The notes under the pieces: model-generated
Seen by the model: the letters and a program-made list of their open reading frames with translations, nothing else
Database searches by the model: none
Told to the model about the DNA's origin: nothing
Shown: positions 1-64,000 of the stretch, piece by piece
Position numbering within the stretch: position 1 is the first letter of the stretch
How the letters are laid out: each line of letters begins with the position of its first letter
Program-made: the position numbers and the translations under genes
Source: an uncultured delta proteobacterium
GTDB lineage: Bacteria > Myxococcota_A > Polyangia > Polyangiales > Polyangiaceae
Assembly: GCA_963841435.1 (NCBI GenBank)
Contig: CAWJCS010000003.1
Location: 1,487,365 to 1,551,364 of the forward strand
Direction: 5' to 3'
Length of the DNA: 64,000 nt

Positions 1-576
1 AAGCTCGTTCACGTGGCGCGGCCCCGTGCGCTTGAGCGTCTCTGCCAGCGTCTCGCCCTCCAAAAAAGGGTGAGCGACGAGGAACGCGCCGCCCGCTTCT
101 CGAGCGATCACGCCTTCGGGGAGTCCCGGGTGCGTCACGCCCGCAGCACGGCGGGTCGCGAGGAGGTAACGCTGCGCGTCGCTCGTCGGCGCACCGGTGA
201 CGATGCGGAGCCGCATCAAGTCGCCGTCGTAGTACGCGCGGTGAACGACGGCGTTCGGCCCCGTGCCGAGCTCGGCGACGAGCGTGAAACCGGCCGCGTG
301 AAGGGCGTCTTCCGTCGGTGGGATCGACGCGCCGTTCTTCGTGCGCAGCGCGCGACCTTCGGTCTGGCGCGCTCCCTCGACGGCGTCGATCAGCGCCTCG
401 ACGGCATCGTGCTCGACACAGCGCTCGGCGAGCGAACGCGCGAAGGACGCCTTGGCGCCGGCGCCGCCGATCGCATCGGGCTCGAGGCCGAGCACGGCCA
501 GTCCAAAATCCTGGAGCTCGACGAGATCGAAAAGGCGCTCGAGCTCCGCGCTCAGGGTGTCACTGGAGAGGGCCAC
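1..576 (-). CDS. N-terminus of a protein-kinase-like (probably pseudokinase) protein; runs off the window
   Basis: Manual translation from GTG at 576: MALSSDTL...FTLVAELGTGPNAVVHRAY...THPGLP...PFLEGETLAETLKRTGP, resembling kinase subdomains I-V. The VAIK lysine appears replaced (MRLRIV). Absent from the ORF track because there is no stop in the window. Confidence 0.6.
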   Translation of the reverse strand, partial: MALSSDTLSAELERLFDLVELQDFGLAVLGLEPDAIGGAGAKASFARSLAERCVEHDAVEALIDAVEGARQTEGRALRTKNGASIPPTEDALHAAGFTLVAELGTGPNAVVHRAYYDGDLMRLRIVTGAPTSDAQRYLLATRRAAGVTHPGLPEGVIAREAGGAFLVAHPFLEGETLAETLKRTGPRHVNEL

Positions 577-726
577 GGGCGGTCTTTTACCACTACTGTA
601 AGCGCCCGGCGTTATTCGCCACGCGGGCGCCAGAGACACCCGGAAGAGCCCCCACGCGGCCGGGCCGGCTGCGGCCGGGCCGGGCCGGGCGTGCGGGGCA
701 GGGCCCCTGCTTCCCGCCGCGATGCA

Positions 727-3310
727 TCAAGGCCAGTCGACGAGCGCGCCGCGGAGCTTCCAGTCGCCGTCCGTGTCGGCGTCAGCGTAGACGAGCTCGT
801 CGGCCTCGAGCGCGAGCGGCACGCCCACGGCGGCCCGCGACCCGAGGCTCAAAAGCCGGCGGGGCTTGAACGACCCGAGATCGGACGGCACCACCGCGCC
901 GTAGATCCCGGCGTCGTTTCCGGCTCGGATCGACACGAGCACGTGGCAGCGGTCGGCGACGCAATCCAGGGCGAGCGCCATGGGCTCGCCGCTCTCGAGT
1001 GGGAAGCGCCGCGGCTGGCCGCGGGCCGCGCCCGACGCGTCGATGAGCTCGAAGACCACGGCGGCGCTGCCAGGCGCTTCCTCCCGACCGCGCTCGAGCC
1101 AACCAAGCAGGAAGCCGTCGCCGAGCGGCTCGAGCTTGGGGGAAAACGAATGCCCGCGCGTGGCCATCACGCGCCGCTCGGCGCCCATGGGCGTCGCGTC
1201 GCGGCTCGCGAGCCGCGCGAGGTAAATGTCGGCCTCCCCAGGCTGCTCGGGGTCCCGCGCGTCGGCCCAGGCGACGAGCCCCGAATCGCCCGCCGCGACC
1301 AGTGTGGCACCCGTGGCCGAGCCCTTTGCCTTGGTCACGCGCTGCTCGCTACCGATGCGGGTTAGCTTGGCGTCGAACGCGCGACGCATAGAGCTCCGGA
1401 TCGCCGTCGCGCTCGTCGACCCAGGCGAGCAGCCAGCCGGTGTCGACGGGCGCGGCGGCAACGTCACCCGCGTCGCCGCTCTTGCGCGTCAGCATCCGCT
1501 GCGAGCGCCGCGTTCCGTCAGCCGTGAGCAGCGTGAGGAACACCTGCGGCTGCCCGGCGTCGACGCCCGTCCACGCCGCGAGCAGGTCGCCGGCGGCCGA
1601 ACCGGGCGCGAGCGCGATGCCGCCGATCGAATGCGCGCGCAAGGACAGCGAGACCGGAGTGCCGCGCGGCGCACCCGACGCCTCGAGCGGCAGCAGATCG
1701 AGCTGGGCGCGCAGCGGTTCGTAGCGTCCGTCGGGAGCAGGCGCCCTCAGCTTCACCCACGGCGTCGTGGGGTCGAAATCGGTGACGTAGCCGGCGAGCC
1801 AGGCGGACCCGGCACGCGTGAGCGCAACGTCCGCGAGGGCGTCGGTGCTCGCGAGGACGCGATTTTCGCGGATGCGCGGGCGCTCGCCGCCACCGATGCG
1901 TCCGGCGGCGGGGCGAAACGTGTCCGAGCGGTGCTCGAGCTTCACGAGATAGACGGGCGCGGGCGCCTGGGCGAGCGCGGCGAGCGCGAAGCAGCGCGCG
2001 TCGCCGCACGAGAGACCGAAACCGAGCTCGGCCGGCTCCCCGGCGAGGGCGGCGAGGCGAAACGGCTCGGAGGCGCGAAGCTCGAGGCTCGGACCGAGGC
2101 GCACGTAGGTCGGCAGCACGTCGGCGTCGTCGCACTTGGCGCCGCGCCCGCAGGCCGCGCCGAGCGTCAGCGCCGCCACGCCGTCGCCGACGGCGGCCAG
2201 CTCTGGCACGGAGGCGTCGTCGGAATCGAACCAGACGCGGCCCCGCTCGGCGCTGGCTCGCCCACCGGCGTCGATGGCCGCAATGTCGAAGGCGCGCAGC
2301 GTGCCGTTGCGCGCGGAGGGGCTTTCCCACGCGGCGTAGGCGCGAGCGCCGCCGGGGCGCGAGACGAGGCGCACGAGAACCTGTTCGCCGAGCGGCTGCG
2401 TCAGCGGGCCGGCCGGCACGCGGACGGTGCCGTCGGCGCCCACGACGGCCCGGTAGACGCGGCTCTCGCCGTCGCGCGAGTCGGACCAGGCGGCTATCAC
2501 GTTGGTGCCCAGCGCCGCGAGATCGAAGTCGAGCCCGGCGTGCCCCGGCGCGCTCACGGGCACGGGCGCGCCGCCGGCCTCCCCGTCCGACCCGAGCAAG
2601 CGAACCTCCACTGCCCCGTCGGCGCGGACGACGCCGATGGCCGCGCCGCCGGCGAACGGAATCGCCTGCCAGGCGCGTACCCCGGTCACGAGCGGCCGAG
2701 GATCGCCCTCGGGCTCGCCCTTGTCGCCGAGCACGACGCCGACGAGCTCCGCGCTCTCGTCGCGCTGCACGGCCCACGCGACGAGCCAGCGCTTCCCGAG
2801 CGGCACCACCTCGATCCAGAGCGCGCGCGTCCCGAGCTCGACGAGCGCCCGCGGCGGCGCGACGAGCTCGCCATTGTCGCGAACCAAGGTCACCTCCACC
2901 CACTCGCCGAGCCCCGTGCGGCGCGTGCTCGCCACGGCGAGCACGGAGGCGCCCGGCCCGCCGCGCACCACGACGAGCCCGATGTCGGGCGGCGCGTCCG
3001 CGATGCGGCGCGCCGGCGCGATGGGCGTCCCGTCGGCGTCGGCCGCCAGCGCGTGCCAGCCGCGCCCACCCTCCTCGGCCGCGGCCCACACGACGAGCGC
3101 ACCATGCGCGCTCTCGCCGACGTACGGCCCGAAGGTGCCGTCCGGCACGCGTGCGACCTCGGTGGCGTGCAGCGCCGGTACCGCGGGCTCGCTCGCACCG
3201 GCCACGGCTTTCGGCGGCGCGCGGCGCGCGCTCTTCGGCAAGGGCGTGCTCGAGCCGCAGGCGAGCGAAAGTGCGAAAGCGACGCAGGCGAACGCGAGCC
3301 GTCGGTCCAT
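727..3310 (-). CDS. Large lipoprotein with repeated beta-rich modules; one +1 frameshift near 1377
   Basis: ORF 1349..3310 has a lipobox (FALSLAC) and repeated AW.D.RDG..(E/R)(V/L/I)Y motifs. These continue in ORF 727..1467 after removing one A at ~1377 (ELYASRVDAKLTRIG). Confidence 0.7.
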
Positions 3311-3362
3311 GAGGGCGCGAAACGTACCACCGACCCCGGCGCTCTCAAGCTACGATGGCACG

Positions 3363-5021
3363 GTGACGCTGGCCGTGCGCCTGCTCCTGGCGATCGCCGC
3401 GGTGACGCTCACGACCGCTGCCCTCGCCGGCTTTGCGGTACGGGAGGCGTGGCGGCGCGCCGAGGAAGATCGTTTCGCAAAGGAGTTTCGCGGCGGCGCG
3501 ACCCTGCTCGGCGAGGCCCTGAAGAGCGAGCTCGGGGCGCTCCCGCCACTCGTCGAGCCCGTGTGCCGTCACGATCCGATCGTCGATAGCGCGCTCGTGG
3601 GGCTTTCTGCCGGGGATCTCGGCGCGCGAAAATTGTCGATCGGCCTGCGCGTGCCGGAGCTCGGGCGCGGCCTCGGGCTCGACGAGCTCGTGCTCGTGAC
3701 CTCGCGTGGGGAGATCTTGGGCGCGCTCGGACGGGGGGCCACGGCGGCGGACTCGCGACGGCTCGTCGAGCGCATCGCGAACGGCGGCGGCGCGGGCGTG
3801 CGCAGCGAGGCACCGCTCGCCGTCGAGGCGACGTGCCGCCACGGCGATGCTCGCGAATGGGTCGGTCTGTATGCGGCGCGTCACCTGGACGCGCTCCTCG
3901 CACGCGTCGGCCGTTCGTTCGACTTCAAGCTCCAGCTCGGCGAACCTGCGCCCGACCCCACGCTGCTCACCGAGACGCTGAGCCTCCCCGAGCTCCCCGG
4001 CGTGACGATCACGGCGTCACGCTCGCGCCGGCCGCTCGTGCAAGCCCTGCGCGGCCTCGACGCGACGCTCGTCGCCATCGGCGCCATCGCCCTCGCCGGC
4101 GCGCTGCTCTCGGCACTCCTGCTTTCGCGCGGGCTCGCGCGGCCGATCGTCGAAATGTCCCGGCAAGCGGCCGCCGTCGTGCACGGCGAGCCCCAGCCGG
4201 TCGCGCCCGGCGGCGGGCGCGAGCTCGTCCAGTTCGCCGAAGCGTTCAACCGTGCGATTTCCGACCTTGCGGCGCTACGCAAGCGTCTCGCGGCGACCGA
4301 GCGCATCGCGGCACGTCGCGAAATCGCGCGCCGCGTCGCCCACGAGATCAAAAACCCACTCTTGCCCATTCGGGCGGCGGTGGAAACGCTGCGCCGCCTG
4401 CGCGCCCGCGCCGACCCCGCGTTCGACGAGTACTTCGACGAGGCGACGCGCACCGTGCTCGACGAGGTCGCACGCATCAGCAACATCGTCGGTGAGTTCA
4501 CACGCTTCGCCCGCCTGCCACCGCCACGTCCGGCGCCGATGGATCTCGTGGAGGCAGCGAGGGCCGTTGTCGGGCTGCACGCCGGCGAAGGCGCGAAGGT
4601 GACGCTCGCGGGCGAGTCGCGGCTCGCCATCGTTGCCGATCGCGACCAGATGGTGCAGGTCGTGACGAACCTCGTGCAAAACTCGCTCGACGCGGTTCAG
4701 GGCCGGCCCGACGCGGAGGTGACCGTCAGCGTGCAGCTGCGCGACGCGCGAGCGTGCCTCGTCGTGACGGACAACGGACCCGGCTTCCCGCGCGAGCTCG
4801 TCGAGCGCCCGTTCGAGCCGTACTTCACGACGAAGGCCCATGGCACCGGCCTCGGGCTCGCCATCGTCGAGCGGATCGTCGTCGAGCACGCGGGAACCAT
4901 CCAGCTCGACACCGCTTACCAGGGGGGCGCCCGCCTCGTCATCGAGCTGCCGATTTCCGGACCGACCCTACTTACCGAAGCGCCCCCGGTGCCGAGCTCC
5001 GAGCGGGAGACCGGCTCCTAG
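3363..5021 (+). CDS. HAMP-domain sensor histidine kinase (NtrY-like)
   Basis: Two TM segments, H-box VAHEIKNPL, N-box NLVQNS, G boxes DNGPG and GTGLGL. Start moved to GTG 3363. Confidence 0.9.
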   Translation: MTLAVRLLLAIAAVTLTTAALAGFAVREAWRRAEEDRFAKEFRGGATLLGEALKSELGALPPLVEPVCRHDPIVDSALVGLSAGDLGARKLSIGLRVPELGRGLGLDELVLVTSRGEILGALGRGATAADSRRLVERIANGGGAGVRSEAPLAVEATCRHGDAREWVGLYAARHLDALLARVGRSFDFKLQLGEPAPDPTLLTETLSLPELPGVTITASRSRRPLVQALRGLDATLVAIGAIALAGALLSALLLSRGLARPIVEMSRQAAAVVHGEPQPVAPGGGRELVQFAEAFNRAISDLAALRKRLAATERIAARREIARRVAHEIKNPLLPIRAAVETLRRLRARADPAFDEYFDEATRTVLDEVARISNIVGEFTRFARLPPPRPAPMDLVEAARAVVGLHAGEGAKVTLAGESRLAIVADRDQMVQVVTNLVQNSLDAVQGRPDAEVTVSVQLRDARACLVVTDNGPGFPRELVERPFEPYFTTKAHGTGLGLAIVERIVVEHAGTIQLDTAYQGGARLVIELPISGPTLLTEAPPVPSSERETGS

Positions 5022-5131
5022 GCCCAGGTAGCCGGGAAAAAGCTGCTGCTCTTGTTCCGAGGGCCTCGACCTGAGTACGATTTCGATCTGCGGTGCCGCC
5101 TCGAGCCCTCGGGCGCGGCCACCGACTCGCG

Positions 5132-6737
5132 ATGGAAAGCCTTACACCACGACAGGTTCTGGGGATCGGGGCGCTGATCGCGAGCCTGCTCGCGACATCG
5201 CTCGTCGCGGGCTTCGAACAGCGAGCGTTCGTGCTCGGCGCGATCGTCACGCTCGTGGGCGCGATCGCCATCATCTATGCGGGCGGCGGCGGTGGCTCGA
5301 AGGAAACGGTCGAGCGGCTGCGTGCGGCCGCTCAGAAGGTCCTCGAGGGCAAGCGCCCCGACGTGCCGCCGGCGGCGCCGCCCGACGTCGCGCGGGCGTA
5401 CGAATCACTCGGCGACGCAGCGGATGCCGTGGCGGCACGCGTTCGCGCCACGGAGACGCTCGCCGACGGACTTACGGCGCTCGTCACGGGCCTCAAGCAG
5501 CTCACCGAAGGGGTCGCGACCCAGCTCACGGCCAGCGAAGAAGCCACGCGCTACGTCAAGGAGACCGCCGAGTCGTTGCGAGCCGCGGGGCAGAACGTCG
5601 AGGTGCTCGCCGCGAGCGCCGAGGAGTCGGGCTCGTCGATCATCGAGATGACGGCCAGCAACGAGACCGTGGCCGAGAACATCGTGGAGCTTGCCGGCAG
5701 CGTGCGCGAGACGGTCGCGTCGATCGAGGAGATGGCCTATTCCATCAAAGAAGTCGCCAAGAACGTCGACGCGCTCTCGCTCACCGCCGAGGAGACCAGC
5801 TCCAGCATGAACGAGATGGACGTTCTCGATCGACCAGGTCCAGTCGAACGCGAACGAGACGGCGCGCCTCTCGGAGGAGGTCGCTCACGACGCCGAGCGC
5901 GGCGCCGAATCCATCCTCAAGACCATCGGCGAGATTTACCGCATCAAGGAGAGCAGCCAGGAAGCCGTCAGCGTGATCTCGAATCTGGGGTCGCGGATCG
6001 ACGCCATCGGGCAAATCCTCAACGTGATCGACGACGTTGCGGAGCAGACCAACCTGCTCGCGCTCAACGCCGCCATCATCGCCGCGCAGGCCGGCGAGCA
6101 CGGCAAGGGGTTCGCCGTCGTGGCCGACGAGATCAAGGATCTCGCGGAGCGAGCGGGCGCGAGCACCAAGGAGATCGCCGATCTCATCAAGACCATCCAG
6201 TCCGAGAGCAAGAACGCCATCTCGGCCGTGGAGCGCGGCGCGCAGAACGTCGACCGCGGCGTCGAAGTCTCGAACGAGGCCGAGCGGGCTCTGAAGAAGA
6301 TCCTCGAAAGCTCGCAGAAGAGCACCAACATGGTGCGCGCCATCGCGCGGGCCACGGTCGAACAGGCCAAGGGCAGCAAGCAAGTGACCGACGCCATCGG
6401 CCGCATCGCCAGCACCGTGCAGCAGATCGCCGCCGCGACCGCACAGCAGGCGCGCGGCTCGGAGCTCATCATGCGGAGCGGCGAAAAGATGCGCACCATC
6501 GCGCAGCAGGTCGAGCGCTCGACGCAGGAGCAGTCGCGTGGCAGCCGACAGATCACGCAGGCGATGGAGAGCATCAACAGCATGGTCGGGCAGCTGTCGA
6601 CGGCCCAGCGCGCGCAGGTGCGCGGCGCCGAGCGAGGCCTAGCGATCGTGTCGCAGCTCGACGAGGCCGCGCGCAAGCAAGACGCGGCCCTGCGCGAGAT
6701 CACCGTCAAGGCCGAGCGCACCCAAAAGCGCGCGTAG
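5132..6737 (+). CDS. Methyl-accepting chemotaxis protein; one frameshift at ~5823
   Basis: Two close TM helices. Signalling hairpin [35 protein letters not shown] in ORF 5973..6737. Frames join on removing one T (GACGTTCTCG to GACGTCTCG). Confidence 0.9.
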
Positions 6738-6739
6738 CC

Positions 6740-7522
6740 TCACGGCTGCTCGTCCCAGCCGATCTCGCGAGCCGTCAGCTTTCCGACGTGGAGCTCCGCG
6801 AGCGAGCTCGGGCGCGCCTCCTCGGTGAGCGACACGGCGCGGTTTCGCGCCATGATCTCGGCGTAGCGCTGCGGGTAGCGCGGCTCGCGCTCGGGCTCGG
6901 CCAGCCCGTCCGGCAGCAGCACTCGACCGTCCGGCCCGTAGCGGTCATTGGCCCCGAGCGTGTGAAAAAGCTCGTGAGCTGCGACGAACAGCGCCGTATC
7001 GACCGTCTCCTCGTCGAGCTCGGCGAGCGCCACGCCCACGCGTCCGCCGTGCTCGCTCATGCCCTCCACGAGCGCGCGATCGGTCGTCGGGCGCAGGACG
7101 AGATAGACGCGAGCATCGAAGCCGCGCGACGGCACGGCGAGGCGCCGGTTGACGTTGCGCGTGAAACGGTAGAGATCGAGAGCGTGGTGTGCGGCAGCGA
7201 CGAGGCCGTCCGCGGGGGCCGGCGGGGGTGCGACACCGAGCGCTGCCGGCCCGTAGATCGCGAACGAAAACGGCTTCGGGGCGCTCGGCCGGTAGCGCGC
7301 GAGCTCGTCGTGCAGACGGACGCCGAGATCGGGCACGCGCGCGCGCAGCGCCTCGAGCGCGGGCGCGTCCACGGCGCCGTCGGTCACGATCACGAACGCG
7401 ATGTCGAGGGTCCGGTGCCACTCGTTGCGCTCGTGCCGGCGCGACACGTCGTGCCACGCGTAGAGCAGCACGCAGCCCAGCACCGCGAGTAAAAAGAGGA
7501 GACGGAGCGTGCGCGCGCGCAT
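6740..7522 (-). CDS. Membrane-anchored putative zinc metallopeptidase
   Basis: N-terminal TM; AHELFHTLG (HExxH+G) and a downstream EIM Met-turn-like motif. Confidence 0.6.
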   Translation of the reverse strand: MRARTLRLLFLLAVLGCVLLYAWHDVSRRHERNEWHRTLDIAFVIVTDGAVDAPALEALRARVPDLGVRLHDELARYRPSAPKPFSFAIYGPAALGVAPPPAPADGLVAAAHHALDLYRFTRNVNRRLAVPSRGFDARVYLVLRPTTDRALVEGMSEHGGRVGVALAELDEETVDTALFVAAHELFHTLGANDRYGPDGRVLLPDGLAEPEREPRYPQRYAEIMARNRAVSLTEEARPSSLAELHVGKLTAREIGWDEQP

Positions 7523-7537
7523 CCGGCCGCCGCCGCC

Positions 7538-9166
7538 TCAGTGACTCTTGCCGCAGCTACCCGCGCCGGGGGTCGTCGCCTCGAGCGCGTAGTCGCCCAC
7601 GTCGATCTGCAAGGGCACGGTGAGCTCGGCCGCGAAGCGGCCGCCGCCCTCGGTGGGGACCGAACCCAGCGCGAAAGCGCGCCCGTCGCGGCCGCGCAGC
7701 GAAAGATCGACGCGCGCGAACGGGCAGGGCTCCCCCTCCGCGCGAACGCTGCCGTGCAGGCGGATGCGACCGCCGCGCCGCGCGTCGCCGGAATCGAGCG
7801 CGAGCTCGACCATCGACGCGGGTCGATCGGAAGCATCGTGGAGAGCTCCCTCTTCGGACGACGCGCCGGCGTCCGGCGCGAACGACGCGGAGGCGCCGGG
7901 CGCCGCCGTGGATCCCGTGCCGGTGCGGCCCCCCGGCGAAGCCGGGCCCTGACCGGCGAGCGGCAGCACCGAGCGCGCGAGCGTGCTCTCGGCGCTCTCC
8001 GAGCCCGCCGGCCAGGCGAACGGATCGTCGGGGGGCACGTGCGGCGAGGCGCGCGAGGCAGGATCGAGCTCGAAGCGCCCGACGGCACCGCCGAGATCGA
8101 TGCGATGCCAGATGGCGGCGTCGAACACCTCGACCCAGGCGTGCGCCTCGTTGCGCACGAGGCGCGCCGGCAGGCCCAGCCCGAGCGCCGTGATCACGAA
8201 GGCAAACGCGCGGTGGCGGCAGACGCCCTTCTTCGACAACGCGAGCTCCCGGTAGAGCTCGACCGGCTGCCGTGACGTCGGCAGGTCGTCGGACGACGCG
8301 AAACTGCGAAAGTGCGCGACGAGCGTCGCGAGGGCGTCGCGCGGCGACACGCGCTGGGAAAGGTGCAGCGACGAGAGCACGTCGCCCGCGGCGTTGCGCA
8401 ACGCCGCGGGCAGAAGCGGCGCGCTCGGCACGAGGCTCCCCCAGCTCACGTCGGGAAACGGCGAGCCGAACGACGCGCGCGGCGCCGCGAGCTGCATGAC
8501 CAGACGCAGCCGCTGCCGTGTGGAGCCGAGCAAGAACCAGTTTTCGGCACCGTCGCGCACGATCTCGACGGGTACGGGCGGCTCGACGCGCAGCGCGAGC
8601 ACGCGCGCGCCCGGACCCACGCTCGGAATGCGCACGGGCACGCCAATGGCGCTATCGACGAACAGATCGCCGAAGAATTGGTCCTCGCCGGGCAGCGCGC
8701 CGCCCCCCATCTCGACGCGCCGCAGGCGGCGGTCGGCGACCGTGAGCTCGGCGGAGTCGTCGGGGGCGTCGTAGGCGTAGAGCCGCTTGAACGGGGTCAC
8801 CGACGGAACGAAGGGGTCGTCGTAGCTTGCCGCATCGGGGCGCCTCGTGTCGCGATCGATGCGGTAGCTCGCGTCGATGCTGTCGGGCGTCGAGCTGCCG
8901 CCGTAGGCGCGCTCGGGCGGAGGACGGCGCTCGGCGGGTGCGGGCACGACGCCGCTCGGCGTGTCAACGGCAGCGGGCAAGCGACCGTCGGCCGTCGTCG
9001 CGTGCAGCGCGAGATCGTCGGCGGGATCCGGCGGGATGAACTCATGCTCGACGAGACCCTCGGCGAGCACGGGAGCCGCAAGCAGCACGACGAGCGCAAA
9101 GGGCGCCACGCGCCTCGCCGTCCTCGGCTGTCGAACCCGGAGCATCCCGCGAATCCTACGCCGCAT
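7538..9166 (-). CDS. Secreted transglutaminase-like domain protein
   Basis: Signal peptide; GVCRHRA...NEAHAWVEV...WHRIDLG (Cys-His-Asp triad). Confidence 0.8.
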   Translation of the reverse strand: MRRRIRGMLRVRQPRTARRVAPFALVVLLAAPVLAEGLVEHEFIPPDPADDLALHATTADGRLPAAVDTPSGVVPAPAERRPPPERAYGGSSTPDSIDASYRIDRDTRRPDAASYDDPFVPSVTPFKRLYAYDAPDDSAELTVADRRLRRVEMGGGALPGEDQFFGDLFVDSAIGVPVRIPSVGPGARVLALRVEPPVPVEIVRDGAENWFLLGSTRQRLRLVMQLAAPRASFGSPFPDVSWGSLVPSAPLLPAALRNAAGDVLSSLHLSQRVSPRDALATLVAHFRSFASSDDLPTSRQPVELYRELALSKKGVCRHRAFAFVITALGLGLPARLVRNEAHAWVEVFDAAIWHRIDLGGAVGRFELDPASRASPHVPPDDPFAWPAGSESAESTLARSVLPLAGQGPASPGGRTGTGSTAAPGASASFAPDAGASSEEGALHDASDRPASMVELALDSGDARRGGRIRLHGSVRAEGEPCPFARVDLSLRGRDGRAFALGSVPTEGGGRFAAELTVPLQIDVGDYALEATTPGAGSCGKSH

Positions 9167-9182
9167 CGTGGGCCTGCGCCGC

Positions 9183-11516
9183 TCAGAACCCGAGCGCCTG
9201 GTCGAAGTAGTAGCTGAGCTTGAGCGTGACCTCCTGAAAGCCGCTCACGGCGTTCCCGGCGATGGGAGCGTCACGGCGATACACCAGGTAGAGGTCGCTG
9301 CCCGGAAGGTACTGGTAGCGCAGACGGGCTTGCGACCCGAAACGCTGCTTGTTCGGTTCGAGCGTGAGGCGCGCGAGCAAGTCGAGGCTCAAGGTCGGGG
9401 TCGCCGAGAGCACGAAGCCGCCGTTCATGACGCCGAACGCGAAGCGCTCGCTCGCATCGTCGAGTCGCCCATCGAGGTAGCGATAGCTCACGTTGGCCTG
9501 AAAGTAGCGGCTCGGCTGCAGTGCGAGCCCCTCCGTCAGGTCGTGGCGGTAACCGCCGAATACGCGCAGGTACGAGTAGTTGAGGCTTGCGTCGAGCGAG
9601 CGCCGGATGGGCGTGGTCAGGCTCAACGCGAGCACGGGGCCGCGGTAGACGCCCGCCGCCACCTCGTAGCCGAAGAGCCGGAAATCGTCGTCAACGTGGT
9701 CGATGGCGTAGCTGGCCGAGGCTTCTGCAATCTGCCCCGTTTCCATTCTGACGGTCATGAGAGCGGTGACGTTGTCCTTGAGGGCGCGCGAGTAGTCCTG
9801 GCTGAACGTCCCGCTGGCGACGCCACCGAGCTGGACCTGTTCGATGCCCCAGCTGTTCAGGCGCGGCACGACGCGAAGCGTGGCGTAGTGCTCGGCGGCG
9901 GAAAGGCGACTGTAGTAGCCGAGCGCCGGATCGAAGTCGTGGCTGCTCAAGGACCAGTCTGCGTACGTTCTGACGACGCGTCCAGCGTACTGGAGCCTCG
10001 CATAGGCGCTCTCGCCACGTGCGGTGCGCTCGGGCTCTCCGCCCGCGAGCTCACCGGTCGTCGGGTCGAGCGCCCCGGCCACGGCCGGCTCTTCGGTCAT
10101 CACACCCGTGGCAAAGCCGTAGAGGCTGAATTTGCCGTCCTCGGAGCGCAGCTCACCGTCCACGCCGAGCGCCAGGTGGTCGCCGGGCGCCACGCGCTGC
10201 CGGGTGGCGCCGATCACGCCGACGAACCCGCGCCGCCCGAGCGTGTGGCGTAGCCGCGCCACCGCCACGGTGTCCGCCGGGCTGCCGGGGTCGGTCGGGA
10301 CACGCTCATCGGCCAGGCGCGGGAGCGTTTGCACCGCGAGCAGCGAATACGAGAGGCTGCCCGTGTGCCCGTAGGCCTTCCCCGCGGCCAGGATCGGCAC
10401 CACCTTGTCGCCGTCGAGACCGATGCGTCGCGTGTCAACCAGCTGGCGGTACTTGGGCTGCCCGAAGCGAAGCTCGTTCAAGCCGTTGATGAAAAACGGG
10501 CGTTGCTCGGGAAAGAAGAGTGGGAAGCGATCGCTCTGCACCTCGACCTGATCGATGGCGACGTGCGAAAAGTCGGTGAGTAGGCTGAGCTCGGCATACG
10601 AGCCCGGCCCGGTTTGCACGCGCGCGTCGACGCCGGCGCTCAGGTTCGGCCGGTCGCGGGGATCAACCGCAAAATCGCGGGTGAAGTCGGTCCGCGCCAC
10701 GACGTACGGCACGATCTCGAGCGCGCGCTGAGTGCGGATGCCGGAGAGGCCGCCCAGGGTACCGTACGTCGAGGGTGCGTCTGCCTTCTGGGGAGGGTCG
10801 GCGAGCTGAAGGTCGCTTTCGGTGCTTGGCGTCACCGTCGTCCGGCTCACGCTGAAGCCCATCCGCCGAACGGTGCTCGCTTGAACGCCGAGGATCGAAA
10901 ACGGGATTCGGTATTCGACGACGTATTCGCCAGCTGCTCGACCGACCCTCGCCTCCCACACGCCGTCCCACTGCGGCACGACGCTGCGCCCGTCGTCGTC
11001 GACGATGGCGTCGTATTTTGCCTCGCTCGCGTTGACGGCGAACAGGAACGCGGCGCCCTGTGCGCGATTCGGCTCGATGCGCAGCACGACGCCGTCGTCG
11101 TCACGGATGGCCTCGTCGTCGCGACGCAGCGTGCGGGCCACGGGCTGGACGCGCGTGCCGGCGCGCACGAGCACGAAGAGCGCCTCGTCGTCGTACGCCA
11201 CCTGGATCACGGTCGGTTCGCGGGCTGGGCGGCCGTAGACGGGCACGCGCTCGACGAAGCCCCCGGCGCGGGGAGCCCGCCGCCAGACGAGGTCGTCGGC
11301 CTTGCCGTCGACGACGACGGGCTCGCGCACGCGTTCGGCGCGGACGAAAGCGGAAGCCGCCGGCACCGCCGGTGCGCCCGGCGGCACGGGTGCCTCGGCC
11401 CAGGCCTCGCCGCCCGTTGCCATCACGCCCGCCACGAGCCGCGCGCCGCGAAAACGCCGCGCCCGGCGGCGACCCATCTCGAGAACCTGCACCGAGCTCG
11501 TCACCGTAGGTCGCAC
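9183..11516 (-). CDS. CBM9-like + DUF5916 outer-membrane protein
   Basis: VVDGKADDLVW, VAYDDEALFV and VEYRIPF (CBM9-like); RFPLFFPEQRPFF...RRIG (DUF5916); C-terminal beta-strands. True start probably later than 11516. Confidence 0.75.
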   Translation of the reverse strand: MRPTVTSSVQVLEMGRRRARRFRGARLVAGVMATGGEAWAEAPVPPGAPAVPAASAFVRAERVREPVVVDGKADDLVWRRAPRAGGFVERVPVYGRPAREPTVIQVAYDDEALFVLVRAGTRVQPVARTLRRDDEAIRDDDGVVLRIEPNRAQGAAFLFAVNASEAKYDAIVDDDGRSVVPQWDGVWEARVGRAAGEYVVEYRIPFSILGVQASTVRRMGFSVSRTTVTPSTESDLQLADPPQKADAPSTYGTLGGLSGIRTQRALEIVPYVVARTDFTRDFAVDPRDRPNLSAGVDARVQTGPGSYAELSLLTDFSHVAIDQVEVQSDRFPLFFPEQRPFFINGLNELRFGQPKYRQLVDTRRIGLDGDKVVPILAAGKAYGHTGSLSYSLLAVQTLPRLADERVPTDPGSPADTVAVARLRHTLGRRGFVGVIGATRQRVAPGDHLALGVDGELRSEDGKFSLYGFATGVMTEEPAVAGALDPTTGELAGGEPERTARGESAYARLQYAGRVVRTYADWSLSSHDFDPALGYYSRLSAAEHYATLRVVPRLNSWGIEQVQLGGVASGTFSQDYSRALKDNVTALMTVRMETGQIAEASASYAIDHVDDDFRLFGYEVAAGVYRGPVLALSLTTPIRRSLDASLNYSYLRVFGGYRHDLTEGLALQPSRYFQANVSYRYLDGRLDDASERFAFGVMNGGFVLSATPTLSLDLLARLTLEPNKQRFGSQARLRYQYLPGSDLYLVYRRDAPIAGNAVSGFQEVTLKLSYYFDQALGF

Positions 11517-11584
11517 GGCGCGCCGAGGAAAGGGGTTCCATTGAGGTGCCGGTCCCCGGGGCCCGCATCGGCTAGCCTTCGTGC

Positions 11585-12352
11585 ATGTGCGGTCGCTACA
11601 CCAACGAGGCGGCGCTCAGCGACGTGAGGCTCACGTTCGAGGTGGAGCAGGTCGAGCTCTTCCGCGACTGGAAGCCCACCTACAACATCACGCCGTCGTA
11701 CGGCCCCGGTTTCGAGCAGCTCATCGTCGTCCGCACGCGCGACGGGGTGCGCACGCTGAGGCTCGGGCGTTTCTGGATGATTCCGCCTCATTTCAACAAG
11801 CCGCTCGCGGAGCTGCCCACCTCCTTCAACGCTCGCGCCGAGGAGCTCGCCAAGAAGCCGATGTGGCGAGGGGCCTTCCGTTCGTCGCGCTGCCTCGTGC
11901 CCGCCACCGGCTGGCGCGAGTTCACGGGGCCCGCCGGGGCCAAGCAGCCGTACCATTTCCACTTCGGCCACTCGCTTTTCGCGTTCGCGGGGCTCTTTTC
12001 CCAGTGGCAGTCGCCCGACGGCGAGCTCGTCAACTCGTTTGCCATCGTCACCACCGAGCCCAACGCCGTCGCCGCGCCCATCCACGACCGCATGCCGCTC
12101 GTGATGCCGAAGCACCGCTACGCGGATTGGCTCGACCCGGGCGTCGACCCCGCCTCGGTGCTCGCCGAAGCCGAACTAAAAAGCCGTACGCTCGTCGTCG
12201 AGGTGTACCCGTCCGATCCCATCGCCAACGGCGGGCGCTACGAGGGGCCGCTTGCCATCGCACGGCTCGCGAAACCGGAGCCGCGACCCACGCCCGTGCA
12301 AACGTCGCTGTTCGGCGACGAGACCGCCCCAAAAAAGGCGCGGCGTCGCTGA
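11585..12352 (+). CDS. SOS response-associated peptidase (SRAP/YedK/HMCES abasic-site sensor)
   Basis: N-terminal MCGRY, FNARAE, RCLVPATGWRE, IHDRMP. Confidence 0.93.
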   Translation: MCGRYTNEAALSDVRLTFEVEQVELFRDWKPTYNITPSYGPGFEQLIVVRTRDGVRTLRLGRFWMIPPHFNKPLAELPTSFNARAEELAKKPMWRGAFRSSRCLVPATGWREFTGPAGAKQPYHFHFGHSLFAFAGLFSQWQSPDGELVNSFAIVTTEPNAVAAPIHDRMPLVMPKHRYADWLDPGVDPASVLAEAELKSRTLVVEVYPSDPIANGGRYEGPLAIARLAKPEPRPTPVQTSLFGDETAPKKARRR

Positions 12353-12428
12353 GGGCAGAGGCCCGACGCGAAGCGCCTCGCCCGAAAAGCAGCCATACCG
12401 CCGGCCGCGCGGTGTATGACACGCGCTG

Positions 12429-14423
12429 GTGCCGAGCGTCGCTCCCTCACCCTCGCTGATCTTCGACGACGCCGACCCGGGTCTCACGGCGCGCGCGCAC
12501 GGTGGCGGCACGCTCCTGTCCGTGGAGCGGAGCGTGCCCGCCGCTCGCTTCACCTGCCGGCTCGGCAAGCCCCGCGGCGTCACGCGCGCCGTCGCGCTCT
12601 TTCGCTACGAGCCGTTCTGGATGATGCCCCGCCCCATCGCCGACGTGGGCGCTGTCCCGCCCGACACCCAGCTTCTGCTGCTCGAGCTCGGCTCGGGTGC
12701 GGTTGCGCTCGTCGTGCCGCTGCTCGCGCCGCCGTACCGTGTGGGGCTCGCGGGCGCGGACGGAGCGCTCGTCGCCGTCGCCGACAGCGGCGATCCGGAG
12801 ACGAGCGGCAAGCGGGCCGACCTCGTGTACGTCGCCGTCGGCTCCGATCTCCACGCGCTCGTCGCGAACGGCGCCGACGACGTGGCCCGACTGCTCGGCG
12901 TGCGCCTGCGCCGCGCCGAGCACCCTCCTGACTTCGTCGATCGATTCGGCTGGTGCACGTGGGATGCCTTCTACCGAGATGTCTCGCACGAGCGGGTGCG
13001 CGAGGGCCTCGAGAGCTTCCGGAAGGGCGGCGTCGAGCCGCGGTTCTTGATCCTGGATGACGGCTGGCAGCCCGTTCGAAAGGCCCCGACGGGCGAAGAA
13101 CGCTTGGGCGGCGTCGGCGCGAACGAGAAATTCCCAGGTGGCCTCGGCCCCACCGTGCGGCTCGCCAAGGAGTCGTTCTCGGTCACGACCTTCCTGGTCT
13201 GGCACGCCGTGCACGGCTACTGGGGCGGGCTCGACGAGCAAGCCTTCCCCGACCTCGGCGTCTCCTCGACGCTGCGCTGGCAGTCACCGGAAATCCTGGC
13301 CCACTTTCCGCAAGGCAACTGGGAGTTCTGGGGCGCGATGGTCGGCCGCCCCGCGCCGAGTGCCGTGCCGGGCTTTTACGACCGCTACCATGCCGCGCTC
13401 GCCGCCGAGGGCGTCGACGGCGTGAAGGTCGACAATCAAGCGTCGATCGAAGGGCTCGCCCACGGCGCCGGGGGCCGCGTCGAGGCCGCACGCGAGGTGC
13501 GCGCCGGCCTCGAAGCGAGCGTCGCGCGGCACTTCCGAGGCCGGCTCATCAACTGCATGTCGTGCTCGACGGACCTCCTCTACCAGACGAAGCACTTCGG
13601 GCTCACGCGCACTTCCACTGATTTTTGGCCCAATCGGCCGGAATCGCACGGCCTACACGCCTACACCAATGCGCTCGTGAGCCTGTGGTTCGGCGAGTTC
13701 GCCGACGTGGACTTCGACATGTTCCAATCGGGGCACCCCGCGGGCGCCTTTCATGCTGCGCTGCGCGCCGTGAGCGGCGGCCCCGTGTACGTCTCCGACA
13801 AGCCCGGCAGCCACGACTTCGAGCTCCTGAAAAGGCTCGTGCTCTCGGACGGCAGCGTGCTCCGTGCGCGCCACCCCGGCCGACCCACGCGCGATTGCCT
13901 GTTCGAGAACGTCCTCGACGCCCCCGTCCTCTTCAAGATCTGGAACGAGAACAGGAGCGGCAGTGGGGTCGTCGGCCTCTTCAACGTACGCCACGTCGAC
14001 GGCGGCGGGCTCGTCGGCGGCCACGTGTGCCCTAGCGACGTGCCGACGCTGTCTGGCGACGATTTCGCCGTTTACCTGTACGGCGCGCGCACGGTCGCAC
14101 GCGTCCGCCGCCAACAGCGCGTCGCCGTGTCGCTCGGCCCCCTGCGGGCCGAAGTCGCGACGATCGTGCCCGTGACCGAAGGTTTTGCCGCGCTCGGCCT
14201 CGCCGACAAGCTGAACAGCGGCGGCGCCGTGACCGCCGTACGCCACCAGCCGCAAGGGGTCGAGATCGACCTCTGCGACGGCGGTTCGTTCGTCGCGTAC
14301 GCCGCTCGTCGGCCGCGAGCCGTGCGAGTCGACGAAAGGAACGTGCCCTTCGAGCACGAGGGCACGCTCCTTACCGTCGCCGTTCCCGTCGGGCAGCCGC
14401 GAAGCATCGCGGTCGAGCCCTGA
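12429..14423 (+). CDS. Sip1/raffinose-synthase-like alpha-galactosidase (GH36)
   Basis: FGWCTWDAFY, ILDDGWQ, VWHAVHGYWGG, GVDGVKVD, DFDMFQS, SGGPVYVSDKPG. Confidence 0.92.
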   Translation: MPSVAPSPSLIFDDADPGLTARAHGGGTLLSVERSVPAARFTCRLGKPRGVTRAVALFRYEPFWMMPRPIADVGAVPPDTQLLLLELGSGAVALVVPLLAPPYRVGLAGADGALVAVADSGDPETSGKRADLVYVAVGSDLHALVANGADDVARLLGVRLRRAEHPPDFVDRFGWCTWDAFYRDVSHERVREGLESFRKGGVEPRFLILDDGWQPVRKAPTGEERLGGVGANEKFPGGLGPTVRLAKESFSVTTFLVWHAVHGYWGGLDEQAFPDLGVSSTLRWQSPEILAHFPQGNWEFWGAMVGRPAPSAVPGFYDRYHAALAAEGVDGVKVDNQASIEGLAHGAGGRVEAAREVRAGLEASVARHFRGRLINCMSCSTDLLYQTKHFGLTRTSTDFWPNRPESHGLHAYTNALVSLWFGEFADVDFDMFQSGHPAGAFHAALRAVSGGPVYVSDKPGSHDFELLKRLVLSDGSVLRARHPGRPTRDCLFENVLDAPVLFKIWNENRSGSGVVGLFNVRHVDGGGLVGGHVCPSDVPTLSGDDFAVYLYGARTVARVRRQQRVAVSLGPLRAEVATIVPVTEGFAALGLADKLNSGGAVTAVRHQPQGVEIDLCDGGSFVAYAARRPRAVRVDERNVPFEHEGTLLTVAVPVGQPRSIAVEP

Positions 14424-14433
14424 CCGAGCGCGC

Positions 14434-14982
14434 TCAGGCCGCCTGCGTCGCGGAAGCCTTCACGGCCTGCACCTCGAGCTCGAGCTCGACCTTCTCACCG
14501 ACGAGCACGCCGCCTGCCTCGAGCGCCTGGTTCCACTTGAGCCCGTAGTCACGCCGGTCGAGGCTCCCCTTCGCCGTGAACAGAGCGCGCTGGTTGCCCC
14601 AGGGGTCCTTGGCAAGACCGCCGAACTCCGCATCGAGCGTGATGTCGCGCGTCACGTCGCGGATCGTGAGCTTGCCGTGCACCTTGAGGCTGCCGCCGCC
14701 CAGGTCCTCGACGCGCGTGCTCTTGAAGGAGAGCTCGGGGAACTTTTCGGCGTCGAAGAAGTCCGCGGAGCGGAGATGCTTGTCACGATCGCCGGTGCCC
14801 GTGTCGATGCTGCTCGCGTCGATGGTCACTTCGACCGACGAGCGCTCGAGCTGCTCCGGATCGAGGTGCACGGTGCCCTGGAAGGTGTCGAACCGACCGC
14901 GCACCTTGGCGAAGACCATGTGTCGTACGGCGAAGCCGACGCCGGAATGATGGGGATCGAGCTTGAAATCTTGAGTCGTCAT
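14434..14982 (-). CDS. YceI family polyisoprenoid-binding protein
   Basis: LDPHHSGVGFAVRH, RDKHLRSADFFD, DPWG; RBS AGGAGG before ATG 14982. Confidence 0.92.
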   Translation of the reverse strand: MTTQDFKLDPHHSGVGFAVRHMVFAKVRGRFDTFQGTVHLDPEQLERSSVEVTIDASSIDTGTGDRDKHLRSADFFDAEKFPELSFKSTRVEDLGGGSLKVHGKLTIRDVTRDITLDAEFGGLAKDPWGNQRALFTAKGSLDRRDYGLKWNQALEAGGVLVGEKVELELEVQAVKASATQAA

Positions 14983-15066
14983 GGGTTCCTCCTGCGTTCG
15001 CCATCCAACATGTAACCGTTCGGCCCATTGGACTAGGCCACTAAATTGGAATATACTGTTGCTCCA

Positions 15067-16006
15067 TTGGAACAATCTCGAAGGCGGACCCAGGGGGATC
15101 TGAACGAGGTGCTCGCCTTTGCCGCGGTCGTGCGGACGGGCAGCTTCACGCGCGCGGGCAGCGAGCTTTCACTGCCGAAGTCGAGTGTCAGTCGCAAGGT
15201 CGCGGACCTCGAAGCGAGGCTCGGCTCGCGGTTGCTCCAGCGCACCACGCGCAGCCTCAGCCTGACGGACGCGGGTCGGGCCTTCTACGAGCACGCGCAA
15301 CGCATCGTCGCCGAGCTCGAGGCGGCAACCGACACGGTGCTCGAGCTCGAGCAGGCGCCGCGCGGGCTCTTGCGAGTGACGACGCCCCTCAACTTCGGCA
15401 CCTTCGCGCTCCTCGCTTCGTCCTTCGTCAGGCGCTACCCCGAGGTCGCGCTCGATTCTGGTGTGCTCGGACCGCATGGTCGACCTCGTCGAGGAAAAGT
15501 TCGACGTGGCGATCCGCGCGAGCAAGCTCGCCGACTCGAGCCTCGTCGCTCGCCCGCTCGGGATCCTCAGAAGCTTCCTCGTCGCGGCGCCCTCGTACCT
15601 CCGGGCCCACGGCACGCCGCGAAAACCGGGCGACCTTTCGTCTCACGAGTGCCTGGTGTTCGGGGCCGGCACCGATCGCGGCCATTTTCGGCTGACCCGC
15701 AAGAACAAAGAGGTCGTCGTCAAGGCGCAAGGTCGCCTCGTGGTCAACGACTTCGACATCCTGCGCGGTGCCGCGCTCGACGGGCTCGGCATCACCCTCA
15801 TGCCGGCGCCGCGCATCGGCGACGACCTCGAGGTCGGGCGGCTCGTGCGCGTGCTACCCGATTGGTGCTCGCCCGCGCGTCCCATCCAGGCCGTCTATCC
15901 GAGCACGCGTCACCTTTCGCCGAAGGTGCGTGTCTTCGTCGATCACCTGGCAAGCAGCACGGACAAGCTTCCCTGGGAGCCGCTGCCCCGTGCACAGAAC
16001 GCGTGA
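15067..16006 (+). CDS. LysR-family regulator divergent from yceI; one frameshift at ~15456
   Basis: HTH GSFTRAG..L.LPKSSVSRKVADLEARLG.RLLQRTTR. Substrate domain SDRMVDLVEEKFDVAIR in the next frame; joined by removing one T. TTG start uncertain (15046 or 15067). Confidence 0.88.
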
Positions 16007-16081
16007 AGCGCCGTCCGGACAGGGTCGCGCGCGCGGTGGACCCAGGCCGCACGTCGCGACCGCTGCCGCGGGCCGCGGATG

Positions 16082-17350
16082 CTACTGGAAGATGCTGGCC
16101 CGGGTCGCGTCGAGTGGGCAGGTGTCGGCGCCCCACGCCGTGAGCGGGCCGGTCCACTTCGAGTTCATGTTGAGCTCTGGGTACTCGGTGTCGCCGTACC
16201 AGAGCCACGGCGTGTAGCCCTGCTTGTTCGCGTTCGCGCGGCTGATGACGGTCTGCCACTCGACGGCGCCGCTCGAGTGCGTATTGCCGAACTCGCCGAC
16301 GAGAAGGGGAATGCCCCCGCTCTGGGCGCTGTCCATGCAGCCCTGCACCATCGCCGCCGTGCCGCCGTGGCCACCGTTGTACGTGAGGTACGTGTAGATG
16401 TGCACGTCGAAGAGGATGTTGTGGAGGGGATCCGCGGTGACGATGGGGCCGCCGCCGAGCAGCGAGTCGCAGCCCTGGCCCCAGTCGTTGCCGGTGATGA
16501 CGAGCGTGTGCTCGAGGCCCGCATTGCGCAAATACGCGACGGCGGCGTCGTACTCGGAATTGAAGCTCGCGGCGGCGATGTTGTACTCGTTCGCGATCCC
16601 GAGCAGCATGTAAGGCTCGTAGGCCTCGAGCACGGCCTTGTAGTCGGGGTCGTTGACCATGAGCTTTGCCATGCGCAGCGCCTCGCCGGCCTTCGTCTGC
16701 CCCGTGGGGTCGTTGATGGCGAGGATCGGGATCATCTTCAGCTCGACGACGCGGTAGAGGATCTCGGCGAGCAGCGCCGGATTCGTGCCGATGACGTTCT
16801 TTTGTGGCTGGTCGTCGCCGGGGCCGCCCGGGTCGATCGTCTGGAAAGCCCAGCCGACGCGCACGGCGTTGGCACCCTGGGCCGCGATGCCGTCGAGGCC
16901 GACGTACGCCGAGTATTGACCGCAGATGTCGTACCAGGCGTGCGAGTTGTTGACGCCGCGGACGACGAACGGGTTGCCGTAGGGATCACGAAGCTCCGCG
17001 CCCGACGTTCTGGAAGTGCGGCTGAACGACCTTCGCGGGGTCGAGCGCTGGTGGCTTCAGGAAGTCGGGCTTCACCTCACCCCAGGTGCACGTGCGGGGC
17101 GGCACGTCGTAGCCCTGGTTCTCCTTCGACTTTGGCACGACGGTCGCCGTGGTGGTGCCGGGGATGACGCAGGAGTTGTTGTCCTCCCAGCCCCAGTCCG
17201 GAAACGCGGGGTCGGACGCCATGGTGACGAAGCGGCAGAGCGGCACGCAGTCGGCCCACTTGCAGCTGTCCTCGACGGGGTCGCCGTTCAAGTAAATGCC
17301 GGGCCGCGGCTCGGGCGTCGGCAGCGGCATGAGCGTCGTGCAGGGCAGGA
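16082..17350 (-). CDS. GH5 beta-mannanase-like glycoside hydrolase with a CBM10-like module; 5' end missing, frameshift at ~17008
   Basis: After removing one base: ELRDPYGNPFVVRGVNNSHAWY...IANEYN (acid/base)...FDVHIY...LVGEFG (nucleophile). Upstream CVPLC...DWGWEDNNSCV resembles CBM10. No signal peptide found. Confidence 0.75.
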
Positions 17351-17528
17351 TTGCGAGGCGCTCGGGCTCGGCTACCTCGCGTGGTCGTGGATGGGCAACA
17401 ACGCCGACACCGCCCAGCTCGATTTGGCCGAAGACTGGGAGGGCCCGCTCACGACGTGGGGCCACGACGCGTTCGAGGGCGACAACGGCATCACGACGAC
17501 GGCGAAACCCGCCAGCATCTTCGAGTAG
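17345..17528 (+). pseudogene. C-terminal fragment of a second GH5 mannanase
   Basis: LGYLAWSWMGNNADTAQLDLAEDWEGPLTTWG...KPASIFE* matches the C-terminus typical of GH5_8 mannanases; no N-terminal part. Confidence 0.7.
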
Positions 17529-17544
17529 GCTCGGCCCAAAGGTC

Positions 17545-17844
17545 ATGCTGTTCGTCACCCAGCTCGTCTACGTGCACCCCGGCAAGGAAAAGGAGTTCGA
17601 CGACTTCGAGGCCCGCGTGCTGCCGCTGCTACCGAAGTACGGCGGCGAGCTGCTCATGCGGCTGCGCCCCGATGCCGCCAGCATGCTCGCAGGGACACTC
17701 GAGAAGCCCTACGAGGTGCACCTCGTGCGGTTCGAGGACCAGGACGGGCTCGCGCGCTACACGGCCGATGACGAGCGGGTGAAAGTGCTCGCCCTCAAGG
17801 ACGAGGCCGTCAGGAGCCAGCTGATCGTCAAAGGCCGCGCGTGA
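17545..17844 (+). CDS. DUF1330-like small alpha/beta protein
   Basis: MLFVTQLVYVHPGKEKEFDDFEARVLPLLPKYGGELLMR...EVHLVRF. Confidence 0.7.
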   Translation: MLFVTQLVYVHPGKEKEFDDFEARVLPLLPKYGGELLMRLRPDAASMLAGTLEKPYEVHLVRFEDQDGLARYTADDERVKVLALKDEAVRSQLIVKGRA

Positions 17845-17942
17845 GGAGAGATTCGGCCGCGACGCGAGGTGCGAGCCGAACCCACATCCGGGGATCGACT
17901 GGCCGACGTTGCCGGTGTTGGTGCAAACTGGAAGAACCCGCC

Positions 17943-18497
17943 TTGTCCCCCGCTCGTTGCTTTTCGTGCCTGACACTCTCTTTTGCTCTCGTGAGCGCGG
18001 CGGCGTGCTCGAGCAAGGAGTTCACCGACGCCGCGGGCAGCGGGGGCACGAGCAGCGGCCCACCCGCGGACGTGTCGGGCATCTACACGGTGGCGCTCAC
18101 GAACCGCCAGAACACGTGCAGTACCGTCACGGACTGGGTCGAGGGCGAGATGACGACGGACATCAAGCTCGACGTCATGCAGGACGGCGCCGACATCACG
18201 GGAAACGTCCAGGGGCTGGTGGGCGCGTGGCTCGCGCTGCTGATCGGCACGGCGGATTTCGAGGGCACCGTGCACGGCTCTGCCTTCAGCCTCACGGCTT
18301 ACGGTACCAAGTCGAGCATGCAAGGGAACTGTACGCTGACGCTGAACGCCATCATCGACGCCACGCTGATCGGCAACTCGATCTCTGGCACGGTGACCTA
18401 CAAGCCTGCCATCAGCACGAACCCGGACTGCGCGCCGTACGACTGCGAGGCCGTGCAAGAGCTCAGCGGCAGCCGACCGCCCCCGGCGGGTGGTTGA
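17943..18497 (+). CDS. Hypothetical lipoprotein
   Basis: Lipobox-like VSAAAC, Gly linker, beta-rich domain; start uncertain. Confidence 0.6.
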   Translation: MSPARCFSCLTLSFALVSAAACSSKEFTDAAGSGGTSSGPPADVSGIYTVALTNRQNTCSTVTDWVEGEMTTDIKLDVMQDGADITGNVQGLVGAWLALLIGTADFEGTVHGSAFSLTAYGTKSSMQGNCTLTLNAIIDATLIGNSISGTVTYKPAISTNPDCAPYDCEAVQELSGSRPPPAGG

Positions 18498-19836
18498 TGT
18501 GCGTGGCCGACCACGGCGCCTCCTCTCGCTCGGCGCCCTGACTTTCGGCGCGCTGCTCGCCTGTGGGGGCGGGGACGACGCGGGCGTCGGCGGAACTTCA
18601 GCGAACGGCGGATCAGGGGGCGAAAACGGCGGATCGGGCGGCAAGGGCGGCGGCAGCGGGGCTTCGGCGAGCGGCAACGGCGGCGGCGGGACTTCCGCGA
18701 GCGGCAACGGCGGCGGCGGGACCGCGGCGAACGGCGGGACCGCGGCGAACGGCGGGACCGCGGCGAACGGCGGGGCGGCTGGCACGACCGGCGGGGCGGC
18801 TGGCACGACCGGCGGCTCGGCGAGCGGCGGGGCGAGCGGCTCGGGCGTCTGCTCCGACGCCTGCGCGTTCACCGGCGGCGTTGACTACCAGTGCAAAGTC
18901 CGGTTCATGTTCGGGGTGAACTACCCGTGGCAAAATTTCGGGGGCGATTTCGGCGGCGGGACCCGCGGCGTCGCGGCGACGCGGAGCACGATCCAGACCA
19001 CGCTCTCGACCATGGCCTCGAACGGAGTGAACGTCGTGCGCTGGTGGGTGTGGCCGAACTTCACGGGCAACGGCGTCTCGTTCGACGCCAGCGGCAAGCC
19101 CACGGGCCTCACGAGCACGACGCTCGCGGATCTGGAGGCGGCGCTCGAGCTCGCGGAGCAGTACGACCTTTACCTGATGCTCACGCTGTTCTCGTTCGAC
19201 AACTTCAAGACCTCGCTCGACGCGAACCGTCGCATGTTGACCATCGCGCTCGACGCGACGAAGCGTGCGGCCCTCGTGGACAGCGTCGTGCGCCCCTTCG
19301 CGCGGGCGGCCACGGCGAGCAGCCACGGAAGGCGCGTCATCGCGTGGGATGTCATCAACGAGCCGGAGTGGGCCGTAACGGGGCCGAGCCTGTACGGCGG
19401 CGACGACCCCTTCGACCCAGCCAGCGACTGCTCTACCATCACGCACGCTCAGATGGAAACGCTGCTCGTCGACGTCATCGCGGGGCTTCGCGCCGAGAGC
19501 CCCGCGCTCGTCACGGTGGGCGCGGCAGCCATGAAGTGGCGCCACGCCTGGTCGAGGCTGGACCAGGACTTCTATCAGTTTCACATCTACGATTGGGTGC
19601 AGGAGTTCTGGCCGTACACGACGAGCCCGTCCGAGCTCGGCGTCGCCGACAAGCCCGTCGTCATGGGCGAGTTTCCGCCTCAGGGCGTTTCAGGAGCGAC
19701 CTATCGCACGATGCTGGACAGCTGGTACCAAAATGGCTACTCGGGGGCCCTGGCCTGGCGCGACGGCAGCTATCGCGTCAACTGGGCCGACGTGAAGGCG
19801 TTCGCCGATGCTCACCCCTGCGAGACGCAGTATTGA
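18490..19836 (+). CDS. Lipoprotein GH5 glycoside hydrolase (GH5_10 mannanase-like) with Gly-rich linker
   Basis: LLAC lipobox; GVNYPW..FGGDFG, VVRWW, WDVINEPEW, FYQFHIY, KPVVMGEF. Confidence 0.78.
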   Translation: MVDVRGRPRRLLSLGALTFGALLACGGGDDAGVGGTSANGGSGGENGGSGGKGGGSGASASGNGGGGTSASGNGGGGTAANGGTAANGGTAANGGAAGTTGGAAGTTGGSASGGASGSGVCSDACAFTGGVDYQCKVRFMFGVNYPWQNFGGDFGGGTRGVAATRSTIQTTLSTMASNGVNVVRWWVWPNFTGNGVSFDASGKPTGLTSTTLADLEAALELAEQYDLYLMLTLFSFDNFKTSLDANRRMLTIALDATKRAALVDSVVRPFARAATASSHGRRVIAWDVINEPEWAVTGPSLYGGDDPFDPASDCSTITHAQMETLLVDVIAGLRAESPALVTVGAAAMKWRHAWSRLDQDFYQFHIYDWVQEFWPYTTSPSELGVADKPVVMGEFPPQGVSGATYRTMLDSWYQNGYSGALAWRDGSYRVNWADVKAFADAHPCETQY

Positions 19837-19840
19837 TACG

Positions 19841-20353
19841 GTGTCGAAAAGTACCCGGCGCACAATTTGGAACGTGGTGATCGTCGTGGGCGTTCTCGCG
19901 GCGGGCAGCACGTTCGTGGTCTGGCAGACGCGGTCGCTCGAACGCCACGAAAGGCCAGTGTCGGCGCACACGGGCCCCCAGCCGGGCAACGACGCGGCGG
20001 CGGCGATCGATCTGGCCCTCCCCGACCCCTCGTCGGACCCTGCGCCGAGCGCCGCGCCGTTCGGCTCGGTGCTCACGCCCGACAAAGCCTCACGGCTCAG
20101 CATCGCCGAGCTCGAGGCGCTCGTTGCAAAGGACCCCGCCGCCGCGCTGCTCGGCTTCGATACGAGAACGGCGAAGAACGACGCCGAGGCAGAGCGGCTT
20201 GCCGTCATCGAGGTGAAGGCGCTCGTGGGCATCGGGCGCATGGGACCCGCGCGGGCGCGGGCGGCCGCCTACTACGAGCGCTGGCCCGACGGGCCTGACA
20301 TCGCCGAGCTCGAGCGCCTCACGGGCCAGCATCCGACCAAGCGCACCCCTTAG
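19841..20353 (+). CDS. Hypothetical membrane-anchored protein
   Basis: N-terminal TM; C-terminal TPR-like helix (ARARAAAYYERWPDGP). Confidence 0.6.
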   Translation: MSKSTRRTIWNVVIVVGVLAAGSTFVVWQTRSLERHERPVSAHTGPQPGNDAAAAIDLALPDPSSDPAPSAAPFGSVLTPDKASRLSIAELEALVAKDPAAALLGFDTRTAKNDAEAERLAVIEVKALVGIGRMGPARARAAAYYERWPDGPDIAELERLTGQHPTKRTP

Positions 20354-20375
20354 CCGAGGCTAGAGCGCGACCCCC

Positions 20376-20915
20376 TCACGCCCGGAGCCGCTCGGAGATG
20401 CGGTGCCCGTCTCCGAGCTTTCGCCCGAAGAGGTTGACGTACAGCACGCGCGGCGTCACGCCCGACTCCGCCGTCTGGACGTGGATGCGCTCGAGGGTCG
20501 CCGGCTGGCCGTGCATCGGTACGCGCGCGTGATAGCTCTCGCGAGCCCGCCGCACGACGGCGATCTCGCGCTTTTCGAAGGCCGTGAGGCGCATCCTGAA
20601 ACCCTCGGGGGCAACGCTCCCCACGACGCTGTAGCCGTAGGCAAAGTGGCGCTCGAGCCACGTGAGCCCCTCGCGTCGCCCGTCCTTGGCCTTCATCACC
20701 CAGTAGGCGCTGATCGGATCCTCGGGGTTGACGCTGCCGCTCTCGCGGAGCCGGGCGTCGTAGTGGACGACGTTCGCGTTCGTGCTGCGCGTGATGACGA
20801 AGAGCGGCAGCGCGCGGCCCCCCGCTCGCGCGGGAGCGGGGTCGAACGTCGTGACGAGCACGCCCGAGAGCGCACCCACGAGCAACTGGCGGCGATCGAG
20901 GGCCTGGGACGGCAT
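20376..20915 (-). CDS. DUF4833 domain protein with Tat-like signal
   Basis: DRRQLL signal; LFVITRSTNANVVHYD, AYWVM, LTWLERHFAYGY. Confidence 0.8.
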   Translation of the reverse strand: MPSQALDRRQLLVGALSGVLVTTFDPAPARAGGRALPLFVITRSTNANVVHYDARLRESGSVNPEDPISAYWVMKAKDGRREGLTWLERHFAYGYSVVGSVAPEGFRMRLTAFEKREIAVVRRARESYHARVPMHGQPATLERIHVQTAESGVTPRVLYVNLFGRKLGDGHRISERLRA

Positions 20916-21025
20916 GACCCTTCATGCAGCACGCGCTCGTCGAGGCGAAGCAGAGTGCGAATCGACGCCATCAGTTTTCGCGTCCGACCCGCGAGCGTCA
21001 CGTATTCGAGCTAATCGGGTAGTCC

Positions 21026-22171
21026 GTGCAGGCCCCGAGCTTGGCGCGCAGGCTCCGCCGCGGTGTGCGACGAACGTTGCTCGGCGCGGTGGCTTTCCTC
21101 CTTGCGAGCTGCGTCGTGCCCACCCGGGAGGCGACACACGGCGTCGCGGCCGCGCCGCCGCCACCGGAGCAGCCGACGCACGTCGTCATCGTGACGCTCG
21201 ACGGGGCGCGACCGCGAGAGATCTTCGAAGGAGTCGATCCGGAGCTCGCGCGCGCGCAGGGGCTCCCGGAGGCGGCCGTCGTGGCGGCACACACGCTGTT
21301 GCCGAACCTCTCCGAGCTGATGGGCGCAGGCGCCGTGTTCGGCTCGGCTGCGGACGGTGCTCCCATGCAGGCATCGGGGCCAAACTTCGTTTCGCTGCCT
21401 GGATACACGGAGCTCATGACGGGACGCGGCCCGAGCTCCTGCGCCGACAACGGCTGCCGCTGGGTCGGGGAGCACACGCTCGTCGACGACCTCACGCGGG
21501 CGCGCGGCTGCCGCAGCGAGCGAGCCGCCGTCGTCTCGTCGTGGCCGGACATCGGGCGCGTCGTGGCGCTCCGTGCCGAGTGCGCGACGGTCTCGAGCGG
21601 TCGCCACGGCGGCAGCAACCGGGAGCGCTTCGAGGCTTCGCCGCGCCTCGCGCGGGCGCTCGAACGCGGTGAGAAGGTCGATCCCTTCCCGGGCGTCGGC
21701 GACTTTCGGCCCGACCGGCTCACGGCGCCCCTCGCGATCGGCTACCTGGAGGAGCACGCGCCGGACTTCTTGTTCCTCGCTCTCGGAGAAACCGACGAGT
21801 ACGCGCACCGGGGCGACTACCGCGGGTACCTCGCTGCCCTGCGCGAAGCCGACCGCAGCATCGGCGAGCTTCGGCGCGTGCTCGCGACCCTCGAGGCCAA
21901 GGGGCACCGAACGGCGCTGTTCGTCACGGCCGACCACGGGCGCGCGCGCTCGTTTCGTGACCACGGTGAGCGCTACCCGGAGTCGGCGAGCATCTGGCTC
22001 GTCGCCGCCGGTTCCGCGATCACGCGACCGGCGGCGCCCTCGCGCCGGGCCCACCGGCTCGCCGACGTGGCGCCCACGGTGCGCCGTCTCTTGGGCCTCG
22101 CCGACGACCGCTCCGAGCGAGCCGGCGAGCCCTTCTCAGAGCTCGTGGGCGCCCGGCTCGCGACCCGCTGA
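21026..22171 (+). CDS. Alkaline-phosphatase-superfamily metalloenzyme (lipoprotein)
   Basis: VVIVTLDGAR, SLPGYTEL, ETDEYAH, VTADHG. Confidence 0.85.
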   Translation: MQAPSLARRLRRGVRRTLLGAVAFLLASCVVPTREATHGVAAAPPPPEQPTHVVIVTLDGARPREIFEGVDPELARAQGLPEAAVVAAHTLLPNLSELMGAGAVFGSAADGAPMQASGPNFVSLPGYTELMTGRGPSSCADNGCRWVGEHTLVDDLTRARGCRSERAAVVSSWPDIGRVVALRAECATVSSGRHGGSNRERFEASPRLARALERGEKVDPFPGVGDFRPDRLTAPLAIGYLEEHAPDFLFLALGETDEYAHRGDYRGYLAALREADRSIGELRRVLATLEAKGHRTALFVTADHGRARSFRDHGERYPESASIWLVAAGSAITRPAAPSRRAHRLADVAPTVRRLLGLADDRSERAGEPFSELVGARLATR

Positions 22172-23728
22172 CGCGGCGGCCGTGCGCCGCCCAGGCTCGA
22201 GCGGCGCATAGCCCCACCAATCGCCGTGCCGATTGTCGAGGACGACGGGCTCGGGTGCGTCCGAGAAGAGCTTGTCCTCGCGATCCTCCGCGCTGCGCAC
22301 GAGAAAGTAGTCGTACCCCGCGACCTCGTTCGAGCCGTCGAAGCGGTCGGGGCGCCACTCCGCGGCGTTCTGCATGTTGACCTTCACCGCGGGCCGGTAA
22401 CGCACGACGGAGATCGGGTACATCGCGAACGAGTAGCCCTGCCGACCGCCCTTCTCGACGTAGTAGTACGCCGAGTAGTGGAGGTAGGCCGGAACGCCTG
22501 GGAACACGCGCGAGTTGCGCTCGAAGATCAGCGGGCGCATCGCGAGACCGGGGCGAAGCTCGCTCGTGAGAGCGTGGAAGCCGGCGGACTCCCGATTGAA
22601 CGCCGCGAGCCGCCACACGAACACACCGAGCCAAAACGCCGTGGCGAGCCCGAGGCCCGCCCGCGTCACGCCGACGAGCCACGAGCGTTTCGGCGCGCGC
22701 GGCACGAAGGCGAGCAAGAGCACCGGCAGGAAGAACGCCGGCAGGCGTGTGTGAAGCAGCACGACGCCGCGGAACATCTCCGGGAAGAGTCCGTACCCGA
22801 GGAAAAACAGCGCGAGCGGCAGGCGACGTTCGAGCGCGCCCGAGGCCTTCGCGCCGACCGAGAGCAGCACGAGCGCGAGCAGTGCCATACCGAGCACGAG
22901 CGAGAAGTGATCCGAGGCACCCATGCTCGTGAGGAGCGCCGGGAAATCGAGCCAACGCCCGGGCAGAGGATTCCAGAGGTCGCCGCCGATACGCTGTGCG
23001 GCGGGGCCGGGGAAGAACCAGGCGAACGCGACGACGAGCGGCACCGCGAGCGGCGCGAGCCGAACCAAGAGCTTGCCGGTGCCGCGGCACAACACGAGCC
23101 CCGCCGTGCCGAGAACCATGGGGAGCGCGACGCCGTGAGCCACGAGCGTCAGCGTCGTGAAGAGGGCGACGGCGAGCCCCCTCGCCAGGCTCGGCGCCCG
23201 GGCATGATCGATGGCGGCGCTCAGCGCGAAGATACCGAGCGGCACCGCGGCGAGAAAGCTGACGAACCCGAAGTAGAAGCAGAGCCCGCACGCGCTCACG
23301 AGCCCCACGAGGCAGAGCCAGGGATCATGCCCGAGGCGAGCAGCGAGGCCGCGCACCGCGAGCATCGTCGCAACGACGCTCGCCCAAACGACGAGCTTTA
23401 GCGCGGCGACGACACCGAGCACCGGCGCGAGCGCCCGCGCGAGCGGGTACGCCACGAGGTACGGCGTGCGAAAGTTCAGCTCGAAGCGCTCGAGCGTCGC
23501 GGGGTCGCCCTGATCGAGCCGGAGCCACGTGGCGATCTGCGCCGCGTGCTGCGGCAAGTTGACCATCGGCAGGTCCGGGAAGACGAAGAACGCGACGAAC
23601 AGCACGGCGCTCGCCACGAGCATGCAGGCGAGCAACCGTCGATCGGTCGCCGTCGGCCCACGCGGCCCTCGTTCGAGCGCAGCCACGGACCATCTGTCGC
23701 ACGCCGTGCGCGAACGATGCGTGAACAA
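22136..23728 (-). CDS. Multi-pass membrane protein (possibly GT-C-like)
   Basis: About 10 hydrophobic segments, LPMVNLPQH motif, soluble C-terminal domain; start uncertain. Confidence 0.6.
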   Translation of the reverse strand: MFTHRSRTACDRWSVAALERGPRGPTATDRRLLACMLVASAVLFVAFFVFPDLPMVNLPQHAAQIATWLRLDQGDPATLERFELNFRTPYLVAYPLARALAPVLGVVAALKLVVWASVVATMLAVRGLAARLGHDPWLCLVGLVSACGLCFYFGFVSFLAAVPLGIFALSAAIDHARAPSLARGLAVALFTTLTLVAHGVALPMVLGTAGLVLCRGTGKLLVRLAPLAVPLVVAFAWFFPGPAAQRIGGDLWNPLPGRWLDFPALLTSMGASDHFSLVLGMALLALVLLSVGAKASGALERRLPLALFFLGYGLFPEMFRGVVLLHTRLPAFFLPVLLLAFVPRAPKRSWLVGVTRAGLGLATAFWLGVFVWRLAAFNRESAGFHALTSELRPGLAMRPLIFERNSRVFPGVPAYLHYSAYYYVEKGGRQGYSFAMYPISVVRYRPAVKVNMQNAAEWRPDRFDGSNEVAGYDYFLVRSAEDREDKLFSDAPEPVVLDNRHGDWWGYAPLEPGRRTAAASAGREPGAHEL

Positions 23729-23812
23729 CCGTTGACGGACCCGTGAAAGCTCGACAAAAATTGGCGCGACCGGGGCCGAAGCTCGCCCCCGCCCGTGACT
23801 CGCGCCCGGAGG

Positions 23813-24235
23813 TCAGTCCCACCCGCGCCCGCGGGCGCGCTTCTTCTCGCTTCGCTGCCGCTTGTCCGACAGGCGCGCCTCGCGCGCCGCCCGCGACGGT
23901 TTCGTCGCCCGGCGGCGGCGCGGGACGACGAGCGCGGCCCGCACGAGCACCGACAGCCGCTCCCGTGCAAGCTCGAGGTTTCGGGGCTGCGAGCGCGTGT
24001 CGTCGACGGCAACGACCAGCCGGCCCTCGGCGTCGAGGCGCCCGCGGTTGGCACCAAGTAGCCGCGCCTTGACCCCGGCAGGGAGCACGCTGCTCGCGCG
24101 CGCATCGAACCGGAGCTCCACCTTCGTCGAGACCTTGTTGACGTTCTGACCGCCGGGGCCGCCGGAACGCACGGCCGTGAAGGCGAGCTCCCGCCCCGGG
24201 ATCACGAGGGCGGAGGTGATCGCGAGGTCGTCCAT
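23813..24235 (-). CDS. arfB: Alternative ribosome-rescue peptidyl-tRNA hydrolase ArfB
   Basis: RSGGPGGQNVNKV, RSQPRN, basic tail RRRRATKPSRAAREARL; ATG overlaps the putA stop. Confidence 0.95.
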   Translation of the reverse strand: MDDLAITSALVIPGRELAFTAVRSGGPGGQNVNKVSTKVELRFDARASSVLPAGVKARLLGANRGRLDAEGRLVVAVDDTRSQPRNLELARERLSVLVRAALVVPRRRRATKPSRAAREARLSDKRQRSEKKRARGRGWD

Positions 24236-27200
24236 CAGGGCGCCTTTTTGGCACGAACGCCCAGAAGCGCCAGCTCGAGGCTCATGTTGCCGTGTCGGTG
24301 CCGCGCGACCGAGCGGCTCTGCTCGATGACGTAGCGGCGGAGCTCGACGTAGCCGCTGTCCGAGACCGGCCCGGCTTCCGAGCCCGGCGCGAGCCCCGCG
24401 AGCTCGACGCGGCGCTCGGCTGCCCGCTCGCCCACGACGCGCACCCAATCCCAGGTCTCCGCTGCGAGCACGCCGCGTGCTGCGTCGAGATCGGCAACGA
24501 GCTCGGCGCCCGCGGCCGCGAGCAGCGCCGGGTCGAGCGCTCCGCCATCGCCCTCGACGAGCACGCGGACGCCGGCACCCACGAGCCGCGCCGCGAGCAA
24601 CGTGCTCACCGCGTCGAGCTTCGTCGTGCCCGTGAGCACCACGACTGCCACGCGGCAAGGTCGGTAGCAAAAGACGTCTTCGTGGCCGAGAACCCGGTCC
24701 TGAGCGTGCTCGGGCAAGAGCTCGAGCTCCAGGGCGCGCTCGTAGCTCTTCAGGCGCCGCGCGAGACGTTCGCGATCGGCGGGCGCCGCGTCGCGCAGGA
24801 TCTCGGCGACGGCGTCGGAGAAGGGGCCCAGGTCGAGCTCGGGGCGAGGCGCGGACGCGCGCGGCGGATCCGGGACCATACACGGGCCGCGTCCGAGAGG
24901 GACGGCGCCCCGCGCGCCCCGATCACGCTCGCCCGTCACACGAACGAGCGAAAGCAGCGTGTTCGGTCCCCCGGCCTTGTAGCCCGCACCAAAGCTCGAC
25001 GCCTTGTGACCTCCGAAGGGCTGCCGTCCGACGATGGCTCCGGTGATGGGTCGATTCACGTAGAGGTTGCCCGCCTGCATGGCCGCGAGAAACCTTTGCT
25101 GCTCCTTTTCGTCCAGGCTTTCGAGGCCGGCGGTGAGGCCGTACGCCGTGTCGTTGGCGAGCGCGAGCGCGTGCTCGAAGTCGTCCGCCTCCATCACGGA
25201 GAGCACCGGTCCGAAGAGCTCGGTCCGGTGCGCGAAGCTGCCGGGCAGAACGCCGTAGCGGACGCCGGGCGAGACGAGCCGCTCGTTTCGTGGGTCGCGC
25301 CGGGGCGAGACGAGCCAGCGCTCGTCGGCGTCGAGCGAGGAGAGTGCTCGTGCGAGCGGCCCCGCGGGCGGACGGATGAGCGGTGTCACGACGCTTTCGG
25401 GGTTCCACGCCGACCCGACGGCGAGGCTCTGCGTTGCGTCCGCGAGCTTCTCGCGAAACGAAGCGCTTCGGTACACTTCGCGTTCGAGCACGAGCAGCGA
25501 GCAGGCGCTGCACTTCTGCCCGGCGTGGCCGAACGCCGACCGCACGACGTGCTGCACGGCTTGCTCGCGGTCGCTCATGGCGCTCACGATGATGGCGTTC
25601 TTGCCTCCCGTCTCCGCCACGAGATCGAGCTCCGGACGGAGCCTCAGGAACAGTTGCGCCGTCTCCGTGCCGCCCGTGAGCACGACCGTCGCCACGCGGC
25701 GGTCGGTGACGAGGGGCCCGGCGGCCTCGTCCTCGGCGAGCACGAGACCGAGCGCCGTCTCGGGGACGCCGGCGCGAAACAAGAGACTTGCGGCGATGGC
25801 GAGCACGAGCGGCGTTTCCGGGGGCGGCTTGAGCAGCACTCCGTTGCCGGCGACGAGGGCCGCAAGGGTCGAGCCGAGCGCGATCGACAGCGGGAAATTC
25901 CAGGGCGGCGTGACCACGACGAGGCCCTTCGGCTCGAGCACGAGCCGCTCCCGCAGCCGGGCGTGCTGCCGCGCGTAATACTCGGCGAAATCCACGGCCT
26001 CGGAGACCTCGGCGTCGGCTTCGAGAGCGCGCTTGCCCGCGTCCAGCACCATGGCACGGACGAGCTCGGCGCGTGCGCGGCGTAGCTCGTCGGCAACGGC
26101 AAGCACGATGTGCTCGCGCTCCTCGGCGGGCGTCGCCGCCCAGGCTCGTGCTCCCGGCTCGGCGAGCTCGACGGCACGCGTCACCATGGCGCGATCGGCG
26201 ACGGCGTAGCGATAAGGCACTTCGCCGGGGCGCGACGGATCGAAGCCGGCCCGCTCCGACCCTCCGAGCGTCTCGCCGCCGACGCGCGAAACGGGCGTCG
26301 CGTACACCTCCTTCTGCCCTCGCGCGAGCAGCTCGGCGAGCCAGGCGCGATTGTCCGCGAGCGAGGGGTCGGTGTCCGGCTCGTTCTCGAAGCCGGCTCG
26401 CCCCGCGCGAGCGGGCTCGGCGCGGCGATCTTGGTGGCGGAAGGGCTCGGTCGAGACGCTCGGTGCCACGGCGAGCGCCCGCGCGAAACGCTCGCGCTCT
26501 TCGACGAAACCCGCGTCACCGACGTGCATCGCGAACGAGCGCCGCAGAAAGTTGTCCTCGGCCGTGTTCTCGTCGAGCCGCCGCACGAGGTAGGCGACGG
26601 CGCTCGGGAAATCGCGTTCGTCGACGCTGGGCGCGTACACCAGGACTCGTCCCGCGATGCGCTGCACGACGCGCCTGAGCGGATCCGCCATGCCCTCGAG
26701 CATTTCGAGCTCCAGTGCATCCCCGATGGCGCGCGCTTCGCGCAGCAGCAGCGCGTATGCGATGTCGAACAGGTTGTGGCTGCCGACGCCGAGACGGACG
26801 CACGCCGCGTGCTCGGCGAGCGAGCCCACCGACAGCATGTGGCGAAAGCTCGCATCGACGTCGCGCTTCGAGCGATAGGTGACGAGCGACAGCCCGCGCA
26901 GGGCCGCGTCGATCCGCTCCATCATCAGGTTTGCGCCCTTGACGAGGCGCTGGCGAATCGGAGCGCCGCCATGGCGTACGCGCTCCCGGGCGAAGCGCAG
27001 GAGCTCGGCTTGCTTTGCATGCGAATCGGGCAAGTACGCCTGGAGCACGATGCCCGCCGTGAGCTCGCGGAGCTCGGGGCGAGCGAGGACGCGGGTGAAG
27101 AGCTCCACCGTGAGGTCGAGGTCGCGGTACGCTTCCATGTCGAGGTACACGAGCTTCGGCTCGCGCGTGCCGTCGGGCCGTGCCACGGGGTGGTCGAGCG

Positions 27201-27891
27201 CCGCCCGGTAGATGCGGACGAGCTTTTCGGACAGGCGCGCCACGGTGGCGTCCCACGCCGCGAGATCGATGCGCGCGTCGATCGACGATAGCTTGACGCT
27301 GATCGTGTTGACCTCGGGTCGAGCCAAAAGCTCCAGGTAAGCCTCGAGGAAGCGCTCGGCATCGGCGTCACCGAGCACCTCCTCGCCGAGGCGGTTCAGA
27401 TTGACGCGCAGCCCCTGCTCGGTGCGCTCGGCGAGGAACGTCGCGAGCCTCTGCGGGTCGGCCGGCGCAAGGTACGGAATGGCGTCCTCGTAGATGCGTC
27501 GGCGCACGGCGCGGGCCGTGAGCTCGGGTACGCTGCTGCCGAAGGCGCGCAGCGCGCGCAGCTCCAGTCGATCCCAGGCCGGCAGCGAGCGAGGCGCACC
27601 GAGCAGGTCGAGCAGCTGTTCGACTTGCTCCACGAGGCGCAGGCCGCTCGAGCTGCGGTGCGCCCGATCGGTGAGCGCCGACACGAACGCTTGCCCCACG
27701 GGGTCGTCGAGCAGCGCCCGCATCCGCTCGGCACGTTCGCGTTCGTTGATTTCCGTGCCGGCGTTGCTGGCCGCGAGCAACGCCGCCGCAAGGTCCGGCA
27801 CGAGAGCCGGCAAGGCCCCTTCCTGGCTCGCGCGCGCCATGCCGAGGATCGCGTTGGCGTGCTCGAGCGCGGCTTCGTGGGAGGACGGCAC
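24235..27891 (-). CDS. putA: Bifunctional proline dehydrogenase / P5C dehydrogenase
   Basis: LDMEAY, LQAYL, RLVKGAN, SHNLFD, YLVRRLDEN; ALDH motifs PPWNFP, ETGGKN, GQKCSA, ELFGP. Confidence 0.95.
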   Translation of the reverse strand: MPSSHEAALEHANAILGMARASQEGALPALVPDLAAALLAASNAGTEINERERAERMRALLDDPVGQAFVSALTDRAHRSSSGLRLVEQVEQLLDLLGAPRSLPAWDRLELRALRAFGSSVPELTARAVRRRIYEDAIPYLAPADPQRLATFLAERTEQGLRVNLNRLGEEVLGDADAERFLEAYLELLARPEVNTISVKLSSIDARIDLAAWDATVARLSEKLVRIYRAALDHPVARPDGTREPKLVYLDMEAYRDLDLTVELFTRVLARPELRELTAGIVLQAYLPDSHAKQAELLRFARERVRHGGAPIRQRLVKGANLMMERIDAALRGLSLVTYRSKRDVDASFRHMLSVGSLAEHAACVRLGVGSHNLFDIAYALLLREARAIGDALELEMLEGMADPLRRVVQRIAGRVLVYAPSVDERDFPSAVAYLVRRLDENTAEDNFLRRSFAMHVGDAGFVEERERFARALAVAPSVSTEPFRHQDRRAEPARAGRAGFENEPDTDPSLADNRAWLAELLARGQKEVYATPVSRVGGETLGGSERAGFDPSRPGEVPYRYAVADRAMVTRAVELAEPGARAWAATPAEEREHIVLAVADELRRARAELVRAMVLDAGKRALEADAEVSEAVDFAEYYARQHARLRERLVLEPKGLVVVTPPWNFPLSIALGSTLAALVAGNGVLLKPPPETPLVLAIAASLLFRAGVPETALGLVLAEDEAAGPLVTDRRVATVVLTGGTETAQLFLRLRPELDLVAETGGKNAIIVSAMSDREQAVQHVVRSAFGHAGQKCSACSLLVLEREVYRSASFREKLADATQSLAVGSAWNPESVVTPLIRPPAGPLARALSSLDADERWLVSPRRDPRNERLVSPGVRYGVLPGSFAHRTELFGPVLSVMEADDFEHALALANDTAYGLTAGLESLDEKEQQRFLAAMQAGNLYVNRPITGAIVGRQPFGGHKASSFGAGYKAGGPNTLLSLVRVTGERDRGARGAVPLGRGPCMVPDPPRASAPRPELDLGPFSDAVAEILRDAAPADRERLARRLKSYERALELELLPEHAQDRVLGHEDVFCYRPCRVAVVVLTGTTKLDAVSTLLAARLVGAGVRVLVEGDGGALDPALLAAAGAELVADLDAARGVLAAETWDWVRVVGERAAERRVELAGLAPGSEAGPVSDSGYVELRRYVIEQSRSVARHRHGNMSLELALLGVRAKKAP

Positions 27892-27984
27892 GCGATGCTC
27901 ATTTTAGCACCACTCCGCCACCGCCCGGTCCCCGCGCGGGAGCTTCGCCGGATCGGTCGCGCCAGGGGGACGAGCGTCAGGCGC

Positions 27985-29241
27985 CTATTCGTAGACGCAC
28001 TGGTAAATCGAGTTCGTGAAGTTCTCTTGGCAGGTTCCCGCACTCGGTCCGGGGCCGCGACAGCCGCCGTCGTCGCAAAACCAGTGCACCCATCCGTAGG
28101 CGGACGCGGAGGCCGGGTTCGGCGGTGGCGCGGGGCCGCCCGAGTAGATCCACACGTAGCCGTTCACCGTGGTGCTGTTGCACGCCCAGGGGCCACCGCA
28201 GGTGTTGAAGGGCGCCGAGCCCTGCCCGCACCAGGCGTTGCAGGCCCGATCGGTCACGAGCTTCCAGTGATACGTGGCCGAGGACGCCATGCACGCGCCC
28301 ATCTGGCAAACCTGGCCGCTCGGACAGGCGTTGAAGCAGGCGCCACAGTTGGCCGGGTCGGTCAGGACATTCCGCTCGCAACCATCGGCGGCGCTGCCGT
28401 TGCACTCGGCGTAGCCGCTCTTGCAAGCGTAGTTGCACGCGCCGTCAGCGCACGCCGCCGTGGCATTCACGGGCGCCGCGCAGGCAGCGCCGCACATGCC
28501 GCAGTTTTGCGGGTCAACGTAGGTGTTCGTGCACAGGCCGGCACACTCGACGAGCCCCCCCTGACAGGACAGCACGCACGCGCCCCCGTCGCAGATTTCA
28601 CCGGAGGCGCACGAAATGCCGCAGGCGCCGCAGTTTCGCCGATCGTTCGCGGGGTCCGCGCACGCACCCCCGCACTCCAGGAAGGCCCGCGGGCACACGA
28701 GCTCGCACGTGCCGCCACTGCAGACCTCGTCGGAGGCACACGAAATGCCGCAGCCGCCGCAGTTGCCGGGATCGACCGAGGGATTGACGCATGCGAAGCC
28801 GCACACCGCGAGACCCGGCGGGCACACGCTGCCCGTGCCCGCGGCACCGGCGGGGTAACCGCCGACGCCACCCCGACCACCGCTCGCGCCGACGCCACCG
28901 CTCGCACCGACACCACCAGTCGCAGCGACGCCACCGCTCGCACCGACGCCACCGCTCGCACCGACGCCACCGCTCGCAGCGACGCCACCGCTCGCGCCGA
29001 CACCACCAGTCGCAGCGACGCCACCGCTCGCGCCGACACCACCAGTCGCAGCGACGCCACCGCTCGCGCCGACACCACCGCTCGCCCCAACGCCACCGCG
29101 GCCACCCGTTCCACCGGCACCCGGAGCCCCACCGCTACCGTCCCCCGAGGTCCCCGACGTGCCACCCTCGGTGTAGACGGACTGACCACCGCACGCATAA
29201 AACCAAACGAGCGCAAATAGAGGAAAAAGCTTCCGTCCCAC
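27985..29241 (-). CDS. Cys-rich repeat lipoprotein (Stig1/MXAN_6577-like repeats) with Gly-rich linker
   Basis: FYAC lipobox; four DPxNCGxCG..C repeats. Confidence 0.8.
   Translation of the reverse strand: MGRKLFPLFALVWFYACGGQSVYTEGGTSGTSGDGSGGAPGAGGTGGRGGVGASGGVGASGGVAATGGVGASGGVAATGGVGASGGVAASGGVGASGGVGASGGVAATGGVGASGGVGASGGRGGVGGYPAGAAGTGSVCPPGLAVCGFACVNPSVDPGNCGGCGISCASDEVCSGGTCELVCPRAFLECGGACADPANDRRNCGACGISCASGEICDGGACVLSCQGGLVECAGLCTNTYVDPQNCGMCGAACAAPVNATAACADGACNYACKSGYAECNGSAADGCERNVLTDPANCGACFNACPSGQVCQMGACMASSATYHWKLVTDRACNAWCGQGSAPFNTCGGPWACNSTTVNGYVWIYSGGPAPPPNPASASAYGWVHWFCDDGGCRGPGPSAGTCQENFTNSIYQCVYE
28864..29098 (-). repeat. Coding 18-bp tandem repeat (GGVGAS/GGVAAT, about 13 units)
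   Basis: Units such as ccgacgccaccgctcgca inside the Cys-rich lipoprotein linker. Confidence 0.9.
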
Positions 29242-29348
29242 GCCCGTGGAAGCGTAGCACGCTCGACGAAGAGCCGGAAAAAAGGCTCAACGCTGTCCCC
29301 GGCCCCCCCCGGGCGCCCGACGGATTTCTGCTACTCTCCGCCGCCGTC

Positions 29349-30479
29349 ATGCCGGAGCTCAGCGAGGAGATTTCGAAGATACCCGCGCACGTCCGGGCGC
29401 GGCTCGACTTGTACGGTTTCGACGAGGCCCGTCTCGCGCGCCTCGGGGAGCGACTGCAGCGCGGTGCCGACGACACCGGCGTCGTCACGGGGCGCGTCGA
29501 GCCCCCCGCGCCGGCGGACGTCGCGAAGCTGCCGGCGCCCGGTACGAAAGAGCGCGCCGAGCTCGAGGCGCTAGGCGCCTCGGCCCTCGCCGCGGGAAAG
29601 GTGGCACTCGTCGTGCTCGCCGGCGGCATGGCAACGCGCATGGGCGGTGTCGTCAAGGCGCTCGTCGAAGCGCTCCCGGGCAAGACCTTCCTCGACCTCA
29701 GGCTGATGGAAACCGAGGCGATCGAAGAGCAGCACGGCGCGCCGCCGCCGCTCTGGCTCATGACGAGCGCCGCCACGCACGGCGGCATCCGTGAAGCCCT
29801 CGGCGACAAGCACGACGGCGACCAGGTCGCCACGTTCACGCAGGAGCTATCACTGCGACTCACGCCGGACGGCGGTCTCTTCGTCGACGAATCCGGCCAC
29901 CCGAGCGAGCACGCGCCGGGCCACGGCGACCTGCCCGATGCGCTCAAGCGCAGCGGCCTTTTGGCTCGCTTCGTCGAGCGAGGCGGCCACACGTTGATGC
30001 TGACCAACCTCGACAACCTCGGTGGCACGCTCGACCCGGCGGTGATCGGCTTTCACCTCTCGCATGGCGCCGACGTGACCTCGGAGGTCGTCAGCAAGGT
30101 CGCCGACGATCGGGGCGGCATTCCGGTGCGCGTCAACGGGCGGCTGCGCGTGCTCGAGGAGTTTCGCCTGCCACCGAGCTTCGACCCCAAGCAGGTCTCG
30201 GTGTTCAACACGAACGTGTTTCACGTCAACGCGCAGGCCCTGCTCGACCTCCAGATGGACTGGAGCTTTTACACCGTCAAAAAGCGCGTCGGCGAGCAAC
30301 AGGTCGTCCAGTTCGAGCGCATCCTCAACGAAATCACCGACGAGCTCAAAACCGTGTACCTGCACCTGCCACGAACCGGCCCCGAAGCGCGCTTCTTACC
30401 CGTCAAGGATCCCGAGGAGCTCGAGCGGCGACGCGAAGAGATCGCAGTCGTGGCGCGAGCCCGGGGGATCCTGCCGTGA
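29349..30479 (+). CDS. UDPGP-family sugar-1-phosphate uridylyltransferase (eukaryote-type fold)
   Basis: LAGGMATRMGG.VKA, APGHGD, TNLDNLG, FNTN, QFE, RFLPVK. Confidence 0.85.
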   Translation: MPELSEEISKIPAHVRARLDLYGFDEARLARLGERLQRGADDTGVVTGRVEPPAPADVAKLPAPGTKERAELEALGASALAAGKVALVVLAGGMATRMGGVVKALVEALPGKTFLDLRLMETEAIEEQHGAPPPLWLMTSAATHGGIREALGDKHDGDQVATFTQELSLRLTPDGGLFVDESGHPSEHAPGHGDLPDALKRSGLLARFVERGGHTLMLTNLDNLGGTLDPAVIGFHLSHGADVTSEVVSKVADDRGGIPVRVNGRLRVLEEFRLPPSFDPKQVSVFNTNVFHVNAQALLDLQMDWSFYTVKKRVGEQQVVQFERILNEITDELKTVYLHLPRTGPEARFLPVKDPEELERRREEIAVVARARGILP

Positions 30480-32998
30480 GCGCGCTACGCTGGCTTTTCG
30501 GCGCGGCGATTCTTCTCGCCGCCGTGCCGGCGAGCGCGCAGCTCGTCGTCGACCGCCCGACGCCGCTGCCCGCGTTCGCGCGCAGCCTCGTGACCTCGGA
30601 GGACTCGACGTCGCTCGTGCAGAACCCGGCGAATCTGTCGCTGCTCCCGGGCGCCGAGTTTCGCTGGCAAGCCGTGTACCTCGACGAGCAATCGCAGGTG
30701 CCCTACCAGGGCCACTCGTTCGCGCTCGCCGCGCCCGTGCCCCTGCTCGATTTCGGCCTCGGTTTGCGGCTCGACCTCGTGGCCCCGCCGAGCGGTGACC
30801 CGCCGGCCCGCTACGGCTCCCACTCGCGCTACCAGTGGATCACGGCGGGCATCGCGAAGGGCGCAGGTCGCGCCGGCGCGCTCGGCGCGACCTTCCAGCA
30901 CGCCTACTCCGAGAGCCGGCTGCTCGACAGCCTCGATTCGTTCACGCTCGGGTACACGGCGCGTCCGGTCAACCAACTCGGGCTGGCCTTCGTGGGCCAC
31001 GACCTCAACGCGCCGCACAGCCGTGGCGGCGGCTTCCTGTCGCGCTCGTACGAGCTCGGCGTCGCGATCCGGCCACTTTCGACCGCCGCGCTCGAGATCG
31101 GGCTCGAGGGAAAGTTCATCGACGCGGCGGACCCGTACTGGATCCCACGCGCGACGCTCGGCATCGACATCCCGACGCTCGGACGGCTGCGGGGCGAGGT
31201 CTCCGTCAGCGACCCCGACGACCGGGCGCAACACCGTGCCTGGCTCGCCGCCGCCGAGCTCGCCGTCTCGTTCAACGGCGCGACGGGCGGGATGGAGCTT
31301 GCTGCTGGCTCGATCTTCGGCAACGGCCTCGGCCCGAACGTGCCGAAGTGGGCGGCCGCGAACCTCACGACGGAAGTCGCGTTCCGGAGCTATCGCACGG
31401 CAGTGGCTTCCGAGGCGCCCTACCACGCGGTCCGCATTCGCATCGAAGACACGCCCGGCACGCGCGAGCACGTCGCGCTGCTCGAGCACCTCTGGGATCT
31501 CGCGGACAGCGAGCCGAGCGTCGCGGCCGTCGTGCTCGAGCTGCGCACGGCGCCGGGCCAGTCCTTCGCGCACGTGCAGGAGCTGCGCGACGCGATCTGG
31601 CACCTCCGGCAGCGCGGTAAGCGCGTGCTCTGCCACCTCGAGGACGCCGACGGCGCCTCGCTCTATCTGTGCGCGGCCGCGAGCCGCATCCTCGTCAATC
31701 CCGCGGGCGGTATCCGCTTCGCGGGCCTGCGCACGCGCTATTTCTACCTCAAGAGCCTGCTCGACAAGCTCGGCGTGCGGGCCGACTTCGTGCGCATCGG
31801 CGCCCACAAGAGCGCCCCGGAAATGTTCACGCGCGACGCCGCAAGCGACGTGGCGCGCGCCGACAAGATCGACCTCTTGCAGCAATTCGAACGGCACGTG
31901 ATGCTGTCGCTCGCGGGGGGACGACACATCGGCGTCGCGACGCTGCGCGAGCGCATCGCCAAGGGGCCGTTCATCGCCGAGGAGGCACGCGCCGCGGGTC
32001 TCGTCGACGGTTTCGCGTTCGACGACGAGCTGGAAGCCGAGGTACAGAAGCTCGCGGGCTTCTCGCTCAAGCTGATCGACGACGACGACCGCGCGCCGCG
32101 CGCGTCCAACGACTTCGGCGTCGGTCGCTCCGTCGCCATCGTCTACGTGGATGGCGACATGGTCGACGGCCGCAGCCAGTACATTCCCGGCATCGGCATT
32201 CGCACCGTCGGGTCCTACACCATCGCCGATAGCCTCAAGCGGGCTCGCGAGGACCAGCGCGTGGCCGCCGTCGTGCTTCGCATCGAGTCGGGCGGCGGCA
32301 GCGCCATGGCCGCCGACGTGATGTGGCGCCAGGTTCAGCTCACGGCGCGCGTGAAGCCGGTCGTCGTGAGCATGGGGAGCGCCGCGGCGAGCGGCGGCTA
32401 CTACATCGCCACGCCGGCGACGCGCGTGTTCGCGAACCCCCTCACCATCACGGGAAGCATCGGCATCTTCTACGGCAAGGCGGACGTCGCCGAGCTCTTG
32501 CGCAAGATCGGCGTCACGGTCGAGGTCTACAAGACGGCACCGCGCGCCGACGCCGAGTCGATTTTCCGTCCCTTCACCGACGAGGAGCGCACGGAGCTCG
32601 AGCACAAGGTGGCGCAGTTTTACGACATGTTCCTGTCGCGTGTCGCCGAGGGCCGGCATCTCGAGAAGGCGGCCGTCGATGCCGTCGGGCAGGGCCGCGT
32701 GTGGACCGGCGAGCAGGCGTTCTCGCGCAAGCTCGTGGATGAGATCGGCGGGTTGCGCCAGGCGCTCGCCGAGGCACGCCGCCTCGGCAACCTGCCGGAA
32801 AGCGCGCCCATCGTCGAGCTGCCGCCGCCCGAGGGCAGCCTGCTCGGCAAGCTCCTCGGCATCGAAGGCGTGAGCGCCGACTCGAAGCTCATCTTGCCGC
32901 CGGCCGTGATGGACCTCGCGCGCGCGCTCGCTCCGTTCGCCTTTTACCCCGCGGACCGGCCGCTCGCGCGCCTGGAGCTTCTGCCCGTCGTCGAGTGA
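30476..32998 (+). CDS. sppA: Signal peptide peptidase SppA with N-terminal beta-rich extension
   Basis: IGAHKSAPE, LRIESGGGS, SMGSAAASGGYY, TGSIG, GRVWTG. Confidence 0.92.
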   Translation: MSALRWLFGAAILLAAVPASAQLVVDRPTPLPAFARSLVTSEDSTSLVQNPANLSLLPGAEFRWQAVYLDEQSQVPYQGHSFALAAPVPLLDFGLGLRLDLVAPPSGDPPARYGSHSRYQWITAGIAKGAGRAGALGATFQHAYSESRLLDSLDSFTLGYTARPVNQLGLAFVGHDLNAPHSRGGGFLSRSYELGVAIRPLSTAALEIGLEGKFIDAADPYWIPRATLGIDIPTLGRLRGEVSVSDPDDRAQHRAWLAAAELAVSFNGATGGMELAAGSIFGNGLGPNVPKWAAANLTTEVAFRSYRTAVASEAPYHAVRIRIEDTPGTREHVALLEHLWDLADSEPSVAAVVLELRTAPGQSFAHVQELRDAIWHLRQRGKRVLCHLEDADGASLYLCAAASRILVNPAGGIRFAGLRTRYFYLKSLLDKLGVRADFVRIGAHKSAPEMFTRDAASDVARADKIDLLQQFERHVMLSLAGGRHIGVATLRERIAKGPFIAEEARAAGLVDGFAFDDELEAEVQKLAGFSLKLIDDDDRAPRASNDFGVGRSVAIVYVDGDMVDGRSQYIPGIGIRTVGSYTIADSLKRAREDQRVAAVVLRIESGGGSAMAADVMWRQVQLTARVKPVVVSMGSAAASGGYYIATPATRVFANPLTITGSIGIFYGKADVAELLRKIGVTVEVYKTAPRADAESIFRPFTDEERTELEHKVAQFYDMFLSRVAEGRHLEKAAVDAVGQGRVWTGEQAFSRKLVDEIGGLRQALAEARRLGNLPESAPIVELPPPEGSLLGKLLGIEGVSADSKLILPPAVMDLARALAPFAFYPADRPLARLELLPVVE

Positions 32999-33936
32999 GC
33001 GAAAGGTCCAGGGTGCTCGAGGCCGACGCTCAGAAGCCGCTCCTCTTGCTCGAGGGCGCGTGCATCGAAGCCGGGGGCGTTCGTGGCGCACCGCTCGACG
33101 CTCGCGGCGGCAGCCGCCGACTGACGCTCGTCGGCGATTTCCGGCCCCTCTTCCGGCTGCTCACCGCGAACGCCACGCTCACCGCGGGTCGTGCGGAGCT
33201 TTACGGCGTCCCCGTGCGAGAAGCGGCGCGCACCGGCTTCGCGGGCGTCGCGCTCCTGGACCCGCCGCTCGTCAACGACTTCACGCTCGAGCGCTACCTC
33301 GACGAAAGCGCGAGGCTGCTCGGGCTCGACGCGCCGGAGGCGTCGCGCGCCACCCAGGCCGTCATCGAGGCCCTCGAGCTCGGCCCCTTCGCGCGCCATC
33401 GGTTGGGTCGCGCCCACCCGGCGCTCCGACAGCGTGTCCCGATCGCCCAGGCCTTGCTCGGGACACCCGAGGTCGTGTGTCTCGAAGCGCCGTTTTCCGG
33501 GCTCGACCCGGCGACTGGAAGCGCGACGGGCGTCACCCTGGAGCGAGCGCTCGGCGCGGCGCGGCTCGTGCTCGGGCTGCGCTCCCTCCCGTCCGAGGGC
33601 GTCGAGCGCGCGTGGCTCGAGCGATCCGACTGGGTGATGGTCGAAGCAGCAGGGCGCATCGTCGAGCAGGGGCCCCCCGGGAAAGTGCTGGGCAGAGCGC
33701 TGCGCTACGTGGCGATCCTCACACGCGGTCGCGAGGCATTCGTTTCGGCGCTCGCCGCGCGCGGCATCTCGGTCCCGCCCGGCGCGATCACCCCCCTGCC
33801 CACGCCACCCGACGCGCCTCCCGGGGCGGCTCCGTTCGAAATCTTCATCGAGCTTCCGCCCGGCAAGGACGTGAGCGACGTGGTGTCGGCCGCGTCCGAG
33901 GCGGGCACCCCGCTCGTCGAGCTCACGGCGTCCTGA
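32995..33936 (+). CDS. Degenerate ABC-ATPase-like protein
   Basis: IAQALLGTPEVVCLEAPFSGLDP (Walker-B/D-loop-like); no Walker A or LSGGQ. Confidence 0.6.
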   Translation: MSERSRVLEADAQKPLLLLEGACIEAGGVRGAPLDARGGSRRLTLVGDFRPLFRLLTANATLTAGRAELYGVPVREAARTGFAGVALLDPPLVNDFTLERYLDESARLLGLDAPEASRATQAVIEALELGPFARHRLGRAHPALRQRVPIAQALLGTPEVVCLEAPFSGLDPATGSATGVTLERALGAARLVLGLRSLPSEGVERAWLERSDWVMVEAAGRIVEQGPPGKVLGRALRYVAILTRGREAFVSALAARGISVPPGAITPLPTPPDAPPGAAPFEIFIELPPGKDVSDVVSAASEAGTPLVELTAS

Positions 33937-34957
33937 ACGCTCGCCGCCTCACGCCGAAGAGCACCCCGAGCCCGAGCACGGAGAGAAGCACGAGCGGGCG
34001 CTCCGCCGGCGGCCCGTGCGACATCGAGCAAACGATGCCCGTGATGGCTCCCTGGGGTGCCCCGTTCACGCTGTACGTGGCGGCGTGCTCATCGTCGCAG
34101 TCGACGCTGCCGTCGTACGTGACGATCACGGTGTCGCCCGAATGATTTTCGAGCACGGTGTTGCCGGAGGCGGGCTGCCCCGAGCACACGGCGTCATCGG
34201 CGACCTCCTTAGTCGTCGTCGCGTCGACGGTGCCCACCGGGCCCGTGCCGCCCTCGCGCGTCACGACGCCCGTGCCCGTCCACACGCTGCGCGCGCCGTA
34301 ATCACCGCTCACGGCGCCGAAGTAATCGATGGTCGTCGTCACGTCGGCACGGTGAACGATGCTGAGCGAGAAATCGTACTCGCCGACATCGACGAACGTG
34401 ATCTGCGCGTTCCCGTTGCGCACGTCGCCGCTCGCACCGACGCGCGTGCCGAAGTTGCGCAACGTGAGGCTCCGGTCACCATTCGCCGAGCGCTCCACGG
34501 TTGCGCTGCCGACCCACTCGGTGCCGGACACGTCGGTGCAACCGCCCTCGATGTCGAGCGTCGTGCCGTCGTCCGTCGTCACGGGGCAGCTCGGATCGCC
34601 GAAGGCCTCCTGCCCGTCCGCCACCGCGAACGGCTGGTACACGTTGACGTAAACGGCGAGGGCGCTCGCCGTCGTGGCCCAGAGGCGCACAGCGTCGATG
34701 TCGTCGAAGGAAACCGAGTCGGCGCCGCCTTCCCCTGCAGCCGCTCCGGCGTCGCCAGCTCCGCCACCCTGCGCGCCTGCGCCGCCGCCGCTGCCCCGTC
34801 CGGCGCTTCCGCCGCTACCCCCGCTGCCGGAGCCGCCGCCGCGTCCGCCGCTGGCCGCGCCTCCGCTTTCGGGCGTGACGTGAGCGTCGTCCTTGCCGCA
34901 GCCGTTCGCGAGCGCGACGGCGGGCATGAAGAGCGCGAGCCAAAGCCAGTGCCTCAT
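33923..34957 (-). CDS. Secreted lipoprotein with C-terminal MYXO-CTERM-like anchor
   Basis: Signal ending LANGC, Gly linker, C-terminal CSMS...LVLLSVLGLGVLFGVRRR. Confidence 0.7.
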   Translation of the reverse strand: MRHWLWLALFMPAVALANGCGKDDAHVTPESGGAASGGRGGGSGSGGSGGSAGRGSGGGAGAQGGGAGDAGAAAGEGGADSVSFDDIDAVRLWATTASALAVYVNVYQPFAVADGQEAFGDPSCPVTTDDGTTLDIEGGCTDVSGTEWVGSATVERSANGDRSLTLRNFGTRVGASGDVRNGNAQITFVDVGEYDFSLSIVHRADVTTTIDYFGAVSGDYGARSVWTGTGVVTREGGTGPVGTVDATTTKEVADDAVCSGQPASGNTVLENHSGDTVIVTYDGSVDCDDEHAATYSVNGAPQGAITGIVCSMSHGPPAERPLVLLSVLGLGVLFGVRRRAFRTP

Positions 34958-35017
34958 CGAAGTGTCTCCTCGCGAGGCCGGAGCAGGGCGCCCCTGCTCG
35001 GACTCGCTGCCCGAAGG

Positions 35018-35878
35018 TTAGTCTCGAACCAAGCGGGGTCCAAAGAAATGCTCGCTACCCGGGTCGGCCGCGGGCTTTCGTCCCGTTCGCTGCAACGTGG
35101 GCGCGCGAGCCCCGAGGTCGGCTTCCTTGAAGAACTCGAGCACGGCCGGTCGCGTCACGAGGTGCGAGATGCGCTCGGCGCCGATGCGCGAAGGCAAAAC
35201 GACGCGGTTTGCGCCCGCCTGCATGAGCTTCGGCTCCACACCGTGCTCTTCGCCGCGCGCGACGATGAAGAGATTGGGGCGCAGCTGGCGAGCCGTGAGC
35301 GTGATGAACACGTTCATCGCGTCGTTCGAGAGCACGCTGGCGAGCGCCCGCGCTCGGGCCAAACCGGCCGACGTGAGCGCCTCGTTCTGCGAGGCGTCGC
35401 CATGCACCACCAGGTGGCCCGCCGCGCGTGCGGCGTCGCAGCGCTCCTGGTCGGTTTCGACCACGCCGACCTGCACCCGAGCACCGACCAGCTCCTCGCA
35501 CACGACGTGCCCGATTCGCCCGAAGCCGCAAACGATGGCGTGGTCCTTGAGCGCTTCCAATTCCTTGTCCATGCGACTCCTTCCGAGCACCTTCTGGAGC
35601 TGCCCCTCCGCGATCATCCGAAAAAGCCCGCTCGTGATGTAGACGAGCGACGAACAGCCCCCGATGATCACGAACATCGTGAAGATCCCGAGCGCCGGGT
35701 CGAGCTCGCGCACTTCGCCGTAGCCCACGGAGAAGACGGTGATCACCACCATGTAGAGCGCGTTGACGAGCGTGAATCCGGCGCGGACGTAGACCGCCGT
35801 GGACACGACGACGAGCAACACCAAAAAGGCGATGCCGCGAACGATGCGGCGGGACGCGGCGTCGAGCTTTCCGTACAT
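35018..35878 (-). CDS. Two-TM potassium channel with RCK/TrkA-N domain
   Basis: TVFSVGYGEV pore; HAIVCGFGRIG, HGDAS, AGANRVV. Confidence 0.88.
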   Translation of the reverse strand: MYGKLDAASRRIVRGIAFLVLLVVVSTAVYVRAGFTLVNALYMVVITVFSVGYGEVRELDPALGIFTMFVIIGGCSSLVYITSGLFRMIAEGQLQKVLGRSRMDKELEALKDHAIVCGFGRIGHVVCEELVGARVQVGVVETDQERCDAARAAGHLVVHGDASQNEALTSAGLARARALASVLSNDAMNVFITLTARQLRPNLFIVARGEEHGVEPKLMQAGANRVVLPSRIGAERISHLVTRPAVLEFFKEADLGARAPTLQRTGRKPAADPGSEHFFGPRLVRD

Positions 35879-35937
35879 GAACCCGTCGTCGCCCTCGTCG
35901 AACGCGGGCGCCCGAAAGCCTCCGTCGGGCTCTGTTT

Positions 35938-37056
35938 CTAGAACGCTTCGCCGATCAGCACGTACAGGTTGGTGTCCCCGTCGCTGCTCAGCCCCACATC
36001 CAGGCGCGCGTTGATACCGTCCTCGGGGTTCAAGGCGACTCGCAGGCCCGGGCCACCCGCGAGCTTCACGTGGCCGAGGTCGAGCTCGCCCAGGCGCGGA
36101 GCGACCTCGCCAGCGCCGAGGAACCCACAAACGCCGAGGCGCCAGAAGAGGGGGACGCGATACTCGACCTGTGCGGACACCACGTGCCGATCGATGTAGC
36201 GCGAGGCCAGAAAGCCCCGCATCCTGCCGTCTCCAGCCAGCGCGCTCAGAAGCTGGAACGGGACGCTGCCGCCCGTGTGGCGCGAGTAGACCTGCACGGC
36301 GAGCACGCTACCGAAAGCCACTCGGAAGTACGACCGCAAGTCGAGGGCGAGCGCGAAGAAACCGAGTTGAGAGCCGAGCCACGTCGGATACGTCGTCCAC
36401 GAGAGCTGGTAGCGCCCGCCGCGCGTCGGAAAGCCCTCGCTGTCGCGATCGTCCCAGCTCAAGAGCGGGCCCGCACCGAGCACGCGACCACCGCCCGCGC
36501 CGAGCACGCGGCCCGAGGCGAGCTCTCTGCCAGGCTCCACGCGGGTGATGTCCGACAAGCCGAGATCGATCTGGAAGCCCACGTAGAGCTCGCCCACGGC
36601 GCGCCATTCACCGATCGCGTCGAGGCCGAACGTGTGCTGCTGGAACGCTTCCGCGGAGCCCGCGGGGCTGTCGGGGCCGATAGCGTAGTAAGTGTCCGGA
36701 AATCGCGTCGCCACGACGCTCCCCCGCACGCGGTAGCGCCCCCCCTGCAAGTACAGCGTCGGCTCGAGCGACAGCACGAACTGCGATTTCAAAGAGTAGA
36801 GCGCCACGAGCCCGAGGCTCGAACGGCGAGGCGCCGGCGCGTCCGGCGCGCGCGGCGACGGAAAGTGGTAGGCGACGAAGCCGCCGAAGAACCAGCCCGT
36901 CTCCGGCGCGTGACCCGCGAGCGGGATCCCGCTCAGGCGAGCGGAATCGTCGGGCTTCGCCGGTGCCTCCCGCTCGGCGGCAGCGGCCGGCAGGGCGAAA
37001 CAGGAGACGGCGACGCTGCACGCGAAGCGGGCGAGCACGCGATGCCAGGCGCCCAT
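35938..37056 (-). CDS. BamA/TamA-family outer-membrane beta-barrel
   Basis: RMRGF, EYRVPL, GPGLR, ARLDVG, C-terminal IGEAF. Confidence 0.85.
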   Translation of the reverse strand: MGAWHRVLARFACSVAVSCFALPAAAAEREAPAKPDDSARLSGIPLAGHAPETGWFFGGFVAYHFPSPRAPDAPAPRRSSLGLVALYSLKSQFVLSLEPTLYLQGGRYRVRGSVVATRFPDTYYAIGPDSPAGSAEAFQQHTFGLDAIGEWRAVGELYVGFQIDLGLSDITRVEPGRELASGRVLGAGGGRVLGAGPLLSWDDRDSEGFPTRGGRYQLSWTTYPTWLGSQLGFFALALDLRSYFRVAFGSVLAVQVYSRHTGGSVPFQLLSALAGDGRMRGFLASRYIDRHVVSAQVEYRVPLFWRLGVCGFLGAGEVAPRLGELDLGHVKLAGGPGLRVALNPEDGINARLDVGLSSDGDTNLYVLIGEAF

Positions 37057-37141
37057 GCCTCCGAGTAGGACGGCGTCGTTCCAGGTTCAACGTTTGCGGT
37101 GGACCCGCTGGGCGCACCGCGGCATCGTCGAACAGACCGTG

Positions 37142-38732
37142 ATGCCCGCTCGCCCCGATCCGGAGGCACCCGCCAAACGCCACGAGCGACGCGGCCTGGT
37201 CCCGTGGACGCCCGGGCCGCACTTGCTAGCGGACGCACGGGCGTTTCAGCAAGGCCGCGTCCGGCTCTACCTCGGGTTTTTGCTGGTCCTGTTCGGTGTC
37301 TCGTTCGCGATGGACAGCACGACCCTCTACCTCGACCACGGGCCCCGCGGGCTCTTGGTTCCCGGGCACCTCGCCGTTTTCGGCCTGATCGTCGCGCTCA
37401 CGCTGGGTTGGCTCGCCGCACGAACCGTGGAGCTGACGGGCGCGGCGCTCGCCGGCCTCGAAATCGGGACCACGCTCGCAATTGCAGGCATTGCCGTCGT
37501 GGTGCTCCAGGCAGCCTCCAGCGAACAAGTGGCCGCGGGTCCCATGCTCGCGATGGCGCTCGCGCTCGTGGCGCGCGCGGCGATCGTGCCGAGCAGCGGG
37601 CTCCGCACGCTGCTCGTGGGCGGCCTCGTGAGCACGCTCACCGTCCTCGGCTATCAGTTGCGCCCGTGGGACGTCGGAAACTTCGCGCAGTTTACCGCAC
37701 CGTGGATGGTCGCCTTCACGCTGGCGTCGTCGTTCGTCTCGCGCGCGATCTACGGGCTTCAGCAGCAGGTCCGCGAGGCGCACCAGCTCGGCCAGTACGT
37801 GCTCGAAGAGCGCCTCGGAGAGGGCGGCATGGGTGTCGTCTACCGGGCGAGCCACAAGCTGCTCCGCCGCCCCACGGCCGTGAAGCTGATGGCCAACGGC
37901 ACGAGCGAGCGCGAGTCCAAGCGCTTCGAGCACGAGGTGCGCCAAACCGCACGGCTCACCCACCCGAACACGGTGACCGTGTACGACTACGGCCGCACCG
38001 TGGACGGCATCTTCTACTACGCAATGGAGCTTCTCCAGGGCGCAACCCTCGATGACGTCGTGGCCGTCGGCGGCCCCATGCCTCCGGCGCGTGTCCGGCG
38101 CGTGCTCGCCGCGATGGCCGGCGCCCTCGCGGAAGCGCACCTCGAAAAGCTCATCCACCGCGACATCAAGCCCGCCAACGTGATGCTCTGCGAGCAAGGC
38201 GGCGAGCTCGAACGTCGTCAAGGTGCTCGACTTCGGTCTCGTCAAGGACCTCAGCACCGACGCGGAGCTGACGCACGCGGGCGCCCTCACGGGCACGCCC
38301 GCGTTCATGTCGCCCGAATCGATCAAGGACCCGGCCGCCGTGGGCCCGGCGAGCGACCTCTATGCCGTCGGCGCCGTCGGCTACTTCCTGCTCACGGGCG
38401 TGCTCGTCTTCGAGGGCAAGACCATCGTCGAAGTGTGCGGCCACCACCTCATGACACCACCCGTGCCGCCTTCGGAGCGCCTGGGTCGAAAGCTGCCCGC
38501 GGGGCTCGAGTCACTCGTCATGGCCTGTCTCGAGAAGCCGCCCGAGCGACGCCCGGAGTCCGCGCTCGTGCTCCGCGACCGGCTCGCCCAGCTCGGCGAC
38601 GTCGGCAGCTGGACCGACAGCGACGCTCGGGCGTGGTGGGAAGCGAATCGGGACGCCCTCAAGGCCGTCCCGCGCGGGTCGAGGAGCCCGGGGGCCGCCA
38701 CGCTCGAGGTGGACCTTGGCGCTCGCAGCTGA
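37142..38732 (+). CDS. Membrane Ser/Thr protein kinase; one frameshift at ~38211
   Basis: TM N-terminus; LGEGGMGVVY, AVK, HRDIKPAN, then VKVLDFGL, GTPAFMSPE, SDLYAVG after removing one A. Confidence 0.92.
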
Positions 38733-38759
38733 CGCTCGCGCCCCGCTCCCGACGGGCAC

Positions 38760-40502
38760 CTAAGACGATACGACGCCGATCGTGCCGTCGCTTCCGAGCC
38801 GGAGGGCCACGGGCGCCTCGCTCCGGAACAGGAAAAGCGCGCCGGCATCGGTGCTGAGCGCCGTGAGATCACCCGTCGTGGGGCCGCCGAAGTCCCCGGT
38901 ATCGAACACGATGGTATCCTTCGCGCCCGCCAGGCCCGAGAGCGGCGCGAGGCGGACCCGCGTTTCGCCGAGCGCCGCGCGATAGAGCACGTACACCTTG
39001 TCGCCGAGCGGCCCGACCGCCCAGAGGTACGTGCTGTCGAACGCCGGGAGCTTCACGTCGCTCGGCTTGCAGCCGTCCATAGTGCAGTCGATGCGACCGA
39101 CGGTGGCGCTGCCCTTCTCCGTCTTCATCCACGCGAGGCTTGCACCGCTCGCCGAGCACACGAGCTCGGACTCGCCGGTGCAATCGAACGGCATCGTCAG
39201 CTCCGCGGGCTTCGACCAGGAGCCCTTCTCGAAGAGCATCACCGTGACGGCCGTCTTGCCTTCCCCGCCGGTCGCCTTGCCGCTGCCTTGCCCCGACCGC
39301 GAGCCGAACACGGCAACGCCGAGCGTGTCGCCCGCCCGGCAGGTGTGGAACGCACCGGCGAAGTTGCCCTTGTAGTGCCCGCCGTCCTTCAAGCGACCGC
39401 GCGAGAGCGACTTCACGCCGAGCTCCACGCCCGATTCGGTGGGGCTCAAGTAGAGGATCTGGTCGCCGAGCGCAATCGGATCGCCGACGGTGCCCTCGAG
39501 CTTGAGCTTCGTGCCCTTGGACGCCTTCCCACCCGCAAGCTCGATGGCAACGTAACCCTCCTCGACCGCGGCCGCGCCCTTCGGCTTCTCGAACATGCCG
39601 CGGCCCTTGGCGGACTTGGCGGGTTTGGCCGGCTTGGCCGAAGGATCCGGTGCGGCGAGCGAAACGTCCTGCCCGGCCTTCTCGACGGCCACGCCGTCGC
39701 GAAGCAGGCGACCGCTGCGCCCCGCGACGGCCGACGTTTCGCCATTCTCGACGTTGTAGGCGACGAGCCCCGTCTCGGTGAGGCCCGCGGCGTAGAGGCC
39801 CCCCGCATCGTTGACGATCTCGACGCTCTGCGGCGGCAGCTCCGGCACCTTGTCGTTTGCCTTCACGCAGCGCACCTTGCCAAAGTCCGCGGCAAACTCG
39901 CACACCGTGGGGCGCACGCGACCTTCGGACTTCTTCAAAGCGAGCAAGGCCCGCCCATCACTGGTCAACACCGGGCCCGACACGCGCTCTGGCTCGGCGC
40001 TGAAGCTCTTCCAGCCCTTCGAATCCACGACGGGCGGCGGCGCTGCCGCCGGTGCCGGACCGCCCGCCCCGGGCACGATCTTCAGCTCGGCGTCCTTCGC
40101 CGCCTCCCAGAGCTCGGTCGTCACGGAAATGAGGGAGCTATCGAACGCGATGGCGCAGCTGCCCTTCGCGTCACTGCAGCCGAAGCGGTCGTGCAGCTTG
40201 CGACGCAAAATCGCCGTCTTGCCGGAGTTGTCGAGCGCGGCGTACAGATCATCGGCGTGGCTCGCGCAGCTCTTGGGCCAGGCGTCCTTGCCCGCCGAGG
40301 CCGGCGAGCTTCCCAGCATGAGCTGCCGGAGCTTCGGAACGCGCTCGGCAATGGGCGCCGATGCGGCGGGCCCCGCGAGACAGGTCGCGAGCGCGCTCCA
40401 GTGCTTTTGGCTCTCCTCGTCCGAACAGCCACAAAGTAGAGTGAACGCCGCCGCCGAAAAGACGAGCGCGCGCGAGCCCGAGGTGCCGCCTCCGATTGTC
40501 AT
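38760..40502 (-). CDS. Hypothetical lipoprotein
   Basis: Lipobox LLCGC; long ORF with host-like codon pattern. Confidence 0.7.
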   Translation of the reverse strand: MTIGGGTSGSRALVFSAAAFTLLCGCSDEESQKHWSALATCLAGPAASAPIAERVPKLRQLMLGSSPASAGKDAWPKSCASHADDLYAALDNSGKTAILRRKLHDRFGCSDAKGSCAIAFDSSLISVTTELWEAAKDAELKIVPGAGGPAPAAAPPPVVDSKGWKSFSAEPERVSGPVLTSDGRALLALKKSEGRVRPTVCEFAADFGKVRCVKANDKVPELPPQSVEIVNDAGGLYAAGLTETGLVAYNVENGETSAVAGRSGRLLRDGVAVEKAGQDVSLAAPDPSAKPAKPAKSAKGRGMFEKPKGAAAVEEGYVAIELAGGKASKGTKLKLEGTVGDPIALGDQILYLSPTESGVELGVKSLSRGRLKDGGHYKGNFAGAFHTCRAGDTLGVAVFGSRSGQGSGKATGGEGKTAVTVMLFEKGSWSKPAELTMPFDCTGESELVCSASGASLAWMKTEKGSATVGRIDCTMDGCKPSDVKLPAFDSTYLWAVGPLGDKVYVLYRAALGETRVRLAPLSGLAGAKDTIVFDTGDFGGPTTGDLTALSTDAGALFLFRSEAPVALRLGSDGTIGVVSS

Positions 40503-40700
40503 GGGGTCGCACCATAGTCCCATTCCTCGCCTCGGTGCAGCGCTCAATTCCGTTGCGACGCGCCATGGCACGCGCAGCCCCCGAGCGGCGCAAACACGAG
40601 CTTCGAGCGACGCGGGCGGAAGAGGCGCCGAGAAATGCCCCCGCAAAAATCCGCTCTGACGGGCAGCGACTCCGCACGCGGCGCCGCCGCGGTCAAACGC

Positions 40701-41363
40701 TCAGGGGGGCGCGCCGCCGGCGGGCATCGGCACGCGCTCCATCGAGCGATCGTGCCGCGTACCGAACAGCGGCAGCGCGATCGCCGCGCCGACCAGCGCG
40801 AGCAACATGTCCCACTGTGCGTCCCACACGTCGCCCTGCGAGCCGAGGAACGCCACCCCGACATCCGGCGCCACGAGCACCGCCACCCACCATTCGAGAA
40901 GCTCCCAGAACGCCGCCACGGCGAGCACGACCGACAGCACCAGGAACGTGAGCCACCCGCCACGCACGAGCGGCGTCTTCCGGAGCAGCACCTCGCGCGC
41001 GATGAAGCCCGGAAACACCCCGAGCGCGAGATGCCCCACGCGATCGTAATGATTGCGCGCGAAGTGAAACGTCTCCTTCGCCCAATCGCCGAGCGGCGTC
41101 GCCGCGTACGTGTAGTACCCGCCGTAAATCAGAATCAAAAGGTGAAAGAACGTCCCCACGTACACCCAGTGCGAAAGCGGCAAGCGCCGATAAATCGCCA
41201 CCAGCACCGCCACCTCGAGCAACCCGGGCCCCACCTCGAGCACAATGCTCGTCCGCCCCGCAGGCGGATCCCAGGCAGCGAGAGCCACGACGAAGAGCGC
41301 CACGCCGAGCAGCGCAAGCGGCAACCGGGCATGGCGCGCGAGGGGTTCGGACAGCGCGCCCAT
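40701..41363 (-). CDS. DUF2238 membrane protein
   Basis: GGYYTYA.TPLG, RNHYDRVGH, WELLEW, FLGSQGDVWDAQWDM. Confidence 0.9.
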   Translation of the reverse strand: MGALSEPLARHARLPLALLGVALFVVALAAWDPPAGRTSIVLEVGPGLLEVAVLVAIYRRLPLSHWVYVGTFFHLLILIYGGYYTYAATPLGDWAKETFHFARNHYDRVGHLALGVFPGFIAREVLLRKTPLVRGGWLTFLVLSVVLAVAAFWELLEWWVAVLVAPDVGVAFLGSQGDVWDAQWDMLLALVGAAIALPLFGTRHDRSMERVPMPAGGAPP

Positions 41364-41378
41364 CACGAATCTTGCTCC

Positions 41379-41478
41379 CTCCACTCGCACGTCACTCGCA
41401 CGTGCTCGCCTTCGGCTGCGCGCGCGCGGTCTCCTCCTTAATCATGCTCGCCTTCGGCTGCGCGTGATTGGAGGAGAC
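41379..41478. repeat. Conserved double-hairpin element, copy 1 (left edge of array)
   Basis: GTCTCCTCC-TT-AATCATGC...GCGTGATT-GGAGGAGAC; homologous copies at 43170, 51048, 55600, 61235. Confidence 0.85.
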
Positions 41479-41707
41479 GGGTCTTGCCGGTTGGGGGCAT
41501 CGAGTGAGACGGCGACGTCGGTGGCCGAGGGGCGTTGGCGTCGTGAGGCTCAACACATGCCGACAGTATCACGACGGTCGGCGCGGCGGATGGTGACTCG
41601 AGCACGCGCGTCGCGTCCGGCACGGGGCCCGGGCTTCGCGGGAACGCGCACGTCGCGCGCCGTGCTCCGGTCCTTCGCACAAACGGTGACGCGCCACGCA
41701 CGTCCAA

Positions 41708-41749
41708 CTGTCAATAGCCATTGACAGCGCCACTCGCGGAGCGTAACCT
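41708..41749 (+). promoter_or_regulatory. hicAB sigma70 promoter with overlapping palindromic operator
   Basis: TTGACA (41721-26), 17 bp, TAACCT (41744-49); inverted repeat CTGTCAAT-AGCC-ATTGACAG covers the -35. Confidence 0.8.
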
Positions 41750-41756
41750 GATGGCT

Positions 41757-41961
41757 GTGACGGCTCGGGAACTTCGACGCGTTCTCCCGCTCACACGGCT
41801 GCGTCGAGGTGCGTCAAGCCGGCTCTCATTTCCGAATCCGGTGTGGCAAATGCTTCACCACCGTGCCGGTCCACCAGGGTGAGGACATCGGCAGCGGCCT
41901 CTTGGCGAAGATCGAGCGAGACATGGAACCCTGTCTCGGGAAAGGATGGCTCAAACGATGA
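41757..41961 (+). CDS. hicA: HicA toxin; one extra C at ~41787
   Basis: Reconstructed MTARELRRVLRSHGCVEVRQAGSHFRIRCGKCFTTVPVHQGEDIGSGLLAKIERD (GSH motif); ATGA overlap with hicB. Confidence 0.85.
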
Positions 41962-42347
41962 AACCTCGGCAAACGTATTGTGTCGTCTACGAACGCGACG
42001 AAAGTGGCTTTTGGGTTGCGAGTGTCGCCGGCATCCGCGGCTGTCACACCCAGGGCAGGACGATCGAGCAGGCGCGCGAGCGCGCCCGGGAAGCGATTCA
42101 GGCAGCGCTCGATTTGCAGCGGCCCTACGCCGGCAAGCTCGTGGACGATGTGCGGCTACCGCCACCGATCAAGAAGGTCGTCGCCTCGGCCCTGCACGCT
42201 CGAGCCAAGGCAGCCGTTGCCGACCGCGCCGCATCCGAGGGCAGCCGTCAGGCGATCGCCGCGCTCACGCGCATCGGCCTGAGCCTACGCGACGCTGGTG
42301 AGCTCCTGGGCGTCTCGCGGCAACGAGCGCAGAAGCTCGCGAGCTGA
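41958..42347 (+). CDS. hicB: HicB antitoxin with C-terminal HTH
   Basis: ERDESGFWVASVAGIRGCHTQGRTIEQARERAREAI...LSLRDAGELLGVSRQRAQKL. Confidence 0.9.
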   Translation: MKPRQTYCVVYERDESGFWVASVAGIRGCHTQGRTIEQARERAREAIQAALDLQRPYAGKLVDDVRLPPPIKKVVASALHARAKAAVADRAASEGSRQAIAALTRIGLSLRDAGELLGVSRQRAQKLAS

Positions 42348-42368
42348 CCCCACCGACGCTGACGCCCG

Positions 42369-42399
42369 GTCTAACTTTCGGATCAGGCTGACGAGCTTC
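42369..42399 (+). other. Truncated attC site (R'' and L'' only)
   Basis: GTCTAAC-TTTCG-GATCAGGC-TGACGAGCTTC; right arm missing. Confidence 0.7.
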
Positions 42400-42494
42400 C
42401 CACTCCGACCTCCGCAACACCCGAAGTAGGGTATCATCGGCTGCAGCATTGTGCGGGTTGCGACCAGGCACCCGCGAGCGTATGATTTGTCGCG

Positions 42495-42719
42495 ATGGAC
42501 TGGCAGAGCAGAGTCGTGATCGACCCCGCAATCCGCGCAGGTAGGCCCTGCATCCGGGGGACGCGGATCACCGTCTACGACGTTCTGGAGTACCTAGCGG
42601 GTGGGATGACCGAAGCCGACTTGCTGCGCGATTTCCCGGATCTCACTCGGGACGACGTACGCGCCAGCCTCTCCTTCGCGGCGGCTCGGGAGCGCCGCCT
42701 TTCTAGTCCGGCCGCGTGA
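42495..42719 (+). CDS. DUF433 antitoxin
   Basis: IDPAIRAGRPCIRGTRITVYDVLEYLAGGM...DFPDLTRDDVRA; promoter TTGCGA-17-TATGAT 8 nt upstream of ATG. Confidence 0.92.
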   Translation: MDWQSRVVIDPAIRAGRPCIRGTRITVYDVLEYLAGGMTEADLLRDFPDLTRDDVRASLSFAAARERRLSSPAA

Positions 42720-43001
42720 AGCGGCCTGTATCCCGGCAGCGCTCACGTTTCAGCCGTCGGCCTTCGCGGCGCAACGGACGATGCGGTGTGGGATTTCGCT
42801 CGCGAGCATGGCTTCGCGATCGTGTCGAAGGACAATCACTTCCGGCAGCGTGGGTTCGTCGAGGGACCACCTCCGAAGATCGTCTGGCTGGACGTCGGAA
42901 ACGCTGGCACGGAAGAGATCACCAAGTTTGTCCGGGAACGCCGGCCAATGACGAGCAATGTGGGGGCGACTACAAGGAACCTAGCCGCCAGCCAAAACTG
43001 A
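42716..43001 (+). pseudogene. DUF5615 PIN-like toxin, internally deleted
   Basis: LYPGSAHVSAVGLRGATDDAVWDFAREHGFAIVSKDNHF...PPKIVWL is out of frame with the GTG start; first catalytic strand missing and C-terminus scrambled. Confidence 0.78.
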
Positions 43002-43012
43002 GCGCCCGACAT

Positions 43013-43169
43013 GCCGGGCGGGTAGTACTCGTAGTCCAGCATGCCCCCGGGGATCTGGACGGTGTCGAGGCGGCCGGCGCTGTCGGGCGTCCTGACGATC
43101 TGGACGCTGTCGGGGCGGGTTTGGGTGCGGAGCATGCGGTCGGGGTCGTAAGTGTAGCTCTCTTGATGC
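43013..43169 (-). pseudogene. Short Rhs core stub
   Basis: QESYTYDPDRMLRTQTRPDSVQIVRTPDSAGRLDTVQIPGGMLDYEYYPPG; same 5' point as the other Rhs fragments. Confidence 0.85.
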
Positions 43170-43264
43170 CTCCACTCGCACGTGCTCGCCCGCAGGGCGG
43201 GCTGCGCGCGCGCGGTCTCCTCCCGAATCATGCTCGCCTACGGCTGCGCGTGATTGGTGGAGAC
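43170..43264. repeat. Conserved double-hairpin element, copy 2
   Basis: Near-identical to 41379-41478. Confidence 0.85.
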
Positions 43265-43325
43265 GGGTCGTCGCGCGTTTGAGCCTCGAGGCGTTGTCCG
43301 TGAAGGGGTTGTAGTGACCGCTGAC

Positions 43326-43622
43326 TCAGCCGAGATCTGGGCCGCTCTTCCGCGATGCGCCCCAAACTGCGATGATCCGGACGACCTGCTCGTGCTCGAG
43401 CACAACGTAGTAGACGTGGCATTTCGTCTTCGGGAGCAGCACGCGCCGGACTGCTTCGCCCTCGAAGTGACCGTAGAGCTCGTGCTTCGGTCCTTCAGCA
43501 AGCATCGCCCGTGCGGCGCGGAGCTCCTCCGTGAAGAGCTGTTTTGCATCACGATGCGCGCGCCACCACTTTCGTTCCCTACGCGCCTGGTGCCGCGCCT
43601 CCTCGGCAAGCTCGACTTTCAC
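43326..43622 (-). CDS. RelE/ParE-superfamily toxin
   Basis: MKVELAEEA...VRRVLLPKTKCHVYY...VRIIAVWG; GTGA overlap with upstream antitoxin. Confidence 0.78.
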   Translation of the reverse strand: MKVELAEEARHQARRERKWWRAHRDAKQLFTEELRAARAMLAEGPKHELYGHFEGEAVRRVLLPKTKCHVYYVVLEHEQVVRIIAVWGASRKSGPDLG

Positions 43623-43846
43623 GGCTCGGCGTCGAGCTCGTTCAACACGTCGTCGAAGTTGGCGACTCGACCGGCACGTCCGTCCCGGATCCCCCGGGCA
43701 ATCGAAGCATGCAGCTCGCGCCTTTCCGCGTCGCTCATCCCGTCCTCACTAACCACGCAAACGTCGACTACCGTACCCTCGGGAAGGTCGGTAGGTGCGT
43801 CCAGCGTGAGACGCCCGTTCCGCACTGTCGCCTTCAGCACGTCCAT
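43619..43846 (-). CDS. Cognate antitoxin
   Basis: MDVLKATVRNGRLTLDAPTDLPEGTVV...ELHASIARGIRDGRAGRV; TATCAT -10 lies 6 nt before the ATG. Confidence 0.75.
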   Translation of the reverse strand: MDVLKATVRNGRLTLDAPTDLPEGTVVDVCVVSEDGMSDAERRELHASIARGIRDGRAGRVANFDDVLNELDAEP

Positions 43847-43898
43847 CCGTCCATGATACCACCGCTCTCGTGCAGGCGCTCGCTCGCCGCATCGGTGC

Positions 43899-44054
43899 GC
43901 CCTCGCCCCCGGGCTGGTCTCGGGCTCCGCAGGATCGCGCAACCGGCGCGCCGCGCTTCCGCTCGGCGCGTCCCCCTCGCTCTCCTCGCGCGTCACGCCG
44001 CTTGCGCCTTGGAAGGCTGCGCCCGAGCCCATCCCGGGCGCGAGGAGAACCTCC
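43899..44054 (+). repeat. Conserved ~155-nt structured leader of DUF559, copy 1
   Basis: Homologous to 51688-51842 and 62000-62154; outer stem encloses the AGGAG RBS. Confidence 0.8.
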
Positions 44055-44432
44055 ATGCTCAAGCCCAGCTTCACCGTCAGTCCCGCCCGCCAGCAGCTTC
44101 TCGCGGCCCGCGCTCATGACATGCGCGTCTTCGCCCCGGAGCCGGAGCACCGGCTCTGGCAGGAGCTTCGCGGTCAGCGGCTCGGCGTCGTGTTTAGCCG
44201 GCAGGTCGTGCTCGGGCGCCACGTCGCGGACTTCGCCGCGCCGTCGATTAGGCTCGTGGTGGAAGTGGATGGTCCCATTCATGCTCGGCACCGCTCGTAC
44301 GATGCGCGGCGGGACCGGGATCTCGGCCGGCTCGGCTACCACGTGCTTCGCATCCCGGCGGCGCTCGTCATGAAGGAGTTCGCGGCGGCCATGGCCATGG
44401 TGCGCCGCACGCTGAACGAGCGCCGCCGCTGA
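44055..44432 (+). CDS. DUF559 (Vsr-like PD-(D/E)xK) endonuclease
   Basis: PEHRLWQELRG...FSRQVVLGRHVADF...LVVEVDGPIH...DARRDRDLGRLGYHVLRI. Confidence 0.9.
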   Translation: MLKPSFTVSPARQQLLAARAHDMRVFAPEPEHRLWQELRGQRLGVVFSRQVVLGRHVADFAAPSIRLVVEVDGPIHARHRSYDARRDRDLGRLGYHVLRIPAALVMKEFAAAMAMVRRTLNERRR

Positions 44433-44438
44433 CGCGCG

Positions 44439-44496
44439 GTCCAACTTTCGCATCAAGCTGGCGAGGTTCGCTCGCAGCTTATCCGGGGCGTTGATC
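44439..44496 (+). other. Integron attC site
   Basis: GTCCAAC-TTTCG-CATCAAGC...GCTTATC-CGGGGC-GTTGATC; starts 6 nt after the DUF559 stop. Confidence 0.85.
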
Positions 44497-44533
44497 CTCA
44501 CGACGGCGGACGAATGGCCGCTAGACGCCGAAC

Positions 44534-44713
44534 TCAAGGGACCGCCCCTTCGCAAGAGCTCCGCTCGTAGTCCCACCTTCCACCGGCATCGAGGCAACGA
44601 TCAATCAGCATGAATCGCCGGACCCAAAATCCACCGCCGATCGCGGCGAGCACAAGCAGCGCCAGCACGCCCACTTGGACTCCTGTGATCGGCCGGCGCT
44701 GTAACCCGGTCAT
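44534..44713 (-). CDS. Putative immunity protein (single TM, Cys pair)
   Basis: TGATG overlap with the SAA-like toxin; MTGLQRR...IDRCLDAGGRWDYERSSCE. Confidence 0.65.
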   Translation of the reverse strand: MTGLQRRPITGVQVGVLALLVLAAIGGGFWVRRFMLIDRCLDAGGRWDYERSSCEGAVP

Positions 44714-45035
44714 CAGTACGCTGGACCGAGCCCATTCGGGCGGTAGATGGCGCACGCCTTCTTACATTCGTACTCGTCGTGCGCACCGCTGTTTCGACCG
44801 TGACGGTTCGCCGCCTGGTCGGCGTTGCACGCGCTGGCCGGATCTCCCTTCAGATGCTCGTCCGTCCATTCCCGCGCGTCAGAAATCGCTTCGGCAACGT
44901 CTTCGCGTCCACGGGCCGCTGCCTCGCAATTCGCCTTGCAGTGGAAGTACTTGTCGGCGCCAATCGTGTTTGCGTCGCGCATGTCGTTGTAATTGTCACG
45001 GAAGGCGTCGACCGCATCTGGGTAGCTCGTGAGGC
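44713..45035 (-). pseudogene. Orphan toxin tip with serum-amyloid-A-like domain (Rhs core deleted)
   Basis: YNDMRDANTIGADKYFHCKANCEAAARG...AEAISDARE...ADQAANRHGR...YRPNGLGPAY; occupies the Rhs-CT slot. Confidence 0.8.
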
Positions 45036-45066
45036 GGTCAAGCTGATGCTTAAACGCTTAAACCGT

Positions 45067-45085
45067 TTATCCGGGGGCGTTGGAA
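45067..45085 (+). other. Degenerate attC right half
   Basis: TTATCCGGGGGC-GTTGGAA matches L'-R' of the other sites. Confidence 0.55.
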
Positions 45086-45275
45086 GGGGCAAGTCTTCGG
45101 AACCCGGGCTCGGGACATGCGCGTCTATCCCTCCGAGCCTGAGCGCCGGCTCTGGCAAGAGCTCCGCGGCGCGCGGCTCGGGGTTGCGTTTCGCAGGCAG
45201 GTCGTCCTCGGAAACGTGTCCGTCCGCCGGACCGCACCCGGTGCGAGGGTTGACGCCGAGGTGTGGCCGGTCGGG

Positions 45276-46923
45276 CTATTCGGCGGCGGAAGGCGGCGCC
45301 GCCGCGCGCGCCACCTGCCACGGCGCCGGCAGCAAATCCCGGCAGATCCTTGAGACGCATACGGCGGGCGAGGCGCGGCAGCACGTCGGCGAGGTACTCG
45401 ACGGGGTCGATCTCGGCGAGCGCCGAGCAGCCGAGGATGGTGTAGGCGATCGCAGCTCGTTCGCCGCCGGCGTCGGAGCCGGCGAAGAGAAAGTTCTTGC
45501 GCGTGAGTGCCGCGCGGACGTGCAGGCGTTCGACGACGCCGTTGTCGATGGGGATCACACCGTCTTCGAGAAACCGACCGAGCGCGACGTGGTGGTTTTG
45601 GAGGTAGCGGATCGCCGTGCCCATCGGCGAGCTCGGTGGTTCGTGCGGTTCGTGGACGTTCGCCCAGGCGACGAGCTCGTCGAAGACCGGCTTGCTCCGT
45701 GCCTGCCGCTCGACGAGCCGGGCCTCCGGCGTCGCGTCCTTCGTCCCCGCCTCGATTTCGTAAAGCTTCTTGTACGCGGCGATCGGCAGCGCCGCGCGCT
45801 TGTCACCGCCGTCGAGCGCCTCGAAGAAGTAGCGGCGAGCGTGCATGTTGCAGCCGCACTCGATGAGCGTCTCGCGCTTGAAGCTCGCATCGAAAACGCC
45901 GGCCGCGTCGGCCACCGTGTAGCCGTTTCGGAGCTTGAGCACGTCTTCCGGCCCAAGCTCACCCTTTTTCTGCCCCGTCTTTTTGCCGGTCGAGGCGTAG
46001 AGGTAGAGCGCCGTCTCTTGGTCGCCCACGTAACCCCAGAGCGTTCCGAGCTTCTTGCCGCCAGGCGCGTCCCGATCGAGCACTGGCAGGCTCGTGCCGT
46101 CCAGGTGCATCACGACCGACATCAAGACGTTCGCGATGGCCGCGCGCCAGAGCGGTCGGAGCAAGTCCGTCGCCCACGTCACCTGGTCGGCGAGCGTCGA
46201 GACGCTGATGTCGAGCCCCATTCTCTCGAAACGCTGCCTCTGACGGTGCAGCGGCAGGCCATCCCAATACTTGTCCACCAAGAGCTGGGCGACGAGTCTC
46301 GCGCCGAGCTTGCCGCCCGAGACGACCTTGTCGCCCGGCGGTGCTCGCACGAGCTCGCCCTCGCACCGCTTGCACGCAAGCTTCTCGCGAGCGTCGCGCC
46401 GCACCACGACCTCTGCCGGGATGAGCTCGATGACTTCCGTCACGTCGTGGCCGATGCACTCCCGCTCGGCTCCGCAGACCGGGCAGGGTCGCTCGGCGTC
46501 GGGCACGCGGAGCAGGTTCTCGATACGTCGCAGCTCCGGCGGCGGCGCCTTCCGCAGCGGCGGCTGCTTCTTGGGCTCCTTCGTTTCCTTCGTCTCCGGG
46601 TCCTCCTTTGCCCCGTCGTCGATGCCGGCAGCACTGCGGAGCCTTCGGTTCGCTTCGTCCCGCTCCTCGTCCGTCCCGCTCTCGCTCTCCGCCGCCGTAG
46701 CGAGTGCGTCGAGAAACAACAGCAGCTGCGCCTTCGGCACGCTCTCGTTCTTCTTGCGGCGCGACGCGATCTCGGCAAGCCGCTGCTCGAGCTCGCTATT
46801 GCGCGCCACGAGCTTCTCCACCACCGCGAGCACCTCGTCGTTGCGTCCCTCGGAGAGCAGCTCCTTGAGCACGTCGAGCACCGCCCCTCGTCGCTCGCTA
46901 GTGCTCTTCGACGCTCCGGCCAC
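45276..46923 (-). CDS. tnpC: IS66 transposase TnpC; extra C near 3' end
   Basis: Zn-ribbon CPVCG/CKRC, LPLHRQ, HLDGT, CNMHARRYF, IDNGVVER. Confidence 0.93.
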
Positions 46924-46995
46924 CCACGCTTTCTATTTCATCGCGATCGCCAGTGCCAAGCACAATCGCAGGGTGTCACGTGGGATCACGTAGCG

Positions 46996-47376
46996 TCACC
47001 CGGACGCAGATGCCCGAGCGTGCAGCGGCGGCTCCCAGCGCTTCTGCGCGTGCACCACCCGGGCGTCGATGCCCTCGAGCAGCATCGAGAGCTCGTGCAC
47101 GTCGAGCTCCACGCTCTTCGCCTCGCTCGTCATCCTCTTCGCAAACGTGAAACGCCCCTGCTCGAGCCGCTTGTGCACAATCGTGAAGCCGCCGCGAGTC
47201 CACAACAAAAGCTTCACCATCGTGCGCCGTCGGTTCAGAAACACGAAGACGTGCCCGCTCAGCGGGTCGCGCCGCAGCACCTCGCGCACCTCGTTCGACA
47301 AGCCGTCGAATGACTTCCTCAAGTTCACCGGCTCCGTCCCCACGTATACGCGCACCGCGCGCGGCAGAAGCAACAC
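46996..47376 (-). CDS. tnpB: IS66 accessory protein TnpB
   Basis: PVNLRKSFDGL...DPLSGHVFVFLNRRR..KLLLW..GGF..HKRLEQGRF. Confidence 0.95.
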   Translation of the reverse strand: MLLLPRAVRVYVGTEPVNLRKSFDGLSNEVREVLRRDPLSGHVFVFLNRRRTMVKLLLWTRGGFTIVHKRLEQGRFTFAKRMTSEAKSVELDVHELSMLLEGIDARVVHAQKRWEPPLHARASASG

Positions 47377-47380
47377 GGGC

Positions 47381-47716
47381 CTACTGCCTCACCAGCTCGC
47401 CCACGAGCGCCACCACCCACGACGGCGGCACCCGCCCTGGATCCAGCTCGACCGCCACCCCACCCGGCAGACGCACCACGACCGGGTGCTCGGCCCTGGC
47501 GCCAGACTCAATCCGCACCACGGCCGGAACGAGACGCGAGATCGCGCCGTCGACCGACTTTCGTCCGCGCTTCGTCCCCGCTCCGAGCCGACGCTGCCAG
47601 AAATGCAGCCGCTGCGGGTCGATGCCGTGCTCACGTCCGTACGACCGAGCCGATTTCCCGCTCGCCCGCCATCGCGACAAAATCTCTCCTGCCTCGTCCG
47701 CCGTCCAGCGTGCCAT
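47381..47716 (-). CDS. tnpA: IS66 TnpA-like HTH protein
   Basis: WRASGKSARSYGREHGI...LHFWQRRL; first IS66 ORF. Confidence 0.85.
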   Translation of the reverse strand: MARWTADEAGEILSRWRASGKSARSYGREHGIDPQRLHFWQRRLGAGTKRGRKSVDGAISRLVPAVVRIESGARAEHPVVVRLPGGVAVELDPGRVPPSWVVALVGELVRQ

Positions 47717-48051
47717 CGCCGCCGAGTCTGCCGCGCCCAGCCCCGCGCAGGGGCGCCGTCAGAGGGTGCGCTCGGGCGGACGGACACTCGGAAACCGCTA
47801 CGTCGCGGACTTCGCCGCGCCGGCGGTCAAGCTCGTAGTCGAGGCGGACGGCGCGGTGTCGCATGTCGGCGGCGCGCCGCGGAGCCGCGGACGCGCGGCG
47901 CGATCGAGATCTCGGTCGGCTCGGCTACCGGGTCCTCCGTATTCCAGCGGCGCTCGTCATGAAAGACTTCGCAGCAGCCGTCGCCATGGTGCGCCGCGCG
48001 CTGAGCGGGTGCCGACGCTGACGCGCTCCGCGGGGGCGCCGCTCGGATGTC

Positions 48052-48804
48052 TCATCTCCTGCTGCCCTGTTCTTGCATGAAGTCTCGTGCCAACTGAAAC
48101 GCCTCCGTTTCCTCGTACTCAACTCGAGATATTCCGACGGTGTCAAGCCGGTATATTGTGGCTCCCGGGAGCGCCAGCAGGATTGGCGAATGAGTGGCGA
48201 CGATGACTTGCGAGCCTTTGCTCTCTACGTGCGTCCGCAATTCGCCAAGGAGTTCTATTTGGCGCCGGACGGAAAGACCAGCTTCCGGCTCGTCGAGGAT
48301 ATACAGCCCATTCGGGCCAAAGCGATGTCTGACGAGCGTCATGAGGGACTCGCCATGAGACATTTCATGGAGCGACCTGCCGCCATAAGAGTCCAACACT
48401 GGAGGTCCGAGAACCGGTTCGCTGTCAAGGTCCTCAATGTTCGTGGCCACGTTGAAGAAACTCTCTGCTCTAAGAAAAAAACCGGTCCGCGGCCTACGGT
48501 CCGTGCGAGCAAGTCGGATGCACCGGTAGAGTTCCGACTCCGAAGCGCGAGTGGAGAATCGGAAATTCGTCGTCCCTCCTTCTGCGTTGAATCCGGATGC
48601 CAGTGCTATCGCCTCCACGATCGTCGATTTTCCGCTGCCGTTCTCCCCCACGAAGTAAGTCGCACTGGGGTTGAGTAACAAGCGTTTTTTAAGCGCGTCA
48701 ACGGCGGGAATCGAGTAGGGATATCCCTTCAACTCCGCGACCTTCTCCGCGATGAGTTGAACAGACTGAACGTAGGGTGCGCTACCGAAGGCGTTGGAAC
48801 GCAT
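48052..48804 (-). CDS. Predicted AAA/ABC-type ATPase (COG3910-like)
   Basis: YPYSIPA, GENGSGKST, FFLRAESF, SHGES, YILDEPE, VATHSP; lower GC. Confidence 0.88.
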   Translation of the reverse strand: MRSNAFGSAPYVQSVQLIAEKVAELKGYPYSIPAVDALKKRLLLNPSATYFVGENGSGKSTIVEAIALASGFNAEGGTTNFRFSTRASESELYRCIRLARTDRRPRTGFFLRAESFFNVATNIEDLDSEPVLGPPVLDSYGGRSLHEMSHGESLMTLVRHRFGPNGLYILDEPEAGLSVRRQIELLGELRTHVESKGSQVIVATHSPILLALPGATIYRLDTVGISRVEYEETEAFQLARDFMQEQGSRR

Positions 48805-48818
48805 CGGCGCGAACCATA

Positions 48819-49253
48819 TCAACCACCGCCCTGACTCGTCAGAGCGGCAGGTTCGAGATGCCTGAATCTGTGCCAAAGCGGTCTAAGCAGGTCCGCGTAC
48901 AAGAGTCCGATGGCCTCGCGGACTTCGGATGCCGCATCAGACTGTGCCTCTTTTTCGCGTACGGACCGAAAGAGCTCCGTCAGAGCCGTGGATGCTTCGA
49001 CCAACTCCCGCGAGATCGACGCAGCACTCGATTCTGACAGCTGCTCCACAAGGTCTTGCCATGGCTCTGCGTCCTCGAGAACACGAGGTTGCGCCGCGCG
49101 GCCTCCTAATGCGTCAAGAGCCCGACCAACGGCGAACTCCGTGTCCCGGAGGGCAGACCAGAAGCAGTTCGCTCCATCCCCACCCAACATGGCAGCAACC
49201 CTCGCAAGGGCGCTGTCGAAGGCCTCGATGGACGAACGTTGGGCAGTGATCAT
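48819..49253 (-). CDS. Putative Rhs immunity protein
   Basis: Directly after the toxin stop; helical, ends LLRPLWHRFRHLEP. Confidence 0.65.
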   Translation of the reverse strand: MITAQRSSIEAFDSALARVAAMLGGDGANCFWSALRDTEFAVGRALDALGGRAAQPRVLEDAEPWQDLVEQLSESSAASISRELVEASTALTELFRSVREKEAQSDAASEVREAIGLLYADLLRPLWHRFRHLEPAALTSQGGG

Positions 49254-49258
49254 GGCCG

Positions 49259-51046
49259 CTAGCACCCGTTCCTTGCCATGCAGTCGTTGATGCAACGCTG
49301 GAAGCCCCAGTTGCCACCGAGGTCCTTGTCCACCTCGAGCTGGTCGGCGCAGTCCTCTCGGATGCACTTCAGCTTCACCGCGCCGCAGTCGGGAGGGGGA
49401 GGAGGCGGCGGAACAGGGCATGCAGTGGGCGCGGGGGCCGGAACCGGCTTGGGCTTCGGCCTGAAGATGTCGCGGATTGCCGCGCGACAGTCCGGACTCA
49501 GCCAACAAGCAATCGCCCCAGCACCAGCGGCCGCGCCCAGGATGGGAAGCACCGGCAAAGGGATTGGCGGGAAGATGATCTGGAGTCCGTCCGGGTCCAG
49601 GAGGTTGACAGGGTCGAGGTTGGCGTAGCCGTAGAGGTTTTCGGCCCGACTGTCGAACCTTATCGGGTCCTTGGCTGTCCACCTTCCGACCAATGAATCA
49701 TAGTCGCGCACCCCAAAACGCGCGAGCCGCGTGTCGCCGTCATAGAGACCGCCTGCAAACCCAAATGGCATCCAATCAAGTCCTGTCCCGCCAAACTCGC
49801 CAAACGTTGACCAACTGGCCTGGTAAGGTACGTCAGCAGAGTCGGCTACGTTGACGACAAACATCGGGGATCCGAACTGATCTGAGAATACCCGGTATAG
49901 TGAACCTTCCCGCAATACACAATCCGGCGTATTCGACTTCGTCGTGTACGCAAACTGCGCGACGAGATTGCCTGCACCATCGAGCTCCGCCGCTGGGTAG
50001 TGCCAGGTCAGGTACACCCACTGCTTCAACAACACCCCATTCTTCTTCTTCCCCACCCGCCGCCCCACCCCATCGACCAAGTACTCCACCAAGTCCCCAT
50101 TCGGGAGCCCCACGCTCAGCAAATTCCCGAGCGCATCGTACTGAAAAAGCCACTCTTGCCCAGTCGAGGAGTCGGTCTTCGTCTCCATCTCCCCATTCGC
50201 CGTGTACGTGAACACCCACGGCCCGTACGAAAGCAACCGGTCCTGGTCGTCGTACGTCCCGGTCCACGTCCCCCTCCCGGCCTTGTACCCCGCCGTCCGA
50301 TTGCCGTTGGCGTCGTACTCGAAGTGCTCGTCGAGCACGCCGTTGATCGTCACGTCCGTCAGCCGTCGCAGCGCGTCGTACGTGTACTGGTACACCTTCG
50401 TCGTGCCGTTGATGACCTCCGTCTTCTGCACGATCCGCCCGAGCTTGTCCCGCTCGACGCCTGCCGCGTCATACGTGATGTCCGCGATCGGCGTCGCGCT
50501 GAACTGCGCCGTCTGCCGCGCGAGCTCGCCAAACGTGTTGTAGCTCAGCGACTCCGTCGTGTTGCCGAGCGCGATGCCGGTGATGAGCCCATTCTGCGCG
50601 CTCCGCGTGAGCCGGAGCGCATTCGCCGCACTGGTCCCGCTGCAGCTCACCGGCGACGCACAGGTGAGCAACTGGTCAGCATCGTACCCGAACACCGTCT
50701 GCGCCGTGCCGCTCGCCCCCGTGACGGTCTCGAGGATTTTCTGGAAGTCGTTGTTGTACTGCCACGCGACGCTCCCTTGGACGTCGCCGCTCCACGTGGT
50801 GCTCGTCGTGAGCATCCCGTCGTAGTCGAAGTGCAGGTTGACGCCGTACGGCCCGAGAATATCGCTCGTCTTGCCCGCGCCGCTCGGGGTGCCGGGCGGG
50901 TAGTACGCGTAGTCCAGCATGCCGCCGGGGATTTGGACGGTGTCGAGGCGGCCGGCGCTGTCGGGCGTCCTGACGATCTGGACGCTGTCGGGGCGGGTTT
51001 CGGTGCGGAGCATGCGGTCGGGGTCGTAAGTGTAGCTCTCTTGATG
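49259..51046 (-). CDS. rhs: Orphan Rhs core + Cys/Pro-rich toxin tip
   Basis: YD repeats, PFGFAGGLYD..RFGVRDYD, DPVNLLDPDGL cleavage motif; first ATG at 51013. Confidence 0.92.
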   Translation of the reverse strand, partial: HQESYTYDPDRMLRTETRPDSVQIVRTPDSAGRLDTVQIPGGMLDYAYYPPGTPSGAGKTSDILGPYGVNLHFDYDGMLTTSTTWSGDVQGSVAWQYNNDFQKILETVTGASGTAQTVFGYDADQLLTCASPVSCSGTSAANALRLTRSAQNGLITGIALGNTTESLSYNTFGELARQTAQFSATPIADITYDAAGVERDKLGRIVQKTEVINGTTKVYQYTYDALRRLTDVTINGVLDEHFEYDANGNRTAGYKAGRGTWTGTYDDQDRLLSYGPWVFTYTANGEMETKTDSSTGQEWLFQYDALGNLLSVGLPNGDLVEYLVDGVGRRVGKKKNGVLLKQWVYLTWHYPAAELDGAGNLVAQFAYTTKSNTPDCVLREGSLYRVFSDQFGSPMFVVNVADSADVPYQASWSTFGEFGGTGLDWMPFGFAGGLYDGDTRLARFGVRDYDSLVGRWTAKDPIRFDSRAENLYGYANLDPVNLLDPDGLQIIFPPIPLPVLPILGAAAGAGAIACWLSPDCRAAIRDIFRPKPKPVPAPAPTACPVPPPPPPPDCGAVKLKCIREDCADQLEVDKDLGGNWGFQRCINDCMARNGC

Positions 51047-51047
51047 C

Positions 51048-51130
51048 CCACGCCCCGTCCGTCCTCGCAGCTTCGCTGCTGCGGGCGGCCGACCCCTCCC
51101 TTACCCGGGCGTTGCCCGGATGGGAGGGGT
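51048..51130. repeat. Conserved double-hairpin element, copy 3
   Basis: ACCCCTCCC-TTAC-CCGGGC-GTT-GCCCGG-AT-GGGAGGGGT; near-identical to 61235-61317. Confidence 0.85.
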
Positions 51131-51233
51131 GAGGTCTTGGCGGGCTGGAAGGGGCGGGGCGAGGCTGCAAGCGTGCGGCGGCCGGAGTTTCCTCCGCTGG
51201 CTGGCGGGTGCCGCGGGCTGTATGATTTCTGAC

Positions 51234-51443
51234 ATGAAGCTTGTGGTCACCCTGGAGCGGGACGAGAACGGAGTGGTCGTTGCCGAGTGTCCCGCCATCC
51301 CCGGTTGCGTCAGCCAGGGCGCCACCGAGGACGAGGCGCTTGCCAACATCCGCGAGGCCGTCGTCGGGTGCCTCGAGGCTCGTGCCGAAGCTGGGATGCC
51401 TTTGACCGTGCGGACTGTCGAGCTGGACGTCGCGGTTGCCTGA
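51234..51443 (+). CDS. hicB: HicB antitoxin (short, antitoxin-first order)
   Basis: MKLVVTLERDENGVVVAECPAIPGCVSQGATEDEALANIREA; TATGAT 7 nt upstream. Confidence 0.92.
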   Translation: MKLVVTLERDENGVVVAECPAIPGCVSQGATEDEALANIREAVVGCLEARAEAGMPLTVRTVELDVAVA

Positions 51444-51660
51444 GCTGCCCGTCGTTTCAGGGCGCGACGCTCGTCGGGCGTTCGAGCGGCTCGGGTGGAC
51501 CTTCAACCGGCAGAAGGGTAGCCACATGATCTTGCTGCGGCCCGGGCACATTGCCTCGCTCTCGATTCCGGACCACCGCGAGCTCGCCGCTGGGACGCTT
51601 CGCAAGCTCATCCGAGCGGCGGGCATCACGGTCGACGACTTCGTCCAGGCGCTCAAGTAG
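51436..51660 (+). CDS. hicA: HicA toxin
   Basis: LPVVSGRDARRAFERLGW..NRQKGSHMIL...SIPDHRELAAGTLRKLI. Confidence 0.92.
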   Translation: MPELPVVSGRDARRAFERLGWTFNRQKGSHMILLRPGHIASLSIPDHRELAAGTLRKLIRAAGITVDDFVQALK

Positions 51661-51687
51661 CGCTCCGCGGCGCGACTCGAGCGCGGC

Positions 51688-51842
51688 GCCCTCGCGCCCG
51701 GCCTGGTCTCGGGCTCCGCGGGATGGCGCAACCGGCGCGCCGCGCTTCTGCTCAGCACGGCGCCTCCTCGCTCCTCGCGCGTCACGCCGCTTGCGCCGGT
51801 GAGGCTGCGCCCGAGCCCACCCCGGGCGCGAGGAGAACCGCC
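51688..51842 (+). repeat. Conserved structured DUF559 leader, copy 2
   Basis: Homologous to 43899 and 62000 copies. Confidence 0.8.
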
Positions 51843-52220
51843 ATGCTCAAGCACAGCCTCACCGTCAGTCCCGCCCGCCAGCAGCTTCTCGCAGCCCGCG
51901 CGCATGACATGCGGGCCTACGCTTCGGAGCCGGAGCGCCGGCTCTGGCAAGAGCTTCGCGGCGGGCCGCTCGGCGTCGTGTTTCGTCGGCAGGTCGTGCT
52001 CGGGCGCTACGTCGCGGACTTCGCCGCGCCGGCGGTCAAGCTCGTCGTGGAGGTGGACGGCGCCACTCATGCTCGGCGCCAGCGCGCTGATGAGCGCAGG
52101 GACAGGGACCTCGGGCGGCTCGGCTACTCCGTCCTCCGCGTCCCAGCGGCGCTCGTCATGAAGGACATCGTCGCCGCCGTCGCGCTGGTGCGCCGCGCGC
52201 TGGACGAGCTCCGCCGCTGA
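51843..52220 (+). CDS. DUF559 endonuclease
   Basis: EPERRLWQELRG...FRRQVVLGRYVADF...VEVDGATH...DERRDRDL. Confidence 0.9.
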   Translation: MLKHSLTVSPARQQLLAARAHDMRAYASEPERRLWQELRGGPLGVVFRRQVVLGRYVADFAAPAVKLVVEVDGATHARRQRADERRDRDLGRLGYSVLRVPAALVMKDIVAAVALVRRALDELRR

Positions 52221-52226
52221 CGCGCG

Positions 52227-52284
52227 GTCCAACTGTCGGATCAAGCTGACGAGCTTCGCTCGCAGCTTATCCGGGGCGTTGGAT
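52227..52284 (+). other. Integron attC site (58 bp)
   Basis: GTCCAAC (RYYYAAC), 5 nt, GATCAAGC, TGACGAGC-TTC-GCTCGCA, GCTTATC, 6 nt, GTTGGAT (GTTRRRY). Unpaired C and A on the top strand equal extrahelical G and T on the bottom strand. Confidence 0.92.
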
Positions 52285-52312
52285 TGCGGAGGCCGATGCT
52301 TTCGTTATTCCG

Positions 52313-52564
52313 TCAGTCCTCACCAGCGGGCACGTTGCGACCTCTCAATCGAAGCGTCTCTCGTTGTGCGGCAAGAACACTGAGCAGGCTTTGAATTAGG
52401 AGACCGCTTATCGCGACTAGACGCAACGGTCCCGTGAAGACCACCTCACCTCGCATTGCCTCCAGGGCGACAACAAAACATATCCCCCCACACACCAGGT
52501 GGAGAGCGACCTTCGCGACACCAATCACTACCCCCTGGCGACGTGGCACCCCTCCTATAGACAT
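52313..52564 (-). CDS. Putative immunity protein (2 TM)
   Basis: Overlaps the toxin stop; two hydrophobic helices. Confidence 0.6.
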   Translation of the reverse strand: MSIGGVPRRQGVVIGVAKVALHLVCGGICFVVALEAMRGEVVFTGPLRLVAISGLLIQSLLSVLAAQRETLRLRGRNVPAGED

Positions 52565-53030
52565 GATGCAATTGCCGGGTCACACGGCGGCGGTGGAGCC
52601 GGCGGGGTGGGGGGTGGCGGCGGGGGCGGCGCACCACAACCGCTCGCTGGTGCCGGCGCCGGTGTCCGCGGGGGCGGCGGACACAATTCTGTAAGTGCTA
52701 TGAAAAACGCTCCACACGCGACCGTGCAACCGACGGCACAGTATGGGTTTGCACCACAGGGAGCGCAGACCGCGTAGCACTCAGCAACGCCGGCGCCGCC
52801 AATAAGTATGGTGCAGAGGTCCGTCCCAAATGGATCACGCCAGTTGATCGGATCGTTGCGGCTATAAGCATAGAAATTGGTTTCGGCGCTGTTGAAGCGC
52901 GTCGGATCTCTTGCGACCCATCGACCTATTCTTGAATCGTAATCTCTGATCCCGAAACGATCAAGGCGTGTGTCGGCATCATAGGTGCCCCCCGCAAACC
53001 CAAACGGCATCCAATCGAGCCCTGTCCCCG

Positions 53031-54332
53031 CTGAGAGATCCCCTCATCCCCTCACGGAAAAGTTGAGGGTCTAGGAATTTGTGGTGGGGGCGTTGGGTTG
53101 AAGGGGCATGCAGGAACAAGGTCAGCCGCTTTCCCAGCCTCAAGCCGCGCACCGCTTGCGTCGGCAGCCGCCTCGTCCGACGCTTTCGCCTCGATACGTG
53201 CATCAGTTTGTCGAACGACTCATAGGAGACGATTTTCACGCGAAGCGCGTGCTTTCCCTCGCTAACGGCGTGGTGGGTACCATCCACGCCGCCGCGTTGG
53301 CGGTTCACTTTATCGGGGAGGGTTTGGCGCTTGCGGAGGGACTCGACCCAAAGCACGCGATCAAACAGGTCGACCGTTTGCTCAGCAATCCGGCGATTTC
53401 CGTCGAGAGGTTCTTCGCCCGATGGGTGCCGTTCGTCGTTGCCGAGCGGAAAGCGCTCCGGGTAGCGCTGGACTGGACGGAGTTCGATCGCGATGGGCAG
53501 ATCACCATCGCGCTCTACCTGCTGACGAGGCACGGGCGGGCCACCCCGTTGCTCTGGAGGACCGTCAGGAAGAGCGACCTGAAGGAGCGACAGGGGGAAT
53601 ACGAAGATGCTATCGTTGAACAGCTTCACAGTCTTCTCGGCGCCGATGTGCGAGTGACGCTGCTGGCCGATCGAGGCTTTGGCGACCAGGCGCGGTACGA
53701 GCATCTCGACCGGCTCGGCTTCAGCTTCGTCATTCGTTTTCGCGAGAACATCCTGGTTGAGAGCGCCGACGGCGATTCGAAGACCGCCGCAGAATGGGTT
53801 CCGAGCAACGGCCGGCCCAAGCACCTGCGAAAAGCCAGAGTGACTGCTGACCGCGCCAACGTGGGCGCCGTCGTGTGCGTGAAATCGGCCGGAATGGCTC
53901 AGGCCTGGTGCCTCGCCACCAACCGTACCGACCTTTCGGCGACCGAGGTCGTCGAGTTGTACGGCCGCCGCTTCACGATCGAGGAGACGTTCCGCGACCA
54001 GAAAGATCTGCGCTTTGGCATGGGGCTGTCGAGCACGCACATCAAGGACCCGGCACGGCGCGATCGCCTGCTCATGCTCGCAGCCTTTGCACAGGGGCTC
54101 CTCACGCTGCTCGGCGCTGCGAGCGAAGCGTCCGGACTCGATCGCTACTTGAAGGCCAATACTGTCAAAAAGCGCACTCACTCCCTGTTTCGTCAGGGTA
54201 GCTATTACTATGCCGCGCTCCCCAACATGCGCGATGATCGCCTGTTGCCGCTCATGGACGCCTTCGGCAAGATCGTCGCCGAGCATCAGGTCTCGCGCGA
54301 ACTTCTCGGTGTCATATGAGGGGATGCCTCAG
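53031..54332 (+). mobile_element. IS4-family element (1302 bp)
   Basis: 16-bp IR CTGAGAGATCCCCTCA / TGAGGGGATGCCTCAG; 9-bp target duplication CTGTCCCCG (53022-30, 54333-41). Confidence 0.92.
53108..54319 (+). CDS. IS4-family DDE transposase
   Basis: VALDWT, LADRGF, YGRRFTIEETFRDQK (YREK-type motif). Confidence 0.92.
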   Translation: MQEQGQPLSQPQAAHRLRRQPPRPTLSPRYVHQFVERLIGDDFHAKRVLSLANGVVGTIHAAALAVHFIGEGLALAEGLDPKHAIKQVDRLLSNPAISVERFFARWVPFVVAERKALRVALDWTEFDRDGQITIALYLLTRHGRATPLLWRTVRKSDLKERQGEYEDAIVEQLHSLLGADVRVTLLADRGFGDQARYEHLDRLGFSFVIRFRENILVESADGDSKTAAEWVPSNGRPKHLRKARVTADRANVGAVVCVKSAGMAQAWCLATNRTDLSATEVVELYGRRFTIEETFRDQKDLRFGMGLSSTHIKDPARRDRLLMLAAFAQGLLTLLGAASEASGLDRYLKANTVKKRTHSLFRQGSYYYAALPNMRDDRLLPLMDAFGKIVAEHQVSRELLGVI

Positions 54333-55598
54333 CTGTCCCCGTCGCCTCACCAAACGCCGAGTACTCCGCGCCGAACGGCACATCGCTCGAATCGGCAATG
54401 TTCACCACGTACCGCGGCGACCCCAAATGGTCGCTCACCACCCGGTACGTCGCACCCCCACGCACGACGTAATCCGGCAGATTGCTCTTCGCCCCGTACG
54501 CGTACTCCGCCACGACCGCGCCCGCGCCATCGAGCTCCGCCACCGGCTTCAACGCATCCCGGTACACCCACTGCTTCAGAAGCACCCCGTTCTTCTTCTT
54601 CCCGACGCGCCGCCCCATCCCGTCCACCAAATACTCGACGAGGTCGCCATTCGGCAACCCGACAGAGAGCAAATTGCCGAGCGCGTCGTACCCGAACATC
54701 CACTCCTCCCCCGTGGAAGTATCCGTCTTCGTCTCCATCTCCCCATTTGCCGTGTACGTAAACACCCACGGCCCGTAGCTCAACAACCGGTCCTGGTCGT
54801 CGTACGTCCCCGTCCAGGTGCCGCGCCCCGCCTTGTACCCCGCCGTCCTGTTCCCGTTCTGCGTCGTAATCGAAGTGCTCATCGAGCACCCCGTTGATGG
54901 CGACGTCCGTCAGCCGTCGCAGCGCGTCGTACGTGTACTGGTACACCTTCGTGACGCCCAGCACCGTCTCCGTCTTCTGCACGATGCGCCCGAGCTTGTC
55001 GCGCTCGACGCCCGCAGCGTCGTACGTGATGTCCGCGATCGGCGTCGCCGAGTACGCGCTCGTTTGCCGCGCGAGCTCGCCGAAGGTGTTGTAGGAGAGG
55101 GTCTCCGTCGTGTTGCCAAGCGCAATCCCCGTGATGAGCCCATTCTGCGCGCTCCTCGTGAGCCGGAGCGCGTTGGCGGCGCTCGTGCCGCTGCAGCTCA
55201 CCGGCGAAGCACACGTGAGCAACTGGTCGGCGTCGTACCCGAAGACGGTCTGCCCCGTGCCGCTCGCGCCGGTCACCGTCTCCAAAATCTTGTTGAAGTC
55301 GTTGTTGTACTGCCACGCCACCGAGCCCGTGACGTCCCCGCTCCACGTGGTGCTCGTGGTGAGCATCCCGTCGTACGTGAAGTGCAGATTCGTCCCGTAC
55401 GGCCCGAGGACGTCGCTCGTCTTGCCGGCGCCGCTCGGCGTCCCGGGCGGGTAGTACGCGTAGTCCAGCATGCCCCCCGGGATTTGGACGGTGTCGAGGC
55501 GGCCGGCGCTGTCGGGGGTGCGGACGATTTGCACGCCGTCGGGGCGGGTTTCCGTGCGGAGCATGCGGTCGGGGTCGTAAGTGTAGCTCTCTTGATGC

Positions 55599-55727
55599 CC
55601 ACCCCCACGCATGCTCGGGGCGTGCTCGCGTGCTCGGCTTCGCCTGCGCGCGCTGCGCGCGCTCCCTGCGCGTGCGTGCCCCTCCCTTATCCATGCTCGC
55701 CTGCGGCTGCGCGTGGATGGGAGGGGA
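55599..55727. repeat. Conserved hairpin element, copy 4
   Basis: CCCTCCC-TT-ATCCATGC...GCGTGGAT-GGGAGGG; compensatory variant of copy 1. Confidence 0.8.
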
Positions 55728-55873
55728 GGCCTTTCCAACTGCAAGCTCCGGCTGGAACTGCGACGTCGGTGGCCGAAGGGGGTTGAGGTTGCGAGGCTCA
55801 ACACGGACGCAGCGTATCATGACGAACGCTCAACGGCGCGGACGCGGCGAGCCCCGCGTGATAGGCTACCGGC

Positions 55874-56113
55874 ATGCGGAACAGCCAAGCCCTTCTCGAC
55901 GAAGCGCTCAAGCTACCCGACGATGAGCGGGCACTCCTTGCGCTTCGCCTCGCAGAGAGCCTGGCCGGTGCTCCCGAGCCCGAATCCGAGGCGGCCTGGG
56001 CAAAGGAAATCACTCGGCGTATCGAGCGCCTCCGCGACGGGAGCGCTCGCGTTTTGTCGGGCGCCGACGCGATGGCTCTAGCCCGCGCTGAGGTGGCCGC
56101 ACGCCGTGCCTGA
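55874..56113 (+). CDS. Addiction-module antitoxin (TIGR02574-like)
   Basis: LLDEALKLPDDERALLALRLAESL...AAWAKEITRRIE; extended -10 TGaTAGGCT 6 nt upstream. Confidence 0.88.
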   Translation: MRNSQALLDEALKLPDDERALLALRLAESLAGAPEPESEAAWAKEITRRIERLRDGSARVLSGADAMALARAEVAARRA

Positions 56114-56401
56114 CGTCCTCGACGCCGCGAGGCGCGAGATGGCGCACGCCGCGACGCAATACGAGGGGTGGCGCAGGGGGTACGGCCACCGGTTTCTCGA
56201 TGAGGTCCAGGGCGCCTTCGACTCCATCGACCGCTTTCCGTTTCTCGGGAGCCCTTGGCTGCTCGAGGGGGTACCCGAAGGCGTCCGGCGCGTTGTGCTC
56301 CGAGCTTTTCCGTATTCGCTCGTCTACGTGACCGAGCCAAGGTGTCCGTCCGCCGGACCGCACCCGGTGCGAGGGTTGACGCCGAGGTGTGGCCGGTCGG
56401 G

Positions 56402-58048
56402 CTATTCGGCGGCGGAAGGCGGCGCCGCCGCGCGCGCCACCTGCCACGGCGCCGGCAGCAAATCCGGCAGATCCTTGAGACGCATACGGCGGGCGAGGCG
56501 CGGCAGCACGTCGGCGAGGTACTCGACGGGGTCGATCTCGGCGAGCGCCGAGCAGCCGAGGATGGTGTAGGCGATCGCAGCTCGTTCGCCGCCGGCGTCG
56601 GAGCCGGCGAAGAGAAAGTTCTTGCGCGTGAGTGCCGCGCGGACGTGCAGGCGTTCGACGACGCCGTTGTCGATGGGGATCACACCGTCTTCGAGAAACC
56701 GACCGAGCGCGACGTGGTGGTTTTGGAGGTAGCGGATCGCCGTGCCCATCGGCGAGCTCGGTGGTTCGTGCGGTTCGTGGACGTTCGCCCAGGCGACGAG
56801 CTCGTCGAAGACCGGCTTGCTCCGTGCCTGCCGCTCGACGAGCCGGGCCTCCGGCGTCGCGTCCTTCGTCCCCGCCTCGATTTCGTAAAGCTTCTTGTAC
56901 GCGGCGATCGGCAGCGCCGCGCGCTTGTCACCGCCGTCGAGCGCCTCGAAGAAGTAGCGGCGAGCGTGCATGTTGCAGCCGCACTCGATGAGCGTCTCGC
57001 GCTTGAAGCTCGCATCGAAAACGCCGGCCGCGTCGGCCACCGTGTAGCCGTTTCGGAGCTTGAGCACGTCTTCCGGCCCAAGCTCACCCTTTTTCTGCCC
57101 CGTCTTTTTGCCGGTCGAGGCGTAGAGGTAGAGCGCCGTCTCTTGGTCGCCCACGTAACCCCAGAGCGTTCCGAGCTTCTTGCCGCCAGGCGCGTCCCGA
57201 TCGAGCACTGGCAGGCTCGTGCCGTCCAGGTGCATCACGACCGACATCAAGACGTTCGCGATGGCCGCGCGCCAGAGCGGTCGGAGCAAGTCCGTCGCCC
57301 ACGTCACCTGGTCGGCGAGCGTCGAGACGCTGATGTCGAGCCCCATTCTCTCGAAACGCTGCCTCTGACGGTGCAGCGGCAGGCCATCCCAATACTTGTC
57401 CACCAAGAGCTGGGCGACGAGTCTCGCGCCGAGCTTGCCGCCCGAGACGACCTTGTCGCCCGGCGGTGCTCGCACGAGCTCGCCCTCGCACCGCTTGCAC
57501 GCAAGCTTCTCGCGAGCGTCGCGCCGCACCACGACCTCTGCCGGGATGAGCTCGATGACTTCCGTCACGTCGTGGCCGATGCACTCCCGCTCGGCTCCGC
57601 AGACCGGGCAGGGTCGCTCGGCGTCGGGCACGCGGAGCAGGTTCTCGATACGTCGCAGCTCCGGCGGCGGCGCCTTCCGCAGCGGCGGCTGCTTCTTGGG
57701 CTCCTTCGTTTCCTTCGTCTCCGGGTCCTCCTTTGCCCCGTCGTCGATGCCGGCAGCACTGCGGAGCCTTCGGTTCGCTTCGTCCCGCTCCTCGTCCGTC
57801 CCGCTCTCGCTCTCCGCCGCCGTAGCGAGTGCGTCGAGAAACAACAGCAGCTGCGCCTTCGGCACGCTCTCGTTCTTCTTGCGGCGCGACGCGATCTCGG
57901 CAAGCCGCTGCTCGAGCTCGCTATTGCGCGCCACGAGCTTCTCCACCACCGCGAGCACCTCGTCGTTGCGTCCCTCGGAGAGCAGCTCCTTGAGCACGTC
58001 GAGCACCGCCCCTCGTCGCTCGCTAGTGCTCTTCGACGCTCCGGCCAC
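56402..58048 (-). CDS. tnpC: IS66 transposase TnpC (intact, 548 aa)
   Basis: As copy 1. Confidence 0.95.
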   Translation of the reverse strand: MAGASKSTSERRGAVLDVLKELLSEGRNDEVLAVVEKLVARNSELEQRLAEIASRRKKNESVPKAQLLLFLDALATAAESESGTDEERDEANRRLRSAAGIDDGAKEDPETKETKEPKKQPPLRKAPPPELRRIENLLRVPDAERPCPVCGAERECIGHDVTEVIELIPAEVVVRRDAREKLACKRCEGELVRAPPGDKVVSGGKLGARLVAQLLVDKYWDGLPLHRQRQRFERMGLDISVSTLADQVTWATDLLRPLWRAAIANVLMSVVMHLDGTSLPVLDRDAPGGKKLGTLWGYVGDQETALYLYASTGKKTGQKKGELGPEDVLKLRNGYTVADAAGVFDASFKRETLIECGCNMHARRYFFEALDGGDKRAALPIAAYKKLYEIEAGTKDATPEARLVERQARSKPVFDELVAWANVHEPHEPPSSPMGTAIRYLQNHHVALGRFLEDGVIPIDNGVVERLHVRAALTRKNFLFAGSDAGGERAAIAYTILGCSALAEIDPVEYLADVLPRLARRMRLKDLPDLLPAPWQVARAAAPPSAAE

Positions 58049-58120
58049 CCACGCTTTCTATTTCATCGCGATCGCCAGTGCCAAGCACAATCGCAGGGTG
58101 TCACGTGGGATCACGTAGCG

Positions 58121-58501
58121 TCACCCGGACGCAGATGCCCGAGCGTGCAGCGGCGGCTCCCAGCGCTTCTGCGCGTGCACCACCCGGGCGTCGATGCCCT
58201 CGAGCAGCATCGAGAGCTCGTGCACGTCGAGCTCCACGCTCTTCGCCTCGCTCGTCATCCTCTTCGCAAACGTGAAACGCCCCTGCTCGAGCCGCTTGTG
58301 CACAATCGTGAAGCCGCCGCGAGTCCACAACAAAAGCTTCACCATCGTGCGCCGTCGGTTCAGAAACACGAAGACGTGCCCGCTCAGCGGGTCGCGCCGC
58401 AGCACCTCGCGCACCTCGTTCGACAAGCCGTCGAATGACTTCCTCAAGTTCACCGGCTCCGTCCCCACGTATACGCGCACCGCGCGCGGCAGAAGCAACA
58501 C
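58121..58501 (-). CDS. tnpB: IS66 accessory protein TnpB
   Basis: Identical protein to copy 1. Confidence 0.95.
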   Translation of the reverse strand: MLLLPRAVRVYVGTEPVNLRKSFDGLSNEVREVLRRDPLSGHVFVFLNRRRTMVKLLLWTRGGFTIVHKRLEQGRFTFAKRMTSEAKSVELDVHELSMLLEGIDARVVHAQKRWEPPLHARASASG

Positions 58502-58505
58502 GGGC

Positions 58506-58841
58506 CTACTGCCTCACCAGCTCGCCCACGAGCGCCACCACCCACGACGGCGGCACCCGCCCTGGATCCAGCTCGACCGCCACCCCACCCGGCAGACGCA
58601 CCACGACCGGGTGCTCGGCCCTGGCGCCAGACTCGATCCGCACCACGGCCGGAACGAGACGCGAGATCGCGCCGTCAACCGACTTTCGTCCGCGCTTCGT
58701 CCCCGCTCCGAGCCGACGCTGCCAGAAATGCAGCCGCTGCGGGTCGATGCCGTGCTCACGTCCGTACGACCGAGCCGATTTCCCGCTCGCCCGCCATCGC
58801 GACAAAATCTCTCCTGCCTCGTCCGCCGTCCAGCGTGCCAT
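58506..58841 (-). CDS. tnpA: IS66 TnpA-like protein
   Basis: Identical protein to copy 1. Confidence 0.85.
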   Translation of the reverse strand: MARWTADEAGEILSRWRASGKSARSYGREHGIDPQRLHFWQRRLGAGTKRGRKSVDGAISRLVPAVVRIESGARAEHPVVVRLPGGVAVELDPGRVPPSWVVALVGELVRQ

Positions 58842-59030
58842 CGCCGCCGAGTCTGCCGCGCCCAGCCCCGCGCAGGGGCGCCGTCAGAGGGTGCGCTCGG
58901 GCGGACGGACACGAGCCAAGATCCACGGTCGTCGCCATCGTGCATGCGAGCATGAGTCCAACCTACTGGATCGACCGGCTCGATGAGACCAAGTAGCGCC
59001 GCCCTCGACGGGCTCCGACGCTGACGCCCG

Positions 59031-59092
59031 GTCCAACTGTCGCTTGCAGCGGACGGGCGCGGACGCCCGCAGCTGAAGCGGGGGCGTTGGTC
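59031..59092 (+). other. Integron attC site (divergent sequence, same fold)
   Basis: GTCCAAC-TGT-CGCTT(G)CAGCGG(A)CGGGCG-CGGA-CGCCCGCAGCTGAAGCG-GGGGC-GTTGGTC. Confidence 0.88.
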
Positions 59093-59480
59093 AATCCGCC
59101 GACGGATAAATGCTCAGAGCCAGGTCAATCCCGCAATGACTCAAGACCCCTAGCAGTTGTGGTGAGAGCCGAAGTGTCCGACTTCCCAAGCCCTTGGCAT
59201 CCACCATCACCGCAATATCAAGTTCGGCGGCGGCCCCAGCCGCGACGATCTGGCGAAGATGCTCCGCAATGGAACCAAGATTCCTGGTTGCCTCTTCGAC
59301 AAGTTGGTTCGCTCCGCTGGTTTCAGCGACCAACAGGTTGAAGCCTGGTTCCTTGGGCACTGGTCCATGCCTTCGGGGTTCGCCAGCTCGCCACTGCCGG
59401 AGCAGGCGGTCGCGTGGAAGCCACGGCATCTGATCGGCTTCAATAGAAGGCCCTTGGATCCTCAGAACGGCGGTTAGCAA
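59091..59480 (-). CDS. Putative immunity protein (DUF4279-like)
   Basis: WRAGEPRR...GFNLLV...ELDIAV...LSHCGIDLALSIY; stop codon overlaps attC R'. Confidence 0.7.
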   Translation of the reverse strand: MLTAVLRIQGPSIEADQMPWLPRDRLLRQWRAGEPRRHGPVPKEPGFNLLVAETSGANQLVEEATRNLGSIAEHLRQIVAAGAAAELDIAVMVDAKGLGSRTLRLSPQLLGVLSHCGIDLALSIYPSAD

Positions 59481-59496
59481 GACTTACGTAGCCCCC

Positions 59497-61233
59497 TTAG
59501 ATGCACTGATTTTGTTCGGGGACGCAATAATCGGGAAGCACGGAACACGGGTCGAGAAGGAATGGGAAGGGAATGATCCAGTCCAGATCGTCCCAGTCGT
59601 CTCCGCCTCGGTCACGCGTGTTATCGGGACCTGGTTCTCCCTCATCCTTCCATTGCTCATGCAAGTCTCTCGCCTCTTCGTGGGTGAGGTCTGCGTCGCC
59701 GGGTTGCTTGATGTTCCGATGATACCAATTCCAAAACTTTTTGGCCAATCCAAAGAGCTTGTCCTTGGGCGACAGGCCATCTTGGTCGGCCCTGTTGATG
59801 GGATCGTTGGCAGCATATGCGTAAAGATCAATGCCACCCGCGAAGAGGATTGCGTCTTTCGCCGTCCACCTACTCGTGAAAGCGTCGTAGTCCCTTGCCC
59901 CGAACCTCGTCAGCCCGGAGTCTACGTCGTAGCCACCACCGGCAAACCCGAACGGCATCCAATCAAGGCCGGTCCCAGTGAGTTCTCCGAAGCTCGAGTA
60001 GTCCGCCCGGTAGGGAACGTCAGCCGAGTTGGTCACGTTCACCACGTAGCGCGGTGATCCAAGTTGGTCGGAGACCACCCGATAAATCGCACCGCCTCGC
60101 GACACATAGTCGGGCGCATTGCGCTTCGCCCCGTACGCAAACTGCGCCACCAGGTTCCCGCTCCCATCGAGCTCCGCCACCGGCTTGAGCGCATCCCGGT
60201 ACACCCACTGCTTCAACAGCACCCCATTCTTCTTCTTCCCGACCCTGCGGCCCATCCCGTCGACGAGGTACTCCACCAAATCCCCATTCGGCAGCCCCAC
60301 GCTCAGCAAATTCCCGAGCGCATCGTACCCGAACATCCACTCCTCCCCCGTGGACGTATCCGTCTTCGTCTCCATCTCCCCATTTGCCGTGTACGTAAAC
60401 ACCCACGGCCCGTAGCTCAGCAACCGGTCCTGGTCGTCGTACGACCCCGTCCAAGTCCCGCGCCCCGCCTTGTACCCCGCCGTCCTGTTCCCGTTCTGGT
60501 CGTAGTCGAAGTGCTCGTCGAGCACGCCGTTGATCGTCACGTCCGTGAGGCGCCGGAGCGCGTCGTACGTGTACTGGTGGACCTTCGTGACCCCGTTGAT
60601 CACCTCCGTCTTCTGGGTGATCCGCCCGAGCTTGTCCCGCTCGAAGCCGGCTTCGTCGTAGGTGAAGTCGGCGAGCGGCGTCGCCGAGTACTGAGCCGTC
60701 TGCTGCGCGAGCTCGCCGAAGGTGTTGTAGCTCAGCGTCTCCGTCGTGTTGCCCAGGGCGATCCCTGTGATGAGCCCATTCTGCGCGCTCCGCGTGAGCC
60801 GGAGCGCGCTCGTCGCGGACGTGCCTGCGCAGCTCACCGGCGAAGCGCACGTGAGCAATTGGTCAGCATCGTACCCGAACACCGTCTGCGCCGTGCCGCT
60901 CGCCCCCGTGACGGTCTCGAGGATTTTCTGGAAGTCGTTGTTGTACTGCCACGCGACGGAGCCCGTGACGTTGCCGCTCCACGTCGTCTGCGTCGTGAGC
61001 ATGCCGTCGTACGTGAAGTGGAGATTCGTGCCGTACGGGCCCAGGATGTCGCTCGTCTTGCCCGCCCCGCTCGGGGTGCCGGGCGGGTAGTACTCGTAGT
61101 CCAGCATGCCGCCGGGGATTTGGACGGTGTCGAGACGTCCGGCGCTGTCGGGCGTGCGGACGATTCCGACGCCGTCGGGGCGGGTTTCGGTGCGGAGCAT
61201 GCGGTCGGGGTCGTAAGTGTAGCTCTCTTGATG
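59497..61233 (-). CDS. rhs: Orphan Rhs core + toxin tip
   Basis: YD repeats; DPINRADQDGL then SPKDKLFGLAKKFWNWYHR...; first ATG at 61200. Confidence 0.92.
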   Translation of the reverse strand, partial: HQESYTYDPDRMLRTETRPDGVGIVRTPDSAGRLDTVQIPGGMLDYEYYPPGTPSGAGKTSDILGPYGTNLHFTYDGMLTTQTTWSGNVTGSVAWQYNNDFQKILETVTGASGTAQTVFGYDADQLLTCASPVSCAGTSATSALRLTRSAQNGLITGIALGNTTETLSYNTFGELAQQTAQYSATPLADFTYDEAGFERDKLGRITQKTEVINGVTKVHQYTYDALRRLTDVTINGVLDEHFDYDQNGNRTAGYKAGRGTWTGSYDDQDRLLSYGPWVFTYTANGEMETKTDTSTGEEWMFGYDALGNLLSVGLPNGDLVEYLVDGMGRRVGKKKNGVLLKQWVYRDALKPVAELDGSGNLVAQFAYGAKRNAPDYVSRGGAIYRVVSDQLGSPRYVVNVTNSADVPYRADYSSFGELTGTGLDWMPFGFAGGGYDVDSGLTRFGARDYDAFTSRWTAKDAILFAGGIDLYAYAANDPINRADQDGLSPKDKLFGLAKKFWNWYHRNIKQPGDADLTHEEARDLHEQWKDEGEPGPDNTRDRGGDDWDDLDWIIPFPFLLDPCSVLPDYCVPEQNQCI

Positions 61234-61234
61234 C

Positions 61235-61317
61235 CCACGCCCCGTCCGTCCTCGCACCTGCGGTGCTGCGGGCGGCCGACCCCTCCCTTACCCGGGCTTT
61301 GCCCGGATGGGAGGGGT
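61235..61317. repeat. Conserved double-hairpin element, copy 5
   Basis: Near-identical to 51048-51130. Confidence 0.85.
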
Positions 61318-61356
61318 GGTTATGGCGAGCTGGAAGGGTCGGGCGGGGGCGGGTAG

Positions 61357-61671
61357 TCAGGCCGCATCCCGGAGCCATTCGAGGATGGCCTCGCGCAGGG
61401 CTGCGTGCAGGCTGAGGCCCCTGCGGCGCGCACGGGTCTCGAGCTTCTTCCAGATGGCCGGAGGGAACCGCACCGACCGCGGCTCCGTGCCACCGACCTC
61501 CTGAAGTCGCTTGGGCCGCCCCCGTCCGACCTGCACCACGATGCCCTCGCGTGCGATGCGTTTGGCGTACGGGTTACGGCGAACGCGCCCCTTGGAGAAG
61601 TCCACCTCGGGGATCTCCTCGAGCGAAGCCTTCGACGGCTCGCGGTGCCTATGCTTGCTTGCCTTCTTCAT
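61357..61671 (-). CDS. BrnA-like antitoxin with C-terminal RHH
   Basis: MKKASK...EIPEVDFSKGRVRRNPYA...RGRPK...RSVRFP..IWKKL; overlaps the brnT end. Confidence 0.8.
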   Translation of the reverse strand: MKKASKHRHREPSKASLEEIPEVDFSKGRVRRNPYAKRIAREGIVVQVGRGRPKRLQEVGGTEPRSVRFPPAIWKKLETRARRRGLSLHAALREAILEWLRDAA

Positions 61672-61924
61672 ACCGTCTCCTCTCTGTACGGGTTGCGAGG
61701 CGGGCGCTGATGATGCGCAGCTCGTCCGGGCTGCGCTCCGCAAAAACAACGACCAAGAGCCTTCCTCCAGCAGACTCGCCGAGGATCAGGGCCCGCTCCG
61801 CGTGCACTCGGTCGTTGACCACTTCAGCCAAGGCGTCGGCGAACACCGTCGCCGCCTCGGAAAACGTCACGCCGTGCTTGCTCTCATTCGAACGAGCCTT
61901 GCGGGGGTCCCAGCTGAACCGCAC
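61649..61924 (-). CDS. brnT: BrnT ribonuclease toxin
   Basis: MRFSWDPRKARSNESKHGVTFSEAATVF...RIISARLATRTERRRYE. Confidence 0.95.
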   Translation of the reverse strand: MRFSWDPRKARSNESKHGVTFSEAATVFADALAEVVNDRVHAERALILGESAGGRLLVVVFAERSPDELRIISARLATRTERRRYEEGKQA

Positions 61925-61929
61925 CTGAT

Positions 61930-61960
61930 AAGTGTATTACACTTGCAAAGGCAACGGCAA
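61930..61960 (-). promoter_or_regulatory. brnTA promoter and palindromic operator
   Basis: Perfect IR AAGTGTA-T-TACACTT (61930-44) covers -10 TACACT, 6 nt before the GTG; TTGCCG 18 bp upstream. Confidence 0.75.
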
Positions 61961-61999
61961 GGACGCCCTCGCGAGCCGCCGAGACGCTTGCGCAACCTG

Positions 62000-62154
62000 G
62001 CCCTCGCGCCCGGGCTGGTCTCGGGCTCCGCAGGATCGCGCAACCGGCGCGCCGCGCTTCTGCTCAGCACGGCGCCTCCTCGCTCCTCGCGCGTCACGCC
62101 GCTTGCGCCGGTGAGGCTGCGCCCGAGCCCATCCCGGGCGCGAGGAGAACCTCC
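62000..62154 (+). repeat. Conserved structured DUF559 leader, copy 3
   Basis: CCTCGCGCCCGGG...CCCGGGCGCGAGG outer stem. Confidence 0.8.
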
Positions 62155-62535
62155 ATGCTCAAGCCTCACCTCACCGTCAGCCCTTCCCGCCAGCAGCTAC
62201 TCGCGGCCCGCGCGCATGACATGCGCGTTTACGCCTCGGAGCCGGAGCGCCGGCTCTGGCAAGCGCTTCGCGGCGGGCGGCTCGGCATCGTGTTCCGCCG
62301 GCAGGTCGTGCTCGGGCAGCGTTACGTCGCGGACTTCGCAGCGCCGGCGGTCAAGCTCGTCGTGGAGGTGGACGGCGCCACTCATGCTCGGCGCCAGCGC
62401 GCTGATGAGCGCAGGGACAGGGACCTCGGGCGGCTCGGGTACCGCGTGCTCCGCGTCCCGGCGTCGCTCGTCATGAAGGACATCGCGGCGGTGGTCGCTC
62501 TGGTGCGGAGCGCGCTGGACGAGCTCCGACGCTGA
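62155..62535 (+). CDS. DUF559 endonuclease
   Basis: Near-identical to 51843..52220. Confidence 0.9.
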   Translation: MLKPHLTVSPSRQQLLAARAHDMRVYASEPERRLWQALRGGRLGIVFRRQVVLGQRYVADFAAPAVKLVVEVDGATHARRQRADERRDRDLGRLGYRVLRVPASLVMKDIAAVVALVRSALDELRR

Positions 62536-62541
62536 CGCGCG

Positions 62542-62600
62542 GTCCAACTGTCGGATCAAGCTGGCGAGCTTTGCTCGCAGCTTATCCGGGGGCGTTGGAT
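62542..62600 (+). other. Integron attC site
   Basis: GTCCAAC-TGTCG-GATCAAGC...GCTTATC-CGGGGGC-GTTGGAT. Confidence 0.9.
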
Positions 62601-62623
62601 GACCTCGTTGCACGTGGCGCTGG

Positions 62624-63436
62624 TCACATGGATGGTGCCGGCACCGCACTTGCGTCACAGGCTCGGGCCGCAACCATGTGAACTGCTGCCGCGAGGCGAG
62701 TGTCGCCGTACTGTTCGCAGACGCGCGACAACTCACCGTACACCCCGGCTGGGGCTTGCAGAGACTCGAAAATTCGAAGGAGCTTTTGTGCATCGTCGCC
62801 CCGGCGCGCACGAGCCATCGCCGTGAACAGCAGCAATGCCTGCTGTAAGATTGCCTTTCGATCACCGGATACAATCGCGCTCTGCTCCGACAAGCGCCCG
62901 GCCAACTCGTCAAAATATTTTGGCGCGTGCACCGAGTCAAACAGCTGGTCCGCGGGTAACGCCCCGAACAACGTCGCCCTAACCTGTGGATGCACGGCGG
63001 ACTGGTTCAATAGTTCAAAACCGCGCTCGGTTGCGCCTAGTCTTTCATTTAGGTGCGCGTACAGCAGCACGTCTGGCCCTCCCATATTCTCCCCTGCGAG
63101 TATGCGGTGTTCGAGCGTCAACCTACTACGCTTCAAGTATTCGATGGCGTCCGGATAGACCTTGCCCAGCACCTGGATCTTGTCCAAGAGATACGTGTTA
63201 CGCACTCCCTCGAAACCGGGCTCGAGTGGCTCTGACCCCATCAAGGCGTGGCTATATGCTTCGAGCGCGTCCTTGCAGGCGCCGCGGCGGGTATAGCCCT
63301 CTCCTCGGTTCATGTACGCTTCGCGGCCTGTCTGCGCCGGCGCGACATGGGCCGGCCGGGGCACCTGGTGACCGCAAGCCGAAGCGCACATCGCCAGCGC
63401 CGCAGGCAACCTTACGAAAAGCCTCCAACAAGTCAC
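62624..63436 (-). CDS. Putative immunity lipoprotein with TPR-like repeat
   Basis: GTG 63436 overlaps the toxin TGA; lipobox ASAC; AYMNRGEGY...DALEAYSHAL. Confidence 0.65.
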   Translation of the reverse strand: MTCWRLFVRLPAALAMCASACGHQVPRPAHVAPAQTGREAYMNRGEGYTRRGACKDALEAYSHALMGSEPLEPGFEGVRNTYLLDKIQVLGKVYPDAIEYLKRSRLTLEHRILAGENMGGPDVLLYAHLNERLGATERGFELLNQSAVHPQVRATLFGALPADQLFDSVHAPKYFDELAGRLSEQSAIVSGDRKAILQQALLLFTAMARARRGDDAQKLLRIFESLQAPAGVYGELSRVCEQYGDTRLAAAVHMVAARACDASAVPAPSM

Positions 63437-64000
63437 TTGCACGGCCCTTCTTCGCAATACTGGATTCGCGCATCCCTACTGATTTTGCAGTCTCTCAGGC
63501 ATAACCAATACTCGTCTGGCTCATTGCTGCATTCCGCTGGGCGGCCGATATACCTGTCCCGACATCCACGAAAGCATTTGCTTCGCTGGCGTCGGCAAGC
63601 GCTCTGCATTCGATGCATTGTTGCCCGTTAGGCTCTTTGCCCGAATCGTCACTTAGATTGACGGGATCGTCTCCCGCGTACTTGAGAAGATTCGCCTCCC
63701 GGGCGTCAAAACGAATCGGATCCTTACTTGTCCATCGACCGATCGGCGGATCGTAATCCCTTGCACCAAACCGAACGAGCCCCGTGTCCCCATCATAGAT
63801 CCCCCCCGCAAACCCAAACGGCATCCAATCAAGCCCCGTCCCCGTCACCTCGCCAAAGCTCGTGTAATCCGCCCGGTACGGCACGTCCGCGGAGTCCGCA
63901 ACGTTCACCACGTACCGCGGCGACCCCAGATGATCGCTCAGCACGCGATACGTCGCCCCCCCACGCACCACGTAATTCGGCACGTTGCTCTTAGACCCGT
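63433..64000 (-). CDS. rhs: 3' end of another Rhs protein with Cys-rich toxin tip; probable 1-nt deletion ~63578
   Basis: SDHLGSPR...PFGFAGGIYD...DPVNLSDDSGK. The Cys-rich frame KCFRGCRDRY...YCEEGPCK* ends in a GTGA overlap with the immunity gene. Confidence 0.88.

Follow-up and report, generated by a model that had tools for sequence, protein, structure and literature searches.

An array of Rhs orphan modules interleaved with integron attC sites, toxin-antitoxin pairs and DUF559 genes

Between 41.4 and 64 kb, the window (the whole 64,000-nucleotide stretch of DNA analysed here) carries what we read, with evenly balanced confidence, as an Rhs orphan array in a state of decay, merged with integron cassette material. 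In the same best reading, and held no more firmly, the parent of the orphan modules would be a teneurin-like Rhs/YD polymorphic-toxin locus. Joining of the integron integrase (IntI) type likely took place in the past, present activity of this type in the array is unlikely, and the toxin-switching interpretation given in a preliminary description of this DNA is partly supported. The interleaving of spare Rhs tips, attC sites, toxin-antitoxin (TA) pairs and a nuclease gene is a combination without earlier report; our literature search found no paper with an Rhs stub, tip and downstream gene as the content of a cassette unit.

Anatomy and state of the array

Rhs/YD orphan modules, all on the minus strand, form a direct array across this interval. 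Each is built from a core stub of 1.4 kb, a tip that varies and a gene downstream of it. In the direction of the rhs strand, a unit runs from the 5'-truncated stub through the tip and the downstream (presumed immunity) gene to an antisense attC, DUF559 gene and leader; then come a TA pair and a double-hairpin repeat, directly against which the following stub lies. Pfam searches, repeat comparison and sequence inspection recovered all of the elements that the preliminary description had placed here:

40704-41441 (-): chromosomal DUF2238 gene abutting the left end of the array (Pfam E 1.6e-52)
41414..41576 (+): REP-like double hairpin type B with adjoining D18 repeat, left end of the array (repeats D17/D18; fold z -3.7)
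41883..42398 (+): most degraded module, with HicB-like gene, DUF559 tail and half attC (repeat D14)
41883-42344 (+): solo HicB-like/HTH gene (Pfam HicB_lk_antitox E 5e-5, below cut-off)
about 42367-42398 (+): half attC (R'' and L'' only), with a DUF559 3' tail of about 30 nt (sequence)
42486..42998 (+): DUF433/DUF5615 pair, a predicted TA, in the tip/immunity position (Pfam E 3e-24, 7e-19)
43012..43170 (-): Rhs core stub remnant, first 159 nt of the core only (93% identical to 61077-61235)
43200..43290 (+): REP-like double hairpin type B (86% identical to 41414-41504; fold)
43329..43860 (-): ParE-like toxin gene with small antitoxin-like ORF upstream, TA slot (Pfam ParE_toxin E 2.6e-4, below cut-off; translation)
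43899..44495 (+): palindromic leader, DUF559 gene (44055-44432) and attC (44439-44495) (85.5% identical to 62000-62597; DUF559 E 5e-23)
44716..45057 (-): serum-amyloid-A-like gene, standing by itself between an attC and the DUF559 copy that follows (Pfam SAA E 1.6e-26)
45097..48026 (+): 5'-truncated DUF559 copy split by IS66 (Pfam; sequence); its tail, about 47997-48026, ends without attC
45216-47787: IS66 in this DUF559 copy, 8-bp target duplication TCGGAAAC
48055..49245 (-): module 4 variable slot, with AAA_21 ATPase gene 48055-48882 (Pfam E 9e-16)
48822-49245 (-): candidate immunity ORF of module 4, about 140 aa (translation)
49262..51040 (-): Rhs stub 4, 1.4-kb core and tip 4, ORF intact, 613 codons stop to stop (Pfam TEN_YD-shell, RHS_repeat; alignment)
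51041..51158 (+): REP-like double hairpin type A (90% identical to 61243-61345; fold z -4.1)
51233..51657 (+): HicB/HicA TA pair (Pfam E 1e-7, 1e-15)
51688..52284 (+): leader, DUF559 gene (51840-52220) and attC (52227-52284) (92% identical to 62000-62600)
52316..55590 (-): module 3, with 88-codon ORF, tip 3 and IS-split core (Pfam, alignment)
52316-52579 (-): 88-codon ORF of module 3
52558-53029 (-): tip 3 with core end (alignment)
53030-54334: IS4-like insertion in module 3 (99% identical to C5:1840044-1841342)
54335-55590 (-): remaining module 3 core, 1-nt insertion relative to stub 2
55593..55830 (+): REP-like double hairpin type B with D18 repeat (repeats, fold; 88% identical to G041:C38)
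55865..58995 (+): Unstab_antitox gene (55865-56110) and IS66-split ParE gene (Pfam)
about 56342-58912: IS66 in the ParE gene, 8-bp target duplication GAGCCAAG
58996..59093 (+): 31-nt DUF559 3' tail and attC (59031-59093), in a module without DUF559 gene (sequence; attC model)
59094..61225 (-): module 2, intact, with candidate immunity ORF 59094-59483, tip 2 59500-59772 and 1.4-kb core stub to 61225 (Pfam, alignment)
61226..61345 (+): REP-like double hairpin type A, outer end TCTTGATGCCCAC abutting the Rhs core (fold; genus-wide matches)
61360..61936 (-): BrnT/BrnA(RHH) TA pair (Pfam E 2.5e-23, 5e-5)
62000..62600 (+): 144-nt palindromic leader (62002-62145), DUF559 gene (62155-62535) and attC (62542-62600) (folds; DUF559 Pfam E 1e-24)
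62601..64000 (-): module 1, with 283-codon ORF 62627-63475 and tip 1 with core end 63498-64000, cut by the end of contig C3

The attC-to-attC unit of 3508 bp was confirmed as the G-to-G distance 59087-62594, and the module at 59094-62600 is the only fully intact one; the others are split by IS elements, carry frameshifts, survive as remnants or are truncated where the contig stops at 64000. Decay grows leftward, from intact module 2 through the IS-hit modules 3 and 4 to the remnants at 41.4-45 kb. The scaffold copies, previously called near-identical, are only 83-92% identical to each other. The two slots described as variable are indeed so: tips and downstream ORFs are mutually unrelated, and the TA slots hold six unrelated gene sets (the solo HicB-like gene, DUF433/DUF5615, ParE-like with antitoxin, HicB/HicA, Unstab_antitox/ParE and BrnT/BrnA). 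GC content is 68.6% in the window and 54-60% in tips and downstream ORFs.

Rhs stubs, tips and a candidate parent gene

The stubs align as far as a conserved DP.N...GL stretch and diverge beyond it. Compared in alignment windows of 100 columns, the cores are between 79% and 97% identical, and the remnant at 43012..43170 is 99% identical to stub 4 in one such window; the cores are mosaic. In the Pfam search of the window no family was assigned to any tip or downstream ORF, and no relatives sharing these tips at the DNA level were found. Tip 2 matches part of a 1361-aa RHS protein, with 45% identity across 93% of the tip, and the AAA_21 gene of module 4 has a 72%-identical DNA match on another genome's contig (G048:C539, 466-1018) that also holds an Rhs match at 2027-3328.

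A full-length rhs had been expected nearby. A teneurin-like rhs with Dicty_CTDC repeats, TTR, NHL and YD-shell domains does lie at the end of contig C1, its last 1.4 kb matches the stubs, and the window ends where contig C3 ends. However, we infer adjacency across the contig break, and the candidate gene falls into seven frame segments relative to an intact 3058-aa protein of a congener, while in the first 41 kb of the window (1-41 kb) intact ORFs reach as many as 1222 codons. Errors of assembly or polishing could account for the frameshifts in the repeated rhs DNA.

Integron attC sites and the break inside R'

The proposal that integron attC sites separate the modules was borne out. A covariance model (R1) was built only from the intI-linked array of contigs C5 and C1, using 15 of its sites and none in the window. 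Searched with filters off against both strands of the whole window, it matched 71 times at E<=10. Its four best matches coincide exactly with the full sites, which all lie on the plus strand: 52227-52284 (E 1.3e-8), 59031-59093 (1.7e-8), 62542-62600 (7.3e-8) and 44439-44495 (7e-4); the fifth-best match was partial (E 0.027). In the four sites 94% of cells are paired, and four pairs are changed on both sides, all in 59031-59093 (also given as 59024-59091). The R boxes read GTCCAAC for R'' and GTTGGAT, GTTGGTC or GTTGATC for R'. Furthermore, an unpaired G and T, 6 bp apart, lie on the minus-strand R''/L'' arm, which fits the bottom-strand attC features described in PMC5027507. Judged by their sequence, these are genuine attC sites, and their type is that of the integron resident in this genome.

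Each attC lies 6-8 nt past the DUF559 stop codon. Conservation of the DUF559-attC block stops inside R', within GTTG(G)(A)(T), in all four sites, with unrelated DNA next at each, as site-specific joining predicts. This bears on an explanation in which IntI never acted and the attC is a passenger: an ordinary Rhs orphan array, reshuffled by homologous recombination and unequal crossing-over only, in which one ancestral module by chance held a DUF559 integron cassette that was copied along. We regard this as improbable. Homologous recombination cannot make new joints inside R', so the four different sequences joined at the same few bases count against it. In addition, the diverged site 59031-59093 keeps its pairing by compensatory changes, as well as its R boxes and unpaired bases, which suggests selection as attC. 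The mosaic cores and the relatedness of all scaffold blocks, as common descent predicts, are in its favor, as are the defective IntI and the attC-less arrays of congeners described below.

The integron integrase

The resident integron comprises about 20 attC sites at the end of C5 and the start of C1, adjoining an IntI that scores 311 bits against a cut-off of 265. An intI in the lineage was found as anticipated, with 20 of 47 genus genomes above the TIGR02249 cut-off. It is present in this genome too, but the sole copy has an in-frame internal deletion of 67 residues (model positions 151-216) spanning a GKG..DR stretch that both aligned congeners keep. The genome's integron enzyme therefore looks broken from its predicted protein.

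The deletion weighs on the model of the preliminary description, that IntI excises attC-to-attC units as 3.5-kb circles, that a single homologous crossover via the 1.4-kb core puts a new tip on the full-length rhs and displaces the old one downstream, and that TA pairs guard the units. That such a system is still active seems doubtful to us, about as much so as the passenger explanation. The sites are real, co-oriented and of resident type, a full-length rhs with matching core stands at a contig end, intI is common in the genus, and TA cassettes have a known role in policing the excision of cassettes (PMC13108822). Against it, besides the deletion, stand the frameshifts in the candidate main rhs and the size of the five-gene unit, since 3.5 kb exceeds the roughly 2 kb of the largest known cassettes given in PMC4889954.

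DUF559 genes, hairpin repeats and arrays in relatives

In the congener contigs G001:C9 and G007:C14, a stub, an antisense DUF559 gene and the next module follow one another without attC and without a TA pair. The order of modules is the same there. These arrays indicate that attC is not needed for the architecture, that homologous recombination alone can maintain such arrays and that attC may be a passenger; they also count against ongoing IntI excision. The fixed 5' end of the stubs, reported in the preliminary description, is seen, and beside TA and DUF559 genes it is the structure expected from a single circle crossover. However, it abuts the end of a genus-wide double-hairpin repeat, with nothing integron-specific about it, and in G007 this repeat meets the Rhs core elsewhere in the core, while in G051 it stands beside an IS5-like transposase.

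The DUF559 genes are Vsr-like members of the PD-(D/E)XK nuclease family. In the three intact copies D60, E71, D73 and H77 are invariant, which we take to be catalytic positions of this fold. A paralog at C3:9116-9415 is followed by an attC (C3:8970-9093, E 6e-4), and in G002:C386 intI is closely followed downstream by a REP-like element, a leader and a DUF559 gene, so DUF559 genes appear cassette-like elsewhere. Units of REP-like element, leader and DUF559 gene also occur in G041:C38, G006:C353, G021:C74 and G056:C722.

These genes could instead drive the modules themselves: the antisense endonuclease, leader and double-hairpin repeat would have a mobility or recombination-stimulating function, the enzyme acting like a free-standing homing nuclease, or like a switching nuclease that sets off gene conversion between silent stubs and the expressed rhs, with attC and TA pairs as later additions. 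This we hold to be very unlikely. The invariant residues, the recurrence of the unit in further genomes and the antisense DUF559 between Rhs orphan modules in three species (G000, G001 and G007) agree with it, as does a Caulobacter DUF559 protein reported (PMC12907096) to be a Vsr-like endonuclease triggering SOS. Yet neither a cleavage site nor an empty-site/filled-site pair is in evidence, most genus DUF559 copies have no adjoining Rhs match, module 3 lacks the gene, and the linkage is just as well accounted for if an ancestral module was inherited as a whole.

The attC-bearing form of the array was found in one genome only. The DUF559-stop/R'' pattern occurred with 0 mismatches in 1 of 401 genomes of the order; 13 other genomes matched with 2-3 mismatches, about the same number as for a reversed-pattern control. 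Two metagenome matches to the pattern had no further homology to the window, and in public sequencing runs 5-7% of sampled words were present, as contigs only.

A possible history of the array

Under our preferred reading of an orphan array fused with cassette material, differing segments of tip and downstream gene would have become attached to the DUF559-attC block through site-specific recombination of the IntI type, at some point in the past of this lineage or of the gene pool it draws on. New modules would enter at the rhs-proximal (right) side, and older ones would therefore decay toward the left. The 1.4-kb direct repeats may exchange through homologous recombination, module loss by recombination between them might be penalised by the interleaved TA pairs, and the system in this genome would now be inert or decaying, as the IntI deletion, the seven frame segments of the candidate main rhs and the three IS insertions suggest.

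Comparison with known systems

Enterobacterial rhs and CdiA orphan toxin-immunity arrays consist of 5'-truncated core fragments in direct array, each with a tip and downstream gene; their tips have a low GC content, degradation is further advanced in older modules, and homology to the full-length gene would permit tip replacement. The present array shares the truncated cores, low-GC tips, full-length homolog and decay of older modules. In contrast, all of its stubs begin at one core position, its modules are separated by antisense DUF559, TA pair, double hairpin and, in this genome, attC, and its candidate parent gene is teneurin-like.

As in the system of PMC4889954 (2016), at least two co-oriented attC sites (59031-59093 and 62542-62600) are separated by less than 4 kb, with intI elsewhere in the genome and none nearby, and attC directly follows a sense ORF, here DUF559. 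The units here differ in measuring 3.5 kb, in comprising five genes, of which four are antisense or self-promoted, and in holding an Rhs stub, tip and downstream gene. In the sedentary chromosomal integrons of Richard et al. (2024, PMC13108822), various TA families are likewise regularly scattered through an attC array, and in both settings TA pairs could penalise excision or deletion; here, however, they are without their own attC and occupy a fixed slot between hairpin repeat and DUF559 leader in a larger unit. Finally, Vibrio cholerae effector/immunity displacement (PMC5361080), compared by its description, concerns a T6SS effector system, unlike the Rhs array, but shares with it the idea that incoming effector modules displace older immunity genes downstream into an array.

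Organization of the Rhs Array

The source genome (G000) comprises 7.78 Mb in 6 contigs, and the window has a GC content of 68.6%. Repeat mapping of the window with a repeat finder and BLAST, together with a Pfam search of stop-to-stop ORFs of at least 75 codons between 41 and 64 kb (180 of 182 ORFs covered), resolved the array into direct repeats of Rhs/YD core fragments on the minus strand. The window covers C3:1487365-1551364; its right edge is the exact end of contig C3 and falls inside a stub (a 5'-truncated 1.4-kb Rhs core), and the leftmost modules are remnants.

Matches to Pfam RHS_repeat and TEN_YD-shell
49262-51100, minus strand, Rhs/YD core
52558-53043, minus strand, Rhs/YD core
54289-55829, minus strand, Rhs/YD core
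59500-61287, minus strand, Rhs/YD core
63498-63998, minus strand, Rhs/YD core

In alignment, the stubs were invariant through the motif DP.N...GL, beyond which came tips of 50-110 residues that bear no relation to one another; small ORFs, likewise unrelated and presumed to be immunity genes, lie behind the tips. Each combines a YD core and C-terminal motif with a tip that varies and a small gene behind it, and these are Rhs orphan modules. Tips and downstream ORFs had a GC content of 54-60%, and no Pfam family was found for any of them. Four elements, in plus-strand order, separate a downstream ORF from the next stub: a double-hairpin repeat, a toxin-antitoxin (TA) gene set, a leader with a gene for a Vsr-like DUF559 nuclease, and an attC-like hairpin. 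The double-hairpin repeat was present in five copies belonging to two sequence types with one fold. The DUF559 gene (125 codons; three intact copies, protein identity 74-90%) is preceded by a 144-nt palindromic leader, and the attC-like hairpin follows 6-8 nt past its stop codon. A scan of 41000-64000 against Rfam at E<=0.1 gave 0 matches, so neither the leader nor the hairpins belong to a known RNA family. The preliminary description had reported a repeating module with near-identical scaffold parts; the repetition stands, but scaffold identity was only 83-92%. The 3508-bp attC-to-attC unit that it delimited was confirmed and holds five genes, and the sole complete module spans 59094-62600.

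The TA gene set was different in every slot: a solo HicB-like gene, DUF433/DUF5615, a ParE-like gene, HicB/HicA, Unstab_antitox/ParE and BrnT/BrnA. Pfam identified adjacent small genes of known toxin and antitoxin families, as in type II TA systems, and the slot joins the leader at one and the same base in 3/3 copies.

Pfam matches in the TA slots
BrnT 82.6 bits, with RHH_1
HicA 57.9 bits, with HicB 32.6 bits
Unstab_antitox 48.6 bits, with ParE below cut-off and split by an insertion sequence
DUF433 85 bits, with DUF5615 68 bits
ParE-like 21.9 bits, below cut-off

Two other genes lie within the array. A serum-amyloid-A-like gene (44716-45057, minus strand; Pfam SAA, E 1.6e-26), an odd cargo for a bacterial cassette, is the only gene between an attC site and a truncated DUF559 copy. 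The variable slot that follows tip 4 is taken by an ATPase gene of the AAA_21 (AbiEii/OLD-like) family (48055-48882, minus strand), which has a DNA match, 72% identical, on a contig of the relative G048 that also bears an Rhs match.

attC Sites of the Array

A covariance model derived from G000 alone was built from 15 aligned sites of the genome's intI-linked array, with R-box pairs added to the RNAalifold consensus, and was applied to the full window with all filters disabled. The top four of 71 matches (E<=10) were the complete plus-strand sites that follow DUF559 ends, with 23.6-41.1 bits and window-wide E values of 1.3e-8, 1.7e-8, 7.3e-8 and 7e-4. The fifth-best match was partial (E 0.027). 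The sites form imperfect palindromes ending in R'' (RYYYAAC) and R' (GTTRRRY), the consensus given in PMC5027507.

R boxes of the four sites
44439-44495, plus strand, R' GTTGATC, one base off consensus
52227-52284, plus strand, R'' GTCCAAC and R' GTTGGAT
59031-59093, plus strand, R' GTTGGTC
62542-62600, plus strand, R'' GTCCAAC and R' GTTGGAT

The hairpins have extrahelical bases on one arm, an unpaired central spacer and a variable terminal loop, and structure is conserved above sequence. In the folds, an unpaired G and T lie 6 bp apart on the minus-strand R''/L'' arm, and such bases are described as bottom-strand features by Nivina et al. (PMC5027507). Pairing holds in 94% of cells across the four sites, with 4 compensatory pairs; site 59031-59093 has diverged in sequence and retains its pairing through four two-sided changes. 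Based on the model hits, R boxes, unpaired bases and compensatory changes, we accept the four sites as attC sites of the resident type, as first proposed, with the plus strand as the top strand; that they were recombined by IntI, the integron integrase, is suggested by sequence. DUF559 is thus the sense ORF of each attC. The presence of R boxes and unpaired bases, together with how well the hairpins score with the intI-linked model, led us to reject the idea that they are mere DUF559 terminators, and the leader palindrome and hairpin repeat, considered as degenerate attC sites, gave no significant match to the model.

[quoted passage not shown] The block shared between copies stops inside R', at GTTG(G)(A)(T), in 4/4 sites, and four unrelated sequences then follow. 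Homologous recombination cannot create joints at one fixed base, whereas IntI-type recombination at G|TT can.

A gene cassette is small and usually carries one promoterless sense ORF and one attC. The 3508-bp unit has five genes, only DUF559 being in the sense direction. The preliminary description envisaged active toxin switching, in which excised attC circles cross over into a full-length rhs; we consider this unlikely, and the unit of 3.5 kb argues against it, the largest known cassettes being about 2 kb according to Cury et al. (PMC4889954). The leader-DUF559-attC block alone (about 600 bp) would fit cassette size, but no cassette start (TTRRRY) was found before the leader. Elsewhere in the genome, a DUF559 paralog (C3:9116-9415) has its own, longer attC behind it, and in genome G002 (contig C386) a hairpin repeat, leader and DUF559 gene stand directly downstream of intI; DUF559 genes thus look like cassette genes elsewhere too. 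A profile scan of public genome contigs with the DUF559 alignment recovered 26 loci with distant DUF559 genes (37-54% identity), mostly from sphingomonads, none of them informative for the Rhs/attC module.

The Resident Integron and Its Integrase

G000 encodes one integron integrase, at C1:7944-8927 (locus L010), which scored 311 bits against the TIGR02249 cut-off of 265; no other integrase in the genome exceeded that cut-off. The score was reached only as two pieces, with model positions 151-216 missing. The preliminary description had required an intI in the lineage, and 20 of 47 genomes of the genus do have one above cut-off, but the G000 enzyme itself has a 67-residue in-frame gap relative to the integrases of two congeners (G023 and G007). 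The gap removes the conserved VR.GKG..DR stretch, together with the segment that follows; this stretch holds the catalytic lysine and the integron-specific insertion. The gap argues against circles being excised at present. Adjoining IntI, the main integron array comprises about 20 hairpin sites that are related to one another and occur at intervals of 0.45-4 kb across the start of C1 and the end of C5. The resident integron therefore has an array beside an internally deleted IntI, rather than the intact enzyme of a complete functional integron.

The main array (C5:1830086-1845321, locus L011, and C1:1114-7063, locus L010) holds small ORFs mostly without a Pfam family. IntI is co-oriented with and upstream of the cassettes, whose attC sites have their top strand on the minus strand of C1/C5, an 'inverted' arrangement. 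Several IS110-family transposase genes interrupt this array, as does a copy of the IS4-like element that splits stub 3.

The Full-Length rhs Candidate

The sole full-length partner for the stubs lies at the end of C1, 0.9 kb from the contig end, and combines Dicty_CTDC repeats with TTR, NHL and a YD shell. Its last 1.4 kb are 86.5% identical to stub 2. Compared with an intact 3058-residue congener it falls into seven successive frame segments, which likewise speaks against crossover of circles into a working gene, and compared with stub 2 it has four 1-nt indels and one 4-nt deletion. These frameshifts may be real decay or assembly error in repeats; the 1-41 kb part of the window has intact ORFs of up to 1222 codons. 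A full-length rhs had been expected to the right of the window; the matching gene on C1 is a candidate for it, but it is frameshifted, and the C3-C1 join would span a contig break.

Comparison With Related Genomes

In two congeners (G001, contig C9, and G007, contig C14) the same order was found: stub, tip, downstream gene, antisense DUF559 and next stub. No recognisable attC follows DUF559 in either, and there is no room for a TA pair. The module order with attC and TA as integral parts, as first described, does not extend to these relatives, and the occurrence of this order without attC counts against active circle excision. Two alternatives arise here. The attC sites may be mere passengers of the array, which we regard as about as doubtful as active switching. 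A mechanism driven by DUF559, the element that lies beside the stubs in both congeners, appears very improbable.

The fixed 5' end of the stubs, taken previously as the mark of crossover, exists in G000; it is, however, the outer end (TGATGCCCAC...) of a double-hairpin repeat found throughout the genus, a further point against that mechanism. Identity between its copies in the genus is about 80-92% and exceeds that of the coding parts. It meets the Rhs core at residue 1 of the stub query in G000 and at residue 177 in G007, and in G051 (contig C11) an IS5-like transposase set among housekeeping genes has an inverted pair of copies on its two sides. Given its genus-wide occurrence, variable core junction and association with a transposase, the stub boundary may be a relic of a mobile-element end. 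The repeat is about 95 nt long, of the form TGATGCCCAC...CCCCTCCC-stem-GGGAGGGG (window 61226-61320 and copies; loci L119 6786-6841 / 8015-8077 and L121-L126), and may itself be an IS end, a MITE end or a REP-like element.

Stub protein matches (E<=1e-20) occurred in 26 of 47 genus genomes, and 23 of 41 relatives had matches to DUF559 at the DNA level. The junction of the DUF559 stop with R'', sought in 401 genomes of the order, was found without mismatch only in G000, at 5 sites; 13 further genomes had matches with 2-3 mismatches, about as many as a reversed-pattern control. No relative shared a tip at the DNA level, the AAA_21 gene of slot 4 being the only match (G048). Over nine loci of relatives (130 kb), the best attC-model matches (E 1e-4 and 1.6e-3) were in G001:C9, flanking a ParE gene and not beside DUF559, and over 43 loci (182 kb) all 5 matches at E<=0.1 were in G000's own loci. 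Two public soil-metagenome runs contained 0.07 and 0.05 of the sampled words, only as contigs. A search of metagenome contigs with the 20-base DUF559-stop/R'' pattern yielded 2 stretches, both chance matches with no other homology to the window.

The G001:C9 region (L080 827-6599) looks like an integrative element: DnaG-like primase and tyrosine recombinase genes lie about 2 kb upstream of its stub / DUF559 / stub array, and these two genes are followed by the ParE gene between the two weak attC-model matches.

Insertion Sequences

IS66 copies with 8-bp target duplications split a DUF559 copy and a ParE gene, and a 1.3-kb IS4-like element, of which a 99% identical copy lies inside the main integron, splits stub 3. 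The two IS66 copies (45216-47787 and about 56342-58912) have 2,449 consecutive identical bases in common. Three further copies in the genome are identical at a rounded 100%, and contig C3 begins with one of these; the element has been active recently and interrupts the assembly. Directly after an IS66 copy, at the other end of C3, a further leader and DUF559 unit stands beside an ORF with a DUF4329 domain (C3:2728-4620 and 2995-3579, locus L090), a domain that many Rhs-type proteins carry. The unit may belong to a second module like those of the array.

Interpretation and Comparison With Known Systems

The array is real and unusual. The most likely reading, which we hold at about even confidence, is that integron cassette material has fused with an Rhs orphan array, which is now in decay. 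The joints at attC would go back to past IntI-type recombination, the shuffling would be due to homologous recombination between the 1.4-kb repeats, and the TA pairs would counter-select deletions. A bolder reading, tentative at best and only slightly less doubtful than active switching, takes the Rhs tip modules for genuine cassettes of an integron. IntI in the genus would then move 3.5-kb tip/immunity/TA/nuclease units between attC arrays and genomes, and the carried 1.4-kb core would let homologous recombination install a tip on a full-length gene; integrons would be polymorphic-toxin tip libraries, and the G000 array a fossil whose integrase has since been deleted internally. With one genome and an integrase and main rhs that look defective, the array is a lead rather than a demonstrated mechanism. 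The fused and decaying array that we favour still leaves leads for the bench: the conserved pairing of stub and DUF559 in three species, the double-hairpin repeat that borders the stubs and is found throughout the genus, and the TA slot with its precise bounds.

No description of Rhs modules with attC sites was found by full-text searches of the literature, supplementary files aside, and the titles of most papers using the term DUF559 indicate no link to Rhs. Integron cassette arrays, built by site-specific recombination, and polymorphic-toxin orphan arrays, shaped by homologous recombination, are textbook stockpiles of accessory genes that are treated as separate. Here the two are physically interleaved, with joints precise at the attC crossover box. 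If IntI moved the units, the range of size and content on record for integron cassettes would widen, a new way for toxin tips to pass from genome to genome would exist, and the TA pair in every unit would have a rationale.

Follow-up and report, generated by a model that had tools for sequence, protein, structure and literature searches.

Are the hairpins that lie at the edges of toxin modules in an Rhs orphan array true integron recombination sites (attC), and were these modules placed there by an integron integrase? The question is raised by a 64,000-nt stretch of DNA, here called the window (GCA_963841435.1, contig CAWJCS010000003.1, positions 1,487,365-1,551,364, forward strand), from an uncultured delta proteobacterium, a "soil-type" bacterium with the GTDB lineage Bacteria; Myxococcota_A; Polyangia; Polyangiales; Polyangiaceae, whose assembly comprises 6 contigs and is 95% complete. 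The original prediction had proposed four attC sites at the borders of variable immunity genes, with no integrase nearby.

The box anatomy of the four sites is as had been described. R'' reads GTCCAAC in 4/4 sites and matches RYYYAAC, while R' matches GTTRRRY in full at two of the four (52227 and 62542) and with one mismatch each at 44439 and 59031; the boxes stand in inverse orientation at both site ends, the R''-L'' spacer measures 5 nt, and the sites are direct repeats, all correctly oriented. Folded as bottom-strand DNA, site 52227 reaches -18.9 kcal/mol (z -5.2, 0/200 shuffles as good) with an R-box stem, an unpaired central loop, an L stem and two single-base bulges (G, T) on the 3' arm, and site 62542 takes the same shape (-18.4 kcal/mol, z -4.6, 0/200 shuffles). 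These bulges correspond to the two unpaired bases of an aadA-type layout that had been foreseen, and the window sites are colinear in alignment with the attC of aadA1, aadA2 and qacL. Site 59031, for which a different stem with the same fold had been claimed, does have other stem letters and the shape of 52227 (-19.6 kcal/mol, z -2.3, 2/200 shuffles). The fold of 44439 is weaker (-11.9 kcal/mol, z -1.6, 13/200 shuffles as good), with the L stem and bulges retained and an R stem of just 4 bp. Similarity between units, said to stop just past the G/TT point, ends 1-4 nt after GTT.

Boxes alone are weak evidence, because reversing the genome barely changes the yield of a rule combining the box consensus with an R-box-paired hairpin (75 sites before, 74 after); the genome-wide count of similar sites that had been suggested was thus obtained but says little. 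Independent evidence comes from two covariance models made in this analysis, which are not IntegronFinder's own. R1 was built from six sites on contig C1 beside the genome's own intI and nothing else; R2 is a wider attC model that, checked on the class 1 integron of a Klebsiella plasmid, recovers 6/6 expected sites, each just 3' of a cassette gene, with no further match below E 0.7. In the R1 search the four window sites, all on the + strand, rank 1-4 among 78 window matches (E 4e-8 to 0.01), the next match having 15.9 bits (E 0.045); the low scores named beforehand as counter-evidence were not found. In the alignment of 24 sites of this genome, 91.4% of cells are paired, against 77.1 +/- 1.0 in shuffled alignments (0/500 as high), sliding the partners drops pairing to 26-43%, changes on both sides occur at 16/29 pairs, and AAC/GTT is invariant (22/22).

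It could be argued that the attC likeness is fortuitous and that these are common terminators or repeat hairpins, since they sit between convergent genes, have no match in an Rfam search, and the box-plus-hairpin rule performs equally on the reversed genome. This reading is largely refuted by the R1 scores and ranks, by a strand-specific R2 match (59031 has 50.6 bits on the + strand vs 13.5 on the - strand), by the absence of a T run 3' of the hairpin at all four sites, and by the lack of the dispersal expected of a terminator, the hairpin sequences being found nowhere else in the genome. In addition, a terminator scan of 44000-63000 gives 10 terminator-like sites vs 11.1 expected, none of which coincides with an attC. 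We consider chance likeness extremely improbable; the four window hairpins are genuine integron attC sites, of the same family as the genome's own integron sites.

The window sites resemble class 1 cassette attC (aadA1, aadA2, qacL) in length (58-62 vs 60 nt) and in the succession of R'' GTCyAAC, 5-nt spacer, short stem, bulged C, 6-bp stem, bulged A, terminal stem-loop and R' GTTrrry; both sets have the words TCAAGCyGAC and GCTTA, lie directly 3' of a same-strand ORF and are found by one covariance model. In contrast to class 1, all five window sites have a conserved 5' flank of ~18 nt (CCGACGCTGACGCsCGG), even where the upstream ORFs are unrelated, the distal R' bases are not complementary to the neighbouring R'', no integrase or attI is near, and 3.5-7.8 kb separates one site from the next. 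The gaps are 7.8 kb (44439-52227), 6.8 kb (52227-59031) and 3511 nt between the starts of 59031 and 62542, or segments of 4.2-5.2 kb once IS66 is discounted. A DUF559 stop lies 6 nt ahead of R'' at three sites, and another ORF ends 44 nt upstream of 59031. The features of the locus are listed in Table 1.

Table 1. Features of the locus, in window coordinates.
Feature	Coordinates	Strand	Remarks
HicB-like ORF	41946-42347		precedes half-site 42369-42399
Left half attC	42369-42399	+	R'' GTCTAAC, spacer, L''; 89% to 52211-52257
DUF559 gene 1	44055-44432	+	PF04480, E 1.5e-23; stop 6 nt before R'' of 44439
attC	44439-44496	+	weakest of four; R' GTTGATC; R box pairs over 4 bp; R1 18.1 bits, E 0.0098; R2 31.4 bits
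Serum-amyloid-A-like ORF	44713-44982	-	PF00277, E 1.3e-23
Degenerate attC remnant	45036-45085	+	L'-R' retained (TTATCCGGGGGCGTTGGAA); AAC of R'' and spacer gone; read from sequence
DUF559 gene 2	45097-48022	+	interrupted by IS66 copy 45213-47787
Rhs orphan, core fragment and C-terminal tip	49259-51013	-	RHS_repeat, TEN_YD-shell; motif PVNLLDPDGL
hicB-like and hicA toxin-antitoxin pair	51120-51660	+	upstream of DUF559 gene 3
DUF559 gene 3	51843-52220	+	E 8.1e-25 for longer frame 51723-52220
attC	52227-52284	+	R'' GTCCAAC, R' GTTGGAT; aadA-like layout; R1 35.5 bits, E 6e-8
Presumed immunity ORF, 83 aa	52313-52564	-	ends 28 nt from R' of 52227
Rhs tip	52555-53010		precedes presumed immunity ORF 52313-52564
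Rhs orphan core, broken frames	54286-55820	-	
Second IS66 copy	56339-58912	-	99.8% identical to first copy
attC	59031-59092	+	R' GTTGGTC; different stem, same fold; R1 36.0 bits, E 4.1e-8, best in window
Presumed immunity ORF, 129 aa	59091-59480	-	stop codon overlaps R' of 59031 by 2 nt
Rhs orphan, 586 aa	59497-61257	-	
DUF559 gene 4	62155-62535	+	E 3e-25
attC	62542-62600	+	R' GTTGGAT; R1 29.6 bits, E 3.5e-6
Presumed immunity ORF, 277 aa	62624-63457	-	ends 23 nt from R' of 62542
Rhs fragment	63495-64000	-	cut off by end of contig C3

A whole-genome search with profile TIGR02249 (cut-off 265 bits) gave no intI match in the window, including the 41 kb that precede the first site. The absence of intI on the 5' side is thereby confirmed, and the wider statement that no integrase is nearby holds within the window, but an internally deleted intI lies on C1. 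This frame (C1:7941-8927, 309.1 bits), the sole intI-like frame in the assembly, has no counterpart to residues 155-216 of the solved VchIntIA (2a3v), a loss of ~62 central residues; the IntI of relatives span the whole profile. With this deletion in the assembly's only intI, the window sites are probably inactive at present, while a second, intact intI could be absent from the assembly, given its completeness. The frame points toward its array, which we take to be the 'inverted' arrangement, unlike class 1.

The main array of the genome, a sedentary chromosomal integron, covers the start of C1 (C1:1-8927) and the end of C5 (C5:1830082-1845317) and has at least 18 attC sites. It is like the window in belonging to the same attC family and in carrying toxin-antitoxin cargo (PIN, HicB), and 59031 is the window site closest to the C1 array, having yTTGCAGC...CAGCTGAA in common with C1 sites. 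The two sets differ in spacing (0.4-3.7 kb, mostly 0.4-1.8 kb, vs 3.5-7.8 kb in the window) and in site length (75-173 vs 58-62 nt). Integrons are frequent in this family of large genomes, with IntI above the cut-off in 34/151 genomes and attC matches in 62/151. A complete integron, that is, intI beside an attC array, is not present in the window, as the intI lies on another contig.

The passages on CALINs in Cury et al. (2016, PMC4889954) define these as clusters of attC without an integron integrase, with two or more same-strand attC within 4 kb of one another, attribute them to integron splitting, intI loss or secondary-site insertion, place half of them in replicons that also encode IntI, and give ~2 kb for the largest known cassettes. 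Measured against these passages, the window is alike in having at least two same-strand attC and no intI, with intI elsewhere in the genome. The label CALIN-like stands as far as the missing intI is concerned, but the 4-kb rule groups only 59031 and 62542 and leaves the other two as single sites, and the sites are separated by an Rhs orphan array with IS66 copies, not by short promoterless ORFs. At the left end of the locus, similarity in half-site 42369-42399 breaks in the loop and no fold is obtained (z +1.5); remnant 45036-45085 is detected by neither R1 nor R2, and the 590 nt from attC 44439 to this remnant contain one clear gene, the serum-amyloid-A-like ORF.

The - strand carries the other component of the locus, an Rhs orphan array in which a variable tip and then a small ORF come after each repeated core fragment (arms of 1.2-1.5 kb, 82-90% identical). 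Arrays of this kind are explained by a C-terminal displacement model; the window has the same plan, with core fragments of 82-90% similarity, and differs in that its units also include a DUF559 gene in antisense and, in this genome, have an attC at the edge of the module. The copies differ by 8-15% and therefore could be separate acquisitions, not internal duplications. It had been claimed that immunity genes end within ~40 nt of R': the distances agree (28 nt, a 2-nt overlap and 23 nt), whereas the ORFs are presumed to be immunity genes by position only. Those next to R' have no match in Pfam, and a search of 382 further family genomes gave no homologue of the 277-aa ORF. Likewise, the toxin/immunity cargo does run antisense to the attC sites, but the hint that it is cassette cargo was not established. 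A long, full-length rhs occupies the end of contig C1 and is oriented to suit a main gene; we infer that this end joins the end of C3, which would put the gene upstream of the array.

How attC came to border these modules can be read in several ways. The Rhs tip/immunity modules might be true, unusually large integron cassettes, each extending from G/TT of one attC to the next with an immunity gene, tip, Rhs core fragment, accessory genes and DUF559, and captured or shuffled by an integron integrase, with homologous recombination through the core fragment arming the main rhs gene in a second step. The direct repetition and correct orientation of the sites, the similarity limit just past GTT, the R' boxes 0-28 nt from the 3' ends of three presumed immunity genes, a cassette-sized unit at the left end (590 nt between 44496 and 45085) and the presence of an integron in the genome would all suit this idea, as would a locus of another genus (contig C38 of G378) in which Rhs and then a 214-aa ORF face an unrelated attC that follows a DUF559 gene. 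The junctions point elsewhere: the signature of integrase action, in which the last 4 nt of R' complement the next R'', is present at 12/16 junctions of the main array and is perfect at 0/3 in the window (2/4, 3/4, 3/4), a test of low power here because all four R'' are identical. Taken with the DUF559 gene 2 copy, which directly adjoins its variable module and has no attC after its stop, the alike Rhs core arms, relative G194, whose main rhs and three DUF559/Rhs orphan units have no attC, and the absence of Rhs fragments from 20 attC-array regions (208,037 nt) of 11 relatives, this disfavours integrase-made junctions. The segments (3.5-7.8 kb; 4.2-5.2 kb if IS66 is left out) also exceed the ~2 kb given in the cited passages (PMC4889954), and the intI is internally deleted. 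We regard large cassettes as unlikely, and distinctly unlikely the related proposal that integron sites were co-opted to delimit Rhs toxin/immunity modules on the outside, so that giant cassettes of 3.5-5 kb, comprising immunity gene, toxin tip, Rhs homology arm and DUF559 with its attC, would be excised and exchanged by integrase in trans and then recombined homologously into the main rhs.

The recurrence of DUF559 suggests another route, in which this gene, predicted to encode a Vsr-like nuclease, and its downstream hairpin, which here is or became an attC, would form a small mobile or recombination-promoting unit of their own that takes up positions downstream of Rhs immunity genes. Multiple copies of DUF559 occur in the family, with DNA-level matches in 81/383 genomes that often lie on short contigs; the gene adjoins Rhs pieces in G194, G382, G378 (two places) and this genome, and is followed after its stop by a different, plain hairpin in G194; here, 4/8 of its places have an attC within 30 nt downstream and a fifth has a left half-site within ~50 nt. 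Against this, the left edges of three repeat units have no GTT box, and neither a target duplication nor a defined left end was found; moreover, 59031 and half-site 42369 follow ORFs other than DUF559. We consider it highly unlikely.

The explanation that we favour as probable is that the attC sites are real, CALIN-like and idle, and that the toxin modules were placed by Rhs-type homologous recombination, not by the integrase. The single-stranded bottom strand of each attC would fold into the type of bulged hairpin that integron integrases recognise and cut between G and TT of R'. The window sites are the 3' ends of + strand cassette-type ORFs (DUF559 at three, one other ORF), and the remnants after the HicB-like ORF and beside the serum-amyloid-A-like cassette would complete a degraded, integrase-less set, interleaved with the Rhs orphan toxin/immunity array of the - strand. 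The repeating unit would then be an Rhs core fragment, tip, immunity gene, and DUF559 with its attC, spread or exchanged by ordinary Rhs-type recombination with the attC carried along; in our view, the integrase would not have inserted each toxin module, although, supplied in trans, it could still cut out the 3.5-kb stretch from 59031 to 62542. Metagenome contigs aligned to the locus showed no joints, and recombination was not seen. Two observations sit poorly with this explanation: 3/3 fully assembled toxin modules end exactly at R', and simple carry-along does not account for the recurrence of the Rhs/attC layout in G378 with an unrelated attC.

The identity of the sites is itself not news, because attC sites and CALINs are well known, and this is an unusual place for attC but not a new kind of element. 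What stands out is where the sites lie: they border polymorphic-toxin modules again and again within one Rhs orphan array, and the arrangement recurs in a second genus; in the accessible parts of the literature on integron attC with Rhs, polymorphic toxins or Myxococcota, we found no description of attC in Rhs or polymorphic-toxin arrays. In the T6SS of V. cholerae, displaced effector/immunity modules accumulate in arrays that, in the relevant passages of Kirchberger et al. (2017, PMC5361080), are called reminiscent of integron cassette insertion, with no evidence of integrase help. Unlike those arrays as there described, the window has integron sites, of putative use, physically at the module edges, which makes this locus a concrete place to test the likeness drawn in that work (PMC5361080). 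If true, attC as a module boundary would offer a two-step route, combining site-specific and homologous recombination, for toxin diversification.

The four sites in the window are real where they had been placed, with boxes as the original prediction describes them: R'' reads GTCCAAC in all four, and R' reads GTTGGAT in two of them, GTTGATC in one and GTTGGTC in one. When the bottom strands were folded as DNA, 52227 and 62542 took the attC shape: an R stem of 6 bp, an unpaired loop (4-5/3 nt), two further stems of 5 and 6 bp, the first followed by a bulged G and the second by a bulged T, and finally a terminal stem-loop; none of 200 shuffles folded equally well for either. Site 59031 has the identical shape with different stem letters (2/200 shuffles as good), and the fold of 44439 is weaker (13/200). 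The proposed edges were recovered as well: unit-to-unit similarity stops 1-4 nt past GTT, and the minus-strand ORFs end 28 nt from R', in a 2-nt overlap with it, and 23 nt from it. About 18 nt of 5' flank is common to all five window sites, despite unrelated preceding ORFs.

It is important to note that such boxes do not by themselves identify attC sites. Our scan required RYYYAAC ... GTTRRRY and R-box pairing in the minimum-energy structure; it returned 75 sites for the genome as against 74 for its reversed copy, a control that preserves composition and inverted repeats; consensus boxes with a paired R box were therefore rejected as proof, and the original argument from them proved insufficient. 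Rfam gave no match at gathering score. What decided the matter lay elsewhere in the genome: we built a covariance model (R1) solely from six sites of the C1 array, which adjoins the genome's integrase frame, and searched the window with filters off. Among 78 matches, the four sites took ranks 1-4, all on the plus strand (36.0, 35.5, 29.6 and 18.1 bits; E 4.1e-8, 6e-8, 3.5e-6 and 0.0098), followed by a fifth match at 15.9 bits (E 0.045). Genome-wide, R1 detected 11 further sites at the C5 end, which lie on the strand along which the C1 array continues, besides a few isolated sites. In an alignment of 24 sites of this genome, fitted to the model and thus favouring structure, 91.4% of the cells of the shared structure pair, against 77.1 ± 1.0 in shuffles (0/500 as high) and 26-43% with slid partners; in 16 of the 29 pairs both partners have changed, and AAC/GTT never varies. 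A wider model (R2) was trained on the same 24 sites, of which three lie in the window. On a Klebsiella plasmid with a class 1 integron it recovered the six expected attC sites (E 1e-6 to 0.007), each immediately 3' of an annotated cassette gene, and every other plasmid match had E ≥ 0.7. The window sites also align colinearly with class 1 attC sites (aadA1, aadA2, qacL), with equal spacing and bulge positions. Based on the R1 ranking, the behaviour of R2 on the class 1 integron and this alignment, we conclude that the four are attC sites, which bears out the identity first proposed; their CALIN-like status, with no integrase near, was also judged correctly.

The integrase lies elsewhere, on contig C1, where a TIGR02249 search of the genome found an intI frame (309.1 bits; cut-off 265) adjoined by an array of repeated hairpins. 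The cassettes of this main array include PIN, DUF6883 and several IS110-family transposase frames, and intI points towards its own array, an orientation that differs from that of the class 1 integron. The frame is 56% identical to IntI1, in two pieces, and against the solved VchIntIA (2a3v) its residues 94-232 align with 15-154 and 227-327 with 217-317. About 62 catalytic-domain residues of VchIntIA have no counterpart, a stretch that includes the catalytic lysine as well as the helix specific to integron integrases. IntI scored above the cut-off in 34 of 151 family genomes, and the relatives' frames span the whole profile (390-463 bits); judged from these sequences, the deletion is therefore particular to the genome under study, and the protein is probably dead. 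No exact overlaps were found between the ends of the six contigs, and since there is an IS110-type frame at the C5 end and a DDE_3 frame at the C1 start, the two ends do not abut directly.

Features of the Rhs locus and of the genome's own integron (window coordinates unless a contig is named)
Feature	Position	Strand	Remark
attC sites	44439-44496, 52227-52284, 59031-59092, 62542-62600	+	
Left half-site remnant	42369-42399		after HicB-like ORF
Degenerate site remnant	45036-45085		
Rhs core fragments	49.7-51.2, 54.3-55.6, 59.9-61.3, 63.7-64.0 kb	-	mutually 82-90% alike
DUF559 genes between toxin modules	44055-44432, 51843-52220, 62155-62535	+	
Fourth DUF559 copy	45097-48022	+	interrupted by IS66
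IS66 copies	45213-47787, 56339-58912, C3:28-2509		window pair 99.8% identical
SAA ORF	44713-44982	-	89 aa
AAA_21/AbiEii-type ATPase ORF	48052-48876	-	
36-nt repeat	41436-41471, 43222-43257, 55685-55720		upstream of Rhs orphan starts
DUF559 genes, opposite end of contig C3	C3:2850-3060, C3:8940-9180		L010
intI frame	C1:7941-8927		L009
Main attC array	C1:1-7059 and C5:1830082-1845317		L012; at least 18 sites over two contig ends

The window, C3:1487365-1551364, reaches the very end of contig C3 (the genome has 7.78 Mb, 69% G+C and six contigs), and from about 42 kb onwards an Rhs orphan array occupies its minus strand; in it, each core fragment leads into a variable tip and a small ORF that has no Pfam match. 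DUF559 genes, a hicB/hicA pair and a HicB-like ORF lie on the plus strand among these modules. A long rhs gene at the end of contig C1 shares 81-90% identity with the orphans across core parts and is oriented as the main gene of the window array would be, across an inferred, unassembled C3-C1 junction. One IS66 copy splits a DUF559 gene. Another stands where contig C3 begins, which makes IS66 a probable source of assembly breaks. The ATPase ORF occupies the expected immunity-gene position and directly adjoins the stop codon of the DUF559 copy that has no attC, and a presumed immunity protein of 277 aa had no match among 382 other family genomes. The serum amyloid A (SAA) ORF (Pfam E 1.3e-23) is alone in a cassette-sized segment of 590 nt between attC 44439 and the degenerate remnant, an odd find within a bacterial cassette. 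The 36-nt repeat contains an inverted repeat, CCTTAATCATGC...GCGTGATTGG.

Whether the toxin modules are themselves cassettes was examined at the junctions. With crossover at G|TT, the bases that follow a site's GTT come from the next cassette's own attC and should complement the next R''. This was so at 12 of 16 junctions of the main array, mostly non-trivially and including all six on C1, and at none of three in the window (2/4, 3/4 and 3/4 bases), where all R'' are identical and the power is low. The IS66-split DUF559 copy joins its variable module without an attC, similarity stopping 3 nt before the would-be R''; this joint does not result from integrase action. Segments between window sites measure 3.5-7.8 kb (4.2-5.2 kb without IS66), and attC sites of the main array and of relatives are mostly 0.4-1.8 kb apart. 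Twenty attC-array regions of 11 relatives (208,037 nt, about 73 sites) hold no Rhs fragments and one DUF559 fragment only. In a search for the left G|TT edge of a 600-bp DUF559 cassette, GTTGGAC/T in 41-64 kb was confined to two attC sites, and GTTCGCC at locus L126 to its own attC. In two soil metagenome runs the shares were small, at 0.09 and 0.06; contigs match 62130-62368 and 62460-62610 without differences and show no joints.

Rhs orphan units of the family seem to contain DUF559 regularly, and the pairing of the two also occurs where attC is absent, since in G194, a relative (L123, G194:C117:3000-16000), a 2067-aa main rhs is followed by three orphan units of an exact 1950-nt period, each with an antisense DUF559 and then a plain hairpin, with no attC (R2, filters off). 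A strong attC lay near only one of 29 DUF559 loci of relatives, and 12 further DUF559 matches in ten larger regions (some loci repeated) had no adjoining attC. The exception, G378:C38, belongs to another genus. Its layout is that of the window, although the attC (R'' GGCGAAC, R' GTTCGCC) is unrelated: this attC lies 3' of a DUF559 gene, and an Rhs frame and a 214-aa ORF are oriented towards its R' end. In the genome under study, attC follows DUF559 within 30 nt at four of eight places: three in the window and C3:9137, where the 124-nt attC is unlike the window sites in sequence. At a fifth place, C3:3010, a left half-site comes within about 50 nt after DUF559; its spacer and L'' words are the same. 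In a search for closer relatives of the site, the pattern CGCTGACGCSCGGTCYAACTNTCG had no match in a collection of genome contigs, and GACGCSCGGTCYAACTKTCG had two in metagenome contigs, neither with a hairpin after it. The related loci retrieved with DUF559 were all distant (33-58% identity), mostly alphaproteobacterial, and were set aside. Synteny within the genus offered no orthologous locus for comparison: the gene pair on the left flank of the array matched in 44 of 47 genomes (a tally with the unpublished G261, on which no claim depends), with just 65-78% identity and on separate contigs.

Taken together, this genome carries an integron with a deleted intI, and cassette-type ORFs of the plus strand, chiefly DUF559, have the window sites as their 3' ends. 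Most likely, Rhs-type homologous recombination of whole units, rather than the integrase, placed the toxin modules. G378:C38, the co-occurrence of DUF559 and attC in this genome and the shared 5' flank leave some weight with the reading of these modules as cassettes; because the layout recurs in a second genus, there is a real and testable possibility of attC sites being involved in the exchange of toxin modules.
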